DNA of 64,000 nt from Candidatus Bathyarchaeota archaeon (GCA_963807605.1 CAWECG010000003.1:1056001-1120000), one strand, 5' to 3'; positions 1 through 64,000 are shown, counted from the stretch's first letter. Numbers and translations: made by a program. Notes: a model not told the origin generated them from the sequence alone.

Positions 1-995
1 GCCAAATGCCTTGTCGTGTAAGTTACGACGTGCATGAATGGACCAACGACCCCCCCGCTGTCCCCGCCTGGGGCCCGGTGAACCCACATAACTTGGACGA
101 ACAGTCCAGGATCTCCCAGCGGGGCGAAAAGTCCCCGTGGAATTTTACTGCAACTTGCTGCTGGGGTGTGACTGCGGGTACAGAGTGTAGGTGGGAGCCT
201 TCGAACCATCCTCTCCGGGGGGTGGGGAGGCGCCAATGTAACACCACCTATCTGTGGTTATATCTCTAACCGGAGACAACTCCGATACAACGGCAGGCAG
301 GCAGTTTGGCTGGGGCGGCACCCCCTTGAAAAGATATCAAGGGGGCCCTAAGCTCGACTCATCCGGGACAGAAATCCGGAGTAGAGGGCAAGACCAAAAG
401 TCGGGCTGACTGGATCCTCCACAGCAAGGGATCCAGAGGCGAAAGCCGGGTCTAGCGATCATTCATGCCCTTTTGTTGGGGGCTGGATGTGACAGAAAAA
501 CTACCCCGGGAGTAATTGGCTCGTCTCCTCCGAGAGTCCCTATCGACGAGGAGGATTGGTTCTCCGTCGTCGTCCCTTCCCATCCTGGGTCCGCAGCAGG
601 GCCCAAGGGCGCGGCTGTTCGCCGATCAAAGGGGAATGCGAGATGGGTTTAGACCGTCGCGAGACAGGTCGGATTCTACCTGCTGGGAGTGCTGGTCGCC
701 TGAGGGGAAGGCGCCCCTAGTACGAGAGGAACGGGGTATCGTAGCCTCTAGTTTACCGGTTGTCCGACAGAGCAGTGCCGGGCAGCCACGCTGTCGAGGA
801 TAAGGGCTGAAAGCATCTAAGCCCGAAACCTCTCCCGAAAATAGGCGGCCGATCCAAACCAACATGCATGCCTGGTAACAGGTATGACGGTTTGGACGAG
901 AGCTCTCAAAGAAGATGAGGTTGATGGAGCAGGGGTGTACGCGCCAAGGCTTCGGCCGAGGCGTTCAGCCCGCTGCCCCCAATCGCTCAAGGTGC
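1..995 (+). rRNA. rrl: 23S rRNA, 3' part (domains IV-VI), archaeal type; 5' end outside window
   Basis: Conserved LSU motifs: GGCTGGGGCGGCAC (P-loop region), peptidyl-transferase region, sarcin-ricin loop AGTACGAGAGGAAC (~719-732), GCTGAAAGCATCTAAG. 3' end approximate. No 5S gene downstream. Confidence 0.97.
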
Positions 996-1094
996 CAAGC
1001 CTCAAAAGGAATCACCATCGAAGCGAAATCGAAGGCCTATGCATGGTTAACTCGACCTGAAAGCTTATTCACACAACCACGCCAGATAGTGATC

Positions 1095-1388
1095 GGTTGG
1101 CGAGCCGGTGAGCAGCTTCCGAGCTTAGGCTTGAGGAAACTCCACCCACAATGCGGAAGCGTGGCACTTGAAGTGTCGGATGAGAATTCGGGCGCGGGCA
1201 CAGAAAGCAGACCTCACCAAGCCATAGACCATGATGCGGAGACGCTGAGCGGCTCGGTGAGGGTGAAATAGCCGGCCCACGCTGTGAAAGGAGTAATAGG
1301 CGTCAATGAGGACCGCATGAGACGCGGGTACTCCGATTAGATGAATGCTGCCTAAAACAGAAGGTGGGTTACGGCCGGCACGCCAACC
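1095..1388 (+). ncRNA. rnpB: RNase P RNA
   Basis: P4 halves GAGGAAACTCCACCC (1133-1147) and AACAGAAGGTGGGTTAC (1356-1372); internal CACAGAAA and GGGTGAAA motifs; terminal P1 pairing GGTTGGCG/CGCCAACC. Confidence 0.95.
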
Positions 1389-1617
1389 AAAGTCACACTT
1401 CAGTAAAGATACTATTGCAGTATTGCAGTTCTAACGCTTATAGTGTCCAATTTTCTGGAAACCATACCCCCCACACCACCGGTATATGTTTGCAGAGGCA
1501 GTAATGTTCATTGATGATGCGTTTTTTCAATCATTTATGGATTTATTTGCGTCTTTATGTTGTTTTTGTTTAGATTTATGCCAGTTTAATATCTGAATAG
1601 CTAGAGTGGACGCAGGC

Positions 1618-2354
1618 GACATCAGAACTTTTGAAAGAATAATAGCTCCAAGACACTGGCAGGCTGTTCAATCTATGATTCCTCGACATTTTATTTTCAA
1701 GGCAGAATCACCAAAAAGCACCAGTATAACGCCTCTGACCCTGTCAATCTTGTGTTGAACTATGCTTATGGAGTGCTTGAGGGCGAATGTCGCAGAGCAA
1801 TCAACATTGTAGGATTGGAGCCCTCTATCGGCTTTCTACACGACTTCGCTGATTACCAGACCAAGCAGTCATTAGTCTATGATTTACAGGAACCCTTCAG
1901 ATGGCTTGGCGATGTTATAACAATACAGGCTTTCGAGTCTGGTCTGTTAGACATAAGGGATTTCTATTTTATAGGCGACGACTACCGCTATCACTTTGAG
2001 GTAGAGGCAAAGAGAAGATTTCTTGAGTTTCTCAAAGGCAAGTTCAATTCCGGCGTTAACTACAAAAATAAGACCTGGAAGTGGGATACAATAATCCTCA
2101 ACAAGACCGAGGAACTGAGCCGTTTTCTATTAGGAAAATCTCAGTCTCTGAACTTTGCCGAGCCTGCTCCCAGTTTGATAAGAAGCGACAGTCTAGATCT
2201 CCGTAAGCGAATACTAGAGTTGACACAAAGAGAGGCTCAAGAGTCAAGCATAGGAAGAACCACGCTTCACTATTTGCGTAAAAGTGCAGAGGGTCAGAGA
2301 CCCTTCAAGGTCTACAGGCGGGTCCGTCATAAACTTGAATTGCCTACTCCATGA
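1618..2354 (+). pseudogene. cas1: Casposase-type (solo) Cas1 endonuclease, N-terminally truncated and frameshifted, with C-terminal HTH
   Basis: NASDPVNLVLNYAYGVLE, GLEPSIGFLH and SLVYDLQEPFR motifs. C-terminal SIGRTTLHYLRKSA..RPF tail resembles family-2 casposases. Upstream frame DIRTFE..HWQ..IP joins via a frameshift at ~1690. No CRISPR array or cas2. Confidence 0.85.
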
Positions 2355-2376
2355 TTGATGACTGGGAGGTCATCGA

Positions 2377-3081
2377 GTGCCCAAATCAGGACTGGAAAGT
2401 ATAGGTGAAGGCGAGTACGGCTGGGTTCTCTTAGAACGCTTAGAAGACGGGTTGATGGAATTCGCCGACGTGATTGAATTACGAGACAATCACTTAGGAG
2501 TTTTCTCCAGACGAATAGCTCTGAAGTTGTTTGAAGTAGGAACGATAGCTGAAGGTCTTTTCAAGAAAATAGTAGAAGACGCCCTGCTTGAACAATCTAA
2601 CGTGAACCCGAATGATTTGAAGGAAGCACGGCAGATGAGGAAGCCTTTTCCGGACATACGGAACTTCCAAAGAGTGCTGGAGCCTGTTTTCAAACTCAGC
2701 AAACGGTCTGTGACTTTTCGCTACATCAAGTTCGCTGAGAAGTTTAATCCGTTTTCAAGTTTTGCCAATGATGATGTAATTTCACCTCCTTGGTGGCTTA
2801 CCTACACTGAAGTGAAGCATGATTTCTTCAAAAACAGTGAGAAGGCTACGCTTGGAATGCTTATGGAAGGTGTATCAGCGGTTTTTCTTCTTACTGTTTC
2901 CTGTCCAGCATACTGGCCTGTGTTAGCTCTTAACAATAGGTTTGTTTGGAGACAGCCAGGTGAGATAACAACAGCCGCAATCATGGCAGGGCAATTGTAT
3001 AAAACGGTTGTCTTAGCTCACTTCGGTGAGAAAGCAGTGGAATCACCGCCGGCACCTTACGAGGTAGGCCCCTCCCTTTAA
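2377..3081 (+). CDS. Hypothetical protein with PWWxxYxxVKH motif (possible HEPN-like/defence-island family)
   Basis: 234-aa ORF directly downstream of cas1; motif PPWWLTYTEVKHDF..ATL. Confidence 0.55.
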   Translation: MPKSGLESIGEGEYGWVLLERLEDGLMEFADVIELRDNHLGVFSRRIALKLFEVGTIAEGLFKKIVEDALLEQSNVNPNDLKEARQMRKPFPDIRNFQRVLEPVFKLSKRSVTFRYIKFAEKFNPFSSFANDDVISPPWWLTYTEVKHDFFKNSEKATLGMLMEGVSAVFLLTVSCPAYWPVLALNNRFVWRQPGEITTAAIMAGQLYKTVVLAHFGEKAVESPPAPYEVGPSL

Positions 3082-3345
3082 TCAAATAGTCGCCAACAGT
3101 CGACTTTTTTCAGCATCGTTAGCTGTATTTTATCCTGACACGAAAAGATGGGAGATTCCACGATGACTAATGAAAGAGAGCTCCTTTTTAGTGTGCTCAC
3201 CAGCTATGGCACACAAATATAGTATGTCTTGCCTCACAAGTTCCTCAACAGCTGTCGTTATCCTCATTACTTGGTGCCTTAGAAAGCCAGATAAGGTCTC
3301 GGTAAATCTCAACAAGGACCGAGCGAGGGAAAAGCTGAGAATCAA

Positions 3346-5193
3346 ATGACCGACAATTCTACTGAACTTGAAAGCAGACCCCAGGAACTTCTCCGACTTG
3401 CACTGATGGCATTTGCGGCTCTTTTCAGCTGGCTCGGATGGTGGAGGTTCTTCCTGCCAATAGATCTAGTAGCTTTAGCGTCTACGCTGATTGGGGGATA
3501 TCCAATCTACAGGGAAACACTGCAATCTCTCAAACATAAGAAAATCAACATGGAAGTCTCGATGACCATAGCCATATTTACGTCTCTGTTGATTGATCAG
3601 TTCACTGCGGCTGCGGTTATCGCATTATTCGTGATTTTGGCAGAACTTCTTGAAGAGATGGCTGTTGACAAGGGTAGGGCGACTATAGTCAAACTAGAGG
3701 AAAGCATACCGAAGAAAGCCTTGGTGAAGAGAAACGGAGCGGAATTAGTCGTTGATCTTGCAACTCTATCCTTAGGCGAAGTTGTAGTTGTGAGGGATGG
3801 TGAGCGGATCCCAGTAGACGGTAGCATCGTTAGAGGTTCCGCGTTAGTAAACCAAGGGAACATTACAGGGGAGACGGTATCAGTAGAGAAGAGTGTCGGG
3901 AACAGAGTCTTCGCTGGGAGTGTAGACGAGTCTGGTCTCTTAGAGGTTAGCGTTGAAAGAATCGGCAAAGAGACTATTTTTAGCAAAATAATTGAATTAG
4001 TCCAAGAAGCTGAAAGCCAGAAGGCTCCCATTCAGAAGATTTCCGATAAGCTTGCAACTTGGCTAGTTGAATTCGCCATCCTCTTCTCAATAGTAACATT
4101 CGCCGTGACGAGGAACCTCATCTCCACAATCTCAGTTATCGTTGTTGCAGGCGCCTGCGGCGTTGCGGCAGGTACACCCCTAGCGATGGTAGCTACGATG
4201 GGAAATGCTGCTAAGCGAGGAGTCATCGTTAAGGGAGGCACCTACATTGAGGAAATGAACCACATCGATACAGTTGTAATAGACAAAACCGGAACATTGA
4301 CTTTCGGCGTGCCCGAAGTTACCGACGTAACAAGTGTGGACAGGTGTGATCAACGACAACTTCTTCAATTTGCAGCCACAGCCGAGAGACATTCGAATCA
4401 TCCGATCGCTAATGCAATCGTCGAAAAGGCAACCGAACTCGGCATAATGCCGAATGAGCATTCCACGTTCAGCTACACGCTAGGCAAAGGAGTTGAGGTT
4501 GAAAGCAACGGACACAATATCTTGGTAGGAAACAGAACCTTACTTGCAGACAAAGGCATCACAGTCTCCACTCAAGCTTCAGTCGTAGCCTCCCAGAGGG
4601 CATCTGAAGGTAAAACAGTCGTCTACGTGGCTCATAGTGACAAGATCTGTGGGCTCATCGCAATCGCCGATAGAATAAGGGACGAGAGCTTAACGGCGAT
4701 AGCGGACCTGAAGCGAATAGGAATCCGAACCATCATGCTGACTGGCGATAATAAGGTCGCGGCTCAGATCGTGGCAAATGAAGTAGGGATAGATGAAGTG
4801 TACGCTGAATTGCTCCCTCAGGATAAGGTTGCCATCATAAAACGGTTGGTAGCTGAAGGGCATAAAGTGGCCATGGTTGGAGATGGAATCAATGATGCTC
4901 CCGCACTCGCACACGCGAACGTTGGAATCGGGATGGGTGCAGGAACAGACGTTACCATTGAAGAAGCAGACATCGTACTGTTGACCAATGATCTTCAGAA
5001 GATTTCATACATCGTCAAGGCAAGCAAACGTGCTTATGGAACTGTAATGCAAAACTTCTACGGAACAATTACCATTGATGGAATAGGCGTAGCCCTGGCA
5101 TTCCTAGGATTCCTCAACCCACTCTCAGCTGCTGGAATTCATGTTCTTTCAGAGTTCATTTTCATTTTAAACTCTGCAAAACTCATCAGGTGA
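3346..5193 (+). CDS. Heavy-metal translocating P1B-type ATPase
   Basis: TGE, DKTGTLT, SNHP, MLTGD and GDGINDAP motifs; intramembrane motif GACG..GTP instead of CPC. Confidence 0.93.
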   Translation: MTDNSTELESRPQELLRLALMAFAALFSWLGWWRFFLPIDLVALASTLIGGYPIYRETLQSLKHKKINMEVSMTIAIFTSLLIDQFTAAAVIALFVILAELLEEMAVDKGRATIVKLEESIPKKALVKRNGAELVVDLATLSLGEVVVVRDGERIPVDGSIVRGSALVNQGNITGETVSVEKSVGNRVFAGSVDESGLLEVSVERIGKETIFSKIIELVQEAESQKAPIQKISDKLATWLVEFAILFSIVTFAVTRNLISTISVIVVAGACGVAAGTPLAMVATMGNAAKRGVIVKGGTYIEEMNHIDTVVIDKTGTLTFGVPEVTDVTSVDRCDQRQLLQFAATAERHSNHPIANAIVEKATELGIMPNEHSTFSYTLGKGVEVESNGHNILVGNRTLLADKGITVSTQASVVASQRASEGKTVVYVAHSDKICGLIAIADRIRDESLTAIADLKRIGIRTIMLTGDNKVAAQIVANEVGIDEVYAELLPQDKVAIIKRLVAEGHKVAMVGDGINDAPALAHANVGIGMGAGTDVTIEEADIVLLTNDLQKISYIVKASKRAYGTVMQNFYGTITIDGIGVALAFLGFLNPLSAAGIHVLSEFIFILNSAKLIR

Positions 5194-5269
5194 CAGTGGT
5201 TTTCAGGATGCTTGCAAGTGTGTGTATCCGTCGGTGAGTGTGTCGTAGTTTGAATCGTCGTTCGTCGCC

Positions 5270-5296
5270 AAAAAAAAAATAAAGTGTGTGTGTGTG
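5270..5296. repeat. A10 run followed by (GT)6G microsatellite
   Basis: Seen directly: A10 at 5270-5279, GT tract at 5284-5296. Confidence 0.8.
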
Positions 5297-5513
5297 CCAT
5301 AGCTGGTGAGAGCACCCAGAATTGAACCAGCGTTTTCGATTTTTGGTAGCACGCGACTACATGAAGGTAGATACACAGTGCTGATTCTTCATGTATTTTT
5401 GAACTTGGATAATGCTGCAATGTGCGAGAACAGATAGAGTATTAGTCGAGAAGCGTGGAAGAGGCCATCATGATTGATTAGTCCCTTCGACTAAATATCA
5501 TAATGACTGTCTC

Positions 5514-6745
5514 TTGCCAGAGGAAACAAATCTTCCGTCCGTATCTCCTGAAATGATCCTTTCATGGACGAGCCAGCTAGCTTCCGAGAGCCGTGATTGG
5601 GGGTGGATCGATGAGTTCTATGTCGAACCGTCTTCCGTAAGACGAGTCCTGCGCCAACTTGACATGATGAAGGGCGGAGTTATCGGCTTGGTTGGTTTAC
5701 AGGGTGTTGGAAAAACCAGCGCCTTGAGGGCGATCTACAGAGCAACAAACTCTATACGAGGTGGCGGCCTTGGTGCTTTTCCACGTAGTGCCATCTTATT
5801 CAAGTGGCGTCGGAAGGACAGCTGTTTCCACGTCTTTTGACTACCTCCTTGCGTATCTTTGAAGAATATGACGACCCTTTTTTATCGGAGTACAGAGAAC
5901 TCCTTCTGCAGCATCTAAACCGTGAAACTATAAGGCGGCCCCAAATTACCCCACAGGATCTAACTCAAATCTCACACGTTCCACCTGTATCTTTTCCGTT
6001 CAAATTAGTTGAGCAGATGGTCGGTAGTGCTGCCCAATCATTACGGGAACTAGCTTGGCAGAATGCCCTTAGCAGAAAGAAGGTAATCCTGATCGATACT
6101 CCGGACTACTCAAAAACGGATAAGCGATTGATGGCCAAGGATCTTGAAGAAATCTATTGGTTGTGGAGCTCCCTTACCGGCCGAGCATCAAAGCCAAATC
6201 TTGTGGTGGCGATTCAGAAGGAGATGTTCGGCGGCCACTTCTTTCTTGATAAGATGGAGAAGATAGAGCTTGAGCCTTTGAAACCCGAACAGATGCTTGA
6301 AGCATATGTGAAACGTTTCAAGACAACTGAACCGTTTACCGAAGAGGCACTGCTTACTCTGGCTCGAATGAGCCGAGGAATCTTCAGACGCTTTTTGAGA
6401 TACATCACACTAACAATAGAGCGTTGGCAGGCTCTGAGACAACCACGTAAACCAATAACTCCGGAGCTCGTCAAGAACACAGTGACTACAGAGAGACTGG
6501 CTGAGGACATTGAGTTTGAGCTGTCAGAGATCTTCCCAAAGCAGAGCGACCTCAGAATGCAAACTGTCCGAATACTTCTTCACCTTTCAGAGATGGGCCC
6601 TAAAAGACAGAGCGAACTAGCAGAAGAGCTGAATTTGGAATCATACGCCGTAAGCAGACTGCTCTCAAAACTGGAACTCCACGACTACGTGACCCGAAGT
6701 CGAACTGGAACAGACAAAATAGTGAGCCTGAAAGAGATCAAATGA
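5514..6745 (+). CDS. P-loop ATPase with C-terminal winged-helix (MarR-like) domain; split by a -1 frameshift at ~5812
   Basis: Walker A GLQGVGKT in ORF 5514-5840. Walker B-like VILID and C-terminal QSELAEEL..VSRLLSKLE wHTH in ORF 5804-6745. Confidence 0.7.
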
Positions 6746-7003
6746 CGTCTTGGCTTGTCCACGCCCAATTCTGTAGCTTTGTTCCATAAACACATTTTGT
6801 AGCTCTCACAAATAGTACTGCAATATTGCAATAATTGAAACTTAGACAGGGGCTGTGCCGACTATCCCTAGCGAGCACTCCAACGCGCTCACCGAGATGA
6901 GTACGTCTCTATTTCAGCCTCTAGGCTACAAGGTGTGTATGTAAATAGGGTACGGGGGGTTGAGTGAATAACCACAAGGGGTTACAGTGGTTCCAGTGAC
7001 CCG

Positions 7004-8074
7004 TCAGGTAGGCAGTTTCGTTTGTCTTGCAGTCCTGTACATCTCTAGAATATTGTCAATCGGCACGTGTTTGTCAACGGTATGTGTTGGAGCGATGATC
7101 AGTCCTCCATTTCTGCCAGCAGTCATAATCCGTGTCTCAACTTCCTTCTTGACTTCGTCTATCGTTCCAAATGGAAGTGTCTTCTGTACAGAGATCGTCC
7201 CATGTATCGTTATCTTGTCGCCATACTTCTCCATTATAGCGGCGGGGTCCATACATTCTGGCTGGACAGGATTCAGAATATCGATCCCTGCATCAATCAG
7301 ATCTGGAATTATCGGTTCAACCTTTCCATCCGTGTGGAAAACGACGTAGGATCCGATCTTCTTCAATTCGGAGAACCATATGCGGTAACGTGGGATGAAG
7401 TACTTTCTAATGAGGTCTGGAGACAGCATCAGACCTGTCTGGATACCGAGGTCATCCGATGCGAAGACCGCATCCGCACCACATTCAATCAACCTTTTGC
7501 ATTGTTCAATCTTCCATTTCAGCAGTCTGTCGAGAAGCTTCGTAACAAACTGCTCGTTAGTGTAGAGGTCACGTATGAAGGTTCTATAGCCTCTGAGCGC
7601 CCAAGCCTCCTCAAAAAGACCGAGCGTAGCATTGCCTACCACGAAATACTCGCTGGAGTATTGCTTAGCTAGTTTCTCCGCCCTGTCAAATCTTCTTGGT
7701 GCTTCCAAGTTCGGGAAGACGTAGTCGTCAATCTCCAGATGCTCAAGAGGATGATAAGTGAAATGCCAGTATTCGCTTGTAGAACCTGCCTCCCTCTTAA
7801 TTCCCCACTCATCAAACATCGTGGCGTAGAAGCTCTCAAAGTCTTTCGAGAGCTTCTGAGCTGGTAGCACATTCAGCGGTTCAAAGCCCTCGGGTGGATC
7901 CATCCTGATCTCTCGGAAATCTATCCCCAAGGCTTTGAGTACGTCCTCATTCTGATCTGTCTTGAAGTATTGCCGAAGATTGGCCATCGTCTCGGGTCTA
8001 AACCAGCCGTCGAGTGGGGTTCGATCTATTTTGGAGCGTTCTATTGTGTTGATTACTCTATCTCTAGATTTCAT
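7004..8074 (-). CDS. Uroporphyrinogen decarboxylase/MtaA-like (MT2) family methyltransferase
   Basis: DDLGIQTGLMLSP, FHTDG, LNPVQPEC and GLIIAPTH motifs. ATG overlaps the stop of the corrinoid gene. Confidence 0.85.
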   Translation of the reverse strand: MKSRDRVINTIERSKIDRTPLDGWFRPETMANLRQYFKTDQNEDVLKALGIDFREIRMDPPEGFEPLNVLPAQKLSKDFESFYATMFDEWGIKREAGSTSEYWHFTYHPLEHLEIDDYVFPNLEAPRRFDRAEKLAKQYSSEYFVVGNATLGLFEEAWALRGYRTFIRDLYTNEQFVTKLLDRLLKWKIEQCKRLIECGADAVFASDDLGIQTGLMLSPDLIRKYFIPRYRIWFSELKKIGSYVVFHTDGKVEPIIPDLIDAGIDILNPVQPECMDPAAIMEKYGDKITIHGTISVQKTLPFGTIDEVKKEVETRIMTAGRNGGLIIAPTHTVDKHVPIDNILEMYRTARQTKLPT

Positions 8075-8697
8075 GGAGATCCCACCCATCCTTTGATTAT
8101 CTCTACTCCTTGAATAGCATCGTTGACCGCAGCATCGATCCCTAGCTGCACAGCATATTCAGGTCTCATGGCCGCTCCCCCAGCAATGATCTTGACTTTG
8201 TCTCTCAAGTCATTATCCTTTAAAATCTGCACCACCTTGGATACTGTGGGCACAGTCACAGAGAGCAGAGCCGAGATACCTACAATATTCGCCCCAGTCT
8301 CTCTGACTCTCGCAACGAATTTTTCAGGTGACACATCGATACCTAAATCGTGAACCTCAAAGCCTGCAGAAAACAGAAGTGTTGAAACGATGTCTTTCCC
8401 TATGTCATGAAGATCTCCCTGAATAGTCCCTATGACAACCGTGCCCGTGGCTTTGGGCTTGTTCAACTCCAGAAGTGGCTTGAGAACCTTCAGAGCTTCC
8501 TTCATAGTCTCTCCGGCCATAATCAACTCTGAAAAAAAGTACTCACAGCGTTGAAATTTTAACCCGACTTCTTGCATCCCGGCCTCAAGATCCTTCAGTA
8601 CCTCTGTGGGCGATGCACCGGAATCTAGAGCTGCTCTAACACAATCTTGCATCTTGTCTATAGAGAGATTTACGAGCGTATCTCGGCAAGTGGACAA
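8071..8697 (-). CDS. Corrinoid (B12-binding) methyltransferase protein, MtbC/MttC-like
   Basis: GDLHDIGK (DxHxxG), SALL and GGA motifs with an N-terminal cap domain. Confidence 0.92.
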   Translation of the reverse strand: MSTCRDTLVNLSIDKMQDCVRAALDSGASPTEVLKDLEAGMQEVGLKFQRCEYFFSELIMAGETMKEALKVLKPLLELNKPKATGTVVIGTIQGDLHDIGKDIVSTLLFSAGFEVHDLGIDVSPEKFVARVRETGANIVGISALLSVTVPTVSKVVQILKDNDLRDKVKIIAGGAAMRPEYAVQLGIDAAVNDAIQGVEIIKGWVGSP

Positions 8698-8881
8698 GTT
8701 TGACCTCTCCCGATTATCAACTATCCGGCTCCCCTTTTCAAATATTTGGTGAGCGGATACGCGCCAATCGACTACAACGTCACACGTAGCGAAATTCTTC
8801 CACGAGAATCCTGCAAAAAGGCTAAAACTCGGTACAATGAAGTTTGAAAGTGATTTTCAAGAGCTAGGTAAGGCCTTCGTG

Positions 8882-9338
8882 ATGTCTCAAGATGAGTTAG
8901 ATCGAGAGATCAAAAGTATACTCTCAAAGTACAGGACTGTGGCCGTAGTAGGCCTTTCAAAGGATTCAAACAGAGACAGCCATGCTGTTGCTGGCTACTT
9001 GAAATCTGAGGGATACCAGATAGTCCCTGTTAATCCATTCTGCGACGAAGTGCTAGGAAAGAAATGTTACAAGAACTTGTTGGAAATCCCGGAAGAGATC
9101 ATCAAATCAATAGACATAGTAGATATATTCAGGCGCTCATCAGATGTGCCCCCGATAGTTGAACAGGCAACCCAACTCAGAAAGAAGTATGGGAAACCTG
9201 CAGTGGTCTGGATGCAGGCTGGGGATTATGAACGAAGAAGCCGCCAAGACCGCCAGAGATGCCGGAATGATCGTTATAATGGATCGTTGCATGAAGATCG
9301 AGCATACTAGGATAAAGAGTAGAGCGGCAACTCTGTAG
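8882..9338 (+). CDS. CoA-binding protein (YccU-like); +1 frameshift at ~9217
   Basis: VAVVGLS, PVNP, DIVDIFR, VWMQ. Shifted frame continues LGIMNEEAA..DRCMKIEH to TAG at 9338. Confidence 0.85.
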
Positions 9339-9595
9339 TCGAATTGCACTTTCGCAATTACAACGTGCTAAAGAAAAGGCGAGCGGACACATTCAACATT
9401 CTCTTATATCTTCTACTTGAAAGTCGGAGTTGTGGAGGAAACCGACTTGTTGAAGGGTGCCTCGCAGAACAGGCTAATATAGTCCGCTTAAACTGGTCAA
9501 CCCTTTATCGAGTAACGGTGTTGCCGACAAAGATCAGTCCTAAATATTGCGGACGGAGAGTAAGTTGATATAAATGGCTCTTTGGAGGTGACTGT

Positions 9596-10012
9596 ATGAG
9601 TAAGGAAGCCTTGCTTGATATATTGAACCAGTCGATTGCACGTGAGCTCGCTGTAGCGATCCAGTACATGTGGCACCACGTCATGGCCAAGGGTTTGGAG
9701 AGCGCAGAGGTTGAAGAGATCTTCCAGGAAATAGCTGTAGAAGAGATGAAGCATGCTGAGAAGTTCGCTGACCGGCTCGACTATCTAGGTGGAGTTCCAA
9801 CCACTAAGCCTTCGCCGATAATCACGGGAGGAAGCGTCGAGAAGATGCTGGCTGACGATGTGAAGGCTGAAGAGGAAGCCATCGCCTTGTACAAGAAAGC
9901 GATCCAGATAAGCATTGACAACAATGATCCTGTTTCGAGACTCCTCTACGAGGAGACCTTGTCAGCTGAGGAGGATCATCACAATAAGTTCAGCACGCTC
10001 TTGGGCAAGTAA
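9596..10012 (+). CDS. Ferritin-like/bacterioferritin protein
   Basis: E..A..QY, EEMKHAE, E and EEDH diiron ligands. Confidence 0.9.
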   Translation: MSKEALLDILNQSIARELAVAIQYMWHHVMAKGLESAEVEEIFQEIAVEEMKHAEKFADRLDYLGGVPTTKPSPIITGGSVEKMLADDVKAEEEAIALYKKAIQISIDNNDPVSRLLYEETLSAEEDHHNKFSTLLGK

Positions 10013-10112
10013 GACCACAAGACGAATCATTTGACTCCCGTTTTGGCAAACTTCCCTTTCTTATCCAAAATCTTTTCTTCGAAATAGATGTTATCTGGTA
10101 GAGGTTTTACCT

Positions 10113-11249
10113 TTGAGTTTCTCCCTTTCAGCTGCACAAAAAGATTTGAAGCTACGTGTTCAAGAGTTTGCCGCCAAAGAGTTGGCTCCTAAGGCTAGAG
10201 AGGTAGATAGAAGAGCAAGATTTCCACGGGAGAATGTCAAGGAAATGGCTGATCATGGTTTATTGGGCCTACCTCTCCCGCTCGAGTATGCCGGCTCCGG
10301 CATGGACATGACAAGTTACTGCATCGCTCTTGAAGAACTTGCAAAGGCATGCAGTACCACAGCCACAATAAACCTGTCTCATGTCCTCTCAGCCTTCAGC
10401 ATCTGTCTGTTTGGAACTCCAGAACAGAAGGAATTCTATCTAAAATCAATGGCCAAGGGCGAAAATCTAGGAGCCTTCGCAATAACAGAACGTACAGGAG
10501 GCTCTGACGTAGCGTCAATCCAGACTGAGGCAAGAGTCAAAGACGATAAATACGTTGTAACTGGCGAGAAGAGCTACATCACGAATGCTGGTCAGGCTGA
10601 CCTCTACATAGTCCTAGCCTCGACCGACAAGAGCAAAGGCTCCAAAGGGCTCAGCGCATTCATAGTTGACAGTGACACGGAAGGCCTATCCGTTGGCAAG
10701 ATTGAAGATCTTACCGGAATGAGAGGGATATCGATAGGTCAGATTATCCTCAAAGACTGCGGCGTCCCGAGAGACCACCTTATTGCAAGGGAAGGCGATG
10801 GTCTAAAGATAGCCCTGTCATGTATTGATAGGGGCAGAGTCGCTATCTCCGCCATAGGCGTTGGGCTTGCGCAGGCAGCCCTTGAAGCTTCGCTCAATTA
10901 TTCAAAAAAGAGAAACCAGTTCGGAAGATCATTATCAGAATTTCAGGCAATACAGTTCATGATAGCAGACATGGCGACTGAGGTGGAAGCAGCCAGACTC
11001 TTGACATATTACGCGGGATCCTTGGTTGGGGGAGGTTCAAGATTCACAAAGGAGGCTTCTATGGCTAAGCTCTACAGCTCAGAGGTCGCGATGCGTGCAG
11101 CTCTCAATGCTGTCCAGATTCACGGCGGATACGGATTATCAAAAGAAGGTCCTGTTGAGAGGTACATGAGAGACGCCAAGGCACTTGCTATAATGGAAGG
11201 GACGTCTGAGATTCAACGAATGATAATCGCCAAGAATGAGATCGGGTAG
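10113..11249 (+). CDS. Acyl-CoA dehydrogenase
   Basis: FAITE..GSD, GEKSYITN, QIHGGYG, EGTSEIQR. Confidence 0.95.
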   Translation: MSFSLSAAQKDLKLRVQEFAAKELAPKAREVDRRARFPRENVKEMADHGLLGLPLPLEYAGSGMDMTSYCIALEELAKACSTTATINLSHVLSAFSICLFGTPEQKEFYLKSMAKGENLGAFAITERTGGSDVASIQTEARVKDDKYVVTGEKSYITNAGQADLYIVLASTDKSKGSKGLSAFIVDSDTEGLSVGKIEDLTGMRGISIGQIILKDCGVPRDHLIAREGDGLKIALSCIDRGRVAISAIGVGLAQAALEASLNYSKKRNQFGRSLSEFQAIQFMIADMATEVEAARLLTYYAGSLVGGGSRFTKEASMAKLYSSEVAMRAALNAVQIHGGYGLSKEGPVERYMRDAKALAIMEGTSEIQRMIIAKNEIG

Positions 11250-11275
11250 CTGGAACAGCCTATTAACGGATAGTT

Positions 11276-11719
11276 TTACTCGTCTTTGTCCGTCCTGATA
11301 AGTTGGAGCATAGTTGACTTTGTAGTCTTCATGAATGGTAGAGCGTAGCTTATGATCCTTGTCGATATTATGCCGACGACTTTTCCTTTCTCATCCACGA
11401 CGGGAAGCCTCCTGACCCGCATCTTGGACATGGTCTCTGCTGCCTCCCTGAGCGGTGCGTCCTGAGAGATCGTCAAGAGGGGAGAGGACATTACCTCTCT
11501 CGCTATCATAGATTTAGGGTCGAGACCTTTTGCTACAACCTTCCTAGTCAAATCTCTCTCGGTTAAGATCCCCATCTCTTTTCCTTTAACTGTAACAAGA
11601 ACCGAACCGACGTCCCTCGAGGTCATTACTTCAGCCACCTCGACAATAGAGGCTTCTGAGGTGACCGTCGTCTTTGAGCGCATCCAGCTCTTGACTAGGG
11701 TCGAATCCTCCGATTCCAT
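11276..11719 (-). CDS. CBS domain pair protein
   Basis: GILTERD and RRLPVVD..GIIS motifs. Confidence 0.9.
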   Translation of the reverse strand: MESEDSTLVKSWMRSKTTVTSEASIVEVAEVMTSRDVGSVLVTVKGKEMGILTERDLTRKVVAKGLDPKSMIAREVMSSPLLTISQDAPLREAAETMSKMRVRRLPVVDEKGKVVGIISTRIISYALPFMKTTKSTMLQLIRTDKDE

Positions 11720-11745
11720 ATGTTTCCAGAGATCTCTTGGTGCTA

Positions 11746-13477
11746 TTAATCTGTTGGGGGTTCTTTAGAAGGAGTCTTTCTCGTCTTCCTTTCAGCTCTT
11801 ACAGCAACTACTATTGCAGCGAGGGCTATGATCATGGCCGTTGCTGCAGCCACCTCGGGAATCGGTAATCCTTTCTCAGGTGGTCTTGTTGGTCCGGCTT
11901 GCTGCATCAGCGCGGCCTCAGCCCTCATCCTAACCAGATGTTCCTGCATGGGTGCGAAGCCCTCCCAGTGCATGTAGTCGGCGCTCTGGTGGAATGCTCC
12001 CATGAACATCCGGTTATGCCATTCCTCCAGCATAAGATAGAGATCCTGCTCGATGGGGGTTGGCGACTTGTAGAATGCTAGCATGAAAGGATAGTTGTAC
12101 GGGTATGATCCAGGTTTCTGTATTGTGCCGTCCTTGTAGAGTTCGGCGACGATCCGAATACCTTCAGCAAGCAGATGTATCGACTCCTTGGTCACGTTAT
12201 CGTAATGCTTGAACTGCTGATTAATGTAGACTGTTGAGTGACATCGGTAGCATATCTCCATCTGCTCTGTCCTTAATCTTGTGAATTCCTCATCTGAGAG
12301 TCTGGCAACCCTCATGTCCTTGGCGAACTCAAAAAGCAGGCCTGGCTGGCCATCCGGGGTGAGAACTCCCAAACCCTTGAGCACTTCAGCGTTGTCCTGC
12401 GCCCACTCAGTGTCATTTGCAGCGGGCCCGACGTTGGGACCTAGGATACCATAGAAGCCATACGCTGTGATGACTGTATGGTTACCTTTGTCCATGTGAC
12501 ACGTGATGCAGACCGGCGCTTGGTTGGGCCACCTCTCATTGTATGGGTAGGTCCAATTGTATTCTCCTCCTCTTGTACTGTATATTATTCCATGTTTGGA
12601 GCCTATATACATCTCATAGGCTGGATGGTCGAAGCCCATGTGGCAGTTGCTGCAGGCTTCAGGTTTTCTGGCCTCGACTACGGAGAAGGTGTGTCTTGTG
12701 TGGCATACGTCGCACTTAGATCCCGGAGTAGTAGCGACCCCAGGAGTATTAGGTCCCCAGTTTGTTGTGTTCCCTGAGGAGCCTATTCTGTGACAGAGTC
12801 CACATCCCTTCACGATTGTTGACTCGTCCAGTCCCAGTATCGTTGTCACGGGGACCATTGATACCCAAGCAAGGTGATGTTTTCCATTGTTGAATTGATC
12901 CACTTGGGCCGGATGGCATGATCGGCACTGTTCTCCTGTGGGCCAGATCAATGCATCGTGGTTCGACCCGTGGCAAGCGTTACAATATACCCCAGATGAA
13001 GCATGTTTGCTTGCATTCCATTGTGCGACTATACCTGGGGTTACGGATGTGTGGCAAGCTAAGCATTCTGTTCCTTTGAAAACCCCTGTGGGCTCTGGGA
13101 TTCTTCTCAGCGCCAATCTCTAGAGTAGACGTGTTATCTTCTCTCTCATGTGAGGGCAGTGCAGAGGAAAGAAGAATAGGTTGAGAGGCAAGCATCAGAA
13201 CCATGACAAGGGCTAGAATTCTTGTTACTAGTTCTCTGTTTTGACTTAACCAACGTCCACCAAGCTTCAAACTCAGAAGGAATGCGCCCAAAACGACTGG
13301 AATGAAGGCCAATTGGTTTGGCGACAGGCTGAGAATCACTGTCGAATAGTTTAACTCATGGAAAGCCTTAGCGACGGCTGACCGCAATCCTTCGTCTATA
13401 ATAAGCGAAGATGAGACCAAGGCCAAAACTATTGGTAGAAGAAGGACATTCGTCGTCTTACACGGGTTCAGGCCCAT
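11746..13477 (-). CDS. Membrane-anchored octaheme cytochrome c (hydroxylamine oxidoreductase-like); frameshift at ~13095-13125
   Basis: Eight CxxCH motifs, CDVCHTRHTF, CHMGFDH and GAFH...Y. Hydrophobic N-terminus lies in the overlapping frame (12980-13498); C-terminal TM helix. Confidence 0.85.
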
Positions 13478-13611
13478 GGTTAACCCTCGGTCAGACAATA
13501 AACGCCTAACACTTAGTATTAACTATATTTAAAAAGCTAAGCCTCCGATGGTCTACTAAATGAGGGTGCCGAGAGGTTCGGTCAAGGTTTATTTGGGCTT
13601 GCCCCCCTCAG

Positions 13612-14346
13612 ATGATGCAGACTACGGATGGTCAGGCCGCAAGATCTACTGTGAAAAAGATTGCACTCTTTCTTCTCTTGCTCTTGACAGGAGCAGTATC
13701 GCTGCAACAGGCAGTCGGTCTTGAGAAGGCCCCCGACTTCGCCCTGACAGACACAGAGGGTCACAAGGTATCACTTTCGAGCTTTGCTGGGAAACACCTG
13801 CTAATAGACTTTTTCGCAACATGGTGCTCACCCTGCGCCCTCCAGGTTGGTCATCTCAAGGATTTGAAGAGTAAACTAGGGTCTAATATCAGCATAGTCT
13901 CAATAGATATTGACCCACTCTCGGACAAGAATCAAGATCTAATCGACTACAAGAAGAAATACGACTTTAACTGGACTGTCGCTCTGGATACAGCACATGT
14001 TGGAATAGAATACAGAGTTGTCGCCATTCCCACACTTGCATTGATAGACCCCTCAGGAAACCTCATGCGAACGTACGTTGGCGTTACTGACGAGTCCGTA
14101 ATCCTTCAAGAATTGCCCTTTAAGATATCTGAGCCTCCGAAGAATCAGGAAACTCCGAGCACAACCACGCCTGTTCAGGCTAGCCCTACCAATACAGCAG
14201 GTTCAGTTAATTCACCAACAGGAAGTCAACAATTCACAATAATTGCTGCAATAGTTGTTGTTTTGGTAGCTTCACTGTCAGCGGGTGTCATGATTCGGTG
14301 GCGGAGACAGTCTTCACGAAGAAATAGAGCGAAAACTACTGGGTAG
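13612..14346 (+). CDS. TlpA/ResA-like thiol-disulfide oxidoreductase with signal peptide and C-terminal TM
   Basis: APDFALTD, FFATWCSPC and cis-Pro IPT motif. Confidence 0.88.
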   Translation: MMQTTDGQAARSTVKKIALFLLLLLTGAVSLQQAVGLEKAPDFALTDTEGHKVSLSSFAGKHLLIDFFATWCSPCALQVGHLKDLKSKLGSNISIVSIDIDPLSDKNQDLIDYKKKYDFNWTVALDTAHVGIEYRVVAIPTLALIDPSGNLMRTYVGVTDESVILQELPFKISEPPKNQETPSTTTPVQASPTNTAGSVNSPTGSQQFTIIAAIVVVLVASLSAGVMIRWRRQSSRRNRAKTTG

Positions 14347-14514
14347 TTTGAGCCTGAGCGTGACAACTCAAAGTCACTGGCTTGTGATTAGATTGTGGTG
14401 TGGTTCTGGAACGTGAAACCTTACCTCATACCCCCTGATAGAATAGCTTAACAATATTACCTATTTGGTGAACATAGTTACTGTATTCAGTTGCTAAAGA
14501 GGTCAATTTGAAAT

Positions 14515-16011
14515 TTGGTTTCAGGTGTTTATCGATCACGTTTGAGTAGCGGGCCTGACGAATCAGCTGAGAAATTCATGTCTTCGATGAAGGACGATAA
14601 CAGAATTCTGCTAGAAGACATATTGGGCACAATGGCCCACGACATAATGCTATACGAGCAGAAGATAATCTCACATCAAGACCTTAGAGAGATCCTAACG
14701 GCCCTTGATGAGCTTCGTATACTTTGGCTTCGAGGTGAAGTTACTCTCGATCCAGGTTTTGAGGACGTTCACGAGTTTGTTGAGGATTACGTCTTAAGAA
14801 AGATAGGCCTACAAATCGGGGGAAAGCTCCACACAGGCCGTTCAAGGAATGACCAAGTCGCTCTCGATCAGAGAATGACCATAAGAAAAGAATTGAATGA
14901 GATTAGCCAGAGGATTCTTCATCTGATCGAAGTTTTGCTTGAGAGGGCAGCTGATAATTCAGAAAGCTTGATGATAGGGTACACGCATACTCAGCATGCG
15001 CAGACAACATCATTTGGACATTACCTCATAGCTTACGCGGATGCGGTATTCAGAGATTTTGAGCGCCTCCGTCAGTCATACACAAGACTTAACCATTCCC
15101 CCCTAGGAGCATGCGCTCTCGCAGGATCAAGTTTCCCCTTAGACCGAGAAAGGACAGCACGAATGTTGGGCTTTGACGGTTTAGTGGAGAATTCGATCGA
15201 TGCCGTAAGTTCACGAGATTTCATCGTCGAGTCGCTCGCATGCCTAGCCATTCTTATGACGCATCTCAGCAGGTTCGCAGAAGATCTGATTCTTTGGTCA
15301 AGTAGTGAGTTCGGATACGTGGAGGTTTCTGACGCATACGCATCAACTTCAAGTGTAATGCCTCAGAAGAAGAACCCCTGTACCCTTGAGCTGATCAGAG
15401 GCAAAACCGGGATTGCATGTGGTGAGCTGATAAATCTGCTTACAATTCTCAAAGGACTGATGACCGGATATAATCGTGATCTCCAAGAAGTCAAGCGCCC
15501 CATCTGGACGAGCATAGACAACACCAAAGACTGCCTAACCATTCTTGCGGGCGCAATAAGGACACTGAAGATCAATAGAGAAAGGATGCTCAAAATCGCG
15601 TCTAACAGCTACGCCCTAGCCATAGACCTAGCTGAGGAACTCGTCAGAAAAGGCCTCTCCTTCAGGGAATCACATAAACTTGTAGGAACCCTCGTCAGGA
15701 ACAGTGTTGAATCAAAAAAGACATTGAGTAGCATAACCCCCGACATGATAGACGAATACTCACAGAAGATCCTTGGAAAACCGGTGAAGATATCGGCAGA
15801 TGAATTGAAGAGGGTGCTTGATCCCGTCAAATCATTGAGTTCACGCCTGACGGTAGGAAGCCCCAACCCAGAAGAAGTTAAGAGAATGGTCGACGACCGA
15901 AGGAAGAAGTTGAATGATTCAAAGGAATCACTTGAAGCAGAAGTCAAGAGAATAGAAAGAGTGTGGAGCGCACTCCTTGAATTGGTGAAATCTATCAAGG
16001 AAGCAAGGTGA
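14515..16011 (+). CDS. argH: Argininosuccinate lyase
   Basis: HTGRSRNDQ, GYTH, SSVMPQKKNP, YNRDLQE. Confidence 0.97.
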   Translation: MVSGVYRSRLSSGPDESAEKFMSSMKDDNRILLEDILGTMAHDIMLYEQKIISHQDLREILTALDELRILWLRGEVTLDPGFEDVHEFVEDYVLRKIGLQIGGKLHTGRSRNDQVALDQRMTIRKELNEISQRILHLIEVLLERAADNSESLMIGYTHTQHAQTTSFGHYLIAYADAVFRDFERLRQSYTRLNHSPLGACALAGSSFPLDRERTARMLGFDGLVENSIDAVSSRDFIVESLACLAILMTHLSRFAEDLILWSSSEFGYVEVSDAYASTSSVMPQKKNPCTLELIRGKTGIACGELINLLTILKGLMTGYNRDLQEVKRPIWTSIDNTKDCLTILAGAIRTLKINRERMLKIASNSYALAIDLAEELVRKGLSFRESHKLVGTLVRNSVESKKTLSSITPDMIDEYSQKILGKPVKISADELKRVLDPVKSLSSRLTVGSPNPEEVKRMVDDRRKKLNDSKESLEAEVKRIERVWSALLELVKSIKEAR

Positions 16012-17201
16012 AGAGGTTGGAAGAAAGAGGTAGAGTTGCACTTGCATATTCAGGAGGTCTTGATTCAACACTCCTTATGATCCTTCTCAAGGAACACTAC
16101 AGATTCAGCGAAGTCATACCTGTCCTAGTCGATGTGGGTCAAGGAGAGGAAGAGATAACCATAGCCAGAGAGCGGGCTGAGAAACTAGACAAGAGAATCG
16201 TCTTTTTCGACTCTAAGACGGAGTTCACAAAAGACTACACCTTCAAATGCATAAAGGCAAACGGTAACTACGAAGGGTACCCAGTAGGAACCTCAATGTC
16301 GAGGGTGCTCATCGCCTCAAAGGTCTCAGAGATTGCTAGACGAGAGAAGGCGGAAGCTGTAGCTCACGGCTGCACCGGAAAGGGAAACGACCAGTTCAGA
16401 ATGGAGAACGCCTTCAGATACTATGTGCCAGAGATGAAGATCGTAGCACCTGTAAGAGAACTAGACCTTTCAAGACCTAAAGAAGAAGAGATCCTCCGAC
16501 AACACGGGATCCAGCCTGAAAGGAGAAGAGGAACGCTCGGCGGAGACGTGAACATGTGGTCCCACTCGATCGGCAGTGGCCAAGTCGAAGATCTGACATC
16601 ACAGTACCTGAAAGATTACATCTGGGCTGTCACACCTGAGGACGCCCCAGACAAGCCAACTGAGATGAGCCTCACATACGAAAGAGGGATTCCCGTGGAG
16701 CTGAATGGGGTAAAGGATCCTGTGAGAATCATCTTGGAACTAGACAGGATAGGAGGAGCCAACGGAATAGGGAGAATAGATATCATTGAAGATGGCATAC
16801 TCGGGCTCAAGTCAAGAGAACTCTATGAGGCTCCAGCAGCAAGCATTCTTCTGACAACACACGCCGATCTCGAGGGCTTAACCTTGACAAAAGAGCAACG
16901 GAGACTTAAACGCGAGCTGGATAGAGTGTGGGCTGACATGGTCTACCACGGAATGTGGCTTCATCCGCTAAGGCGGGATATAGAGGCCTTCATAGACTCA
17001 ACACAGCAGTATGTAAGCGGGAAGATAACCTTCAAGATGTTCAAGGGTACGCTTGAGGTCGTGAGACGCGAATCCGACAGATCACTTTTCGCACCCGAAC
17101 TGCGTTCAGTCAAAAAGGGCGGCTTCGATCAAAGAGAGGCTACAGGAGCGGTCAAGCTCTCAGGGCTACAATACCAGCTGTTCAGAGAAAAGGGAAGATA
17201 A
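16008..17201 (+). CDS. argG: Argininosuccinate synthase
   Basis: LAYSGGLDS, HGCTGKGNDQ, KSRELYEAP. Confidence 0.97.
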   Translation: MKRLEERGRVALAYSGGLDSTLLMILLKEHYRFSEVIPVLVDVGQGEEEITIARERAEKLDKRIVFFDSKTEFTKDYTFKCIKANGNYEGYPVGTSMSRVLIASKVSEIARREKAEAVAHGCTGKGNDQFRMENAFRYYVPEMKIVAPVRELDLSRPKEEEILRQHGIQPERRRGTLGGDVNMWSHSIGSGQVEDLTSQYLKDYIWAVTPEDAPDKPTEMSLTYERGIPVELNGVKDPVRIILELDRIGGANGIGRIDIIEDGILGLKSRELYEAPAASILLTTHADLEGLTLTKEQRRLKRELDRVWADMVYHGMWLHPLRRDIEAFIDSTQQYVSGKITFKMFKGTLEVVRRESDRSLFAPELRSVKKGGFDQREATGAVKLSGLQYQLFREKGR

Positions 17202-17240
17202 GACTCCGCAATACCCGAGAGGCCATTAGTAGATATCTTT

Positions 17241-18202
17241 CTAGATCGCCCGCAACGCCACTGCTTTATCATTCAGATCCTTGAAGAGAATTGAAGATAA
17301 GTACCTTTCACCAGTATCAGGAAGTACCGTTACTATTAGCTTGTTCTTGTTCTCTGGCCGCTTCGCAATCTGAATAGCCGCAAATACTGCCGCTCCGCTG
17401 GATATACCGCACAAGATTCCTTCTTCCCTAACAAGTCGCCTAGCCGTGTCGACGGCCTCCTCATTCTTCACCCTGAATATTTCATCGACAAGATCTAACT
17501 TCATAACCTCAGGAATGAAGCCGGCTCCGATCCCCTGGATCTTGTGAGGAGCCGGTTTTCCTCCTAAGAGTACTGGTGAGTCGAATGGTTCGATGGCCAC
17601 TATTTTCAAACCAGGTTTCTTAGGTTTGATCACTTCGGCAACACCTGTTATGGTTCCGCCAGTTCCGACGCCGGCCACGAAAATGTCTACTCGTCCCTCA
17701 GTGTCTTCCCAGATCTCGATGGCTGTTGTTTCCCGGTGAATCTTAGGGTTTGCGGGATTCTTGAATTGTTGCGGTACGAAGGACTTGGGAATGGTCTTGG
17801 CTAGTTCCTCAGCTTTCTCAACAGCTCCTCCCATGCCTTTTGCTCCCGGAGTCAATACGAGCTCTGCACCGTAGGCCATCAGCAAGGTTCTTCTTTCCAG
17901 GCTCATCGTGTCCGGCATAGTCAAATCAGTCTGTAGCCTTTCACGGCTGCGACCATTGCCAGTCCTATGCCGGTATTGCCACTAGTGGGCTCAATTATTA
18001 CTGAGTCTTGTTTCAACAGTCCCTGTTTTTCAGCTTCATCGATCATGCTTAAACAGATTCTATCTTTTACGCTCCCACCTGGATTTCGAGCTTCAAGCTT
18101 TGCAAGAATTGTCGCGTCAAGTCCCGCAGTCAACTTGTTCAGTTTGACTAGGGGAGTTGTTCCTATCGTCTCAAGGACGTTTCCATAGATTTTACTTGTC
18201 AT
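17241..18202 (-). CDS. cysK: Cysteine synthase A; split by a single-base frameshift at ~17923
   Basis: NPGGSVKDR and EPTSGNTG in the 5' ORF; GVGTGGT, HKIQGIG and GISSG in the 3' ORF. Confidence 0.93.
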
Positions 18203-18563
18203 CAAACCGTCTCCAAACATCTTTCCCGGAGTTCCGGGGTTCTTAGTCTATATGCCTAAATCAATATCTAGTTGCCTGTGATACTCCTTTAGGAATTGTG
18301 TTCCGATAAGAACAATGTACGTATTTCTTTTTTGATCCTCAGCAGGAACTCTAGCGCGCGCTAGCTTGAGAGTTTCGGAGCTAACTTAGCCGTCATGCCC
18401 AAGACGAGTGTGTTATCTCTCTCGGCCGACTCGTTGACATTGGGATTGCTAAGTGTGGGTTCTAATGATCTGCTCGAACGAGACATCGCAAACATACGCA
18501 CAATAAAGGACAACATGAGTATGCAATAGTGTCGCCAAAACTCTTCCTTCAAAGCTAATTCTT

Positions 18564-18794
18564 CTAGCAGATCATCTTAGCGCCGCATTTTCGACATTTC
18601 TTCTTGTGTGGAATGTTTACCGCGCCGCATTCCGGGCAACGTCTAAAAGTGCGCTCAGGCGTGAAGGATCTTCCACAACTGATACAATTCTTGATATCAG
18701 GTGGGTTCTCAGTTTTGCATTGAGGACATATCAAGACTTTCAAACCTTTGAGAATCGCTGGGGTAAGACGATTAAGTCCTGTGAAGCAGGACAA
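18564..18794 (-). CDS. Double zinc-ribbon protein
   Basis: Four CxxC pairs (CPQC, CISC, CPEC, CRKC). True start may be slightly downstream. Confidence 0.75.
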   Translation of the reverse strand: MSCFTGLNRLTPAILKGLKVLICPQCKTENPPDIKNCISCGRSFTPERTFRRCPECGAVNIPHKKKCRKCGAKMIC

Positions 18795-19003
18795 CTTACA
18801 TATGAACTTTAGCTGGTTCAGGTCAGCTGTAGGCCTACCGTCTATAGCTTAGCATGCCCCTTACGGACAAAAATTGAATAAAATCATCCCTCTTAGCCCC
18901 AGAATTAGCCGAGTTGTAAATCCAGCATTCTCACTGTAGGCTAGCCTATAGTAACAACTAATTAATACATGAATTACTGCATACATAATGCTAGGAATCG
19001 TAG

Positions 19004-20626
19004 ATGAGGCGAATTCCCCTTCAGTCATACTTTACAGTTTTTTTGGTCATAACCCTCCTTTTGCTTCCGCTTACTAGGCCACTCGGTGTCCAAGCGCAGA
19101 GCGTGAGTACGGTACACACATATGTGAATATTACACCAACTTGTGCTCTGCCTGGTCAGAAAATGACAGTGACAATCAACGTAAGTGTCACAGGCACTGG
19201 CGGTGGGGGTGTTGCTCCTGTTGATGTTTCTCTGGTGATTGATAGAACAGGCAGCATGTTTGGACAGAAATTTGCGGATGCTCAGGCTGCAGCAGAAGCC
19301 TTTGTTGAAACCCTACAGAATACAGATAGAGCTGATGTGATAGGTTTCAGTACGACTGTCCAGATCGCAAGAGATTTTACGTGGGCTAATACGACTGGAA
19401 AGGCTGCACTTGTGACTGGTATAGAAAATATAATACCTCCTTACGGCTACACAAATCTCTACGCTGGATTGCAGGCAAGCGTGCAAAACACTACAGCTAA
19501 AGGAAGAGCCGTTGCCAGCAAAGCTATAATCCTCCTAACTGACGGTAGACCGAATGTTGGTGTAACTACATCTTCAAAATTCATACAGTTAGCCCAAAGT
19601 GCTTCTGCAAACAACATTAGAGTTTATACAATTGGGCTTGGTGGGCCTTTAGTATCAGATCCTGTGAATGCATCGTTGCTGCAGGATATAGCGACCGCAG
19701 GTAATGGGCAATATTTCTTTGCTCCAACAAGCTCTCAGCTTAAAACCATATACCTCCAGCTTTCTACTCTCATCAGAGGACCTCCCGCCGAGAATGTCCG
19801 TGTCACGGAGACGCTGCCAACCTCAATCGTAACCTATGATAATGATGCATCTCAGCCGCCAAACTCTACAACTACGAATACGCTCTTCTGGCAAATCCCA
19901 CTTATAGCGGTGGGAACCTATTGGTCGGTCACATTCACTGTCACCGCGCAGAAACGTGTAGCCGTCGTGCCGACCATCAGCCAAACAACTGTCATCTACG
20001 ATCAAGCTGGACAGCTAGACATACGGATAGACCAACCACCGGCCATGACAGTTACACAAGTTGCAGTAACCAGCATGGGAGCATCAACTACCACTGCAAC
20101 TCAAGGCACCGTAGTAAATTACAACGCGACAATTGTAAATCTAGGATTGACCGCAGAAACCTTCGTTGTAGGCCTCATTGTCAATACAACCAGCGTTGGG
20201 CAGACCTCAGTCACCCTTGCCAACGGGACTTCAACAGTCGTACATTTCAGCTGGAATACTACAAACACGTCTCCCGGAACTTACAACGTCTACATAATCG
20301 CCGACCCTGGCAAGACCATAAGCTGCGAGGACCTCACAAATACCACCAGAACAACGACGTTGACTATTACGCCGCAAGCTGTAGGCTCAATACTTCCATT
20401 GTTGCTGATAATCTTAATTCCACTGGCGATAATTCCTATTGCTGCCGCAGCATTGTTGGGTAAAAGGAGAAGGTACGGATCGCCCCCGCGCTCGGTGCCT
20501 CGGGCTGTCAGTGGCCCCCTTAGCATGGTGCCTGCGCGTATGCTCTGTGCTAGGTGTGGCGTGCCCTTGGTGTACTATCCTGACGCCGGAAAGTGGTATT
20601 GTGCCCGCTGCGGAAAATATGCCTAA
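19004..20626 (+). CDS. Cell-surface VWA domain protein with CARDB/Ig-like domains, TM anchor and cytoplasmic zinc ribbon
   Basis: Signal peptide, MIDAS DRTGS..T..LTDG, Thr-rich beta domains, TM helix, CARC..WYCARC tail. Confidence 0.85.
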   Translation: MRRIPLQSYFTVFLVITLLLLPLTRPLGVQAQSVSTVHTYVNITPTCALPGQKMTVTINVSVTGTGGGGVAPVDVSLVIDRTGSMFGQKFADAQAAAEAFVETLQNTDRADVIGFSTTVQIARDFTWANTTGKAALVTGIENIIPPYGYTNLYAGLQASVQNTTAKGRAVASKAIILLTDGRPNVGVTTSSKFIQLAQSASANNIRVYTIGLGGPLVSDPVNASLLQDIATAGNGQYFFAPTSSQLKTIYLQLSTLIRGPPAENVRVTETLPTSIVTYDNDASQPPNSTTTNTLFWQIPLIAVGTYWSVTFTVTAQKRVAVVPTISQTTVIYDQAGQLDIRIDQPPAMTVTQVAVTSMGASTTTATQGTVVNYNATIVNLGLTAETFVVGLIVNTTSVGQTSVTLANGTSTVVHFSWNTTNTSPGTYNVYIIADPGKTISCEDLTNTTRTTTLTITPQAVGSILPLLLIILIPLAIIPIAAAALLGKRRRYGSPPRSVPRAVSGPLSMVPARMLCARCGVPLVYYPDAGKWYCARCGKYA

Positions 20627-20701
20627 GAAATGGAAATCGGGTCAGGCTCGCCCCAAACCTCCCCATCTTCTTTGCTCGTATTGAATAAGCAACTAACCTA
20701 C

Positions 20702-21994
20702 TTACTTTGCTTGCGAGCAGTTGAGTCCCAGAATCTTCTTGGCTTTTTGGGAAGCTTCTTCGTGGATCTCTCTGAATGGCCTCTTCAACTTCAGAGCTAG
20801 ATCTCTGATATCGTCATACTCGGGTTTCAGGTTCGTAATCTTGCCCAGACGATCCTTAGCTATCTTCACATTGACCTCGACCTTCACCCCCGCAATATCG
20901 AGTTGAACTTTTCTATTCTCGCGCATTACGATCCTTCGGTGGCACGGATGTACTCTAACGCCGAGCGTCCCTGTCTCCAACATCAGTATCTCCGTGAGTG
21001 AGTCCACATCTTTCTCTTCAGCCATAACGCTGATGATCCAGCCGGGACGAGATTTCTTCCCGTAAATTGGTGTGATCGAAACGTCCCTGGCACCGGCTGA
21101 GGCAAGCCTCTCTACGGCATAGCCAATAGTCTCGCCAGTAACATCGTCAAGATTTGTTTCGAGTAGAACCACTAGATCCTCCGGGATCTCTGTTTTACAT
21201 GCTTCTCCAACCACTATCCTGAGAATATTAGGGACGTCGTCGTAATCCCTCTCTCCTGCACCGTAACCGATGGTCTGAGGCTTCATGGGTGGGAAATGTC
21301 CCAGACTCTTTTGAGCCAGATTCGTAAGGATTGATACGCCTGTCGGGGTGGAAAGTTCAAAGTCTACCGGTCCCCCAATGATTGTAAATCCCTTTCTGGT
21401 CAGGATCTCAAGCGTCGCTGGAGCAGGTGAAGCTACGGTACCGTGTGAGAAATGTAGTAGGCCACCTCCAACTGCTACAGGGGTTGCGTAGACTCTAGTG
21501 TTATTGAAGGCCGCTAGATCATCTAGGGCTTTGGCTGAACCAATTATATCCACGATAGTGTCGACGGACCCTGCTTCATGGAGAATGACTTCCTTACTAC
21601 TTCCTCTATGGAGTCTGGTCTCTGTTTCAACCAATGTTCTAATCGATTTCTCAGCAAAGTCTCGTGCTGGTGTTGACAGCTTCAATGACCGAGCTGTCTC
21701 TGCGACAACTCTGATTAGTTCAGAGCCAGACCGGTGCTCTACAGTCTCAGTAACTTCGATCTTGATCTGTTTAGCTCGGAACCCACTTCTGCTGACCTCA
21801 GTGAAATTAACATCGATCCTGTTACAACCCTCGACATGTTCTTTTATCGATCTAATGGCATCCAGAACTTCATCTGGATTGGTGCTCAAGTCTAGAAGTG
21901 CAGCAACCATCATATCCCCTGATATGCCGGCTGCCTGACAATCGATCACCACTACTCTCTGACTGTCGCTCATTTCCATCAGATTCTCAACCAA
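20702..21994 (-). CDS. larC: Nickel pincer cofactor biosynthesis protein LarC
   Basis: GISGDM, HEAGSVDTIVDI, SHG..PAPAT, TPTG, ETNLDD, KPEYDD. Confidence 0.93.
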   Translation of the reverse strand: MVENLMEMSDSQRVVVIDCQAAGISGDMMVAALLDLSTNPDEVLDAIRSIKEHVEGCNRIDVNFTEVSRSGFRAKQIKIEVTETVEHRSGSELIRVVAETARSLKLSTPARDFAEKSIRTLVETETRLHRGSSKEVILHEAGSVDTIVDIIGSAKALDDLAAFNNTRVYATPVAVGGGLLHFSHGTVASPAPATLEILTRKGFTIIGGPVDFELSTPTGVSILTNLAQKSLGHFPPMKPQTIGYGAGERDYDDVPNILRIVVGEACKTEIPEDLVVLLETNLDDVTGETIGYAVERLASAGARDVSITPIYGKKSRPGWIISVMAEEKDVDSLTEILMLETGTLGVRVHPCHRRIVMRENRKVQLDIAGVKVEVNVKIAKDRLGKITNLKPEYDDIRDLALKLKRPFREIHEEASQKAKKILGLNCSQAK

Positions 21995-22115
21995 CTACGT
22001 GTCCTCGTCATTACTAAACAGCAAAAAAATCTTGAATGAGAAGGACATCAGAACTTCAACGCTGACTTCTTTAAAGCTTTATTTGGTCTGGCCTCGATTT
22101 ATTGTTTGAAAAGTT

Positions 22116-23024
22116 TTGGATCTCATTGCGGATTTCAGAAAGTCTGTCGAGGTTCTAAGATCTAATCTCCTACTCTTTCTTCCAGCGCTAATAATATTCT
22201 ACCTCATCCCGGTGGCACTTCTGATAGTGGCTGCTTATGTCTTTGTGCCCATAATTGTTGTTGCTCTCAAAGGGGCATCTCCTCTGTCAACGTTACCTCA
22301 GGGACTGCTCTTAGGTGCCACCATAATCATTGTGCTCGCTGTGTTAGCTTATGTCTATGTTCTTTCTGGAGCGGCTAATCTGAACCATAAGGCCGTTCAG
22401 ACAGGAAGAACATCGATGGACGATTTCTGGGAGGGCTGCAAGAAGTATTTTGGCAAAGTCCTTGGAGGGGTCATTCTGCTGGGCATAATCTACGGCATAA
22501 TCATAGCGATAGGCGTTATTCTGACATTATCGATAATCCTTCCAAACATAGCAAGTATGACTTTTCCAGAGAGCCTAGGTGAATTTCCAATTCGAGCCTT
22601 TGAACCTGAAAGGTTTGCGAGACTTACCTCTTGGTTGCTGGAAGTCTTCAAGATGATTTCAGACCCGCTTTGGATCTGGCTTGTGCTCTCTACCGCCGCC
22701 GGGTTAATCTTCATATTCACCCTATTCTGGGTTCAAGCCTTGGTAGTTGATGAGGTCGGAATTCTCAGAGCAATAGGTAGAAGCATCAAATTCGTAAAGA
22801 ACAATTTCAAGACAACTCTCGGAATAATTGGCTTGTGGATTATTGCTCAAGGATTCACACGAGCAATATTCCCTGGTGGAGGGATGGGGGGCGGAGGGCC
22901 AGGATATGGTTACGGATTCGGTTTTCCGCCTCCACTTCAAGCAATCTTTCAATTGCTCATTGCAACATTCTTCACGCTTCTACTATACACTGTGTATATG
23001 GACAAGACCGGAAAGGTAGTGTAG
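22116..23024 (+). CDS. Integral membrane protein, hypothetical
   Basis: 302-aa ORF with ~6 hydrophobic helices. Confidence 0.75.
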   Translation: MDLIADFRKSVEVLRSNLLLFLPALIIFYLIPVALLIVAAYVFVPIIVVALKGASPLSTLPQGLLLGATIIIVLAVLAYVYVLSGAANLNHKAVQTGRTSMDDFWEGCKKYFGKVLGGVILLGIIYGIIIAIGVILTLSIILPNIASMTFPESLGEFPIRAFEPERFARLTSWLLEVFKMISDPLWIWLVLSTAAGLIFIFTLFWVQALVVDEVGILRAIGRSIKFVKNNFKTTLGIIGLWIIAQGFTRAIFPGGGMGGGGPGYGYGFGFPPPLQAIFQLLIATFFTLLLYTVYMDKTGKVV

Positions 23025-23170
23025 CCGCCGCGAGTACACTCAACAGTTAGGTTGCATAGGTTAGAACCGGTTTGTTGCTCTCTCGGGTCTGACTCTATCT
23101 ATGTAACTATCGCCAAGGAATTGCAGCCCAAGATCGCACTAAGAGTATATACTGGTAGTTCACCCCGCGC

Positions 23171-24296
23171 GAGCTTCTTGCAATATTATATTTTCTGTGT
23201 TAATTTTGTGAACTGGATTGGTGACCGCATTTTATCGATGTGTCCGTGCTTGATCGCGGATAAGGCAGTTGCCAGTAGAGCCAGCAGACAGAGAAGTACA
23301 TGTGATATGACGTTTCTTAGGCCGCGTGTTCGAAGCTGAGACAATCCGAAGTGTGTCTTGAGTCTTGAGAATGTTCTCTCCACTGAGGATCGACGTTTAT
23401 ACAGTTGTTTCAGACGGGCAGGTCCGTGTGAGCGGAACTTCCGGTCGATTCGTAGAACCTGTTTGCCCTTCATCTGGTTTCTAGGGTAAGGTATGATTGG
23501 TTCTATGCCCATAGATCTTGCCTTGTCTCTGAAAGCTTCGCTGGAGTATTGTGAGTCTGCAGTCATGCTCTTCCACCTATGTTTCTTCTTCAATGCTTTA
23601 TGGAGGAGGTGGGGTGCAACTTTTTTCTCATTTACATTTGCAGGTTCTATGGTGACTGCCCGCGGCATCTCGCTGATGGTGTCTACAGCAAGGTGTATGC
23701 CGTAGCCTAAGATCACGTTTCTACCTTGTTTTCGTAATCTGGCTTCAGAATCGGATAATCCACACTGGGTATTGTGAGGATCTCTTCGACTGTAAGCTTT
23801 GATGAATGTGACGTCTAACGCTAGGATTTCAGAGTCCAGAATGTCCATGTGGTCAAGCTGTTTGATCAGACGGTTCATGAGGCGGTGAAATCCTTGAGGG
23901 CCTATTCTACGTCGAAACCTCAGAAGTATTGATGGGTGATATGGATTCTCTGATTCCTTGATGTCGCAGAGTTTGCAGAGTTCACCGTCGCTCCATAGAA
24001 GTCGGTATAGTTCCTCGTAGCTTTCTATGTGTCTTAGCCGTTTGACAAGCTCTGCTTTGAACATTCCAAGTAAATTTCTATGGGGTCTGCCGACGCTGCT
24101 TCTTCTTCCATAGCTTCTTTCTAAGACTTGTTCTACAAACGTTAAATCCAAAGCCTGAAACAGATCATACAGAGCCTTACACTCGCTCACTTCTTTTTCA
24201 CCAGAAACGGCATGAGTGGGTGTAAAGCTCATCGATCTTATGATCAAAAACACGTATACATCTTCATGTTAAGCCCAAGAATATTGCAAGAGGCTA
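23171..24296 (-). mobile_element. IS5/IS1182-like insertion sequence (1126 bp), 17-bp TIR, GCGC TSD
   Basis: TIRs GAGCTTCTTGCAATATT / AATATTGCAAGAGGCTA (15/17); GCGC at 23167-23170 and 24297-24300. Confidence 0.9.
23186..24253 (-). CDS. DDE transposase (DDE_Tnp_1 type)
   Basis: LDVTFIKA, GYGIHL, PANVNE, ADSQY, YKRRSSVERTF, RGL. Confidence 0.92.
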   Translation of the reverse strand: MFLIIRSMSFTPTHAVSGEKEVSECKALYDLFQALDLTFVEQVLERSYGRRSSVGRPHRNLLGMFKAELVKRLRHIESYEELYRLLWSDGELCKLCDIKESENPYHPSILLRFRRRIGPQGFHRLMNRLIKQLDHMDILDSEILALDVTFIKAYSRRDPHNTQCGLSDSEARLRKQGRNVILGYGIHLAVDTISEMPRAVTIEPANVNEKKVAPHLLHKALKKKHRWKSMTADSQYSSEAFRDKARSMGIEPIIPYPRNQMKGKQVLRIDRKFRSHGPARLKQLYKRRSSVERTFSRLKTHFGLSQLRTRGLRNVISHVLLCLLALLATALSAIKHGHIDKMRSPIQFTKLTQKI

Positions 24297-24471
24297 GCGC
24301 GCTACCCAACAATATTGTGGGTACAACCCTTGCCAGAATGATTCTTCAGCACCGGCCTAAGTCGACAGCACGGGTCCGTCCCAAAGCTCCTGGGGTGGGA
24401 TTTGAATGGGAGAGTTAGCTACAGCTTACGTAGTGGTGAATAGCAACGACAGCTGGGAAGCCTCAGCGTCT

Positions 24472-25251
24472 TCAATTGAGCCTCCATATCGCGATCTGTT
24501 CTGTCCTTCTATACTGAATCTTCCTTTCTGCCGCCTCTACTGACAGTGACGAATGCACTTCTCGTATTACCTTCTCAAGCACATCGTCTGGAATGTCAAG
24601 AGTACGCCTGAAAGCACGTTTCTCGATGTAAGACAATCTGTCATTGATGCTTGTCTCAATCAATTCATCTTGAAGGTTAATCAGTTCCGTTGGCGGGATA
24701 GTTGCCAGAAGCTCTCTTTCCTTTCTTCGCCACTCACCGGCATGGATAGACAAAGTATATCCAACCTTTGCCGCGGCTTCTTGAAGAGCTTGCCACATCA
24801 AGTTATTGCCGCCCCCGTACGGTTCGCTATCTTGTTGTTTCCGGACGAGTGCGACGATCTCCTTCGTGACCACGCCGGTAACACTTCGAAAGATTCCGAC
24901 CGGGTCTTCAAATATGTGAAGAACGTGAACGAAAATTGCCGCATCAAACGACCTCGCTTTTATGGGCAAGTGACTTGCATCTGCCAGAATTAGCCTCTTG
25001 ATTCTCTTTTCTCTCGCCCTCTGAATCATGCCTATAGAGATGTCCACACCGACAATCTTGAGATTCCTGTCCTGAAGTGGTTTCGCAACTCGTCCCGTTC
25101 CTACTCCTAACTCTAATATGGTGCTACATCCGTCTCTTGCGAGAATGCTAACGATCTTTTCGACGGTTGCCTTCTTCAGTGGAGTTCTCGTCTCATCATA
25201 AACTTGTGAAATCCTATCAAACTGGGTAGCCGTGTTTATGACTTGGCTCAT
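24472..25251 (-). CDS. Class I SAM-dependent methyltransferase
   Basis: ILELGVGTG, GVDIS..M, ADASHLP....FD. Confidence 0.9.
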   Translation of the reverse strand: MSQVINTATQFDRISQVYDETRTPLKKATVEKIVSILARDGCSTILELGVGTGRVAKPLQDRNLKIVGVDISIGMIQRAREKRIKRLILADASHLPIKARSFDAAIFVHVLHIFEDPVGIFRSVTGVVTKEIVALVRKQQDSEPYGGGNNLMWQALQEAAAKVGYTLSIHAGEWRRKERELLATIPPTELINLQDELIETSINDRLSYIEKRAFRRTLDIPDDVLEKVIREVHSSLSVEAAERKIQYRRTEQIAIWRLN

Positions 25252-25303
25252 TTACCTTTCACCGGGCCGTCATTGATCTGTGCTCATGAAAGAAGATGAG
25301 TTT

Positions 25304-25338
<35 letters not shown>

Positions 25339-25628
25339 CTTCCCTGCCCTAATCAAACTTGCACTGCTGGGTCTCTTACACTTTCCGTCGTCCTACCATT
25401 ATCGGATTTGACAAGTGCGAATGGGTTTAGACAGGGTCCACGTTGAACCCGTTCCGCAGTGCTCGCCTCAGATGCCAGAGTTTTAAACACGCTACTTGTT
25501 ACCTCATGAAAAGTTTTGCTGGCATGGTTGATTGCTCCGCTTGGGGTGGAAAAATTGAACGTGATGACTTGCAATATGTGAAATGGGTGAGGGCGTAAGA
25601 CCTGAGCAATCATAAATGTCAAGATTCC

Positions 25629-25795
25629 ATGATAGAAGTTAAGGATCTGACCAGGAGTTTCGGGACGCTCATAGCCATCAGCAAACTGACTTTTGCGGTC
25701 AGCCAGGCGAAGTCTTCGGTTTGCTGGAGCCGAAATGATGCGGCGTCTTGAGATTGCTAGGAAGCTCATCCATTACCGGAATGTCCTGTTTCTCG
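25629..25795 (+). pseudogene. ABC transporter ATP-binding subunit remnant
   Basis: MIEVKDLTRSFG..GEVFGLL.P, then an internal deletion, then RRLEIARKLIH..VLFL. Ends within Walker B at the CGCGCGCGCG motif. Confidence 0.8.
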
Positions 25796-25803
25796 CGCGC
25801 GCG

Positions 25804-26185
25804 TAGTCTAAGCCTACTATGAGGCCTATTCATCTATCGAAGCTACTAGTTCATGGGGTATATGAGCGTAGAATCTACGCACAAAATCATAGTATGATAA
25901 GCATAGGTTCATAGTGCTTCTAAGCTTCATCAAAGCTTGCTCAAGCTTAACCTAAGCTTAACGCCAAGCTTCCCCAGCTTCAGCTAGAACCATATACGAA
26001 TACAGCTAATATAAGCTTAGGAAGCTTGAAGAAGCTTATCTTAAGCTTATGATAAGGCTTGAAAGCTATGCTTTAGAGGCTTCATCATACTAACTTTAAG
26101 GCTTGATAGTATGCTTTGGGATGATGAAATACTATAACTTTTGATGATGAAACTATGCTAATCATCATCTATAATCATGATTGAA
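25804..26185. repeat. AT-rich element with phased AAGCTT palindrome array
   Basis: AAGCTT at 25922, 25933, 25943, 25954, 25966, 26013, 26022, 26032 and 26043, plus many one-mismatch copies. Outer inverted repeat 25895-25912 / 26147-26164 (16/18). Confidence 0.85.
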
Positions 26186-26191
26186 GCGCGC

Positions 26192-27296
26192 TGGGTTGTC
26201 CCGATATTAGCGTTTTCATGTTAGGTTTGTCCAGTGTGTTATGCTTCTGGTTTTGGTGGGTTGTTTGGTGTTGTGTGAGGCTTCTATGGTGTAGAGTAGG
26301 CATAGTATGCAGTAGCTGGTGTGGATGGTGATGTTTTCTAAGCCTCTTGTTTTGTGATTGTTGAGGGTGAGGTGTTCTTTGAGTGATGCGAAGACGAGCT
26401 CTATGGTTGAGCGTTTCTTGTAGATGCGTTTGAGGTTTTCTGGGCCGTGTGTTTTGAAGTCGCTGGTTACTCTGAGGATGTTTTGTCTTTCAGGGTTCTG
26501 GTTGGCTGGGTAGGGTATCGCGGTCTTGATTTTGTGTCTTTTAGCGGTCTCTCTGAGTCTGTTGCTGGAGTATTGACTGTCAGCGGTTAGCTGTCGGATT
26601 CTGATTGCTGTGGTTTTAACTGTCATTTTGAGGAGTGGTATGCTGAGTTTCTTCTCGTTAGTGTTTGCTGGTGAGATGAGGAAGGCTAGGGGTGTCCCTG
26701 TGTCTGCATCGACTGTGAGGTGTAGTTTGTAACCTAGGCTGTATGTGCGGTAGGCTCTTCCTACACGGGCTTCAGGGTCGCTGAAGCCTGTTCTATTGTT
26801 TATGTTGCGTCTGCTGTAGGCTTTGATGAAGGTAGCGTCCATAGCGACTATCCTGGGTTTTGCTATGTGTTTCTTCAGCAACTTCTTGACCTGTTTGTTT
26901 ACTATGCGTCTTAGTCTTCTTGCGCCTAGCCGCTGGTTGAATCTTGAGAGTACCGTCCTACCGTACGCTGGCTCCTCATATCTTATGCCGCATATGTCAC
27001 GTAGCCTCTCATCATGACATAAGTGGCGTTCAAGATCACGCAGACTGCTCATTCTCAGGTAGCGTCTGGCGAGGTGTGCCTTGAAGAGTCCTAAGGGGTT
27101 TCGTGGAGGTTTACCTGGACCGTCTTGATGATAGCAGCTAACAATGAGGCGTTCAACAAACGATAAATCCAGATTACTCAGCAGTGACTCCAGAGTCTCG
27201 TACCCTTCTATCTGGAATCGCCTCCAAGTAGAAGGGTGTGGGGCTCAAACCATATGGATCTTTCCGTGTCAACTCAAAGAATATCGGGACAAGCCC
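26192..27296 (-). mobile_element. IS5/IS1182-like insertion sequence (1105 bp), 17-bp TIR, GCGC TSD
   Basis: TIRs TGGGTTGTCCCGATATT / AATATCGGGACAAGCCC (15/17); GCGC at 26188-26191 and 27297-27300. Confidence 0.9.
26216..27249 (-). CDS. DDE transposase related to 23186-24253; 5' end disrupted (frameshift or stop near 27210-27248)
   Basis: MDATFIKAYS, GYKLHL, PANTNE, ADSQY, YKKRSTIE. Homology (LDLSFVE..PPRNPLGLFKA) extends upstream of the annotated ATG at 27052. Confidence 0.88.
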
Positions 27297-27313
27297 GCGC
27301 GCTACCCTAAACA

Positions 27314-27426
27314 TGGTGGACCGGGCGGGATTTGAACCCGCGACCTTCCGGTTTCTTGATAGACGCTTGCAAACCGGACGTTCCTTGGTCTATCTAAACT
27401 AGCATACCAAACTGAACTACCGGCCC
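27314..27426 (-). tRNA. tRNA-Ala(TGC) with two introns (D-loop, 21 nt; 37/38, 15 nt), CCA encoded
   Basis: GGGCCGG/CCGGTCC acceptor stem with G3:U70; TCCGG-TT-TGC-A[intron]A-CCGGA; GGTTCAAATCC T-arm. Confidence 0.9.
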
Positions 27427-27546
27427 ACATTCTCTGTCTAGGTGATAACCTCCACAATTTAATCTTTCTTTGTTTTTTGTAGGCAAGATCCATTTGTTGT
27501 CTATACCTCGCAATTCTTCTCATGATTCATATCGATGATTAATTCA

Positions 27547-27880
27547 TGGTTAGGGTTTCACAACGCCTAGGTGGTTCAGACAGAGTACGTGGGTTGCCCT
27601 GACAGTCACAAACATAGGGACATCCATGGTCACTTTGGACTCCAGCATACTGATCGTTGGTTTGCCAATCCTGCTGAATGAGCTAAACGCATCTCTAGTT
27701 CACGGCGTCTGGATAATTCCACGGCATCTGGATAATTACGGGCTACAGGCGAGCCATTACAATCCTTCTGGTGGCAATAGGATAGATTGCCGACATGCTC
27801 AGCAGGGTAAGACTCTACGTTTTGGGATTCGCAGTCTTAACACTTGCTTCGGCAATATGTGGCTGGTCGCAGAGTGGCGC
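27547..27880 (+). pseudogene. DHA2-type MFS transporter remnant
   Basis: WVALTVTNIG..MVTLDSSILIVGLP..WII..GY..G*IADM..RVRLY..GF. Contains an 18-bp tandem duplication (27701-27737) and an internal stop. Truncated at GCGCGCGCTA. Confidence 0.8.
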
Positions 27881-27940
27881 GCGCTATCAAGCGAAAGCTC
27901 TTTGGAACTGCACACGGTCGGATGACTAAGTTGAGATGAG

Positions 27941-28088
27941 GGCCGCCGCGGGGAGTTTCACATCAACTCAGGATGTTTTGAACCCCGCCTCCAGGCTCCA
28001 TTGGCCAAGGCCTTTCCTGGGCCTTTCAGGCCTGTACGCTACCAAGCTCCGCAGAGATTTGCTAGGTCCCTTCTACGTTACGGCGGCC
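27941..28088 (-). tRNA. tRNA-His(GTG) with three introns (15/16, 34/35 within the anticodon, 59/60); G-1 encoded
   Basis: Removing BHB-flanked introns of 26, 26 and 22 nt gives CAGGC-CT-GTG-GA-GCCTG with the G-1:C73 His identity pair. Confidence 0.82.
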
Positions 28089-28185
28089 ATCGTTCTCTTT
28101 TGAGGAAGCTGTGAGAAATTTAAGCGTTTAGTGAACCCAGCGGGGAATTATCTCCGACTTTATTATTCAGACTTGACAATTTCTC

Positions 28186-28743
28186 TTGAAGGTCTTGTAC
28201 TTGGACGATTTTGGAGTCTTGGTTGGTTCCAGAAGGATCTATGACGGCAAGGTCATCAGCCTAAGGATCGACAATTTTCGCTCTCCCAGCGGGAGTGTCT
28301 TCGAGCGTGAAGTTGTTGAGCATCCCGGGGCTGTTGCGATCCTACCATTTCTGGATAATGGGCAATTATTGTTAATCAGGCAGTATCGGCATGCTGCAGG
28401 CAAAGTGCTTCTTGAGATTCCTGCTGGTACGCTGGATGACCGTGAGAAGCCTGAGGATTGTGCACGACGTGAACTTGTTGAGGAGACAGGTTACGAAGCG
28501 CAGGTTATGAAAGAAGTACTAAGTTGCTTCTTGGCGCCTGGTTACAGTAGTGAGAAGATTCACATCTTCCTCGCATCCAAGCTGAGGATGGTGGGTTCTA
28601 GGCACGAGATCGACGAGTCGATTGAAATTGAGCCGACAGATGTTAAGAGGGCTGAAGCCATGATAAACAATGGAGAGATAATTGATGCTAAGACCATAGC
28701 TGGGATAGCCTTCTTTCTATTGACAAAAGGCTCGCGAAGATGA
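28186..28743 (+). CDS. nudF: NUDIX hydrolase (ADP-ribose pyrophosphatase-like)
   Basis: REVVEHPGAV, QYRH, EIPAG..E..RELVEETG, DAKT. Confidence 0.88.
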   Translation: MKVLYLDDFGVLVGSRRIYDGKVISLRIDNFRSPSGSVFEREVVEHPGAVAILPFLDNGQLLLIRQYRHAAGKVLLEIPAGTLDDREKPEDCARRELVEETGYEAQVMKEVLSCFLAPGYSSEKIHIFLASKLRMVGSRHEIDESIEIEPTDVKRAEAMINNGEIIDAKTIAGIAFFLLTKGSRR

Positions 28744-28784
28744 ATCCCAAGGTTTATTTTTTGACTAGATAGATTCATGTTGGT

Positions 28785-28950
28785 GCGGGGGTACCCGAGA
28801 CCTCGCAGAAGTTTGCGAGGCAGGAATCAGGCCAAAGGGGCAGGGTTACAGGCAAGCAAGCCTGTAATGCCAGACTTAAGATCCTCACAAAAGGTATGAG
28901 CCATCCTGTGGCGTAGGCCTTCGTGGGTTCGAATCCCACTCCCCGCACCA
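28785..28950 (+). tRNA. tRNA-Leu(TAA) with three introns (15/16, 30/31, 37/38), CCA encoded
   Basis: Spliced form GCGGGGGTACCCGAGTCAGGCCAAAGGGGCAGGACTTAAGATCCTGTGGCGTAGGCCTTCGTGGGTTCGAATCCCACTCCCCGCACCA with a long variable arm. Each intron forms a hairpin with BHB-like junctions. Confidence 0.9.
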
Positions 28951-29205
28951 ATCTAATGGTACTCGTAAATACCATTTCCAGCGCAATTAACGTGCGCCAG
29001 TAAGTTCACGGACAGCGCCAAGAATGTAGTTTCGACGAACAATCCCGAAAGCCTGAGGAAGCATTCAAGACACGGACAATGCTAAAACAAAGAAATCCGC
29101 AAAGCGATCTGTGGCATCACAGCTATTCCTTAGAAGCAGGCATCAACACGTTTTCTTGCTGGTAAACTGGTGCATGTGCATGATTCCGTCCCAGACCATT
29201 TTATT

Positions 29206-29649
29206 CTATGTAGTCTTCCTCCTGCACCTTTCACAGATACCATAAATGTCTAGGCGTTGGCCTGTGACGGTGAACCTTGCGGTTGCAGCTGCTCTTGCAA
29301 TAGTCTCTCGTGCGCCTCGATCATCGATGTCGTTAACGGCCCCACATCGCAAGCAAACAACGTTCAGGTGAGGCTTCATATACGAGTCGAATCGTGACAC
29401 GCTATTCGAAAAAGGCAATTCTTGGACTAATTGCAGCTTTTTGAGCACTTGAAGTGTCTTGTAAACTGTGGCAAGGCTGACGGTGGGATGTTCTTTCTTA
29501 ACTTCTCCGTAGATTCCTTTTGCTGTAGGATGCTCTCGACTAGAGAGTGCGAGCCGGCAGATGGCTATTCTCTGCGATGTTGCCTTGTATCCTTTCCGAC
29601 GGAGTGCTTCAATTATCAACTGATCAGATGATATCTCACTGAGCCTCAT
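29206..29649 (-). CDS. perR: Fur/PerR family transcriptional regulator
   Basis: TSQR, HPTA, SLATVYKTL, CxxC..CxxC; divergent from catalase. Confidence 0.85.
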   Translation of the reverse strand: MRLSEISSDQLIIEALRRKGYKATSQRIAICRLALSSREHPTAKGIYGEVKKEHPTVSLATVYKTLQVLKKLQLVQELPFSNSVSRFDSYMKPHLNVVCLRCGAVNDIDDRGARETIARAAATARFTVTGQRLDIYGICERCRRKTT

Positions 29650-29660
29650 TTTGCTCGTTC

Positions 29661-29676
29661 GTTATTATCTAATAAC
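29661..29676. promoter_or_regulatory. Candidate PerR/Fur operator palindrome GTTATTA-TC-TAATAAC
   Basis: Perfect 7-2-7 inverted repeat between the divergent regulator and catalase genes, next to a TATA-like TTAAATA. Confidence 0.6.
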
Positions 29677-29730
29677 CACTCTTAAATATTTCAAGAAAAG
29701 AATCTCTACTTGAAATGTGGTAATGGAATC

Positions 29731-31179
29731 ATGAGCGGAAAAAAACAGTTGACGACGAATCAGGGAGTTCCGATCACTGACAACCAGAACTCGTTGACCG
29801 TCGGTGAACGTGGGCCGGTGTTGTTACAAGATGTCGAATTCATCGAGAAGATGGCCCATTTTGACAGAGAGCGTATTCCCGAAAGGGTTGTCCACGCTAA
29901 GGGAGCAGGCGCACATGGATATTTTCAGGTTTACAAGAGCATGGCACGTTACACTAAAGCGAAATTCCTCCAAGATCCGAAAAAGAAGACTCCTGTATTC
30001 GTAAGGTTCTCCACTGTTACAGGAGGACGGGGTTCTGCAGATACAGTAAGAGATCCACGGGGCTTTGCCGTCAAATTCTATACCGAAGACGGAAATTACG
30101 ACCTGGTAGGGAACAACCTGCCCGTGTTCTTCATTCGTGACGCCATAAAGTTTCCAGATATGGTTCACGCCTTCAAGGGCGCACCAGATAACAATATTCC
30201 ATCAGCCTCTTCCGCACATGACAGTTTTTGGGATTTTATCTCGCTGACACCTGAATCGACCCACATGATTATCTGGCTATTCACCGACCGCGGGACACCA
30301 AGAAGTTACAGGATGATGGAGGGCTTCGGTGTTAACACCTATCTATGGGTGAATTCTGACGGAAAGCCGACCTATGTCAAATACCATTGGAAACCGAAAG
30401 CGGGGGTACAGTGCCTTGACCGTCATGAAGCAACTCGACTGGCCGGTGCGGACCCCGACTACCTTACGCGTGATCTCTGGAATACTATTGCTGGCGGAGG
30501 AGAAGTCGAGTATGACCTCTACGTCCAGCTTATGGAAATCGCTGACGAATTAAAACAAGAATTCGATCCACTTGACCCTACAAAGACTTGGCCTGAGGAT
30601 AAACTCCCGCTAATACCAGTGGGCAAAATGGTGCTAAATCGTAACCATAACAACTTCTTTGCTGAGGTCGAACAGGCAGCCTTCTGCCCCGCCAGTATCG
30701 TTCCAGGAATAGAGTTTTCTGCTGACAAGTTACTTCAAGGCCGAACATTTTCCTATGCAGATACTCAACGCCATCGATTAGGACCGAACTACCTACAACT
30801 TCCCATTAACAAGCCAATAGTCGAGGTCAACAATAGCCAGCGTGATGGAGCAATGCAGTTGGGTAATTTTAGCGGGCCAGTCAATTATGAGCCCAGCAGC
30901 ATAGCTGATGGTTCACCCGTGGAGGCTCCAGCGGGCACGCCACACATATATCGAGTTGAGGGAGAAATCACTCGTCAGAAAATTAATAAGACTAACGACT
31001 TCGGGCAAGCTGGGGAAAAGTATCGTTCTCTTAGTAAGACAGACAAAGAGCACCTAGTGGATAACCTAATCGCCGATCTTATGCACGTTGATAAACCGAT
31101 TCAACAGCGAGCAATTGAGAATCTGACTAAGGCTGACCCTGATTTAGGTAAATCCGTGGCTGCAGGTTTGAAACGTTAG
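29731..31179 (+). CDS. katA: Monofunctional heme catalase (small subunit)
   Basis: FDRERIPERVVHAKG, VRFSTV, RDPRGFAVKFYT, VGNN, RTFSYADT. Confidence 0.96.
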   Translation: MSGKKQLTTNQGVPITDNQNSLTVGERGPVLLQDVEFIEKMAHFDRERIPERVVHAKGAGAHGYFQVYKSMARYTKAKFLQDPKKKTPVFVRFSTVTGGRGSADTVRDPRGFAVKFYTEDGNYDLVGNNLPVFFIRDAIKFPDMVHAFKGAPDNNIPSASSAHDSFWDFISLTPESTHMIIWLFTDRGTPRSYRMMEGFGVNTYLWVNSDGKPTYVKYHWKPKAGVQCLDRHEATRLAGADPDYLTRDLWNTIAGGGEVEYDLYVQLMEIADELKQEFDPLDPTKTWPEDKLPLIPVGKMVLNRNHNNFFAEVEQAAFCPASIVPGIEFSADKLLQGRTFSYADTQRHRLGPNYLQLPINKPIVEVNNSQRDGAMQLGNFSGPVNYEPSSIADGSPVEAPAGTPHIYRVEGEITRQKINKTNDFGQAGEKYRSLSKTDKEHLVDNLIADLMHVDKPIQQRAIENLTKADPDLGKSVAAGLKR

Positions 31180-31353
31180 AGTTCGCACAGAAACTTCACA
31201 ACCAACTTCCACCAACAGCACTGTGGGATACAACAGCACGTATCCCCCGTCCCACATTCGAGGTTCGAACAGGCACGCCAATACAGATGAAGCGCGCGCT
31301 AGAAGACATACCGACTACGCGCGCGCGTACTAGATGAAGAGGCTTCCTCGAAA

Positions 31354-33300
31354 TTACACTAGACCTGGAAAAAGATCCAATACTCTCAACATTAATCCTC
31401 CGATCAGTATTGCAAAGCCAATCTCGAAGAGGGTTATTGCGAGGGCTCTCTTGGTGCCGAACTGTCTGATCAATACGGTGATAGTTGCCAAACAAGGAAC
31501 ATATAGCATTATGACCGTGGCGTACACGATCATCTGTATTCCTGTCAAAACAGTGGCAAAGTTTGAGGTACCTACCAGTGCCGCCAACATGACAAGTGTT
31601 AACTCCTTTCGTAAGATGCCGAAGATGAGGGGTGTCATTGTTATTGCCGGTAGTCCAAGCCAAGAGACAGTAATCGGGCTGAAGGCTTGATCGAGGATTG
31701 GCAGAATGTCCAGTAAACTGAGCAGTTTAAGAACCAAGTTCCCGACGATTATGAGTGGAAACGCTACCCAAACGAATTCTTGAAGTCTGAACCAAGTTTG
31801 CTTCAGTGTTACCTCAAGTGAAGGCATTTTGTACGACGGCATCTCCATTATCAGACCGATTGGTTCCCCCGGTAGCACTTTGAAGGCAAGTCGCCCGAGG
31901 ACGAATATTATCATGAGATCGAAGGCGTACAGGAATAGGGCCCATTTCAGTCCGACGTATCTACCAACGAGACCCAGAATGATAACGGTTCTCGCTGCAC
32001 AAGGGACGAGTGTTGTGACAAAAGAAGCTAGGAAGCGTTCTCTCTCAGTTTCCATGATCCTGCATGCCATACAGCCTGGCACACAGCATCCGTAGCCCAA
32101 TAGGAGAGGTATGAACGCCTTTCCATGTAGACCAATCTTGTGCATGACCGAATCCATCAGAAAGGCTACTCTGGGAAGATAGCCAGAGTTCTCAAGAATG
32201 GAAAAAGCTACATAGAAGGGAACAATGTAAGGGAGGGCTATCGTAACCCCCGCGATTACTCCTTCCACCAATCCGTCCCAGATGAATTCGGAGACAAAAC
32301 CAATTCCAAACGTAGCAAAGAAGGCGGTCTTTGTTCTTTCAAACACACCCGACAAGAGACCCGAAGTGAAATCGCCAAAAACAAAGATCCCATAGAAGAC
32401 TGTTGCCATAACGAGAGCCATGACAACATACCCCCAGATCCTGTGAACTGTAAACGAGTCCAACTTCTCATCCAAGCCAGGCTTCGCGGGAGGCGTAACA
32501 ACTGTGCTTTTTCCCACAATCTGGTTCGCTACATTGTATCGTTCAGACGCTATGACAGTGGAAGTGGGTTCAGAATGAATTTTTTCGATTTCCTGTGCAA
32601 GAGAGTCCACTTTGTCGGCGACATCTTTTTGTTGACTGTAGACAAGTTTCTCGATTTCTGGGTCGCGCTCAAGTAGTTTGATCGCGATCCAACGGGGGGG
32701 ATAGCTCGACTTCACTCCTCCCAGTGCAGCCGTTAGCTTGTCGATTCTTTCTTCTATCTCCAGACCAAATCTGAGTTGATGAAGGGATTGAGGATGTCCT
32801 TTTTCATGAATTTCTATTGTCTTCCTAAGTAGCTCTTCCATTCCTACTCCTTTTGTTGCCACACATGGAACAACGGGAACTCCAAGCAGATCCTCAAGAT
32901 GCTTGTAATCTGTCTTTATGCCCTTTCTTGCGGCGATATCGATTTGGTTGAGAGCGACAACCAAAGGTACTTCCAGTTCTAGAAGCTGAAGTGTGAAGAA
33001 CAGGTTTCTTTCAAGCTGCGATGCGTCAGCGACATTAATGACGACATCCGGTTTCTCCAAAGCAATGTACTCTCTGGAGACTAATTCTTCCAGTGAGTAT
33101 GTTGAAAGGGAGTAGATACCCGGCAGGTCGATTACATCTATTTCGTAGCCTCCGAATACGAGGCTTCCCTCTGCTCTTTCAACAGTCTTTCCAGGCCAGT
33201 TTCCGATGTGTTGGTGCAGTCCAGTGAGATGATTGAATATAACACTCTTGCCGACATTCGCGTTGCCCGCAAGAGCGATAATGATTCTCTTCTGCGTCAT
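31354..33300 (-). CDS. feoB: Ferrous iron transporter B
   Basis: [25 protein letters not shown], Gate domains, EMP.Y. Confidence 0.96.
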
Positions 33301-33305
33301 TTAAG

Positions 33306-34001
33306 CTAAGATTCCTCAACGAAGATTCTTGTCGCGAGGTTGTGTCCAATTGCCATGCTGGAACCCCTCACCGCGACCTCTACTGGCCCTCCTAGAGGAG
33401 CGCAGCTCTTCAGCTTCACCTGAGTGCCGTTGGTGACTCCGAGATCACGGAGTCTCTTGACCGCAACTTTTCCACCTCTGATGAAACGGACAGTGGCTTT
33501 GTGTCCCGGACGGATGGAGCAGAGCGGTTGCAACGACTCTCGACGTGATTTTGGAATCTCACTTGTTGGTTCGCAGGTGACGCAACTCTCTTGGTCTCTG
33601 TCGCAGATCGGTATCGGCTTTCCGTCCGGACATTTATCTGGAGATTGAAGCATTTTGCAGAGGCCGTTCTCCGCAACATCAGATAAGACGTGTTCCATGT
33701 CGCATGCCTGCCTATGGGCATTGCTTCCTCGAATATTGAGGATATCATGAAGAAAGCGTTCCAGAATTCTATGTTTTCTTGTGATCTTCTTGGCGATACG
33801 TCTCCCTCTCTCTGTCAGTGAAACATCTTTGTAGGGTTCGTATCGAATGTAGCCTTGTTCAGCTAAGCGCTTCAGCATCTCTGTCACGCTAGGGGGGCTA
33901 AATCCTAGATGCCTCGCTATCTCGACAGTGCTGGCTGGTTTGTCTTCTTCCTCAAACGAGTAGATCGTCTCCAAATATTCCTCAGTGTTGCTAGTTGACA
34001 T
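33306..34001 (-). CDS. DtxR/MntR family metal-dependent repressor with C-terminal FeoA domain
   Basis: EEYLETI, SPPSVTEM, HRILERFL, CDMEH, CPDG.PIP, FeoA-like tail. Confidence 0.92.
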   Translation of the reverse strand: MSTSNTEEYLETIYSFEEEDKPASTVEIARHLGFSPPSVTEMLKRLAEQGYIRYEPYKDVSLTERGRRIAKKITRKHRILERFLHDILNIRGSNAHRQACDMEHVLSDVAENGLCKMLQSPDKCPDGKPIPICDRDQESCVTCEPTSEIPKSRRESLQPLCSIRPGHKATVRFIRGGKVAVKRLRDLGVTNGTQVKLKSCAPLGGPVEVAVRGSSMAIGHNLATRIFVEES

Positions 34002-34010
34002 ACGGACAAG

Positions 34011-34028
34011 ATTTAGGAGTGCCTAAAT
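34011..34028. promoter_or_regulatory. Candidate DtxR-family operator ATTTAGG-AGTG-CCTAAAT
   Basis: Perfect 7-4-7 palindrome with TTAGG/CCTAA arms, lying between the TATA-like box and the ATG of the DtxR-feoB operon. Confidence 0.75.
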
Positions 34029-34423
34029 TTAAGCTTTACCCATTTGTGCATCCGTCGCTAACAAGTGACAGTGATCAAGTGCAAGGGGTAAACATACGCA
34101 TTTTTCCTAAAGCAAATATCTCAACATGTCGAACAAATAACTCAACATATTAGAAATAGAATACCCAAATTAGTGAACTGGGCGGCATTTGCACCCAAAA
34201 CTGCTTTCGGTAACTCAATTTCCGTCACAAGGTGAGATTCACGTCGGCAGACGGGTGCACGAACCCCGCTCCCCCCAACCATTTTACTGTCTTTTACGTG
34301 GGCGTTTCTTGGTTGTACGGGATGCACCTTGATCATCTAAACAGTAGATAACGCATAACTAAAAGACAGCAATTTGATGAGGCTACTACTTAACTAAGCA
34401 AAGACAGTATAACTTCTGCAGGT

Positions 34424-35182
34424 ATGATTAACTTGAGACTTCAAGGAAAGGTTGCTCTAGTGACAGGTGGTGGTCGCGGGATAGGCCGTTCAATATCTAA
34501 GCTCTTTGCGGAAGAGGGAGCCAAATTAATAATCAATTACAACAGGTCTGAGAGAGAGGCTCGGAGTCTTGCAGAGGAATTAATGAAATTCGGACAAGAG
34601 ACACTCCTCGCAAAGGCTGATGTCTCAAGGTCAGACGAAGTCAAGGAAATGATTAGTCAGGCTGTTAAACGATTTGCGAGAATAGATATTCTGGTAAATA
34701 ATGCAGGAGTTCTGCTACCGGAGCCATTTCTCGAGTCCACTGAAGAAACATGGGATAAAACTATGGCTGTCAATTTGAAAGGCGCTTATCTATGCTCCAG
34801 GGAGGTCGCGCCTATAATGTTGAAACAAGGAAAAGGCAAGATAATCAATCTCTCTTCTATCTCTGGACTGGCCGAGAGGACAGCCGTGAGAAACACGGCT
34901 TATGTAGTTTCTAAAGCTGGAATAATCGGCCTCACACGTTCTATGGCCGTGAATCTGGGTCCAAAAATAAATGTGAACGCAATATGTCCCGGTCTTACAG
35001 AGACGGATATGATAGTTGCTCTTGGATCTGAACCTGTGAGAGCAGGTAAGGAAGACGCGATCTTAAAGCGGATCGGCAAACCTGAAGAGATTGCGTATGC
35101 AGCTCTTTTTCTAGCATCAGACGAATCAGACTTCATCACAGGTGAGATGTTAACAGTATCTGGCGGCAGGGCAATGAGATAG
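34424..35182 (+). CDS. Short-chain dehydrogenase/reductase (FabG-like)
   Basis: TGGGRGIG, NNAG, YVVSK. Confidence 0.93.
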   Translation: MINLRLQGKVALVTGGGRGIGRSISKLFAEEGAKLIINYNRSEREARSLAEELMKFGQETLLAKADVSRSDEVKEMISQAVKRFARIDILVNNAGVLLPEPFLESTEETWDKTMAVNLKGAYLCSREVAPIMLKQGKGKIINLSSISGLAERTAVRNTAYVVSKAGIIGLTRSMAVNLGPKINVNAICPGLTETDMIVALGSEPVRAGKEDAILKRIGKPEEIAYAALFLASDESDFITGEMLTVSGGRAMR

Positions 35183-35354
35183 TGAAGCGCGCACTAGTGT
35201 TATCCACACACAGAAGACCATACATCCCAGTCTTGGAATCGTACACCTAGGATTTTTTCCGGTCCAAACTCATCTGAGAACTTCTCTATAATCAAAATGC
35301 ATCCAAACCCGAAGAATTTCTGTAGATTCGTAAATGTTTGAAGATTCATTGAGT

Positions 35355-36068
35355 CTATGGCAGGGCCAGCGATACAAGATACATAGCTAATACTGCAGTC
35401 AGCGGCACTGTAAAATTATCGAATGGTTTCAGTCGACCCACTGTGCAGGCCTCAACTACTGTTCCAACAACCGCGCCCGCAAGTGAGAGGATGATCATGT
35501 TGTTCAGTGATGCAGTTACTATGCCCGTCTGAACTGCGACAGTCATGGCCAAGAACGCTCCTAGAGTGGAGAAGACTAGCATTGCAAACGAACCCTCAAG
35601 ACTCTTTGCAGAGTGTGGATATGTGTGTCTATGTTTGAAGCGGGGGCCAAGAACGGATGCGAAACCGTCTCCCCATGCCATTATCATGACAGCCGCCATA
35701 GCTAGATGCCTCATATTCCACGCAGTGATTACGAGGATAGCTATTGCGACTATGTAGTAAAGAGGTCCGTATTTGTGGAGTCTATCATACTCATCATCGA
35801 TCATCGTTCTAGACATGATGTCCGTCCTGCGGTGGAGAAAGGAGTATATCGTAAGCAAGGCTAAACCGAAGGGAATTAGGAGTGGATAATACAGGGCTGA
35901 GAAGAAAGGCAGAAGGAGCATATTGTCTCCAGCGAGGAGATGTATCACATGTCTGGTCGTCGTTGCTCTTAGATCGAATCTCTTTCTTGCATACTCTGAG
36001 ATCCCTATTACTAGAAGTACAATTGCGTACACTACGACTATCAGTGTCACATCGACAATAGAGATCAT
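35355..36068 (-). CDS. Phytol/dolichol kinase-like CTP-dependent membrane kinase
   Basis: RHVIH, GPLYY, WGDGFAS..G, KSLEGS, DNFTVP. Confidence 0.85.
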   Translation of the reverse strand: MISIVDVTLIVVVYAIVLLVIGISEYARKRFDLRATTTRHVIHLLAGDNMLLLPFFSALYYPLLIPFGLALLTIYSFLHRRTDIMSRTMIDDEYDRLHKYGPLYYIVAIAILVITAWNMRHLAMAAVMIMAWGDGFASVLGPRFKHRHTYPHSAKSLEGSFAMLVFSTLGAFLAMTVAVQTGIVTASLNNMIILSLAGAVVGTVVEACTVGRLKPFDNFTVPLTAVLAMYLVSLALP

Positions 36069-36199
36069 GGTCTGGAAGTATTCCCATCAGCTTAAAGAAT
36101 TATTCTTTACTCAAAGAATCAAATACCCCAGATAATCAAAAATATTATCAAGGCTCAGAATGAGATTAGACTCGCTGTTACGGCTGAGTTGGCACTGCC

Positions 36200-37018
36200 A
36201 TGAATATCTTTACAGTGATCGAAGCATTTCTAGCGTGCGGAATTTTAGGGGTCATCTCATTCAGATTCAAATTCGTCGACGATTCGGGGCTTGCTGCAGC
36301 TTTCTTGATAGGCATTCTCATCTTTGTCTTGCCACCTGACGGATGGAAGTGGTTCATAGTCGTACTGATCTTTCATGGAGTCGCAGCACAATTTACCAAG
36401 TACAAGTATGCAATGAAGCGACGCATGGGGTTTGCCCAGGAGAAGGGTGGAGCACGCGCTTGGCAGAACATTGTTGCGAATGGCGGAGTTGCGGCCCTTT
36501 TTGCCGTTGGCGAGGGTTTGTCACACTCGAACCTTCTCGCCCTCGGTTTCATAGGTGCAGTATCAACTGCAACTGCCGATACTCTGGCTACGGAGATAGG
36601 CCTCCTCAGTCGAAGTCCACCCAGGCTCCTAACGGATCTTCGCAGGAGAGTCGCGCCTGGAACCTCTGGAGGGGTCTCGCCTATGGGTGAGCTTGCGACT
36701 CTTCTAGGTGCCGCACTCATCGGCCTCACCACTAGTTTTCTAGGTCTGGGAAACATAGATGGATACGGCCTTACTAGATTATTGTTTGTAGCCGTAATTT
36801 CGGGGTTTGTAGGTTGCACAGTTGATAGTCTCATAGGTGCGACTGTCCAAGGTATGTTCAGATGTAAAAAATGCGACAACATAACGGAGAACAAGAAACA
36901 CTGTGGAATCGCAACGATTCCTATCAGAGGCTCTGGGCTAATAGACAATAATATGGTTAACTTCATCGCAACCGCTACTGGAGCCCTATTTGCAGTTACG
37001 ATGTTCCTATTCTTGTAG
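36200..37018 (+). CDS. DUF92/TMEM19 (VTE6-like) membrane protein
   Basis: R..NIVANG, ADTLATEIG, PGTSGGVS, DSLIGATVQ, DNNMVN. Confidence 0.9.
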   Translation: MNIFTVIEAFLACGILGVISFRFKFVDDSGLAAAFLIGILIFVLPPDGWKWFIVVLIFHGVAAQFTKYKYAMKRRMGFAQEKGGARAWQNIVANGGVAALFAVGEGLSHSNLLALGFIGAVSTATADTLATEIGLLSRSPPRLLTDLRRRVAPGTSGGVSPMGELATLLGAALIGLTTSFLGLGNIDGYGLTRLLFVAVISGFVGCTVDSLIGATVQGMFRCKKCDNITENKKHCGIATIPIRGSGLIDNNMVNFIATATGALFAVTMFLFL

Positions 37019-37260
37019 TCTTAGTTTCTTGAAAACATTGGCTTCGTTCCGTTCAGATGAATCTATAGGCAAGTAGAATCCATTCAAAGGCGAACAAAGA
37101 CAGGTTAGTCATGATTTAAGGTCAAGCTATTCGAGTATTGTCAGATGATGGTGTGTTGCTTTGCAATCTGTTATAAGACGCATCATATTTTACGCGCGCG
37201 TGTAGTCAATGGCAGTGCGATAATACGATTTCATTTGGCTATTCTGAAGGTGTCGTATGA

Positions 37261-38103
37261 ATGATCAACTCTGTTCTGCTGGCGGTTCTCAGCATGGCTG
37301 CCACAGGGTTCTCGGATTTTTTCTATAAACGAGCTAGGATTGGTGGCGCTACTCCAGAGTTCTTCCTTGCATTTCAAAGCATATTCTTCAACGCGACCGG
37401 CTTAGCTTTTGCCGTATTTGTAGGGTGTCTTGAAATATCAGCACAGACAGTCTTTTTCGGAGCCGCCTGTGCTTCGCTTGTATATATTTCATTTTATCTG
37501 TTTTTTAGGGGTCTTGGTGCAGGACAGGCGACCGTGAATGTTCCAATATTCCGATTAAGCTTTGTTGTAACGGCTGTCATGGCATTCGTATTCCTCAACG
37601 AGGCTGCAACATTTGGAAAGGTCCTCGCGGTAGGTTTATCGGTTCTAAGCATACTCGCCCTATCTAAAAGTCTACGCACCGGATCAGCGTCTCTGTCAGC
37701 ACTATTTCAGCTTGTTTTCGCGACAATTATCTATGGAGTCTTCGGGCTTCTCTACAAGATTGCAATATCATTGGGATCAGCTCCGACAGGAATACTAGTA
37801 GTCCAAGGTGCGTTCTTCATAGTGTACGCCTTCGTTATCGCATATCGACGGAGTCTAATCAAGACTTCTCGAACGATTACTTTGCACGCGCCAGTTTGTG
37901 GGATTCTTTTATCATCGGCATATCTGCTCCTCTTGGAATCCCTCAAATATGGAGACGTCAGTGTCAGTTTCTCCATCGTACAGCTCAGCTTTGTGATCAC
38001 CAGCGTCCTAGCAATGCTTGCTTGGCCTGAAAAAATAAGGCCACTGAATGTCTTGGGAATAATATTGGCTGTACTGGCAATCGCTTCATTCGCATACCTG
38101 TAA
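37261..38103 (+). CDS. EamA/DMT family transporter
   Basis: Ten predicted TM helices in two repeats. Confidence 0.85.
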   Translation: MINSVLLAVLSMAATGFSDFFYKRARIGGATPEFFLAFQSIFFNATGLAFAVFVGCLEISAQTVFFGAACASLVYISFYLFFRGLGAGQATVNVPIFRLSFVVTAVMAFVFLNEAATFGKVLAVGLSVLSILALSKSLRTGSASLSALFQLVFATIIYGVFGLLYKIAISLGSAPTGILVVQGAFFIVYAFVIAYRRSLIKTSRTITLHAPVCGILLSSAYLLLLESLKYGDVSVSFSIVQLSFVITSVLAMLAWPEKIRPLNVLGIILAVLAIASFAYL

Positions 38104-38253
38104 TCTAATTTGCCCGCTTTCTCGATTTATGTGTGAGTTGATCTCGGTCAAGATAGGGCTAAATATGGAGGGCATCACTGAAAACTAAAGATTACTGGCA
38201 AGACCAAAATGATTCAGACTTAAATTGGAATCCTTCGCAAATCAGACAGGCAG

Positions 38254-39291
38254 ATGTCCGCAGTGCACGAACTCAAATCGATTGAAACAAGGACGTTAGT
38301 GGGGACTAAGAAAGCCCTTGCCTTACTCTCCGGGGGCTTGGACAGCACACTCGCTGTAGCTTTGTTGACTAAGCAAGACATAGATGTGGAAGGGATATTC
38401 TTTTCCTCACCTTTCTGCAAGTGCAATAGGAAAGGTAGCTGTCAAGCCGTAGACGTGGCCAGAGCACTAGGCATCAGACTAAAGATGATTACTAAGGATG
38501 AGGAGTATCTTGAGGTTGTCAGGAAGCCTAAACATGGCTATGGAAAGGGCATGAATCCCTGCATTGATTGCAGGATCTTCATGTTGAGAAAAGCCAAGGA
38601 GTACGCCGACGAAATGGGAGCATCTCTGATAGTCACTGGTGAAGTCTTGGATGAGAGACCGATGTCGCAACACCGTAGAGCCCTTGACTTGATAGAGAAA
38701 GAATCTGGTCTGACAGGGAGGATCCTCAGGCCCCTTTCAGCCAAGCTGCTGCCTGAGACTGAGGCTGAGAAGAGCGGCTTAGTCAATAGAGACCAGCTTC
38801 TCGATATAAGTGGCCGGTCAAGAAAGAGACAGATCGAGTTGGCAAAGAACTTCAACATCACAGGATATGCTTGCCCTGCAGGAGGATGCCTACTTACAGA
38901 CCCACCTTTTGCAAGAAGGTTAAAAGACCTCTTCAAGAACACGAAAAAAGTCACTATGAGAGACATCGAATTACTGAAAGTAGGCAGGCATTTCAGACGC
39001 GGATCAAGCAAAATAATCGTTGGCAGAGACGAAGACGAGAACAAACGTCTGTTGACATTAAAGCGAGAGGATGACTATTTCTTTGAGATTCAGGGATCTG
39101 GCAGTCCCATAACTTTGCTTCAAAGTCCGGTATCGCAAGGGGCCATCGAGACTGCCGCGGCCTTGACGTTATATTACTCAGATTGCAAGGAAAGTAGAGG
39201 AGTCGTAACGTACGGAAAAGAAAGGTTGGATAGAAACATAAGTATCTTCTTTATCAGTAAGGAGGAAGTCGACAGACTGAGAATTTCCTGA
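38254..39291 (+). CDS. PP-loop tRNA thiolation enzyme (ThiI/MnmA-like, DUF814-containing)
   Basis: SGGLDS, MNPCIDC, TGEVLDERPMSQ, PAGGCLLT, GRHFR. Confidence 0.85.
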   Translation: MSAVHELKSIETRTLVGTKKALALLSGGLDSTLAVALLTKQDIDVEGIFFSSPFCKCNRKGSCQAVDVARALGIRLKMITKDEEYLEVVRKPKHGYGKGMNPCIDCRIFMLRKAKEYADEMGASLIVTGEVLDERPMSQHRRALDLIEKESGLTGRILRPLSAKLLPETEAEKSGLVNRDQLLDISGRSRKRQIELAKNFNITGYACPAGGCLLTDPPFARRLKDLFKNTKKVTMRDIELLKVGRHFRRGSSKIIVGRDEDENKRLLTLKREDDYFFEIQGSGSPITLLQSPVSQGAIETAAALTLYYSDCKESRGVVTYGKERLDRNISIFFISKEEVDRLRIS

Positions 39292-39402
39292 AAGCCATTT
39301 TACATTTCCCCAGGCTTTCGACATTGAAATGCTGACCAAACACGCAAGTCCTTTACTTCCATCTAAGAGCTTTATATATTTAGCAAATATGACAAAGTCG
39401 TC

Positions 39403-39786
39403 ATGTCAACAGAATCTGATCGTGGCTGGAGCCTCGTAGAAAGATTCTCATAATTGCAGCGGCTGTTTTCTTAGCAGTCATGATACTACCTTATCTTAGA
39501 TCCGTTGTTTTTTCCGAGTGCATATCCAGGTTTCGCGCAGTCGGTGTGCTGCGCTTCTAGCCGCAACGGAAGAAACCCTGAGAATCCGGAAACTCGACAG
39601 CAATCCAACAGCCTCGACGCCGCCAACGATGCTGCCTTGACATATTATCGACAGAAGTACAACGACTCATCGGTAACTGCAAGTTCGAAAGACTATGGCT
39701 ACCACATAGAAGTAATCATAAGTGAAAATGGACAACCAATTAAAGACTTCACATATCTCAATGGTAGAATATACAAACAACCATAA
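39403..39786 (+). pseudogene. Small exported protein, apparently frameshifted at the 5' end
   Basis: Hydrophobic N-terminal segment (KILIIAAAVFLAVMILP) is out of frame with both the ATG at 39403 and the ORF 39505-39786. Confidence 0.4.
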
Positions 39787-40197
39787 ATGCAAGTGATCTT
39801 TCGCAGGGCTTCAGCGCTACGAATTGTACATCTACTGAAAGAGATACCAACCGCGGTCGATTCCGCGTAATCGCTAGGCTATTTTTCAGTATTGATGAAA
39901 GGGCTGTAATCACCGTTATCGGCGACAGCTACAATGACTCATCCAGTAAGGGAGTAATCAAATCACTGTGTAAGAGGATGCAAGTACACACAGAATCGAT
40001 ATATTCTGTAACGTCGATAAATGGGATCTACCGCGTTCAGATATTCATCTCAATTTCTTTAATAATCCAACTTTTTGTTGGTAAGAATCTCGCCGGCTGA
40101 GTATTATGATTACTGTTCCGACAACATCATTAACTCGCATAAAATCAAGAGGCAAAGCTTAAATTATATACGATAATTGTTATAGTTCAGATGCAAT

Positions 40198-40431
40198 ATG
40201 CCAAGGAGAAAGGCTTCTAGCGCGCTATCAGATGTTTTGAGTTCTGCTGAAAGGCTGAAGGATAGCATTGCGGCTGTGCCAGTTGAAATTCAAGATAGGA
40301 TTAGAGAGCTGGCTATGGCGATAGTCAGCAAACCTGTAAAGCGGCGTGGTCGTCCGCCGAAGAAAAGAGGGAGGCCACGGAAGAGAGGCAGACCGCGCAA
40401 GCCCAAGACAGAGACGCCCACTCAAGTATAG
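40198..40431 (+). CDS. Small basic protein with three tandem AT-hook-like motifs
   Basis: KRRGRPPKKRGRPRKRGRPRK; TATA-like CTTAAATTATATA upstream. Confidence 0.8.
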   Translation: MPRRKASSALSDVLSSAERLKDSIAAVPVEIQDRIRELAMAIVSKPVKRRGRPPKKRGRPRKRGRPRKPKTETPTQV

Positions 40432-40452
40432 AAAGAACCGATCTCAGTAACT

Positions 40453-40665
40453 TTACTTCTCTATCTGTACAACTTTTTTTCTAGCCTTTAATCCAGAAAT
40501 TATTCTGACCTGAGATGAAGAGACGCCAAAGCGTCTAGCCAACTTCTTAATCAATTCACGGTTTGCTTTACCATCTTCAGGTCTTGATGTTAGACCAATC
40601 GTGATCTTATTTCCATCGATATCAACGAAATCTTTATGGAATTTAACTTCGACTTCATATATCAT
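40453..40665 (-). CDS. DUF167 (YggU/UPF0235) family protein
   Basis: P.DGKANRELIK.LA..F, IISG...RKK. Confidence 0.9.
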   Translation of the reverse strand: MIYEVEVKFHKDFVDIDGNKITIGLTSRPEDGKANRELIKKLARRFGVSSSQVRIISGLKARKKVVQIEK

Positions 40666-40797
40666 TTCGATTAAGGTCCCCTTTTGCAGTATCCTCAGTC
40701 CGCTTCGTTATCATCGCCGGCGTATGTGCGGACTTAGATGAGATCTCTGATAAAAAACATAACTGTCGGCATTGTATGATCCATTTAGGTTGTCACA

Positions 40798-42912
40798 GTG
40801 TCTGTGAAATCTAATCCCAAGTCCGATAGGGTTCCTAATCGACTTATATTTGAAAAAAGCCCCTATCTCCTACAGCATGCTTACAATCCTGTCGATTGGT
40901 ATCCGTGGGGACCTGAGGCCTTTGATAAGGCTCATAGGGAAAACAAGCTGATATTCCTGTCTATCGGTTACTCGACCTGTCATTGGTGTCACGTCATGGA
41001 ACGCGAGTCTTTTGAAGACCCCGACGTGGCAAGATTGATGAACCACGTCTTTGTTTCAATCAAAGTAGATAGAGAGGAACGACCAGACATAGACAATTTG
41101 TACATGGCTGCTTGCCAGATGCTCTCAAGCAATTGCGGATGGCCGCTAAACATCATTATGACACCGGACAAGAAACCCTTCTTTGCAGCCACCTATTTTC
41201 CCAAGGAAACCCGTGCCGGCCACATCGGCCTACTTGAATTGGTCACACAGGTCGAGGAGCTCTGGATGACCCGACCGGAAGAACTACTCAACTCAGCCGA
41301 CGAAATCACTGCTAAACTCAGCATGATCTCAAGGCTTCAAGGAGGCAAAGAACTTGGAGAGGACGCACTCAACGCAGCGTACGAACAGCTAACTCAAGCT
41401 TTTGATGAAGAGATGGGGGGCTTCAGCAGAGCGCCTAAATTCCCAATTCCTCACCATCTTTTCTTCTTGCTCCGCTACTGGAAGCGTACGGCCAATGAGA
41501 AAGCTCTTCGCATGGTTGAGAAAACCCTTCAATCTATGCGTCGAGGCGGACTCTATGATCACGTCGGTTTTGGTTTTCACCGATACTCCACTGACTTCAA
41601 ATGGCTAGTTCCACATTTCGAAAAGATGCTCTACGACCAGGCTCTGTTGACAATAGCTTACATCGAGGCTTATCAAGCAACACAAAGGCAAGAATATCGG
41701 AAGACTGCTCAAGAGATCCTTGCCTATGTACTACGTGACATGAAAGCCCCTGAAGGCGGCTTCTACTCCGCCGAAGACGCTGAGAGCGAAGGTAAAGAAG
41801 GAAAGTTTTACCTCTGGACAATAAAAGAAATCCAACAGATACTCGAAAAAGACGCTGATCTCGCTGCCAAAGCATTCAACATCGAACAAGCAGGCAACTT
41901 CATCGATGAAGCTTACGGAGAGAGAACTGGCGCGAATATCCTGCATATGAAAAAGTCGCTTAGCGACTTGGCCTACGATCTGAGAGTCTCACAGCAAGAA
42001 CTCCAAAAACGCATGGAGAGTATTCAACAAAGGCTATTAGCCGCACGTGGGGTGCGTGTGCGCCCCCACAAAGATGACAAAATCCTTGCAGACTGGAATG
42101 GTCTGATGATAGCTGCACTGGCCAAGGCGGCACAGGTCTGTGATGAGCCGACGTATGTTGAGGCTGCCAAGAACGCCGCCCATTTTATTCTTAACAATAT
42201 GCTTGATGCCGATGGGCGGCTTCTACATCGCTACAGAGAGGGCCAATCTGCCGTACCTGCCTATGCAGACGACTATATCTTTCTAATCTGGGGATTGATC
42301 GAGCTATATGAGGCTACTTTCGACGCTAATCATCTCCAGATCGCATTATCTTTGACAAATGACTTAATCAAACATTATTGGGACGAGCAGAACGGGGGGT
42401 TCTATTTTACCCCTGACGATGGCGAAGAGACCCTGATTCGCAAAAAGGAGATCTATGATGGGGCAATTCCATCAGGTAACTCCGTGGAAATGCTGAACCT
42501 GCTTCGTCTGGGACGAATGACTGACAATCGTGACTTAGAAGATAAGGCTGAACGGATAAGACGTGCCTTCTCTTCCAACGTGAGGCAATCACTTGCATCC
42601 TTCACCCAACTGCTGGTTGCACTCGACTTTGCGATTGGGCCCTCATACGAGGTAGCCATAGCCGGTGATTCGCAGACAAAGGACACTATTGAGATGATCA
42701 GGACACTGAGATCTCGGTTTCTGCCAAACATGGTAGTGCTTCTCAATCCGACAGAACAAAAATCACCCGACATATTTCGACTCGCTAAATTTCTGGAGGA
42801 TCAGACTAGTATTGATAACAGAACAACAGCCTACGTGTGTATCAATTACGCATGTAAACAGCCGGCGACAGATGCGAAGAAGATGATGGAATTGTTGGGA
42901 GTGAAAATGTGA
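40798..42912 (+). CDS. Thioredoxin-domain YyaL/SPATA20 (DUF255) family protein
   Basis: [45 protein letters not shown]. Confidence 0.95.
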
Positions 42913-43223
42913 AACAAGATGATCTTAATCCGACTCTATATTACGCGAACTAAGAACGAACGGCAAGCACGATTTGCGAAGAATCACGCTTCTATTCTGA
43001 CGTAGATCTGTTGAGACATCATTTCCGCTTTCAATTCATGAGAAGCTGTACTAATGAGTCCGTTTCCCAAACTGGGTCTCTTTCTTTGGACGATCAATTT
43101 AGCAGTTAGTCTCGAAGGCTCAACTATTATTTACGGAAACGCTTAAATTTGAACCTGGTGTTTGAGCAGATCATTCTTCCTAAAACATTTCATAGCCAAT
43201 CAAATAATGCGGGGGTATGATAG

Positions 43224-44240
43224 ATGTCGAAGAAAGCCAAAGTCGCTCTTCTGAAAGTCAAGGACTTTGATAATCCATATGATGCCATAAGGGAGGCTGT
43301 AGGACTCGCTGGTGGATTTGAAGAAGCGATAAAGAGAGAACCGTACACAACAATTAAGCCAAATCTTGTACGAATTCCGAAATACCGACAGGCGCCTACA
43401 CCTAGAGGAGCAGCTACAAGTTTTGAGGTTTTGAATGCTGTAATAAAATTGACAAAGGAAAAGACGTCGAACGTGGGCATAATAGAATCCGATGCCATGC
43501 TTGGACCGGCTGAGGAAGCTTTCGAGAAATACAAGCTCTATGATTTGGCCAAGAAGTATGATCTCGATTTGATTAATGCTTCTAACGATGAGCTTATTAC
43601 ATGCGAGGTCCCCGACCCCCAGTTCTATGTGGCTATAGATGGATTGAATTGGTTAGATAATCCTGAAAGAGAGATGTTTGCAAGCGAGTATGTATTGAGG
43701 CTCTCAAAGAAATATCTGAAAAGTAATAGAATATCCGTTCCGTCAATGAAGACGCAGGCCGATCCCTACTCTGCTATTACTTTCTCAGTCAAGAATATGT
43801 TCGGAGTCTTGCCTGAGGTTAAGAAATTCCTTAAGTTCCACGAAATAAAATCGTGGAAGGGCCACAAATTTAATTTTGGAATAAATGTAGGTAGGGCCCT
43901 CTTGGATCTCTGCCAGGTAGCACCACCTGATTACGCGATCATTGATGGACTCTGGGGGCTTCATGGTCCAGGTGCTCCTGGAACCGGATATAGCGTAAGA
44001 ATAGGTGTGATAATAGCCTCCAAGGATGCGTGGGCTGCAGATACTGTTGCAGGCTCGGTCGTCGGATTTGATATGAGGAGGTTATTCTACTTTAGAAAGG
44101 CAGAGAGGATGGGATTAGGAGTAACGAATATTGAGGATATAGAGGTGGTGGGAGAAGAAGTGGAGTCTGTAAGAGTTCCCTTCAAACTCGATGTCAGCTT
44201 GGAAGCCCAACGCCTTCTTGATGAAACCTGCGGTCGTTGA
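43224..44240 (+). CDS. DUF362 domain protein
   Basis: IKPN, P.MKT, SVKNMFG, IIDG, D..A.D. Confidence 0.85.
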   Translation: MSKKAKVALLKVKDFDNPYDAIREAVGLAGGFEEAIKREPYTTIKPNLVRIPKYRQAPTPRGAATSFEVLNAVIKLTKEKTSNVGIIESDAMLGPAEEAFEKYKLYDLAKKYDLDLINASNDELITCEVPDPQFYVAIDGLNWLDNPEREMFASEYVLRLSKKYLKSNRISVPSMKTQADPYSAITFSVKNMFGVLPEVKKFLKFHEIKSWKGHKFNFGINVGRALLDLCQVAPPDYAIIDGLWGLHGPGAPGTGYSVRIGVIIASKDAWAADTVAGSVVGFDMRRLFYFRKAERMGLGVTNIEDIEVVGEEVESVRVPFKLDVSLEAQRLLDETCGR

Positions 44241-44417
44241 AAGCAGTTTTGGAGGCAAACGCTATCGGAATTGCGTAGGCTTCGTCTTTCATCAACTAAG
44301 GGTCTCAACACTACCTCAAAAATTACCTCATTCATCAGAAACATGGAAGGGCTTTTTCTACAAGCTATGCCGACGACTTTGTAAATCGATCGACACAGCG
44401 TGATCTCTTTTTGACAC

Positions 44418-44744
44418 CTAGATGAGCCCTTCTAATCGCAGCCACATTTTCGTCGAATCCAAGAGGCTCCTGCAATCGCTCTTGGCAAAGTCGTAGTCGT
44501 CGGTTCCAGGCTCATTATTCTTAAACGTTGCCGCGTCTCGTTTGAGATGTTTCATGCTCCCTTCCAAGACTTCCAGGTCATGGGAGGATCCTGCTTCATC
44601 TCTCTCCCCTTGAATTATGGTCAATACTTCTGAGGCAAAAGATTCCAGTCCTGCGGGGCTTAACGCTTCAAGCTCGCCTTTGTTTTCCAGGTATAATGTA
44701 GCGATTCTTTGTTTGAGTTCATGGGAGATGCCTGCGGGTTGCAT
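44418..44744 (-). CDS. Hypothetical protein
   Basis: 108-aa ORF co-oriented just downstream of the ADH gene. Confidence 0.55.
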   Translation of the reverse strand: MQPAGISHELKQRIATLYLENKGELEALSPAGLESFASEVLTIIQGERDEAGSSHDLEVLEGSMKHLKRDAATFKNNEPGTDDYDFAKSDCRSLLDSTKMWLRLEGLI

Positions 44745-44762
44745 GGTTCAATCTCTCTCTTG

Positions 44763-45771
44763 CTATGGTATGAGCACTGCCCTACCTATCATATCTCCGT
44801 CTTTTAGTTTGCGTAAGACCTCTGGGGCTTGGATGAGAGGATATGTCTGGGTAGTTATTCTGATCTTTCCTGACGCTGCTATTCTCAGAACCTCCTCCAT
44901 GTCAAGTCTTGTTCCGATAGCGCTACCTTTGATCGTCTTTTCCATGAAGGACATCAAATTATTGACATTCCCAGTAACTCCAAGAACTAGCGTGCCTCTA
45001 GGTTTGGTGATTCTCTGTGCTCTATCTATCGCATCTTGAGAGGGTGCGAAGACTATTGCAGAGTCAACATAACCCATTTTCTTCATCTCAGGTACAAGAT
45101 TATCATCTTGAATGATGGCTCTATCTGCCCCCATCTTCATTGCTAAGTCTAGGTTCTTCTGGCTTCTGCTGATTGCGACGACAGTAGCTCCCGTCATCTT
45201 GGCAAATTGCACTGCAACGTGCCCGACTCCACCGATCCCAAATATAGCCACAGTTTTACTGGGGAAAAGACCGGCCTGCTTTACAGCTCTATGGGCTGTG
45301 ACTCCCGGGCAGAACAGAGGAGCCGCCTGGTCATCTTTCAGATTTGCGGGAATACGATAAACGAAGTTGGCCTTCCCCCTAATGTACTCGGCATAGCCGC
45401 CGTCAACAGTCTCACCCGTGATCAGTCTATGAGGGCAGAGGTGTTCCCTACCACAGGCAAAACTCACAGTTGCCGCACGCCCAGTATAACGGTTGAATTC
45501 CAGCTCTGTCGCCAACATTAAGATTTGTAACCTTTGAACCAGTACTCTCAATCATCCCCGAGATCTCATGATCCGGAATGATCGGCAATCTTGAAGGAAT
45601 CCCTAGTCTACTGTATACCCCCTCGATCACGTTCAAGTTGGACCGGCAGACTCCACATGCTTTTACTCGTATCAATACTTCATCATCAGCAGGCTTAGGA
45701 TCATCATATTCTGCGTATCTGAGTGGATCCTGTTCGATCACTGCAGGTTTATCCAGAAGAACCGCTTTCAT
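44763..45771 (-). CDS. Zinc-dependent alcohol dehydrogenase; frameshift at ~45452
   Basis: CGVCRS and HEISG in the 5' frame; DGGYAEY, PLFCPGVT and GIGGVG in the 3' frame. Some motif substitutions (SN for TD, DHE for GHE) hint at decay. Confidence 0.85.
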
Positions 45772-45857
45772 CCTAGGATCTACGCGCGCGCGTATCAACA
45801 GTACACCAAGAACCCTATATTTGAGGGATCAAGCATAGATTCCACCTTCCTTAGGTT

Positions 45858-46961
45858 GTGGACTATTTGTTAGCATCACGAATCCTATTCTTTGATTATG
45901 CCGGAAAAGAAGACGTACTGGATGGAATAGGCGAACATTTCAGAAATATAGTAGAGGGAGTCGTCTCACCGGGCGACAAAGTCGCTATTAAAGTGCACAT
46001 GGGTGAGTATGGAAATCTAACGTACCTGAGACCGCCCTTTGTCAGCTTATTTGTGAAGTTGGTAAAGGAGGCCGAGGGCAAACCCTTCGTGACAGACACT
46101 ACAGCACTCTATCCCAAGCATAGATTCACTGCGGAGCAGTACCTCCAAACCGCATCGTACAATGGCTTTACAGAGCAGTCGCTCGGAGCGCCTATAGTGA
46201 TCGCTGATGGACCGCTAGGATATGATGGCGTAAGCCAAAGGTTGAGAAAGGTTATTGACGGATGTGATTTCAAGAAAATACCTGTCGCAAAGGCCATAGC
46301 CAACTCAGATGCGATGATCGTTCTCACTCATGGTAAAGGGCACATGCTCAGCGGATTCGGAGGAGCAATTAAGAATTTGGCTATGGGCTGCACGACGAAA
46401 GATGGAAAAGCAGCGCAGCACCTTGCAAATAGAGTCATACTAAACGTTGACAAATGCAATGGCTGTGGCGAATGTGTGGAGGCCTGCCCATTTGGTGCTG
46501 TCGAAATTAGAGCGGGCAAACACGTGAAGCTTTTGTCAAAATGTATGTCATGTATTAGCTGTTTTTTCGCCTGTACAGAGGGCGCTCTACATCTGCCAAG
46601 CGATGCCAAGGTAAAATTCCAGGTAAACCTGGCCCACGCAGCTCAGGGAGTCATAGCAAGATTTCCCAAAAGCAAGATTGCCTACCTCAACTTCCTCCAG
46701 GATATCACCAAGCTCTGCGATTGCGCTACTCCATCGGGAAGGCCACTTATGCAAGACATTGGGGTACTCGGCGGAGAAGATCCTGTCGCAATAGATAAGG
46801 CCTCAATAGACCTCATAGATAAAGCACCGATGTATAGAAGAAATTCGCTGAAGCGTACGGACACTATCGGAAGACTGAATGAGACAAGCAGCTTTATTCA
46901 TATCAGAACGGCAGAGAAGCTTGGATTGGGAAGTACGCGCTACCGCCTAGTGAGGAACTAA
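45858..46961 (+). CDS. DUF362 protein with 4Fe-4S dicluster domain
   Basis: KVHMGE, H.KGH..SGFGGAIKNLAMGC, CxxCxxC..CP, CDC. Confidence 0.9.
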   Translation: MDYLLASRILFFDYAGKEDVLDGIGEHFRNIVEGVVSPGDKVAIKVHMGEYGNLTYLRPPFVSLFVKLVKEAEGKPFVTDTTALYPKHRFTAEQYLQTASYNGFTEQSLGAPIVIADGPLGYDGVSQRLRKVIDGCDFKKIPVAKAIANSDAMIVLTHGKGHMLSGFGGAIKNLAMGCTTKDGKAAQHLANRVILNVDKCNGCGECVEACPFGAVEIRAGKHVKLLSKCMSCISCFFACTEGALHLPSDAKVKFQVNLAHAAQGVIARFPKSKIAYLNFLQDITKLCDCATPSGRPLMQDIGVLGGEDPVAIDKASIDLIDKAPMYRRNSLKRTDTIGRLNETSSFIHIRTAEKLGLGSTRYRLVRN

Positions 46962-47166
46962 ACTAGGAGGCTCACGCGCGCGTCGAGTATTGAGGAAAAT
47001 AAGAAAGTTGGCAAGTAGTGCGCAGGTGAACGCGTGCGTATCCAAAATGGGTCAGACTGAACGACAATCTCAAGATATCGCAAACTGACCGTAGCTTAAA
47101 TAACCACGACCTAAAAAACACAGAAGAAAAGAATGGTCGTCCGTTCCTAGCGAGCGCTAAAGTTAT

Positions 47167-47526
47167 CTACTGAACTTCCCCGCATTTTGGGCAGTACTTG
47201 ACTTTTGAAGAGATTTCTGCTCCGCAACTGATACAGAATTTTTTGGGTTCAGTAGTAGCAGGAGGAGGCGCTACCCTCTGAACGACCTTCTTACGTCTCG
47301 CTCGCACTAGGATTGTGAAAATGAGCCATGCTATCACGCCATATATTATTCCATTAAATACAGCGAAGATTAAGATCGACGCGGGTATTCCAAGCACCGG
47401 ATATGAGGTTTCAGGGACGTTTAGAAGGCTGTAAAGTTGCCTTCCAGGAGGCAAATCAGTATAATACCGCAATGTCACTGCTCCGAAAATTACAAAGAAT
47501 ACTAGGAAGACTATCGCGCCTTTCAT
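47167..47526 (-). CDS. Membrane protein with C-terminal zinc ribbon
   Basis: Two TM helices; KFCISCG..KYCPKCG. Confidence 0.8.
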   Translation of the reverse strand: MKGAIVFLVFFVIFGAVTLRYYTDLPPGRQLYSLLNVPETSYPVLGIPASILIFAVFNGIIYGVIAWLIFTILVRARRKKVVQRVAPPPATTEPKKFCISCGAEISSKVKYCPKCGEVQ

Positions 47527-48034
47527 GATATGTCTACACTCATTAGCTACCGATCAGATTATTAAAATGTGTGATAGATTGAAGCCCAACTATATCCCAT
47601 GAGATTCAAGCAGTGGAGAAGGGAATGAAGAACCACCACTATCGGCATAATCTATTTTAGATATTCCCAAACGCGTGAGACACCACTTCATGAGGCCGTG
47701 TTTGCAGCTACTAAATTTATCTATTCTCCAACGTACATACGTCAGGCAGAAACAGTTATCTTAAGTAGAAACAAAAGTAGAACACAATAGCCTAGGAGCG
47801 TTTAGCTTAATGGAATCCAATATGTCGACTCCAGAGGAAGTTGCATGTCCCGTCACCACCAAAGATACCGGCAAGTAAATTGAGTATTTTTTTGTCACAA
47901 CCAATTTGTTCTTTCAGATTTCTTGTATTTTTGACCGGATTACTTTGTTGTATGCGGTTTGACGCCAAGACCTGTTGACAAAGTGCGCGCTTTTAGAACT
48001 CTAGGTAAAATGAGTGGAATTGTTGAATAGAGGT

Positions 48035-48430
48035 TTAACTGATTTCATATTGGATGATGTTTCCATTTCCGTCAAAAACTCGTATGTCATTTTCTGAGTC
48101 GTAAGGGTATGCCGTAATAATCATTATGCGGCCGTAGAAGTGGTTCAAGTCATGTGTCGAAGGCGCCAACACTCCAGAAGGATGCGAATGAGCGACACCC
48201 ATTATTGACAGGGCGCTTGGAAGCATCGACAGAGGGAAGCCAGAGAAAGCTTGACCGTGAGTAGCCAGAGGTGGAATAATGACATTGTCTATCAATATTT
48301 TGCCCCCACCTGCCTTTCCTTGGAGTATTAGAATGGACTCCTTAGGGTGGGCCATCTTTGCATAAGTTAGGATACTATCAATGACCGATCGCTTGATGGT
48401 CAATGATCTCATCGGCATGAGAAATCCCAA
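48035..48430 (-). CDS. JAMM/MPN+ (Mov34) metalloprotease
   Basis: PKE, HSHP....S..D motif. Confidence 0.9.
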   Translation of the reverse strand: MGFLMPMRSLTIKRSVIDSILTYAKMAHPKESILILQGKAGGGKILIDNVIIPPLATHGQAFSGFPLSMLPSALSIMGVAHSHPSGVLAPSTHDLNHFYGRIMIITAYPYDSENDIRVFDGNGNIIQYEIS

Positions 48431-48734
48431 CGTTTTCCTATGGCGTATGCAGAGTTAAGCTGACTTGGAATGAATAAAGCTTCGCAAATTGACTCTCACA
48501 ATCTTCTTTGATAGCCTCGAGTATCAAGAAAAAACGAGAGAATCTGAAGCGTCCATAGAAAGATGTGGGGTGTTAGCTGGAATTTTTCAGATCGAGCTCC
48601 CAATTCAGTCGTTTAAAATCACAATTAGAGCGGCAAAGTCAAATAGGAGACATTTGACCTAAAGAACTGATCTACTTATCCGAAATAAAATGGGAATATT
48701 CTGGCGTAGACGATTCTGATGTGTTTGTGAGAGC

Positions 48735-49943
48735 TTGGAAAGCTTCGATGCCATTATCATTGGGGCTGGACCAGCCGGAGCGACGGCTGCGAGGGAGTGC
48801 AGCAGACAAGGTCTGAGGGCCGTCCTCATCGAGAAGGAAAAGCTGCCGAGACCAAAACTGTGTGGCGGTGGCATTACTCTGAAGGCCATGAACCTAGTTG
48901 GTGAAAGGATTCCTGAACACGTCATTGAGAGTGATGTCATGGGATTCCGTATCTATTCTCATTCTATGGATTCTGTTGAATTTGTTTCAAGAGATCCGAT
49001 TTTGATTTCTACTTCTCGCGACAAGTTTGACGAGTTTTTGACCGAATTGGCTGTGCGTGAGGGTTGCGAGTTGATCGAATCGGATAGAGTCGTCGATATT
49101 TCAGTTCTGAGTGACGAGGTCATATGTAGACTGCAGAGTGGACGACTTGTCAGAGCAAATTTGGTAATTGGAGCGGACGGTGTCAACAGCACAACTGCCT
49201 GGGAAACTGGAATTCGCAGACACTGGAGAAAAGAGGAAGTAGCCCTGTGTCTGGAGACGACAATTCCGCTGAACCGGACAGATATGAAGAATATTGATCC
49301 GGAGGTCTTTGAACTATACTTCGATGACAACCTCTTTGGATACAAATGGCTAATTCCGAAGAGGTCTGCGATCTCTGTTGGCGTAGGCGGCCTCCTAGCT
49401 CTCTTACATAAACCTCAGGATATCCTAGAGGATTTTTCCCAGACATTATCGAAGCTTAAAAAGATCGACATTAGAATATCACATTTTGGAGGGCATCTCG
49501 TTCCTGCAGTTGGTTTTGTACGTGAAGTAGTCTCAGATCGCGTAATTCTCGTTGGAGATGCTGCCGGGTGTGTCGACCCCCTAATGGGAGAGGGGATCTA
49601 TTATGCCATGAAAAGTGGCATTTTGGCAGCAGCCGCCTGCAGAAAGGCAATAGATGAGAGAAACACGGGCTCCTCCTTCCTAAGAAAAAATTATGAAAAA
49701 GAGTGCATGAGAGAATTCGGAAAGGACTTGAAGGTTGCGCTAGACCTGAGATACAGAGTCTGCAACGACTTCGACACTTTCTTCGGACTAATAGAGACTC
49801 ACTCAGCCTCAATGCTGGCTGATGTAACTTGTGGAAAGATTAACTACCAAGCTCTACGGAGAAAAGTATTCTTGTTGCTAGCCGCTAGATTTGTCGAGAG
49901 TAAAGTAAAAGGTGTGCTTCAAAGAAGGCCAGATCTTAGATAG
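48735..49943 (+). CDS. Geranylgeranyl reductase family flavoprotein
   Basis: GAGPAG, KLCGGG, GADG, Y.W.IPK, GDAAG..DP..GEGI. Confidence 0.9.
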   Translation: MESFDAIIIGAGPAGATAARECSRQGLRAVLIEKEKLPRPKLCGGGITLKAMNLVGERIPEHVIESDVMGFRIYSHSMDSVEFVSRDPILISTSRDKFDEFLTELAVREGCELIESDRVVDISVLSDEVICRLQSGRLVRANLVIGADGVNSTTAWETGIRRHWRKEEVALCLETTIPLNRTDMKNIDPEVFELYFDDNLFGYKWLIPKRSAISVGVGGLLALLHKPQDILEDFSQTLSKLKKIDIRISHFGGHLVPAVGFVREVVSDRVILVGDAAGCVDPLMGEGIYYAMKSGILAAAACRKAIDERNTGSSFLRKNYEKECMREFGKDLKVALDLRYRVCNDFDTFFGLIETHSASMLADVTCGKINYQALRRKVFLLLAARFVESKVKGVLQRRPDLR

Positions 49944-49959
49944 GCCCTAGGCGTGCGTT

Positions 49960-50871
49960 CTAACCCAGGCTCTGTGATATTACCGATTGAATTGAGGAAG
50001 CTGCTTCCAAGAGCTGTCTCTTCTCATCAGCGTTCAATTCCAGTTCTATTATTTTTTCAACACCCTTCTTTCCCAGTATTACAGGTAGGCCGATTGCAAC
50101 ATCCTTGAGGCCGTATTCTCCATTTGGAACAACGCAGGCACTAGTTACTCTATTTCTGCCATTGAGTACGGCATCAGCCATAACAGCAACTACAGATGCA
50201 GGGGCATGAACAGTGGCACCCTTTAGTTTGATCACTTCCATTGCACATGACCTTGTCGTCTCTACGACTCTTTTGATACTCTCAGAGCTAAGCAACCTTC
50301 CTATCGGAATTCCGGATACGGTGGTGTAGTCGACTAGCGGAATCATGAGATCGCCATGCTCTCCGATGACTAAGCCTTGGATGTCTTGCTTCGATACGTT
50401 GAATTCAAGTGCTACGTATGAACGATATCTTGAAGCATCAAGCATTCCACTCATGCCAAAGACTCTGTTGCGCTCTAAGCCCGACTTCTTGTAAGCTAGA
50501 TATGTCATAGCATCTACTGGGTTCGTTACCAGCATTATCTTACATTCCGGGGCATATCGAACAATTTCTTCAACTACCGAAGAAACTATGTTAGCATTAT
50601 TCTGCGCTAGGTCACGTCTTGAAGTATTGGGTTTTCGAGGATATCCAGCAGTCACGACGACTAGTTCGGAGCCAGCGACATCTGCGAAATCTGAGCTACC
50701 TTTGATCTTCCTGTCAAACCCAAGAGAAGGAGACGCCTGCCTCATGTCAAGCGCCTCGCCTTCGGCGAGGCCTTTCTGAACGTCAATCAAAGTTATGTCT
50801 GAGATATTCATGTGAAGGATACTTAACGCACAAGCGCTACCGATTCTTCCCGCGCCAATAATCGATATCAA
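49960..50871 (-). CDS. mdh: Malate dehydrogenase (LDH-like)
   Basis: GAGRIG, TAGYPRKP..SRRDL, VTNPVD, LD..R, GEHGD. Confidence 0.92.
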   Translation of the reverse strand: MISIIGAGRIGSACALSILHMNISDITLIDVQKGLAEGEALDMRQASPSLGFDRKIKGSSDFADVAGSELVVVTAGYPRKPNTSRRDLAQNNANIVSSVVEEIVRYAPECKIMLVTNPVDAMTYLAYKKSGLERNRVFGMSGMLDASRYRSYVALEFNVSKQDIQGLVIGEHGDLMIPLVDYTTVSGIPIGRLLSSESIKRVVETTRSCAMEVIKLKGATVHAPASVVAVMADAVLNGRNRVTSACVVPNGEYGLKDVAIGLPVILGKKGVEKIIELELNADEKRQLLEAASSIQSVISQSLG

Positions 50872-51060
50872 TTGATGTCAACCGAAGCTAGAGTCGTTGC
50901 CCATTAGTGCCGAGACAGATATTGTGGGCATCGCTCACGTACTAATGTCTGTATTTATGCTTTTGTGGCGGCTGTAAGAGTGTGACATCGACCTCATTTC
51001 ATTCGGAAACAACAGACATATTAGATCAACTTAACAACCAATTATTAGGAGCTGAATTGC

Positions 51061-51414
51061 GTGATACGTAGCATCGGAAGTGTAGCTGTTCTCGTATCTG
51101 ATGCCCAGAAATCCAAGAAATGGTATGTTGAGAAACTAGGCTTCACAGTTGAATCAGATGAGAAACACTGGGTTACGGTTTGTCCAAGCGGTTCTTCCAC
51201 AGTACTACATCTGTGCGAGACGGACTCATTAGAACCCGGAAATTCGGGAATCACTCTACAGACAGATAATCTTGATGCCACGTACAAAGCTTTGAAGCAG
51301 AAGGGAGTTGAATTCGCAAGGGAGCTAGCTCCCTCTGAATGGGACGCGAATATGAAGTATGCAATGCTCAAAGATCCTGACGGGAACGAATTCTGGCTAG
51401 TGGCCAGTGATTAA
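51061..51414 (+). CDS. VOC/glyoxalase family protein
   Basis: V.VSD...WY..KLGF, DPDGN. Confidence 0.9.
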   Translation: MIRSIGSVAVLVSDAQKSKKWYVEKLGFTVESDEKHWVTVCPSGSSTVLHLCETDSLEPGNSGITLQTDNLDATYKALKQKGVEFARELAPSEWDANMKYAMLKDPDGNEFWLVASD

Positions 51415-51510
51415 TGGATATCGTAGCACGCGTCTGCAACCCCATATTCTAGACCGCGCGCTAACGAGGTCAATATGGAACACTTTTTTCTGAAAGGATT
51501 TGTTTTACTG

Positions 51511-51927
51511 CTATTCGCCTAATACTTCCACGACTATTCTCCGGTTTCTGGGTCCGTCAAGTTCGAGAAGGAAGATGTTCTGCCAAGTCCCCCTCAACAG
51601 CCTACCATCTTTGATAGGCAGGGTTCTTGAAGGGCCTATGAACGTTGAAGCTAAATGTGCATCAGCATTGTTGTCTATCCTATCATGGCTCCAGCCAGCG
51701 TTTTTTGGAAACTCTTGGTCGATCTTGCGGAGAATGTCATTCATTAATCCTCTCTCGTTCTCGTTTACTATTACAGCCGTCGTAGAGTGTAGGCTCGATA
51801 CCAAACAAATTCCATTCTTGATGTCACTATCGTTCACGAATCCTTCGACCTTGTCCGTTATGTCAATAAGTTCGGTTCTGTTACTTGTGGAGATATTCAT
51901 CTCTTCAAAAAGAAACTTCAATCTCAC
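51511..51927 (-). CDS. yjbQ: YjbQ/UPF0047 family protein
   Basis: HSTTA...NE.E, NADAHL, GTWQ.IF..E.DGPR.R. Confidence 0.92.
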   Translation of the reverse strand: MRLKFLFEEMNISTSNRTELIDITDKVEGFVNDSDIKNGICLVSSLHSTTAVIVNENERGLMNDILRKIDQEFPKNAGWSHDRIDNNADAHLASTFIGPSRTLPIKDGRLLRGTWQNIFLLELDGPRNRRIVVEVLGE

Positions 51928-51982
51928 ACCTTGAGATTGTGTATATCATTGCACTGGTTGCATTACCAATGCTGATAATGTA

Positions 51983-52243
51983 CTATTTCGCTGAGTGGTC
52001 TTCTGTCCGAGCGCGCGCTATCTCACTTGTATTCTTGACAAACGGATCGTGTTCATGGGCGACTCGAAGGGCCTCTATGAGAGAAGGGTCTGTAACAACT
52101 ATGAAGTGCCAAAGTTGCTTGTTTGCGGCCGAGGGCGACAGTCTCCCAGCCTCAAGGATACGCTCAAGCTTTCCCTTCTCCACGGGTCTTGATTTGTATC
52201 TTCTTATACTTCTCCTTACGCGTATCGCCTCGAATACATCCAT
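51983..52243 (-). pseudogene. Nitroreductase N-terminal fragment
   Basis: MDVFEAI..RRSIRRY, LSPSAANKQ.WHFIVV. Homology ends around the GCGCGCGCTA motif (52011-52020). Confidence 0.8.
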
Positions 52244-52388
52244 TTTGAACTCCTCTTTGCAAACTAATCTCTGGCCCAAATACTTTAGGATTCCAGTGTC
52301 AGCTTGATCTTCTTCTAAAGATGCGTCGAAGACGCAGACGTTCAGTTGAAAAAAAGTCTTGAGCTGGTTTGAAATCATCGGTGAGAAG

Positions 52389-53501
52389 CTAGCTAGCTAG
52401 GTCGTCGAGTCTTTTTCTGCGAATGCCCTCTTTGATCTCAAGAGCCATCCTCCTCCCCGTTGACATAGGTTTGGAGAACAGATAACAAGAGTATGGTGAA
52501 CCTTCAGGGTAGAGATTTGTACCCGCAACGATCCTCGCTGACACCTCAAAAGTTACGAATTCCTGTTCATCAGTGCATATCGTCTCCAGGCAGAACGGCC
52601 CGGTTATTCCTGGTGGAAAGAGTCTAACGGATGCATTTGTGATTCGCCTGCCAAGATCTAGTACCTTGGGAAGGAGCGATTCTCTGAGGACTATGGGCAT
52701 ATTGCCCGTAACGACATATGATGGTTCGATAGGCTTTCTTCCGCCAAGCTCAGGGATTCTGTAGAGGTCGTCCACATTGGTTTCCACTCTCCTGTCGATT
52801 CCCAAGAGCTCGATTCTGCCCTCTCCAGCCTTTACCTCTCCATCAAACATCAATGAATAGAAATAATGAGGGTAGTAGCGTACCCCAATGACAAGCTCTT
52901 GTATTGTCAGTTCCTTCACGTCTGATTCCGTCATGATTCCTCTTTTGACGCGGTTCTTGATCTGTTTCTCGTATTCTTTTTCCGAATCGACTACGAAGAA
53001 GCCACGTCCTCCCCTGGCGCCGTGAAACTTGACAATACAAGGCCGATCGATCTCGGATGGTTTCGAATACTCCTCAGGGACCTTGATTCCTGCTTCTTTG
53101 AGCCAAGATCTCATCTTGCGCCTATCACCCTCAAATTCCAGCGCTCTTCTGTTGCCGAAGATGGGAACACGGAATTCTCTCCTGAGGTTCTCTGGTCCAA
53201 CATATTCGACGAACGAACCGTGAGGGATGATAATCACATTCTTGCGCAGCAATTCATCTTGGAATCCTTGGCAAATCAGATCGCGGTAGTTATCAACTAT
53301 CATGTACTCATCTGGCTTGCCAAACTGAAAAGCTTCATAAACGAACCGCCGATCCGGGGTGCAAATCCCTACGGTTTTGAACCCTTCTTGCCGTGCTCCA
53401 TAAAAGATCTGTAATGCAGAATGGGAACAAATGGTCCCTATTCTGATTCTTGCAGGATCATAGCTCCTAAGATTTCCAAGAATCTCCTCTTTCTTAATCA
53501 T
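52389..53501 (-). CDS. purP: PurP-family ATP-grasp formate--AICAR ligase
   Basis: TICSHSALQI, IPHGSF, GARGGRG, GPFCLE, FEVSARIVAGTN. Confidence 0.92.
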   Translation of the reverse strand: MIKKEEILGNLRSYDPARIRIGTICSHSALQIFYGARQEGFKTVGICTPDRRFVYEAFQFGKPDEYMIVDNYRDLICQGFQDELLRKNVIIIPHGSFVEYVGPENLRREFRVPIFGNRRALEFEGDRRKMRSWLKEAGIKVPEEYSKPSEIDRPCIVKFHGARGGRGFFVVDSEKEYEKQIKNRVKRGIMTESDVKELTIQELVIGVRYYPHYFYSLMFDGEVKAGEGRIELLGIDRRVETNVDDLYRIPELGGRKPIEPSYVVTGNMPIVLRESLLPKVLDLGRRITNASVRLFPPGITGPFCLETICTDEQEFVTFEVSARIVAGTNLYPEGSPYSCYLFSKPMSTGRRMALEIKEGIRRKRLDDLAS

Positions 53502-54595
53502 GTCACAACTTCACTCAATCTACCTTGATGTTTGGCTCTCGTAATTTCTAACGCTATCCTCCTTCCCGTACTCATGGGTTCTCCAAAGTACCATCTTGAA
53601 TATGGGCTGGTTGTTGATATTATCGGCGAACCTGGTACGCGAGGGCTAACATCGAAGATGCAGATATCAAGTTCTTTTGTGACGGCTCCTTGAAGCGCGA
53701 AAGGACCTATGATCCCCGGTGGATATTCACGCTTGCAAGTCTCAACAAACCTTTCGCCGATCTCGTACACCCTTTCAAGAATTGACTCTCTAACTGTAGC
53801 CCCCTCATGTCCAACCTCAATATTCTGGATTACTGAGTCTAATTCCAATTGATCTCTGGCAGGCAACGAGAGTATCCCGTCCAAGTCAGTCTGGATCCTT
53901 CTGTCAACACCTAAGAACTCCACTTGGTCCTCAAGTGGGGACCAGAAATAGTTGAAGTTGAATTTCGCACCCATGATGAACTCCTCGATAGTTGCTTTCT
54001 CCAGCTCTGTTCTTGAGATTATCCCTTTTCCTATTCTGGTCTCTGCCTTTGTGCGGAAATCCTCAGGGCTGTTTGCGTAGAAGAAAGCTCTCTCCATCTT
54101 CCTCTTAGCCTCAGGAACCTTGACAATAACCAAACGATCGATCTCGTTTGGAGAATTGAATTTAATCGGGAATTTTATTCCAGCCTTCTCAAGAAGATAC
54201 ATCTGATTACGAGGTGAGTCCCTTTCCTCTGATCTCAACATCGTCCTGTTTCCGAAGATGGGGATCAAAAACCGGTTCTCTATGTTATCATATCCCACAT
54301 AAGTGGAGAAGGATCGGTTTGCCGTGAAGATTACATTGAGTCTTCTCAGCTCTTCCTGAACATCCTCTTTGATCATATCAGCGAATGTGTTAAGAATTAT
54401 GACTTTACTGATTATGCGCTTATACTTCAGATAGGTCTTCTCCCGTCCTCTCTGACAAATTACAACAGTATCTACCCCCTCCTCCTTTGCACCATCGCAT
54501 ATGTCCAATGCAGAATGACTTCCAATGGTTCCCAACTTCAGATTTTCAATATCATATCTTTCAAGAACCTTGACTATCTCCTCTCTATTTAGCAA
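53498..54595 (-). CDS. purP: PurP-like paralogue (ATP-grasp)
   Basis: GSHSALD, NRSF, ERAFF, GPFALQ, DVSPRVPGSP. Confidence 0.85.
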   Translation of the reverse strand: MLNREEIVKVLERYDIENLKLGTIGSHSALDICDGAKEEGVDTVVICQRGREKTYLKYKRIISKVIILNTFADMIKEDVQEELRRLNVIFTANRSFSTYVGYDNIENRFLIPIFGNRTMLRSEERDSPRNQMYLLEKAGIKFPIKFNSPNEIDRLVIVKVPEAKRKMERAFFYANSPEDFRTKAETRIGKGIISRTELEKATIEEFIMGAKFNFNYFWSPLEDQVEFLGVDRRIQTDLDGILSLPARDQLELDSVIQNIEVGHEGATVRESILERVYEIGERFVETCKREYPPGIIGPFALQGAVTKELDICIFDVSPRVPGSPIISTTSPYSRWYFGEPMSTGRRIALEITRAKHQGRLSEVVT

Positions 54596-54828
54596 AACCC
54601 TCTCTCCCCAATCAAGTTGAAAATTACCCTGCAGTGATTCTTGGAATCACCTTCTATGGATTGACTAACAGTGAGTATATGAGATTTGGTGGAGGTAAAG
54701 GAGCGAACTAAGTATCATCTGACTAACCAACATTGACAGAACGGCTACTTGTAGCGGCTGCTATCCTTTGGACGATATCCATAGATTGTGCCGCTTGTCA
54801 CAAAAATAAAGATGGAAAACGCGCGCCG

Positions 54829-55854
54829 TCAAGGCATGACTACGGCTCTTATGGCTTCTCCTCTTCTTACCAACTCTAGGCCATCATTTACTCTGTCCAG
54901 AGGGAGCCTGTGGCTGATCAAGGGTTCCAACTTGAACTTTCCATCTCTAACGAGGTTAACGACCTCAATAGTTTCGTACTTGGAACTGGCACGCGAACCG
55001 ACGATTTGGAGCTCCCCCCTAACGAGTCTCCTTGGGACCAAGGTGAGATTGTCTTCTGAGTATCCAATGAAGACCAGCTTTGCTCCTCTCGCCAGTATAC
55101 TAAGAGCGTCGTTCATTGTCTTAGTTCTGCCGACAAATTCATAGACGATGTCAACGCCCCGTGCACCGACGAGTCTCTTAACCTCTGTTGGCAAGTCCTT
55201 CTCTTTTGAATTGACTGTGTAATCTGCTCCCAAGGACTTTGCTACCTTCAACTTATCCTCTTGAACATCTATCGCGATGACCGTGGCGCCACTAAGCTTC
55301 GCCATCTGAAGTGTGCACAGTCCGACGCCTCCAGACCCGATTATAGCAACTGTATCACCAAGTCTCACTTTCCCGACCTCTCTTACCGCATGGTAGGCCG
55401 TTGAGCCAGCATCAACGAGTATGCCCGCCTCGTACGGCACCTCGTCAGGCAGCTTGACTATGCTTCTGGATGGAGCTTTAGCGTATTCTGCATAACCACC
55501 ATCTACAGTAAAACCAAACTGTTTGAACTGTGAGCTGACGCATAGATTCTCTCGCCCCCGCTGGCAGTAGTAGCACTCGCCGCAACTGAAGTAAAAGTGA
55601 ATGAGTACCCTATCTCCTACCCTGAATTCTTTGACATCTCTGCCGACCTCGGCCACTTCTCCAGCAGCCTCATGACCCATAATCTGAGGAATCTTCCCGG
55701 GCTTGTACAATCCCTCATCGACGAAATGGAGGTCGGTATGGCATATTCCACAGGCATTTATTCTGACCAGAACTTCTTTTGGTGATATCGTTGGCTTTTC
55801 AACATCCTCTATCCGAAGGGGTTGACCAACCTCATAAAATCTAGCAGCCTTCAA
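54829..55854 (-). CDS. Zinc-dependent alcohol dehydrogenase
   Basis: CGICHTD, GHE, CxxCxxC...C, GSGGVG. Start placed at TTG (KAARFY); the ORF is open to 55917. Confidence 0.92.
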   Translation of the reverse strand: MKAARFYEVGQPLRIEDVEKPTISPKEVLVRINACGICHTDLHFVDEGLYKPGKIPQIMGHEAAGEVAEVGRDVKEFRVGDRVLIHFYFSCGECYYCQRGRENLCVSSQFKQFGFTVDGGYAEYAKAPSRSIVKLPDEVPYEAGILVDAGSTAYHAVREVGKVRLGDTVAIIGSGGVGLCTLQMAKLSGATVIAIDVQEDKLKVAKSLGADYTVNSKEKDLPTEVKRLVGARGVDIVYEFVGRTKTMNDALSILARGAKLVFIGYSEDNLTLVPRRLVRGELQIVGSRASSKYETIEVVNLVRDGKFKLEPLISHRLPLDRVNDGLELVRRGEAIRAVVMP

Positions 55855-56085
55855 ATCACATCGCGGGTTGAGATACCCGCCTCGAAAAATAAAAGTATCT
55901 GTCGAATCCTGCACCACGCTTGGAAATGTTCTTTAATGGGGTTCCACGTGCTACTCTTGTTCGTGTAGGATAGCCGTCTGCGATCTATGGAAGTCTATCC
56001 AGTGGCGTGCAGTCAACTTGATCCGCAGCGTAGTTTGGCAGCTAAAGAGCTTTGCATAGCGCGCGTTCAAAGGACGAGATGAACT

Positions 56086-56658
56086 TTGACAGCGTTACCG
56101 AGAAGATTCTACGAAAGAGATCCCGAAGTGGTTGCTAGGGATTTGCTTGGAAAAAAATTGGTCAGGAGACTGTATGGGAAAAGCCTCGAAGGAATTCTGG
56201 TCGAGACAGAGGCCTATTATGGCTTAAAAGATCCCGCCTCGCGAGCATATAAGGGCATTAAAGTCTACAACAAACCGTTGTGGGGCGATGCGGGAAAGGC
56301 CTTCATCTACAACGTTCACAAGTACTGGATGCTAAACGCAGTTGCTCACCAAGCCGGAGAAATCGGTGCAGTTCTAATCAGAGCCCTGCAGCCAACCGAG
56401 GGCATAGAGATTATGAAGAGAAACAGAAAGGTAAAGAATATCATTGAACTCACAAGTGGACCGGGCAAGTTGACGGAGGCTCTTCAGATCGATAAGAAGT
56501 TGAATGAAGAGTGTCTTACCACTGACGAGGCTGAAGCGTTCATTGCACAGAACGAGATGAAATTCAAGATCGAGAATTCGCACAGAATTGGTGTCAAAAG
56601 AGATCTTAAGAACAAACTCAGGTTTTTTATAAAAGGAAATGAATTCGTTTCAAAGTGA
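56086..56658 (+). CDS. mpg: DNA-3-methyladenine glycosylase (AAG/Mpg)
   Basis: ETEAY, DPAS, AVLIRA, GPGKL, RIGV. Confidence 0.93.
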   Translation: MTALPRRFYERDPEVVARDLLGKKLVRRLYGKSLEGILVETEAYYGLKDPASRAYKGIKVYNKPLWGDAGKAFIYNVHKYWMLNAVAHQAGEIGAVLIRALQPTEGIEIMKRNRKVKNIIELTSGPGKLTEALQIDKKLNEECLTTDEAEAFIAQNEMKFKIENSHRIGVKRDLKNKLRFFIKGNEFVSK

Positions 56659-56820
56659 TGGAACCCGCGCGATGCTCACACCCCTATTGTGCTCTCCATA
56701 TTGCTTGGGGTGTACGCGTGCCAACCGGATCGATTTTGAAAACAAAATTCCTTTTGGAATAGCTATGGCAAGAATTTATTAATGGTTCACATCAGGCATT
56801 AGGCAAACGGCGGGTCAATT

Positions 56821-58026
56821 GTGCCTGAGATAATCCTTGATGAACTGAAGCAGAAACCTCTGCAGGAGCAAAGGACGGAGATCTGCGAACGCAAAGGCCT
56901 AGGCCATCCTGACACGATATGTGATGCGATTATGGACGAGGTCTCCAAGGCCCTCAGCAAGGAGTACATAAAGAGATTCGGTTCTGTACTACACCACAAC
57001 ATCGACAAAGGCCTCTTGGTCGCTGGAGAGACTGAAGTGGCGTTCGGCGGAGGCAAGGTGCTAAAGCCTATGCTTCTAGTCTTTGGAGACAGGGCGACCT
57101 TCACTGTCGGGTCCGAGACTATTCCGGTGGAAGATATTACCATTAGGACCACTAAGGAATGGATCAAACAGAATCTGAGGCTTGTGGATCCCGACAGGCA
57201 CGTAAACTATCAGATTGAGTTGAAACGCGGTTCCCAAGCCTTGACAGACATCTTTGAGAGAAAAGACAAGTTTCTTGGTGCAAACGACACCTCAGCCGCT
57301 GTGGGTTTTGCTCCGCTCACGGCAACCGAGCAGATAGTTAGAGATACGGAGTTCTTTCTCAACGACTCCTCCTTCAAGAGTGATTTTCCAGAAACTGGGG
57401 AGGACATCAAGGTAATGGGCCTGCGTAAGGATGGCGAACTCCACCTGACAGTGGGGATGGCCTTCGTCGATAGCTACATTGACAATGAAGCCGCATACTT
57501 CAGATTGAAAGATGAAGTTGTGGAAGAGATCCAGAAATATGTTAAATCCAGAGTTGAGATGGAGGTCTATATCGACCTTAACACCGCCGATAGGCTCGGG
57601 CGTGGTCTAGGCGGGATGTATCTCACTGTTCTGGGAACTTCCGCTGACGGTGGAGACTGCGGACAAGTGGGTAGGGGAAACAGGGTTAACGGCATCATTC
57701 CTTTGAATAGGCCGACGTGTTCAGAGGCAGCTTGCGGCAAGAATCCTGTGAGCCACGTGGGGAAGATATACAATGTTCTTACGTACAGGATGGCTGAAGA
57801 GATCTATGGCAGTGTTTCAGGTCTGAAAGAGGTCTACGTATGGTTGCTAAGCCAAATCGGGCGGCCGATAAATGAACCAAAAATAGTCTCAGCTCAGCTA
57901 GTACTTGAACCCAATGCTTCAATGAAGGAGATCGTAGGTCCAGTCGAAGAGACTATTCAAGCCCAACTCGATAAGCTCGATGTCTTTTGTATGGAACTAG
58001 CGTACGGCAAGATGAAGTTGTGTTGA
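56821..58026 (+). CDS. mat: Archaeal-type S-adenosylmethionine synthetase
   Basis: ERKGLGHPD, HHNIDK, ANDTS, GEDIKVMG, GRGNRVNG, GKNPVSHVGK. Confidence 0.95.
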   Translation: MPEIILDELKQKPLQEQRTEICERKGLGHPDTICDAIMDEVSKALSKEYIKRFGSVLHHNIDKGLLVAGETEVAFGGGKVLKPMLLVFGDRATFTVGSETIPVEDITIRTTKEWIKQNLRLVDPDRHVNYQIELKRGSQALTDIFERKDKFLGANDTSAAVGFAPLTATEQIVRDTEFFLNDSSFKSDFPETGEDIKVMGLRKDGELHLTVGMAFVDSYIDNEAAYFRLKDEVVEEIQKYVKSRVEMEVYIDLNTADRLGRGLGGMYLTVLGTSADGGDCGQVGRGNRVNGIIPLNRPTCSEAACGKNPVSHVGKIYNVLTYRMAEEIYGSVSGLKEVYVWLLSQIGRPINEPKIVSAQLVLEPNASMKEIVGPVEETIQAQLDKLDVFCMELAYGKMKLC

Positions 58027-58064
58027 GGTTGAACTGTTCGACTTTTCAAGAATCTTCGTACGAT

Positions 58065-58307
58065 CTATTCCTTCCGTATTTCGTCCAGGACAAGTTGGCA
58101 ATTCCAATACTTTGAACAGTAAACCGTACAGTATTCCGGGTTTGGTCCACTGCAAGTGGTATAATCCGTGTAGGCCTTCAAGTGATGACCTAGATTATGA
58201 TTGTTGCTAGTGGGTAGGCCATCATTAGACTCAGCAGTCTTCCCACGCCAATCGCCGAGAATCGGTATACTCACAAACATCTGACACGCCGGGTGATTCT
58301 TGCTCAC
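58065..58307 (-). CDS. Small Cys-rich hypothetical protein (reading frame extends upstream to ~58435)
   Basis: In-frame upstream CGEC..C...C plus downstream Cys cluster; start uncertain. Confidence 0.45.
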   Translation of the reverse strand: MSKNHPACQMFVSIPILGDWRGKTAESNDGLPTSNNHNLGHHLKAYTDYTTCSGPNPEYCTVYCSKYWNCQLVLDEIRKE

Positions 58308-58692
58308 CTCAATCTCGATCTTCGGACAGAATCCACTTCTACATTTAGTGAAGGTCTCACACTCGCCGCACCGTTTCCCAAGATTGTTAGAAACTAGACT
58401 GGCAGATTGACTGAGCCTTAAGGACCTGTTTTCCGTCTAGAACCCACTCCTCAGGTGGGGTGAGAGCCAAATATTCATTATAGAACTTCTTTAAAAGAAG
58501 ATGTCAAGCAATCGCGACTATTTGGAAATATGTTGAGCCTTTCTTGAAATCAAATGAGCGCTGATGAGCTTGATGCAATGTCGATATGGACAAACTTAGC
58601 AGGCAACTGTCATTCGTATCCTTCCAAAAAAACTTGAATTGTCTTGAAGGTATATTCTATCTGCAACAGTTGTTAAGTCAGTTCGGAGATGA

Positions 58693-59763
58693 TTGAGGGT
58701 GGTCAAGACCGATGCTGCTTTGAGAGCTGTTTCAGCATACGCCTCGAAAGCGACCGTGCTTTTCCTCGTCTCTACATATATCCTTTCAATGTTGATGGGC
58801 TTGTTCCTTATGTTGCTGAGTCCACAAAGCGACAGCTTCAGTAAGAAGTCCGTCGAGAGCCTCCCGATAGGTCTCTTAACCATATTCGTCATAAGGGTGC
58901 CTGTAGCGACAACTTTCGGAGCAGTCTTCATAGTCTTATGGATTATTTATGCCATCTGCTTTGTACTCGCCTGGACAATCAACGGTGGGTTTGTTAAGGC
59001 GCTGCAAGGGAAGACGTTACAGCGGCCCACTTCACCCACAGGAAACCTCCTTTTTGCCTTTCCGGCACTTTCCAGCTCGCTGTTGATCTTAGTAGTTCTA
59101 GTCCAGAGTTTCCAAGAAGCAGTAGGATTGCCGACGGGTGAAATTAAGATTACGTCTATCTATCGTGAACTCTTCGAACTTGCATACTCTCCGATATTCG
59201 AAGAAGTCATGTTCAGAATCTCTCCCTACGCGGTCTACGCTGTCGGACGGCTAGGCCTGATCTTTGCCACAAAAAGAACACAAGATCCTAGGTTCTACCT
59301 GAAGTCAATCTTCCTATCAGTATTATTCCCTGACCGCGCGAAGGAGGGTCTTGGATTGCCAAGCATCAGGCTGAATGGAATTCGCCGAGCGGTCAATTCA
59401 GGGGAATGGGTTCTTATGATTTTGACCTCCGTGATCTTCGGCTTAGCCCACTACCTCTCAGGATCCGGGTGGGAAATGGGCAAAGTGACATCATCGTTTC
59501 TGGCGGGGTTTGCGTTCTTCCTCGCATACCTAGCGTTTGGATTTTATGCACCAATACTACTTCACTGGTTTTTCAATTATTATTTCGATGTCTACGAGAT
59601 CGCAACCAGGGTCTATCAAGGATTATTCGAGTCGCTTGAAACCGCAATTGGCATGGTCGTCCAGATTGTGGGACTTGTCGTGATCCTCGTTTATGTAATC
59701 TACCTTCTCAGAAGGATACATGATAAGTTCTCTCAGCAACAGGTTGAGACATCGATAGAGTAG
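58693..59763 (+). CDS. CPBP (CAAX protease/Rce1-like) intramembrane metalloprotease
   Basis: EEVMFR, FGLAH, H..N motifs; multiple TMs. Confidence 0.88.
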   Translation: MRVVKTDAALRAVSAYASKATVLFLVSTYILSMLMGLFLMLLSPQSDSFSKKSVESLPIGLLTIFVIRVPVATTFGAVFIVLWIIYAICFVLAWTINGGFVKALQGKTLQRPTSPTGNLLFAFPALSSSLLILVVLVQSFQEAVGLPTGEIKITSIYRELFELAYSPIFEEVMFRISPYAVYAVGRLGLIFATKRTQDPRFYLKSIFLSVLFPDRAKEGLGLPSIRLNGIRRAVNSGEWVLMILTSVIFGLAHYLSGSGWEMGKVTSSFLAGFAFFLAYLAFGFYAPILLHWFFNYYFDVYEIATRVYQGLFESLETAIGMVVQIVGLVVILVYVIYLLRRIHDKFSQQQVETSIE

Positions 59764-59827
59764 GTTCTATAATCTAGATAGTCTTTTCTGATCGATTAAG
59801 ATTCACAGTTCTCCGGGATGGAAGCTC

Positions 59828-60655
59828 TTGACTGAAGACCAACTAATATTCTTGGGGACTGGGGGAGGGCGCTTCGCGATGATCACGCAGAGACGACGAA
59901 CGGGAGGCATAAGAGTGATAGGTTCAGCGAACATACAGATGGATCCGGGACCAGGATCCATCGCATACTCTAACCAACTCAACCTAGATCCTACAAAAGT
60001 CGACGCCTTATTGGTGTCTCATTGCCATCCAGATCATGACAGTGATGCTGAGATATACATTGAAGCAATGACAAACGGAGGAACACGAAAGAGAGGAACC
60101 TTGATAGCCCCTCGAGGAGTCCTTCGAGGAAACAGAGTCTGTGAACCTCGCATATCAAGCTATCATAGACATATGATAGGGAGAATGGTTGAGGCAAGCA
60201 TTGGATCCACAGTTGATCTTGATACGGTCAAGGTTAGGGTTACGGCTGCGAAACATGAAGACCCTGACGCCGTGGGCTTCAGGTTAAGTCTGCCATCAGG
60301 TGAGATTGGCTATACATCCGATACAGAATACTTTGAGGGTATTGAAAAGGAGTTCAAAGGTGTCAAGTTACTCGTGATGTGTGTTCTCCGCCCCAGAGGA
60401 GCTGCCATAAAGGGACATCTGTGCACGGACGATGCCATTAGGATCCTAAATGGAGTTAAGCCCGACTTCTGTGTCATAACGGGATTCGGTATGAAGATGA
60501 TATACTCCGACCCGAAAAACGAAGCGAGATTCATGGAGGAATCGACGAGGGTTAAGACTGTTGCTGCAACAGACAACATGAGGCTGAACTTAGGAGAAGA
60601 CGCAGAACCTCAGAAGGGACAGGAATTCTTGGGTAGATTCCTGGACACGCCCTGA
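59828..60655 (+). CDS. MBL-fold metallo-hydrolase
   Basis: FLGTGG, DPGPG, SHCHPDH, H, SDT. Confidence 0.9.
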   Translation: MTEDQLIFLGTGGGRFAMITQRRRTGGIRVIGSANIQMDPGPGSIAYSNQLNLDPTKVDALLVSHCHPDHDSDAEIYIEAMTNGGTRKRGTLIAPRGVLRGNRVCEPRISSYHRHMIGRMVEASIGSTVDLDTVKVRVTAAKHEDPDAVGFRLSLPSGEIGYTSDTEYFEGIEKEFKGVKLLVMCVLRPRGAAIKGHLCTDDAIRILNGVKPDFCVITGFGMKMIYSDPKNEARFMEESTRVKTVAATDNMRLNLGEDAEPQKGQEFLGRFLDTP

Positions 60656-60753
60656 ACCCTCTAAGATCTGAGCATTTTGGAAATGCTTTTGAAGCAAATC
60701 CAGTAAATTGGACTCTCAAGCTTGATTAACATGGCGATGTAGTGCTGGTGTAG

Positions 60754-63225
60754 TTGCTGGAAACCCGACACAATTCAGAACTGCCAAAGACTTACGATCC
60801 TTTAGCCAGCGAAGCTAAATGGCAGCAACTCTGGAGCCAATGGAATCTATACGCCTTCGATCGTCATGACAGAAGTCGCCTAACTTACAGCATAGATACG
60901 CCTCCTCCTTATCCCAGCGGTGAGTTCCATATGGGGAACGCCTTGAACTGGTGCTACTTCGATTTTGCTGCAAGGTACAAACGGATGAGGGGTTTCAACG
61001 TCCTCTTCCCTCAGGGCTGGGATTGTCACGGTCTTCCAACAGAAGTCAGAGCGGAAAAAGTCTATGGAATACGGAAGCGTGAGGTCTCGGTCCAGAAGTT
61101 CAAGGAACTCTGTGTCAATCTCACCAATGAGTACATAGAGAAGATGAAGAGAGCAATGAATGCTATGGGTTACTCAATGGATTGGAGCCTCGAGTACCGA
61201 ACAATGGATCCAGCGTACTACCGCGCTACTCAACTCTCGTTCCTCATCCTCCACAGGAAAGGCTACATCTACCAAGGAGAACACCCAGTCAACTGGTGTC
61301 CCAGATGTGAGACAGCTATAGCCGAGGCTGAAGTCACCTACGGCGAGCGAGAGAGTGAACTTACATACGTGACTTTCGGTTCAGGAGGAAACCAACTGGT
61401 TATAGCCACTACACGTCCAGAGCTTCTTCCGGCATGCGTCGCTGTAGCTGTAAACCCAAGCGATGATAGGTACAAGTCGTATGTTGAAAGTGAGATTGAG
61501 GTTCCGCTCGTTGGGCGAAAAGTCAAGATCCTAGCCGACAAAGATGTAGATCCCGCATTTGGAACCGGCGTTGTAATGGTATGCACCTTCGGAGACAAGA
61601 CTGACGTAAAGTGGCAGAAGAAGTACGATCTCCCAATAATCCCACTAATAACTGAGGACGGCCACATGAGCGAAGCCAGCGCGAAATACAAAGGCCTCAG
61701 TATAACCGAAGCCAAAAAGGCTCTGACCACAGATCTCAGGGCCAATAACTTGGTGGTAAAGGCAGACAAGATTAGGCAAAGCATTGGCACCTGTTGGCGA
61801 TGCGACACACCAGTTGAGATAATCTCAAAGATACAATGGTTCATGAGGACACGGGATATGACCGAGGATGTCATAGAGTGGACTGACAAGGTGCACTGGA
61901 TTCCCGAGTTCTCAAAGCATAGATTGATAGATTGGGCGAGATCTCTTGATTGGGATTGGGTCATCTCCCGGCAGAGAGTCTTTGCAACTCCAATTCCAAT
62001 ATGGTACTGCAAGGGCTGTAGACAGGTTCTTGTTGCTGAGAGTGAATGGATCCCAATCGACCCCCGATCGGAGCCCCCGAAAATAGACAAATGTCCAAGG
62101 TGCGAGTCCACGGAGTTCATTGGGGAAAACGATGTCATGGACACTTGGATGGACTCATCGATCACGTGTGCTGTCCACGCCGGCTGGCCTGACGATGAGA
62201 AGTCCTTTGAGAGACTCTTCCCAGTCGATCTCCAGCCTAACGGGCTCGACATAATCAGAACTTGGGACTACTACCTGATGGTCAAGAACCTAGCCCTCTT
62301 CGGGAAGGCACCATACAAGACTGTCTTGATAAACGGCATGGTAAGAGGTGCTGATGGCCGGATGATGCACAAGTCTTTTGGAAACTACGTGGAGGCGTAT
62401 GAGGCAACATCAAAGTATGGAGCTGATGCATTAAGGCAATGGGCCGCCGCAGGCGGAGCCACCGGCTATGATCTACCCTTCAATTGGGGTGAGGTTGAGT
62501 ACGGCAAAAAGTTCCTGACCAAACTCTGGAACGCATCCAGATTCGTTCTAACAAACCTTAAAGATTTTGAAAACGAAGAAGTCAAGTCCGAACTCATTGA
62601 TCGATGGATCTTGAGTAAACTAGAGAGAATGACCACACAAGTCACCCGAGCCTACGAGAGCTTCCAGTTCAACACTGCGCTTGAAGGCATCAGGAACTTC
62701 ACTTGGCACATCTTCTGCGACCAATACCTTGAGGCAGTTAAACATCGACTTTACAATACCGATGCCACAGCCGCCCAGCGTCGAAAGGCCGCCCAGTATG
62801 GGCTACACTGCTGTCTACTCAGGATCGTTCAGTTACTCGCCCCAATCTGCCCACACCTATCTGAAGAGATCTACCAGAACATGATATCTCTGAATAGCAA
62901 GCCGAAGAGCATTCACCTAACTGCTTGGCCTCAGCCAGACCAAGAATTAGTCGATGACAAATCTGAACGAGACGGCGACGCCATTCTAGCTCTAGTTTCC
63001 GAGATAAGACGCGTAAAATCTGAACAAAAGATATCTCTCAAAGCACCAATCAAGACCATACAAATCTATTCAGACAAAGACTACTTTGAAGCGATAAACA
63101 GTTCCGTTGAAGATATCGCTAGCATTCTACACTCCAACATCGTTAAGATTACGCCCCTAACGAAAGGTAGTCCGGGCAGAGAAATCCAAGACTATCCCAC
63201 AATCAAGATCACAGTTGACATATAG
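60754..63225 (+). CDS. valS: Valine--tRNA ligase
   Basis: DTPPPY..HMGN (HIGH), GWDCHGLP, DWVISRQR, DTWMDSS, MMHKS (KMSKS). Confidence 0.96.
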   Translation: MLETRHNSELPKTYDPLASEAKWQQLWSQWNLYAFDRHDRSRLTYSIDTPPPYPSGEFHMGNALNWCYFDFAARYKRMRGFNVLFPQGWDCHGLPTEVRAEKVYGIRKREVSVQKFKELCVNLTNEYIEKMKRAMNAMGYSMDWSLEYRTMDPAYYRATQLSFLILHRKGYIYQGEHPVNWCPRCETAIAEAEVTYGERESELTYVTFGSGGNQLVIATTRPELLPACVAVAVNPSDDRYKSYVESEIEVPLVGRKVKILADKDVDPAFGTGVVMVCTFGDKTDVKWQKKYDLPIIPLITEDGHMSEASAKYKGLSITEAKKALTTDLRANNLVVKADKIRQSIGTCWRCDTPVEIISKIQWFMRTRDMTEDVIEWTDKVHWIPEFSKHRLIDWARSLDWDWVISRQRVFATPIPIWYCKGCRQVLVAESEWIPIDPRSEPPKIDKCPRCESTEFIGENDVMDTWMDSSITCAVHAGWPDDEKSFERLFPVDLQPNGLDIIRTWDYYLMVKNLALFGKAPYKTVLINGMVRGADGRMMHKSFGNYVEAYEATSKYGADALRQWAAAGGATGYDLPFNWGEVEYGKKFLTKLWNASRFVLTNLKDFENEEVKSELIDRWILSKLERMTTQVTRAYESFQFNTALEGIRNFTWHIFCDQYLEAVKHRLYNTDATAAQRRKAAQYGLHCCLLRIVQLLAPICPHLSEEIYQNMISLNSKPKSIHLTAWPQPDQELVDDKSERDGDAILALVSEIRRVKSEQKISLKAPIKTIQIYSDKDYFEAINSSVEDIASILHSNIVKITPLTKGSPGREIQDYPTIKITVDI

Positions 63226-63284
63226 ACGTAAGTGCAGGTTCTTCCAGCAAGTTTTTAATAGGAAAAACATTGCTGTAGGAGTCG

Positions 63285-63376
63285 TAAGTTAGGAATTGCC
63301 AGATGAGAAGTCTTAACCGATATGCCGGCGTGAAGGCAAGACTACTTTTCATCTCTATCCAAACCTTCCTAGCTTA
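63285..63376 (+). promoter_or_regulatory. Structured 5' leader hairpin of the TRAM gene
   Basis: Nested stems 63285-63295/63366-63376, 63301-63310/63345-63354 and 63309-63314/63338-63343. TATA-like TTTTTAATA at 63252-63260. Confidence 0.6.
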
Positions 63377-63400
63377 GAGAGAGGAGGAAAGATAATAGGT

Positions 63401-63658
63401 ATGGAAGAAGGATCTGTAGGCTCCACGCCGAGATCAGAGAGGGGATTCCAAAAAGGTCCGGGAAGATTCGGCCAACCCGTACCTGTCAAAGAGGGCGAGG
63501 AACACGAGGTTACAATTGAGACCGTAGGAAGAAAAGGCGATTGCATAGAAAAAATCCTGAACTTCATAATATTCGTGCCGAATACCAAAGCTGGAGATAA
63601 AGTAAAGGTTAAGATAACAGGGATTCGAGGATCCTTTGCGACAACTATAGTCCAATAA
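63401..63658 (+). CDS. Single TRAM domain RNA-binding protein
   Basis: PVKEGE..EVTIE..G.KGD....FIIFVP..K.GD.VKVKI. Confidence 0.92.
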   Translation: MEEGSVGSTPRSERGFQKGPGRFGQPVPVKEGEEHEVTIETVGRKGDCIEKILNFIIFVPNTKAGDKVKVKITGIRGSFATTIVQ

Positions 63659-63670
63659 GGAGCAAAGAGA

Positions 63671-63961
63671 ATGAAGATTAATGAATTAAGAGAGGGCATG
63701 AGAAGGGTCGAGCTAGAGGGTAAAATTCTAGACATAGGCGAGGTAAGGGAGGTTACAACTAAATTTGGAGAACCAGGCCGAGTGGCAACTGCGACTTTGG
63801 AAGATGATTCGGGCACAACAAAACTATCACTATGGAATGAAATGATAGAAACCGTCAGTGTCAACGACAAAGTCAAGATCGAGAACGGCTACGTCACTAG
63901 CTTCAGAGACGAGTCTCAACTCAACGTAGGAAGATACGGAAAGCTAACCGTTATCAAATGA
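63671..63961 (+). CDS. ssb: Single OB-fold ssDNA-binding protein (archaeal SSB/RPA)
   Basis: KINEL, VATATLEDDSG..KLSLWN, IENGY, LNVGRYG. Confidence 0.9.
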   Translation: MKINELREGMRRVELEGKILDIGEVREVTTKFGEPGRVATATLEDDSGTTKLSLWNEMIETVSVNDKVKIENGYVTSFRDESQLNVGRYGKLTVIK

Positions 63962-64000
63962 GTTACATTAGGTCTTTGTTCTAGCGACACCGAGAAGTCA

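Follow-up and report, generated by a model that had tools for sequence, protein, structure and literature searches.

Short TA-flanked CG tracts in a Bathyarchaeial genome match the tips of resident insertion sequences

Cut-and-paste DNA transposons such as Tc1/mariner, the P element and hAT leave excision footprints and remnants of abortive gap repair, in which a few terminal letters stay at the donor site and flanking DNA is often lost; these scars accumulate in non-coding DNA. In MITEs and mobile insertion cassettes, the ends of insertion sequences (IS) surround passenger DNA without a transposase. Bacterial REP/BIME palindromes are targeted by the elements IS1397 and IS621, the REPs being imperfect hairpins of 20–40 nt that are transcribed and often conserved in place. 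For IS1272, a member of the IS1182 family, insertion into inverted-repeat targets without duplications has been reported, the targets being stem-loops of 21–85 bp and varied sequence (PMC5678879).

The short alternating C/G tracts of the Bathyarchaeial genome under study (G000) resemble the footprints of Tc1/mariner, the P element and hAT in that the solo word corresponds to the tips of resident elements and is located at deletion joints. They differ in their occurrence in an archaeon and on a genome-wide scale (about 370 intergenic runs with a length of at least 7 nt), in tips that form a perfect CG palindrome and in the lack of visible flanking target duplications, excision being putative here. 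As in MITEs and insertion cassettes, segments of 388–1111 nt are bounded by IS-type tips, some of them in two copies and some with a single gene inside (mpg, leuB, the C_GCAxxG_C_C gene), but the "end" comprises only 6–10 nt, far below the usual inverted repeat, the copy number is 1–2, and the insertions replace resident DNA instead of merely interrupting it. Like REP/BIME, the tracts are abundant lineage-specific intergenic palindromes tied to one IS group; unlike these, they are 8–12 nt long, loopless, subject to fast turnover and located at broken joints. The exchange in place of single genes between palindromic sites recalls integron gene cassettes, whereas attC sites measure 57–141 nt and the sites found here form no arrays, have no common orientation and are scattered over all spacer types. 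The resident elements share with IS1272 transposases scoring best with the IS1182 and IS5 models of NCBIfam (both below cut-off), the lack of a consistent target duplication and one copy located in a flank palindrome; they differ by their fixed, loopless CG word of 8–12 bp, which the evidence favours as part of the element over a target.

The window, i.e., the whole stretch of 64,000 nt that was analysed, contained an alternating C/G run of 6–10 nt at all 15 places named in the original prediction, whose coordinates comprised the run plus its TA flanks (Table 1). Six additional runs of at least 6 nt had been missed, four of which form the termini of two insertion sequences of IS5/IS1182-like type; the other two lie at 40220-40225 and 59335-59340. 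CGCGCG was observed 24 times in the window against an expectation of 6.05 (SD 2.68), a count reached by none of 100 dinucleotide-preserving shuffles, and a chance origin of the tracts in the window is excluded. Runs of 6 nt form a weaker class with A/T flanks in only about half of the cases.

Table 1. Insertion sequences, alternating C/G runs and associated features in the window.
Feature	Position	Strand	Basis or context
Solo CTA-GCGCGCGC-TAG	18354-18361		in 783-nt divergent spacer
IS-A insertion sequence, 1137 bp, 7 genome copies (end runs 23166-23171, 24297-24302)	23166-24302	-	copy and end comparison
IS-A transposase ORF	23186-24253	-	DDE_Tnp_1, 102.1 bits vs cut-off of 23
Solo (CG)5	25794-25803		inside block bounded by IS-A and IS-B
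IS-B insertion sequence, 1120 bp, 7 genome copies (end runs 26186-26191, 27296-27302)	26185-27304	-	copy and end comparison
IS-B transposase ORF	26216-27052	-	42% identity to IS-A transposase
Solo GCGCGCGC-TA	27877-27884		about 25 nt past transporter-like gene fragment, whose blastx matches end at about 27851
Two runs, GCGCGCGC (31292-31299) and (CG)5 (31318-31327), 18 nt apart	31292-31327		113 nt downstream of catalase gene
GCGCGC	35187-35192		5 nt past SDR gene stop
Solo TA-CGCGCGCG-TG	37193-37200		between DUF92 and EamA genes; junction conserved in G008
TA-GCGCGC-TA 6-mer	40220-40225		within small-protein-like fragment; weak, possibly unrelated
Solo TA-(CG)5-TA	45783-45792		divergent spacer upstream of DUF362-FeS gene; junction conserved in G002 and G008
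Solo CGCGCGCG	46975-46982		14 nt past DUF362-FeS stop
GCGCGC 6-mer without A/T flanks	47985-47990		junction conserved in G008; possibly chance
Solo CGCGCGC-TA	51455-51461		96-nt spacer between glyoxalase-type gene and UPF0047/yjbQ
Nitroreductase remnant (run 52011-52018)	51983-52378	-	blastx vs ORFs of four relatives
CGCGCGC	54820-54826		2 nt past ADH stop
mpg cassette	56059-56671	+	GCGCGCG 56059-56065, mpg 56086-56658, CGCGCG 56666-56671
CGCGCG	59335-59340		within coding region; most likely unrelated background

In the 2.65-Mb genome, GCGCGC (938 observed, 636 expected under a fourth-order Markov model) and CGCGCG (789 and 538, respectively) were the two most over-represented of all hexamers. 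Based on crude gene calls (2731 genes, 81% coding), the ratio of intergenic to coding density was 4.6, 13.3, 28.4, 31.0 and 11.5 for runs of 6, 7, 8, 9 and 10 or more nt; the anticipated intergenic enrichment was thus found, with runs of 8–9 nt (172 intergenic and 26 coding for 8 nt) being about 30-fold denser between genes than within. The core motif is A(GC)4T. Runs of 8–9 nt are preceded by A (–1) in 77% and followed by T (+1) in 79% of cases; position –2 is T in 39% and position +2 is A in 47%. No conservation was seen farther out, and direct repeats correlated across both sides of solos were not seen, the frequency of TA..TA being that expected for independent flanks. Run density per kb was equal in tandem (0.68), divergent (0.77) and convergent (0.86) spacers, and no fixed distance between runs and gene starts or stops was found genome-wide.

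The resident insertion sequences end in (GC)3–4. The ends of IS-A read CGCGCG-AGCTTCTTGCAATATT ... AATATTGCAAGAGGCTA-GCGCGC, those of IS-B A-GCGCGC-TGGGTTGTCCCGATATT ... AATATCGGGACAAGCCC-GCGCGC-TA. The right end of IS-B adjoins a tRNA-clan match at 27314-27426 on the minus strand (Rfam clan CL00001, under the gathering score), where ARAGORN found no tRNA. Two parts of the original view are supported, namely that borders of mosaic DNA are marked by the tracts and that a transposase is tied to these. We consider the tracts to be transposon-tip footprints and tip-bounded cassettes with a probability of about 0.5. TA-flanked (CG)n tracts would then be characteristic of the termini of IS5/IS1182-like DDE insertion sequences from one Bathyarchaeial clade. 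When an element leaves its site, or its interior is lost in gap repair, only the self-complementary tips would remain, and since these can pair immediately, the break may be sealed as one CG palindrome of 8–10 bp, with flanking DNA often being lost in the process. Copies of the element could then recombine, or tip-bounded DNA could move in trans, so that swapped genes come to be flanked by tracts. Being harmless in non-coding DNA, tracts would accumulate there, and their equal density across spacer types and lack of a fixed distance to genes fit a pattern of neutral scars. Direct evidence from filled and empty sites is thin, consisting of one diverged local-duplicate pair, with GCGCGC-TAGA following a truncated repeat ...AACGATTCAAATA at C3:255,995 and GCGCGC-[IS-B]-GCGCGC-TAGA following the same truncated repeat 800 bp away, and of one weak contig joint (23075 to 27314; one run only, 29 letters on the short side). 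Self-comparison of the genome revealed neither intermediate forms nor solo inverted repeats besides the full copies and one 273-bp IS-A fragment.

Solo tracts lie at joints where segments have been deleted, duplicated, truncated or replaced, and some non-coding or single-gene segments have a tract on both sides. Among the 447 runs that are at least 7 nt long, 8 could be compared with a paralogue; in four of these, the paralogue shows unrelated letters (ACCCTA, CATCAC, 17 nt) or nothing at all in place of the run. The CG letters of solos are thus imported DNA, taking the place of 0–17 nt of the original. Among 1092 self-BLAST pairs, there were 67 whose homology stopped at a run in each of the two copies, with just 0.56% of the genome lying as close to a run. 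The described placement at the broken ends of remnants holds statistically: 30 of 440 ends of intergenic blastx fragments were within 5 nt of a run, the corresponding figure for random positions within these spacers being 1.6%. In the window, the run at 18354 is directly followed by a remnant of 53 codons (18365-18523; 81% to residues 50–102 of a 387-aa G000 protein by blastx), and this tract looks conserved in a strain of about 97% identity because the X1 contig spanning 18001-18649 shows no listed change or joint there. The nitroreductase remnant keeps residues 2–80 and then 164–178 of its relatives of about 180 aa, covering only Pfam positions 1–54 of 167, and its deletion joint at 52010 coincides with the run. 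An 88–91% DNA match to G001 stops at 35186, directly at the run 35187-35192, whose neighbours are on other contigs in G001, G002, G008 and G012. The catalase gene has a DNA identity of 87% to G001, compared to 67–73% for neighbouring genes. The segments C4:12110-12515 and C3:558757-559144 are each bounded by runs and present in a further copy, an 820-bp, 98%-identical block carrying a C_GCAxxG_C_C gene ends at runs as well, and the in-place replacements mpg and leuB have a run at each joint.

Comparison with G002 (417 kb) pointed in the same direction as the original prediction that synteny breakpoints fall at tracts, with runs of 7 nt or more at 3 of 142 conserved and 29 of 284 non-conserved junctions, but this excess was absent for spacers of 200 nt or more (3/15 conserved, 18/106 non-conserved). 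Among the postulated gene modules, that of mpg is a real in-place replacement: its product matches Pfam Pur_DNA_glyco and it occupies the place of a C_GCAxxG_C_C gene (PF09719) present at 9/9 loci in relatives, with an amino acid identity of 69% to G027 from another family and of 59% to the copies in G001 and G008, which sit elsewhere. Several of the others are resident genes whose surroundings have changed. ADH and yjbQ keep their place in relatives; the spacer from ADH to the next gene measures 233 nt in G000 and about 1.2 kb in six related loci, two G001-like ones having runs on both sides of the extra DNA, and G008 has 3.5 kb in place of the 96-nt spacer before yjbQ. On the far side of the run at 45783, the DUF362-FeS gene has kept the gene to its left, and the gene following the run at 46975-46982 is found on a different contig in both G002 and G008. 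DUF92 remains next to the EamA gene on the other side of 37193, and the presumed kinase at 35355-36068 has no Pfam match.

The best-surviving alternative, still an unlikely one, is that a putative lineage-specific end-joining process adds or copies self-complementary (CG)n tails at breaks independently of IS, so that any two ends could pair and each repaired joint, including those of captured foreign genes, would receive a tract, the IS tips being convergent or themselves such joints. The exchange of 0–17 nt for a run, seen in paralogues that are otherwise collinear, would fit such repair, as would the run at the internal nitroreductase deletion, the runs at both joints of the mpg and leuB replacements, and the 27 of 65 short inter-run segments that duplicate DNA found elsewhere in the genome. 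In the strain of about 97% identity, 37139-37214 is exchanged for ACGCGCGCGC (joints in X1, side 112, and X3, side 194), and both edges of the run at 37193 thus differ, a sign of turnover that, like the mostly unshared run positions of G000 and G001-like contigs, also counts for the transposon-tip reading. Random tailing should, however, yield both phases, variable lengths and arbitrary flanks, whereas the tracts are a defined word, A(GC)4T, with A..T flanks in 122 of 172 intergenic 8-mers (71%) and a prevailing GC phase, and on this account the word would equal the IS tips by coincidence.

Somewhat less probable still is the original view of the tracts as landing sites, according to which A(GC)4T palindromes arise otherwise and receive IS5/IS1182-like elements in their middle, where a duplication of the inner 4–6 bp would produce flanking half-sites that merely resemble tips. 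An 8-bp (GC)4 target with a 4-bp duplication would give exactly the 6 + 6 nt of all IS-B ends, GCGCGC as a 6-bp duplication would fit the 6-bp repeat of one G008 copy, the target choice reported for IS1272 is similar, and one IS-B copy is located within the 8-nt flank palindrome TTCGGATA|TATCCGAA. However, all 14 resident copies have uniform 6-nt CG tips (A/T-GCGCGC at 14/14 ends of IS-B, GCGCGC or CGCGCG in IS-A), whereas solos vary in length (7–10 nt) and flanks; the letters beside the tips vary with the subfamily and not with the insertion site. T at –2 (5/7) and A at +2 (7/7) are commoner at IS-B than at solos, and A..T is found outside the ends of IS-A in only about 2/7 copies, compared to the 71% of 8-nt solos. 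Related copies in G001, G002, G008 and G012 likewise end in CG runs, and G018, a member of a different family with one motif in its genome, contains a 32%-identical relative with T-GCGCGCGC-ATGAGTG at both ends; CG-tipped relatives thus occur in genomes with just 1–4 motif copies. The direct repeat of the G008 copy (TAGACT) lies outside the CG tips, end runs can be unequal (8 and 5 in the G001:C343 copy), and the origin of the solos would be left unexplained. The uniform tips, subfamily-dependent neighbours and CG tips in motif-poor genomes make the tract look like a part of the element, not its target.

A host function, i.e., binding sites of a family-specific protein, or Z-DNA-prone structures or very stable GC clamps retained under selection in AT-rich spacers for a role in organising the chromosome or insulating transcription, would fit a palindromic word conserved across genera, its strong exclusion from coding DNA and the Z-DNA sequence criterion, which alternating CG of 8 nt or more would satisfy, but is very improbable given the absence of any positional relation to gene starts and stops, the equal density in all spacer types, run positions that are mostly unshared between G000 and G001-like contigs and among genomes of genus g3 at one locus, the near absence of the word from sister genera, the nature of runs as insertions relative to paralogues and at broken gene ends, and the decay of some runs by transitions.

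The transposon-tip reading has its own difficulties. The preferred length of 8 is not simply derived from 6-nt tips, TA-type outer flanks are rarer at solos than at IS-B, and Tn5-type DDE_Tnp_1 enzymes are known to leave clean flanks, not tip remnants. Copies of AGCGCGCGCT numbered 106 in G000, 0–119 in 15 family members and 0–3 outside the family; the motif is specific to one Bathyarchaeial family, in which the A(GC)4T-type palindrome occurs across at least six genera with a genomic GC content of about 36% to 51% and is nearly absent from the sister genera g5 and g8. G008 and G012 possess the transposase but only 4 and 2 motif copies. A search for DDE_Tnp_1 transposases yielded none in G003, G010 and G013, genomes with 63, 44 and 40 copies of AGCGCGCGCT, a finding that also favours IS-independent repair; the 15 solos examined in G013 have unique flanks. 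As these three are draft metagenome bins (370, 190 and 50 contigs; 94, 80 and 74% complete), multi-copy elements may be unassembled, but the absence is a genuine gap in the transposon-tip reading. Since the tracts match IS tips and coincide with places at which genes have been cut, copied or swapped, we take them as probable scars of mobile DNA and not as control signals; on the transposon-tip reading, they would mainly represent scars and cassette borders of transposon activity.

The source genome comprises 2,653,217 bp in five contigs with 46–48% G + C; the window corresponds to C3:1056001–1120000, and an archaeal 16S gene lies immediately upstream of it. All 15 CG palindromes listed in the original prediction were present in the window, together with six further alternating C/G runs of at least 6 nt that had been overlooked, and the observation as such was confirmed and turned out to be stronger than the first reading could reveal. 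In the window, 24 occurrences of the hexamer CGCGCG compare with an expectation of 6.05, a count reached in 0 of 100 shuffles (i.e., 24 or more), and GCGCGC and CGCGCG were the two most over-represented hexamers genome-wide (observed/expected 1.47 each in a fourth-order Markov model). The whole genome contains 768 alternating runs of at least 6 nt. Intergenic run lengths were bimodally distributed (605, 424, 166, 96, 172, 65, and 27 runs for lengths 4–10), and 122 of the 172 intergenic 8-mers were preceded by A and followed by T. The GC phase was dominant among the listed forms of these 8-mers, resulting in the motif A(GC)4T, and the intergenic 10-mers, 19 of 27 with the same A..T flanks, were listed mainly in the CG phase as A(CG)5T. 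Flank preference was moderate (T at −2 in 39%, A at +2 in 47%), and no conservation was seen past ±2 nt. The palindromes are 8–12 nt long without a loop and, as alternating purine–pyrimidine (CG)n tracts with n of at least 4, are potentially Z-DNA-forming as judged by sequence. A slippage microsatellite was ruled out by the bimodal lengths peaking at 8 nt, and an assembly artefact by the recurrence of the identical word in many independent bins, JGI contigs, and Logan contigs. The lack of conservation beyond ±2 nt and the presence of just 16 small flank clusters among the 768 runs speak against a longer repeat or MITE.

Four of the overlooked tracts were identified by self-BLAST as the ends of two insertion sequences (IS), IS-A and IS-B, whose inverted repeats in the 7 + 7 copies measure approximately 22 nt including the CG tip. 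Both transposases, which are 42% identical to each other, contain the DDE_Tnp_1 domain (PF01609; 102.1 and 93.8 bits, cut-off 23); that of IS-B is encoded on the minus strand at 26216–27052. The best NCBIfam models were IS1182 (127.7 and 118.1 bits, cut-off 270) and IS5 (IS5_4; 110 and 81.7 bits, cut-off 140), and since the scores remained under the curated equivalog cut-offs the elements are referred to as IS5/IS1182-like. All 14 ends of IS-B read A/T-GCGCGC, and the following letter varied with the subfamily and not with the site. TA on both sides of four of the seven IS-B copies is a possible target duplication; IS-A had none outside the run. The scar word A-GCGC...GCGC-T equals the resident IS-B termini A-GCGCGC and GCGCGC-T. 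Of approximately 1500 run flanks, about 27 belong to IS-A or IS-B, and the remaining runs, hereafter termed solos, have unique flanks. IS-A, a methyltransferase gene, a small ORF, and IS-B together form a composite-transposon-like block at 23076–27313, in which approximately 350 nt between a solo (CG)5 and IS-B (25830–26180) are dense in AAGCTT and related words. Immediately next to the right end of IS-B, on the minus strand, is an Rfam tRNA-clan match (27314–27426) to the tmRNA model, whose 29.6 bits fall short of the gathering score. ARAGORN detected no tRNA in 27000–29500, and the match may thus be an intron-bearing tRNA.

Features in the window that are bounded or interrupted by alternating CG runs
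Feature	Position	Length	Copies	Observation
Gene remnant	starts 18365	53 codons		directly after run 18354-18361
IS-A	23166-24302	1137 bp	7	
IS-B	26185-27304	1120 bp	7	
Short-chain dehydrogenase (SDR) gene	34424-35182			88-91% DNA match to G001 (congener) stops at 35186, beside run 35187
Nitroreductase remnant	51983-52378			residues 2-80 then 164-178 of ~180-aa relatives
mpg	56086-56658			runs on both sides, at 56059 and 56666

Among relatives, the word AGCGCGCGCT was present in 106 copies in the source genome and 119 in its congener G001, in 16–63 copies in nine more genomes of the same family (genera g2, g3, g4, and g7), in 0–5 copies in genera g5, g6, and g8, and in 0–3 copies in 15 genomes from nine other families of the order. 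A reversed control word had 0–5 copies across the compared genomes, and the same CG word was also found in genomes of approximately 36–38% G + C. The motif is a patchy, family-specific trait. A PF01609 gene was not found in G003, G010, and G013, which harbor 63, 44, and 40 motif copies, respectively; since these three genomes are draft bins, absence of the transposase is not proven and the elements may be unassembled. G013 contains 15 solos with unique flanks, and contig starts near motifs in G010, G002, and G008 revealed no hidden IS ends. G008 and G012 possess the transposase, yet have just 4 and 2 motifs.

For each of the 447 runs of at least 7 nt in the source genome, paralogues matching both flanks were sought genome-wide, and a counterpart was obtained for eight runs. 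Four of these runs have no equivalent in the paralogue, which shows unrelated letters or nothing at that position: CGCGCGCGCG faces ACCCTA, CGCGCGCGC is aligned with CATCAC, GCGCGCGC takes the place of 17 nt, and GCGCGCGCG corresponds to nothing. Three counterparts differ partly or by transitions (e.g., CGCGCGCGC versus CATGTGCGC), and one run is shared by both copies. A scar arising when a GCGC target is duplicated (AGCGCT turned into A-GCGC-GCGC-T) fitted the phase and length pattern (8-mers in GC phase, 10-mers in CG phase), but was dropped because none of the eight comparisons had AGCGCT at the empty site, the four informative ones had no GCGC there, and intergenic AGCGCT was not depleted (125 observed versus 119 expected). 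In self-BLAST, homology stopped at a run in both copies of 67 of 1092 pairs, although positions no more than 6 nt away from a run make up only 0.56% of the genome; about 20 of the 67 pairs involve DNA other than IS-A and IS-B. Among 440 ends of intergenic gene fragments, 30 were no more than 5 nt from a run, compared with 1.6% of random positions in the same spacers. The runs are also clustered, spacings below 600 bp being 2–4 times as frequent as the Poisson expectation, and 27 of 65 short inter-run segments were copied from elsewhere in the genome. Some run-bounded segments exist in two copies, and correlated flanking repeats beside solos were not detected. The CG word is that of the IS tips, the solos represent additional DNA located at joints, and there are segments with a tip at either end. 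The original interpretation was right in part: the predicted tie between these boundary marks and a transposase was borne out.

Several other repeats were noted. Among intergenic 10- and 12-mers of the genome, (CA)n/(TG)n tracts are the most frequent, with a (GT)15 tract at 25307–25336, and some CG runs look decayed to TG/CA by transitions, as in GCGCGCGCG versus GTGTGCGTG where a duplicated segment ends. Approximately 35 intergenic hairpin repeats with microsatellite arms (TAGCTGGTGAGCACACAC ... CTAACGGTTCAAAT ... GCTCTCACCAGCTA) occur outside the window (e.g., at C3:255,955–256,830 and C1:135,108), several of which end abruptly exactly at a CG run. Three repeat families of 1.33–1.39 kb with 9–16 copies each, located mostly at C4:480,000–720,000, have hairpin-like ends and no CG tips.

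The reading to which we assign the highest probability, roughly one in two, is that the runs are IS-derived, i.e., transposon tips left behind. The transposase would excise the element, or gap repair would halt once the self-complementary tips can pair, and a single CG palindrome would remain at the donor site, often with a deletion beside it. Genes that were exchanged could acquire a tract on either side when copies recombine or when tip-bounded DNA is moved in trans. A single filled/empty pair, found in diverged local duplicates, fits this proposed loss of the element: GCGCGC-TAGA at C3:255,995 and, 800 bp away, GCGCGC-(IS-B)-GCGCGC-TAGA, with the same truncated repeat preceding both forms. 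Speaking against an IS origin are the genomes with motifs and no detected DDE_Tnp_1 (G003, G010, G013), the scarcity of motifs in G008 and G012, the solos lacking correlated flanking repeats, and the preference for 8 nt, which is not simply derivable from 6-nt tips. Repair filler inserted independently of the IS would be the foremost of the alternative origins, and is considered unlikely.

Individual loci illustrate what the runs border. Outside the window, a complete leuB is preceded by a 27-codon archaeal stub and GCGCGCGC and followed by CGCGCGCGC and an archaeal C-terminal stub. Bracketing of mpg by runs, as originally proposed, held up in the comparison with relatives, where a C_GCAxxG_C_C gene occupies the mpg position in nine of nine related loci; the mpg protein shares 69% identity with one in G027, a genome of another family, and 59% with the copies of G001 and G008, which are located elsewhere. 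The source genome carries four copies of the C_GCAxxG_C_C gene at other positions, in duplicated blocks whose homology ends at, or within approximately 10 nt of, runs; one such block, 820 bp long and 98% identical, lies directly against GCGCGCGCG. The deletion joint of the nitroreductase remnant lies at 52010, on the run 52011–52018. The neighbors of the SDR gene match G001 at 67% and are located there on other contigs. The spacer between the ADH gene and the next gene measures 233 nt in the source genome and contains a single run, located at the ADH stop, the corresponding spacer in six related loci being approximately 1.2 kb; two G001-like contigs carry runs that flank this extra DNA on both sides. 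Some further peculiarities were recorded. The SDR gene of G001 is shorter by 170 nt; the catalase gene (29710–31179) and the SDR gene share 87–91% DNA identity with G001, which in comparison to the 67–73% of neighboring genes suggests recent exchange. The PALP pyridoxal-phosphate enzyme gene (17241–18220) consists of two overlapping ORFs, apparently due to a frameshift, and an 11-nt run (CGCGCGCGCGC) inside the DUF1246/DUF1297 coding region of two G001-like contigs (L062:11758 and L024:1457) is missing from the source genome.

Loci such as leuB and mpg could also be read as products of an orientation-free minimal cassette system, in which, within this Bathyarchaeial family, any DNA between two (GC)n palindromes of 8–10 bp would be a mobile or exchangeable unit. 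Its agent would be either a CG-tipped transposase acting in trans or end joining that produces self-complementary CG tails, and foreign genes (the bacterial leuB, the other-family mpg) would replace residents in place without homology; we regard this reading as quite unlikely. To our knowledge, all described inverted repeats are much longer than the ends on which such a transposase would have to act. The picture of bracketed modules is weakened by the runs at 45783 and 37193, which fall in junctions kept in relatives, and by the modules proposed for ADH and UPF0047/yjbQ, both of which are resident genes.

Synteny was compared with G002 (417 kb, 298 reciprocal best hits, median 71.5% identity). 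An association of runs with breakpoints was present in the raw counts, with runs in 29 of 284 non-conserved and 3 of 142 conserved junctions, the non-conserved class being inflated by crude gene calls and partial sampling of G002, but was largely an effect of spacer length: runs occurred in 0 of 54 conserved versus 11 of 105 non-conserved junctions with spacers of 50–200 nt, and in 3 of 15 versus 18 of 106 with spacers of at least 200 nt. The closest comparison genomes had 64–76% DNA identity over the stretch searched and are too distant for fine-scale empty sites. A JGI scan gave a best amino acid identity of 80%. Matches to sequencing runs covered small shares (0.08–0.14), and four aligned data sets yielded one strong and one weak joint. 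Logan contigs from three soil data sets (X1–X3) were approximately 97% identical to the window (e.g., 32 differences in 1277 letters). This strain retains the tract at 18354, and in two of the data sets 37139–37214, including the tract at 37193, is replaced by ACGCGCGCGC. The contig cover of X1–X3 takes in no IS-A or IS-B sequence. One contig joins 23075 to 27314 without IS-A, two genes, and IS-B, a weak joint with 29 letters on one side that gives a hint of the absence of this block from the strain. The short-read contigs of this strain aligned to the window tended to end near some tracts (31344, 35186).

The original prediction had regarded the palindromes as landing sites of a transposase, and insertion of the IS into the center of a (GC)4 site with a 4–6 bp duplication is indeed compatible with the 6 + 6 arithmetic of the ends and with a palindromic tip that is open to interpretation as a duplication of 4 or 6 bp. 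A precedent is IS1272, which is reported to insert into inverted-repeat targets (PMC5678879). Four results instead favor CG ends that belong to the element itself. No variation was seen among the 14 IS-B ends, whereas the solos vary in length and flanks, and related IS copies in G001, G002, G008, and G012 likewise end in CG runs. A relative in G018, 32% identical and from another family, has T-GCGCGCGC-ATGAGTG at both ends in a genome with a single motif; CG ends persist in genomes nearly devoid of the motif (G008, G012, G018). Finally, one G008 copy is flanked by a 6-bp direct repeat (TAGACT, two copies) that lies outside the CG tips. Use of the palindromes as landing sites is judged decidedly unlikely.

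The placement of runs relative to genes was determined with a crude gene prediction of our own, in which the longest ORFs received a codon-usage score; it gave 2731 genes and a coding fraction of 81%. Intergenic enrichment was evident, with intergenic densities 28 times (8-nt runs) and 31 times (9-nt runs) those in coding DNA. In this analysis, 445 runs of at least 7 nt were distributed over tandem (192), divergent (98), and convergent (76) spacers and gene interiors (79), corresponding to 0.68, 0.77, and 0.86 runs per kb of tandem, divergent, and convergent spacer, and genome-wide they showed no preferred distance to a gene start or stop. The lack of a positional peak and the equal density across spacer types argue against a promoter or terminator element, and a functional motif of the host is highly improbable.

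Transposon footprints and tip-bounded cassettes are known kinds of structures, of which the CG runs described here would represent a variant. The runs differ from REP-like or IS1272-type stem-loop targets by having no loop and by the uniform half-sites of IS-B, and from integrons, whose tandem cassettes are separated by attC sites and lie beside the integrase, by being dispersed genome-wide in every spacer type with no array seen. With regard to MITEs or mobile insertion cassettes, run-bounded segments exist in two copies, and shared run flanks form 16 clusters. In the literature searched, neither the motif nor CG-tipped archaeal insertion sequences were described.

For annotation, a tract within an ORF points to a broken gene, the nitroreductase being one case. 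If the cassette reading were true, a new and very small recombination system would bear on gene uptake in archaea. If the runs are IS-derived, they would attest to a transposon with palindromic tips through which the donor site can reseal, a design undescribed in the literature searched. A(GC)4T would then record, legibly in the sequence, where DNA once broke and mobile elements passed in an uncultured archaeal lineage. This word would locate gene deletions, duplications, and swaps to the base, among them the replacement of residents in place by foreign genes, which is usually inferred from trees only.
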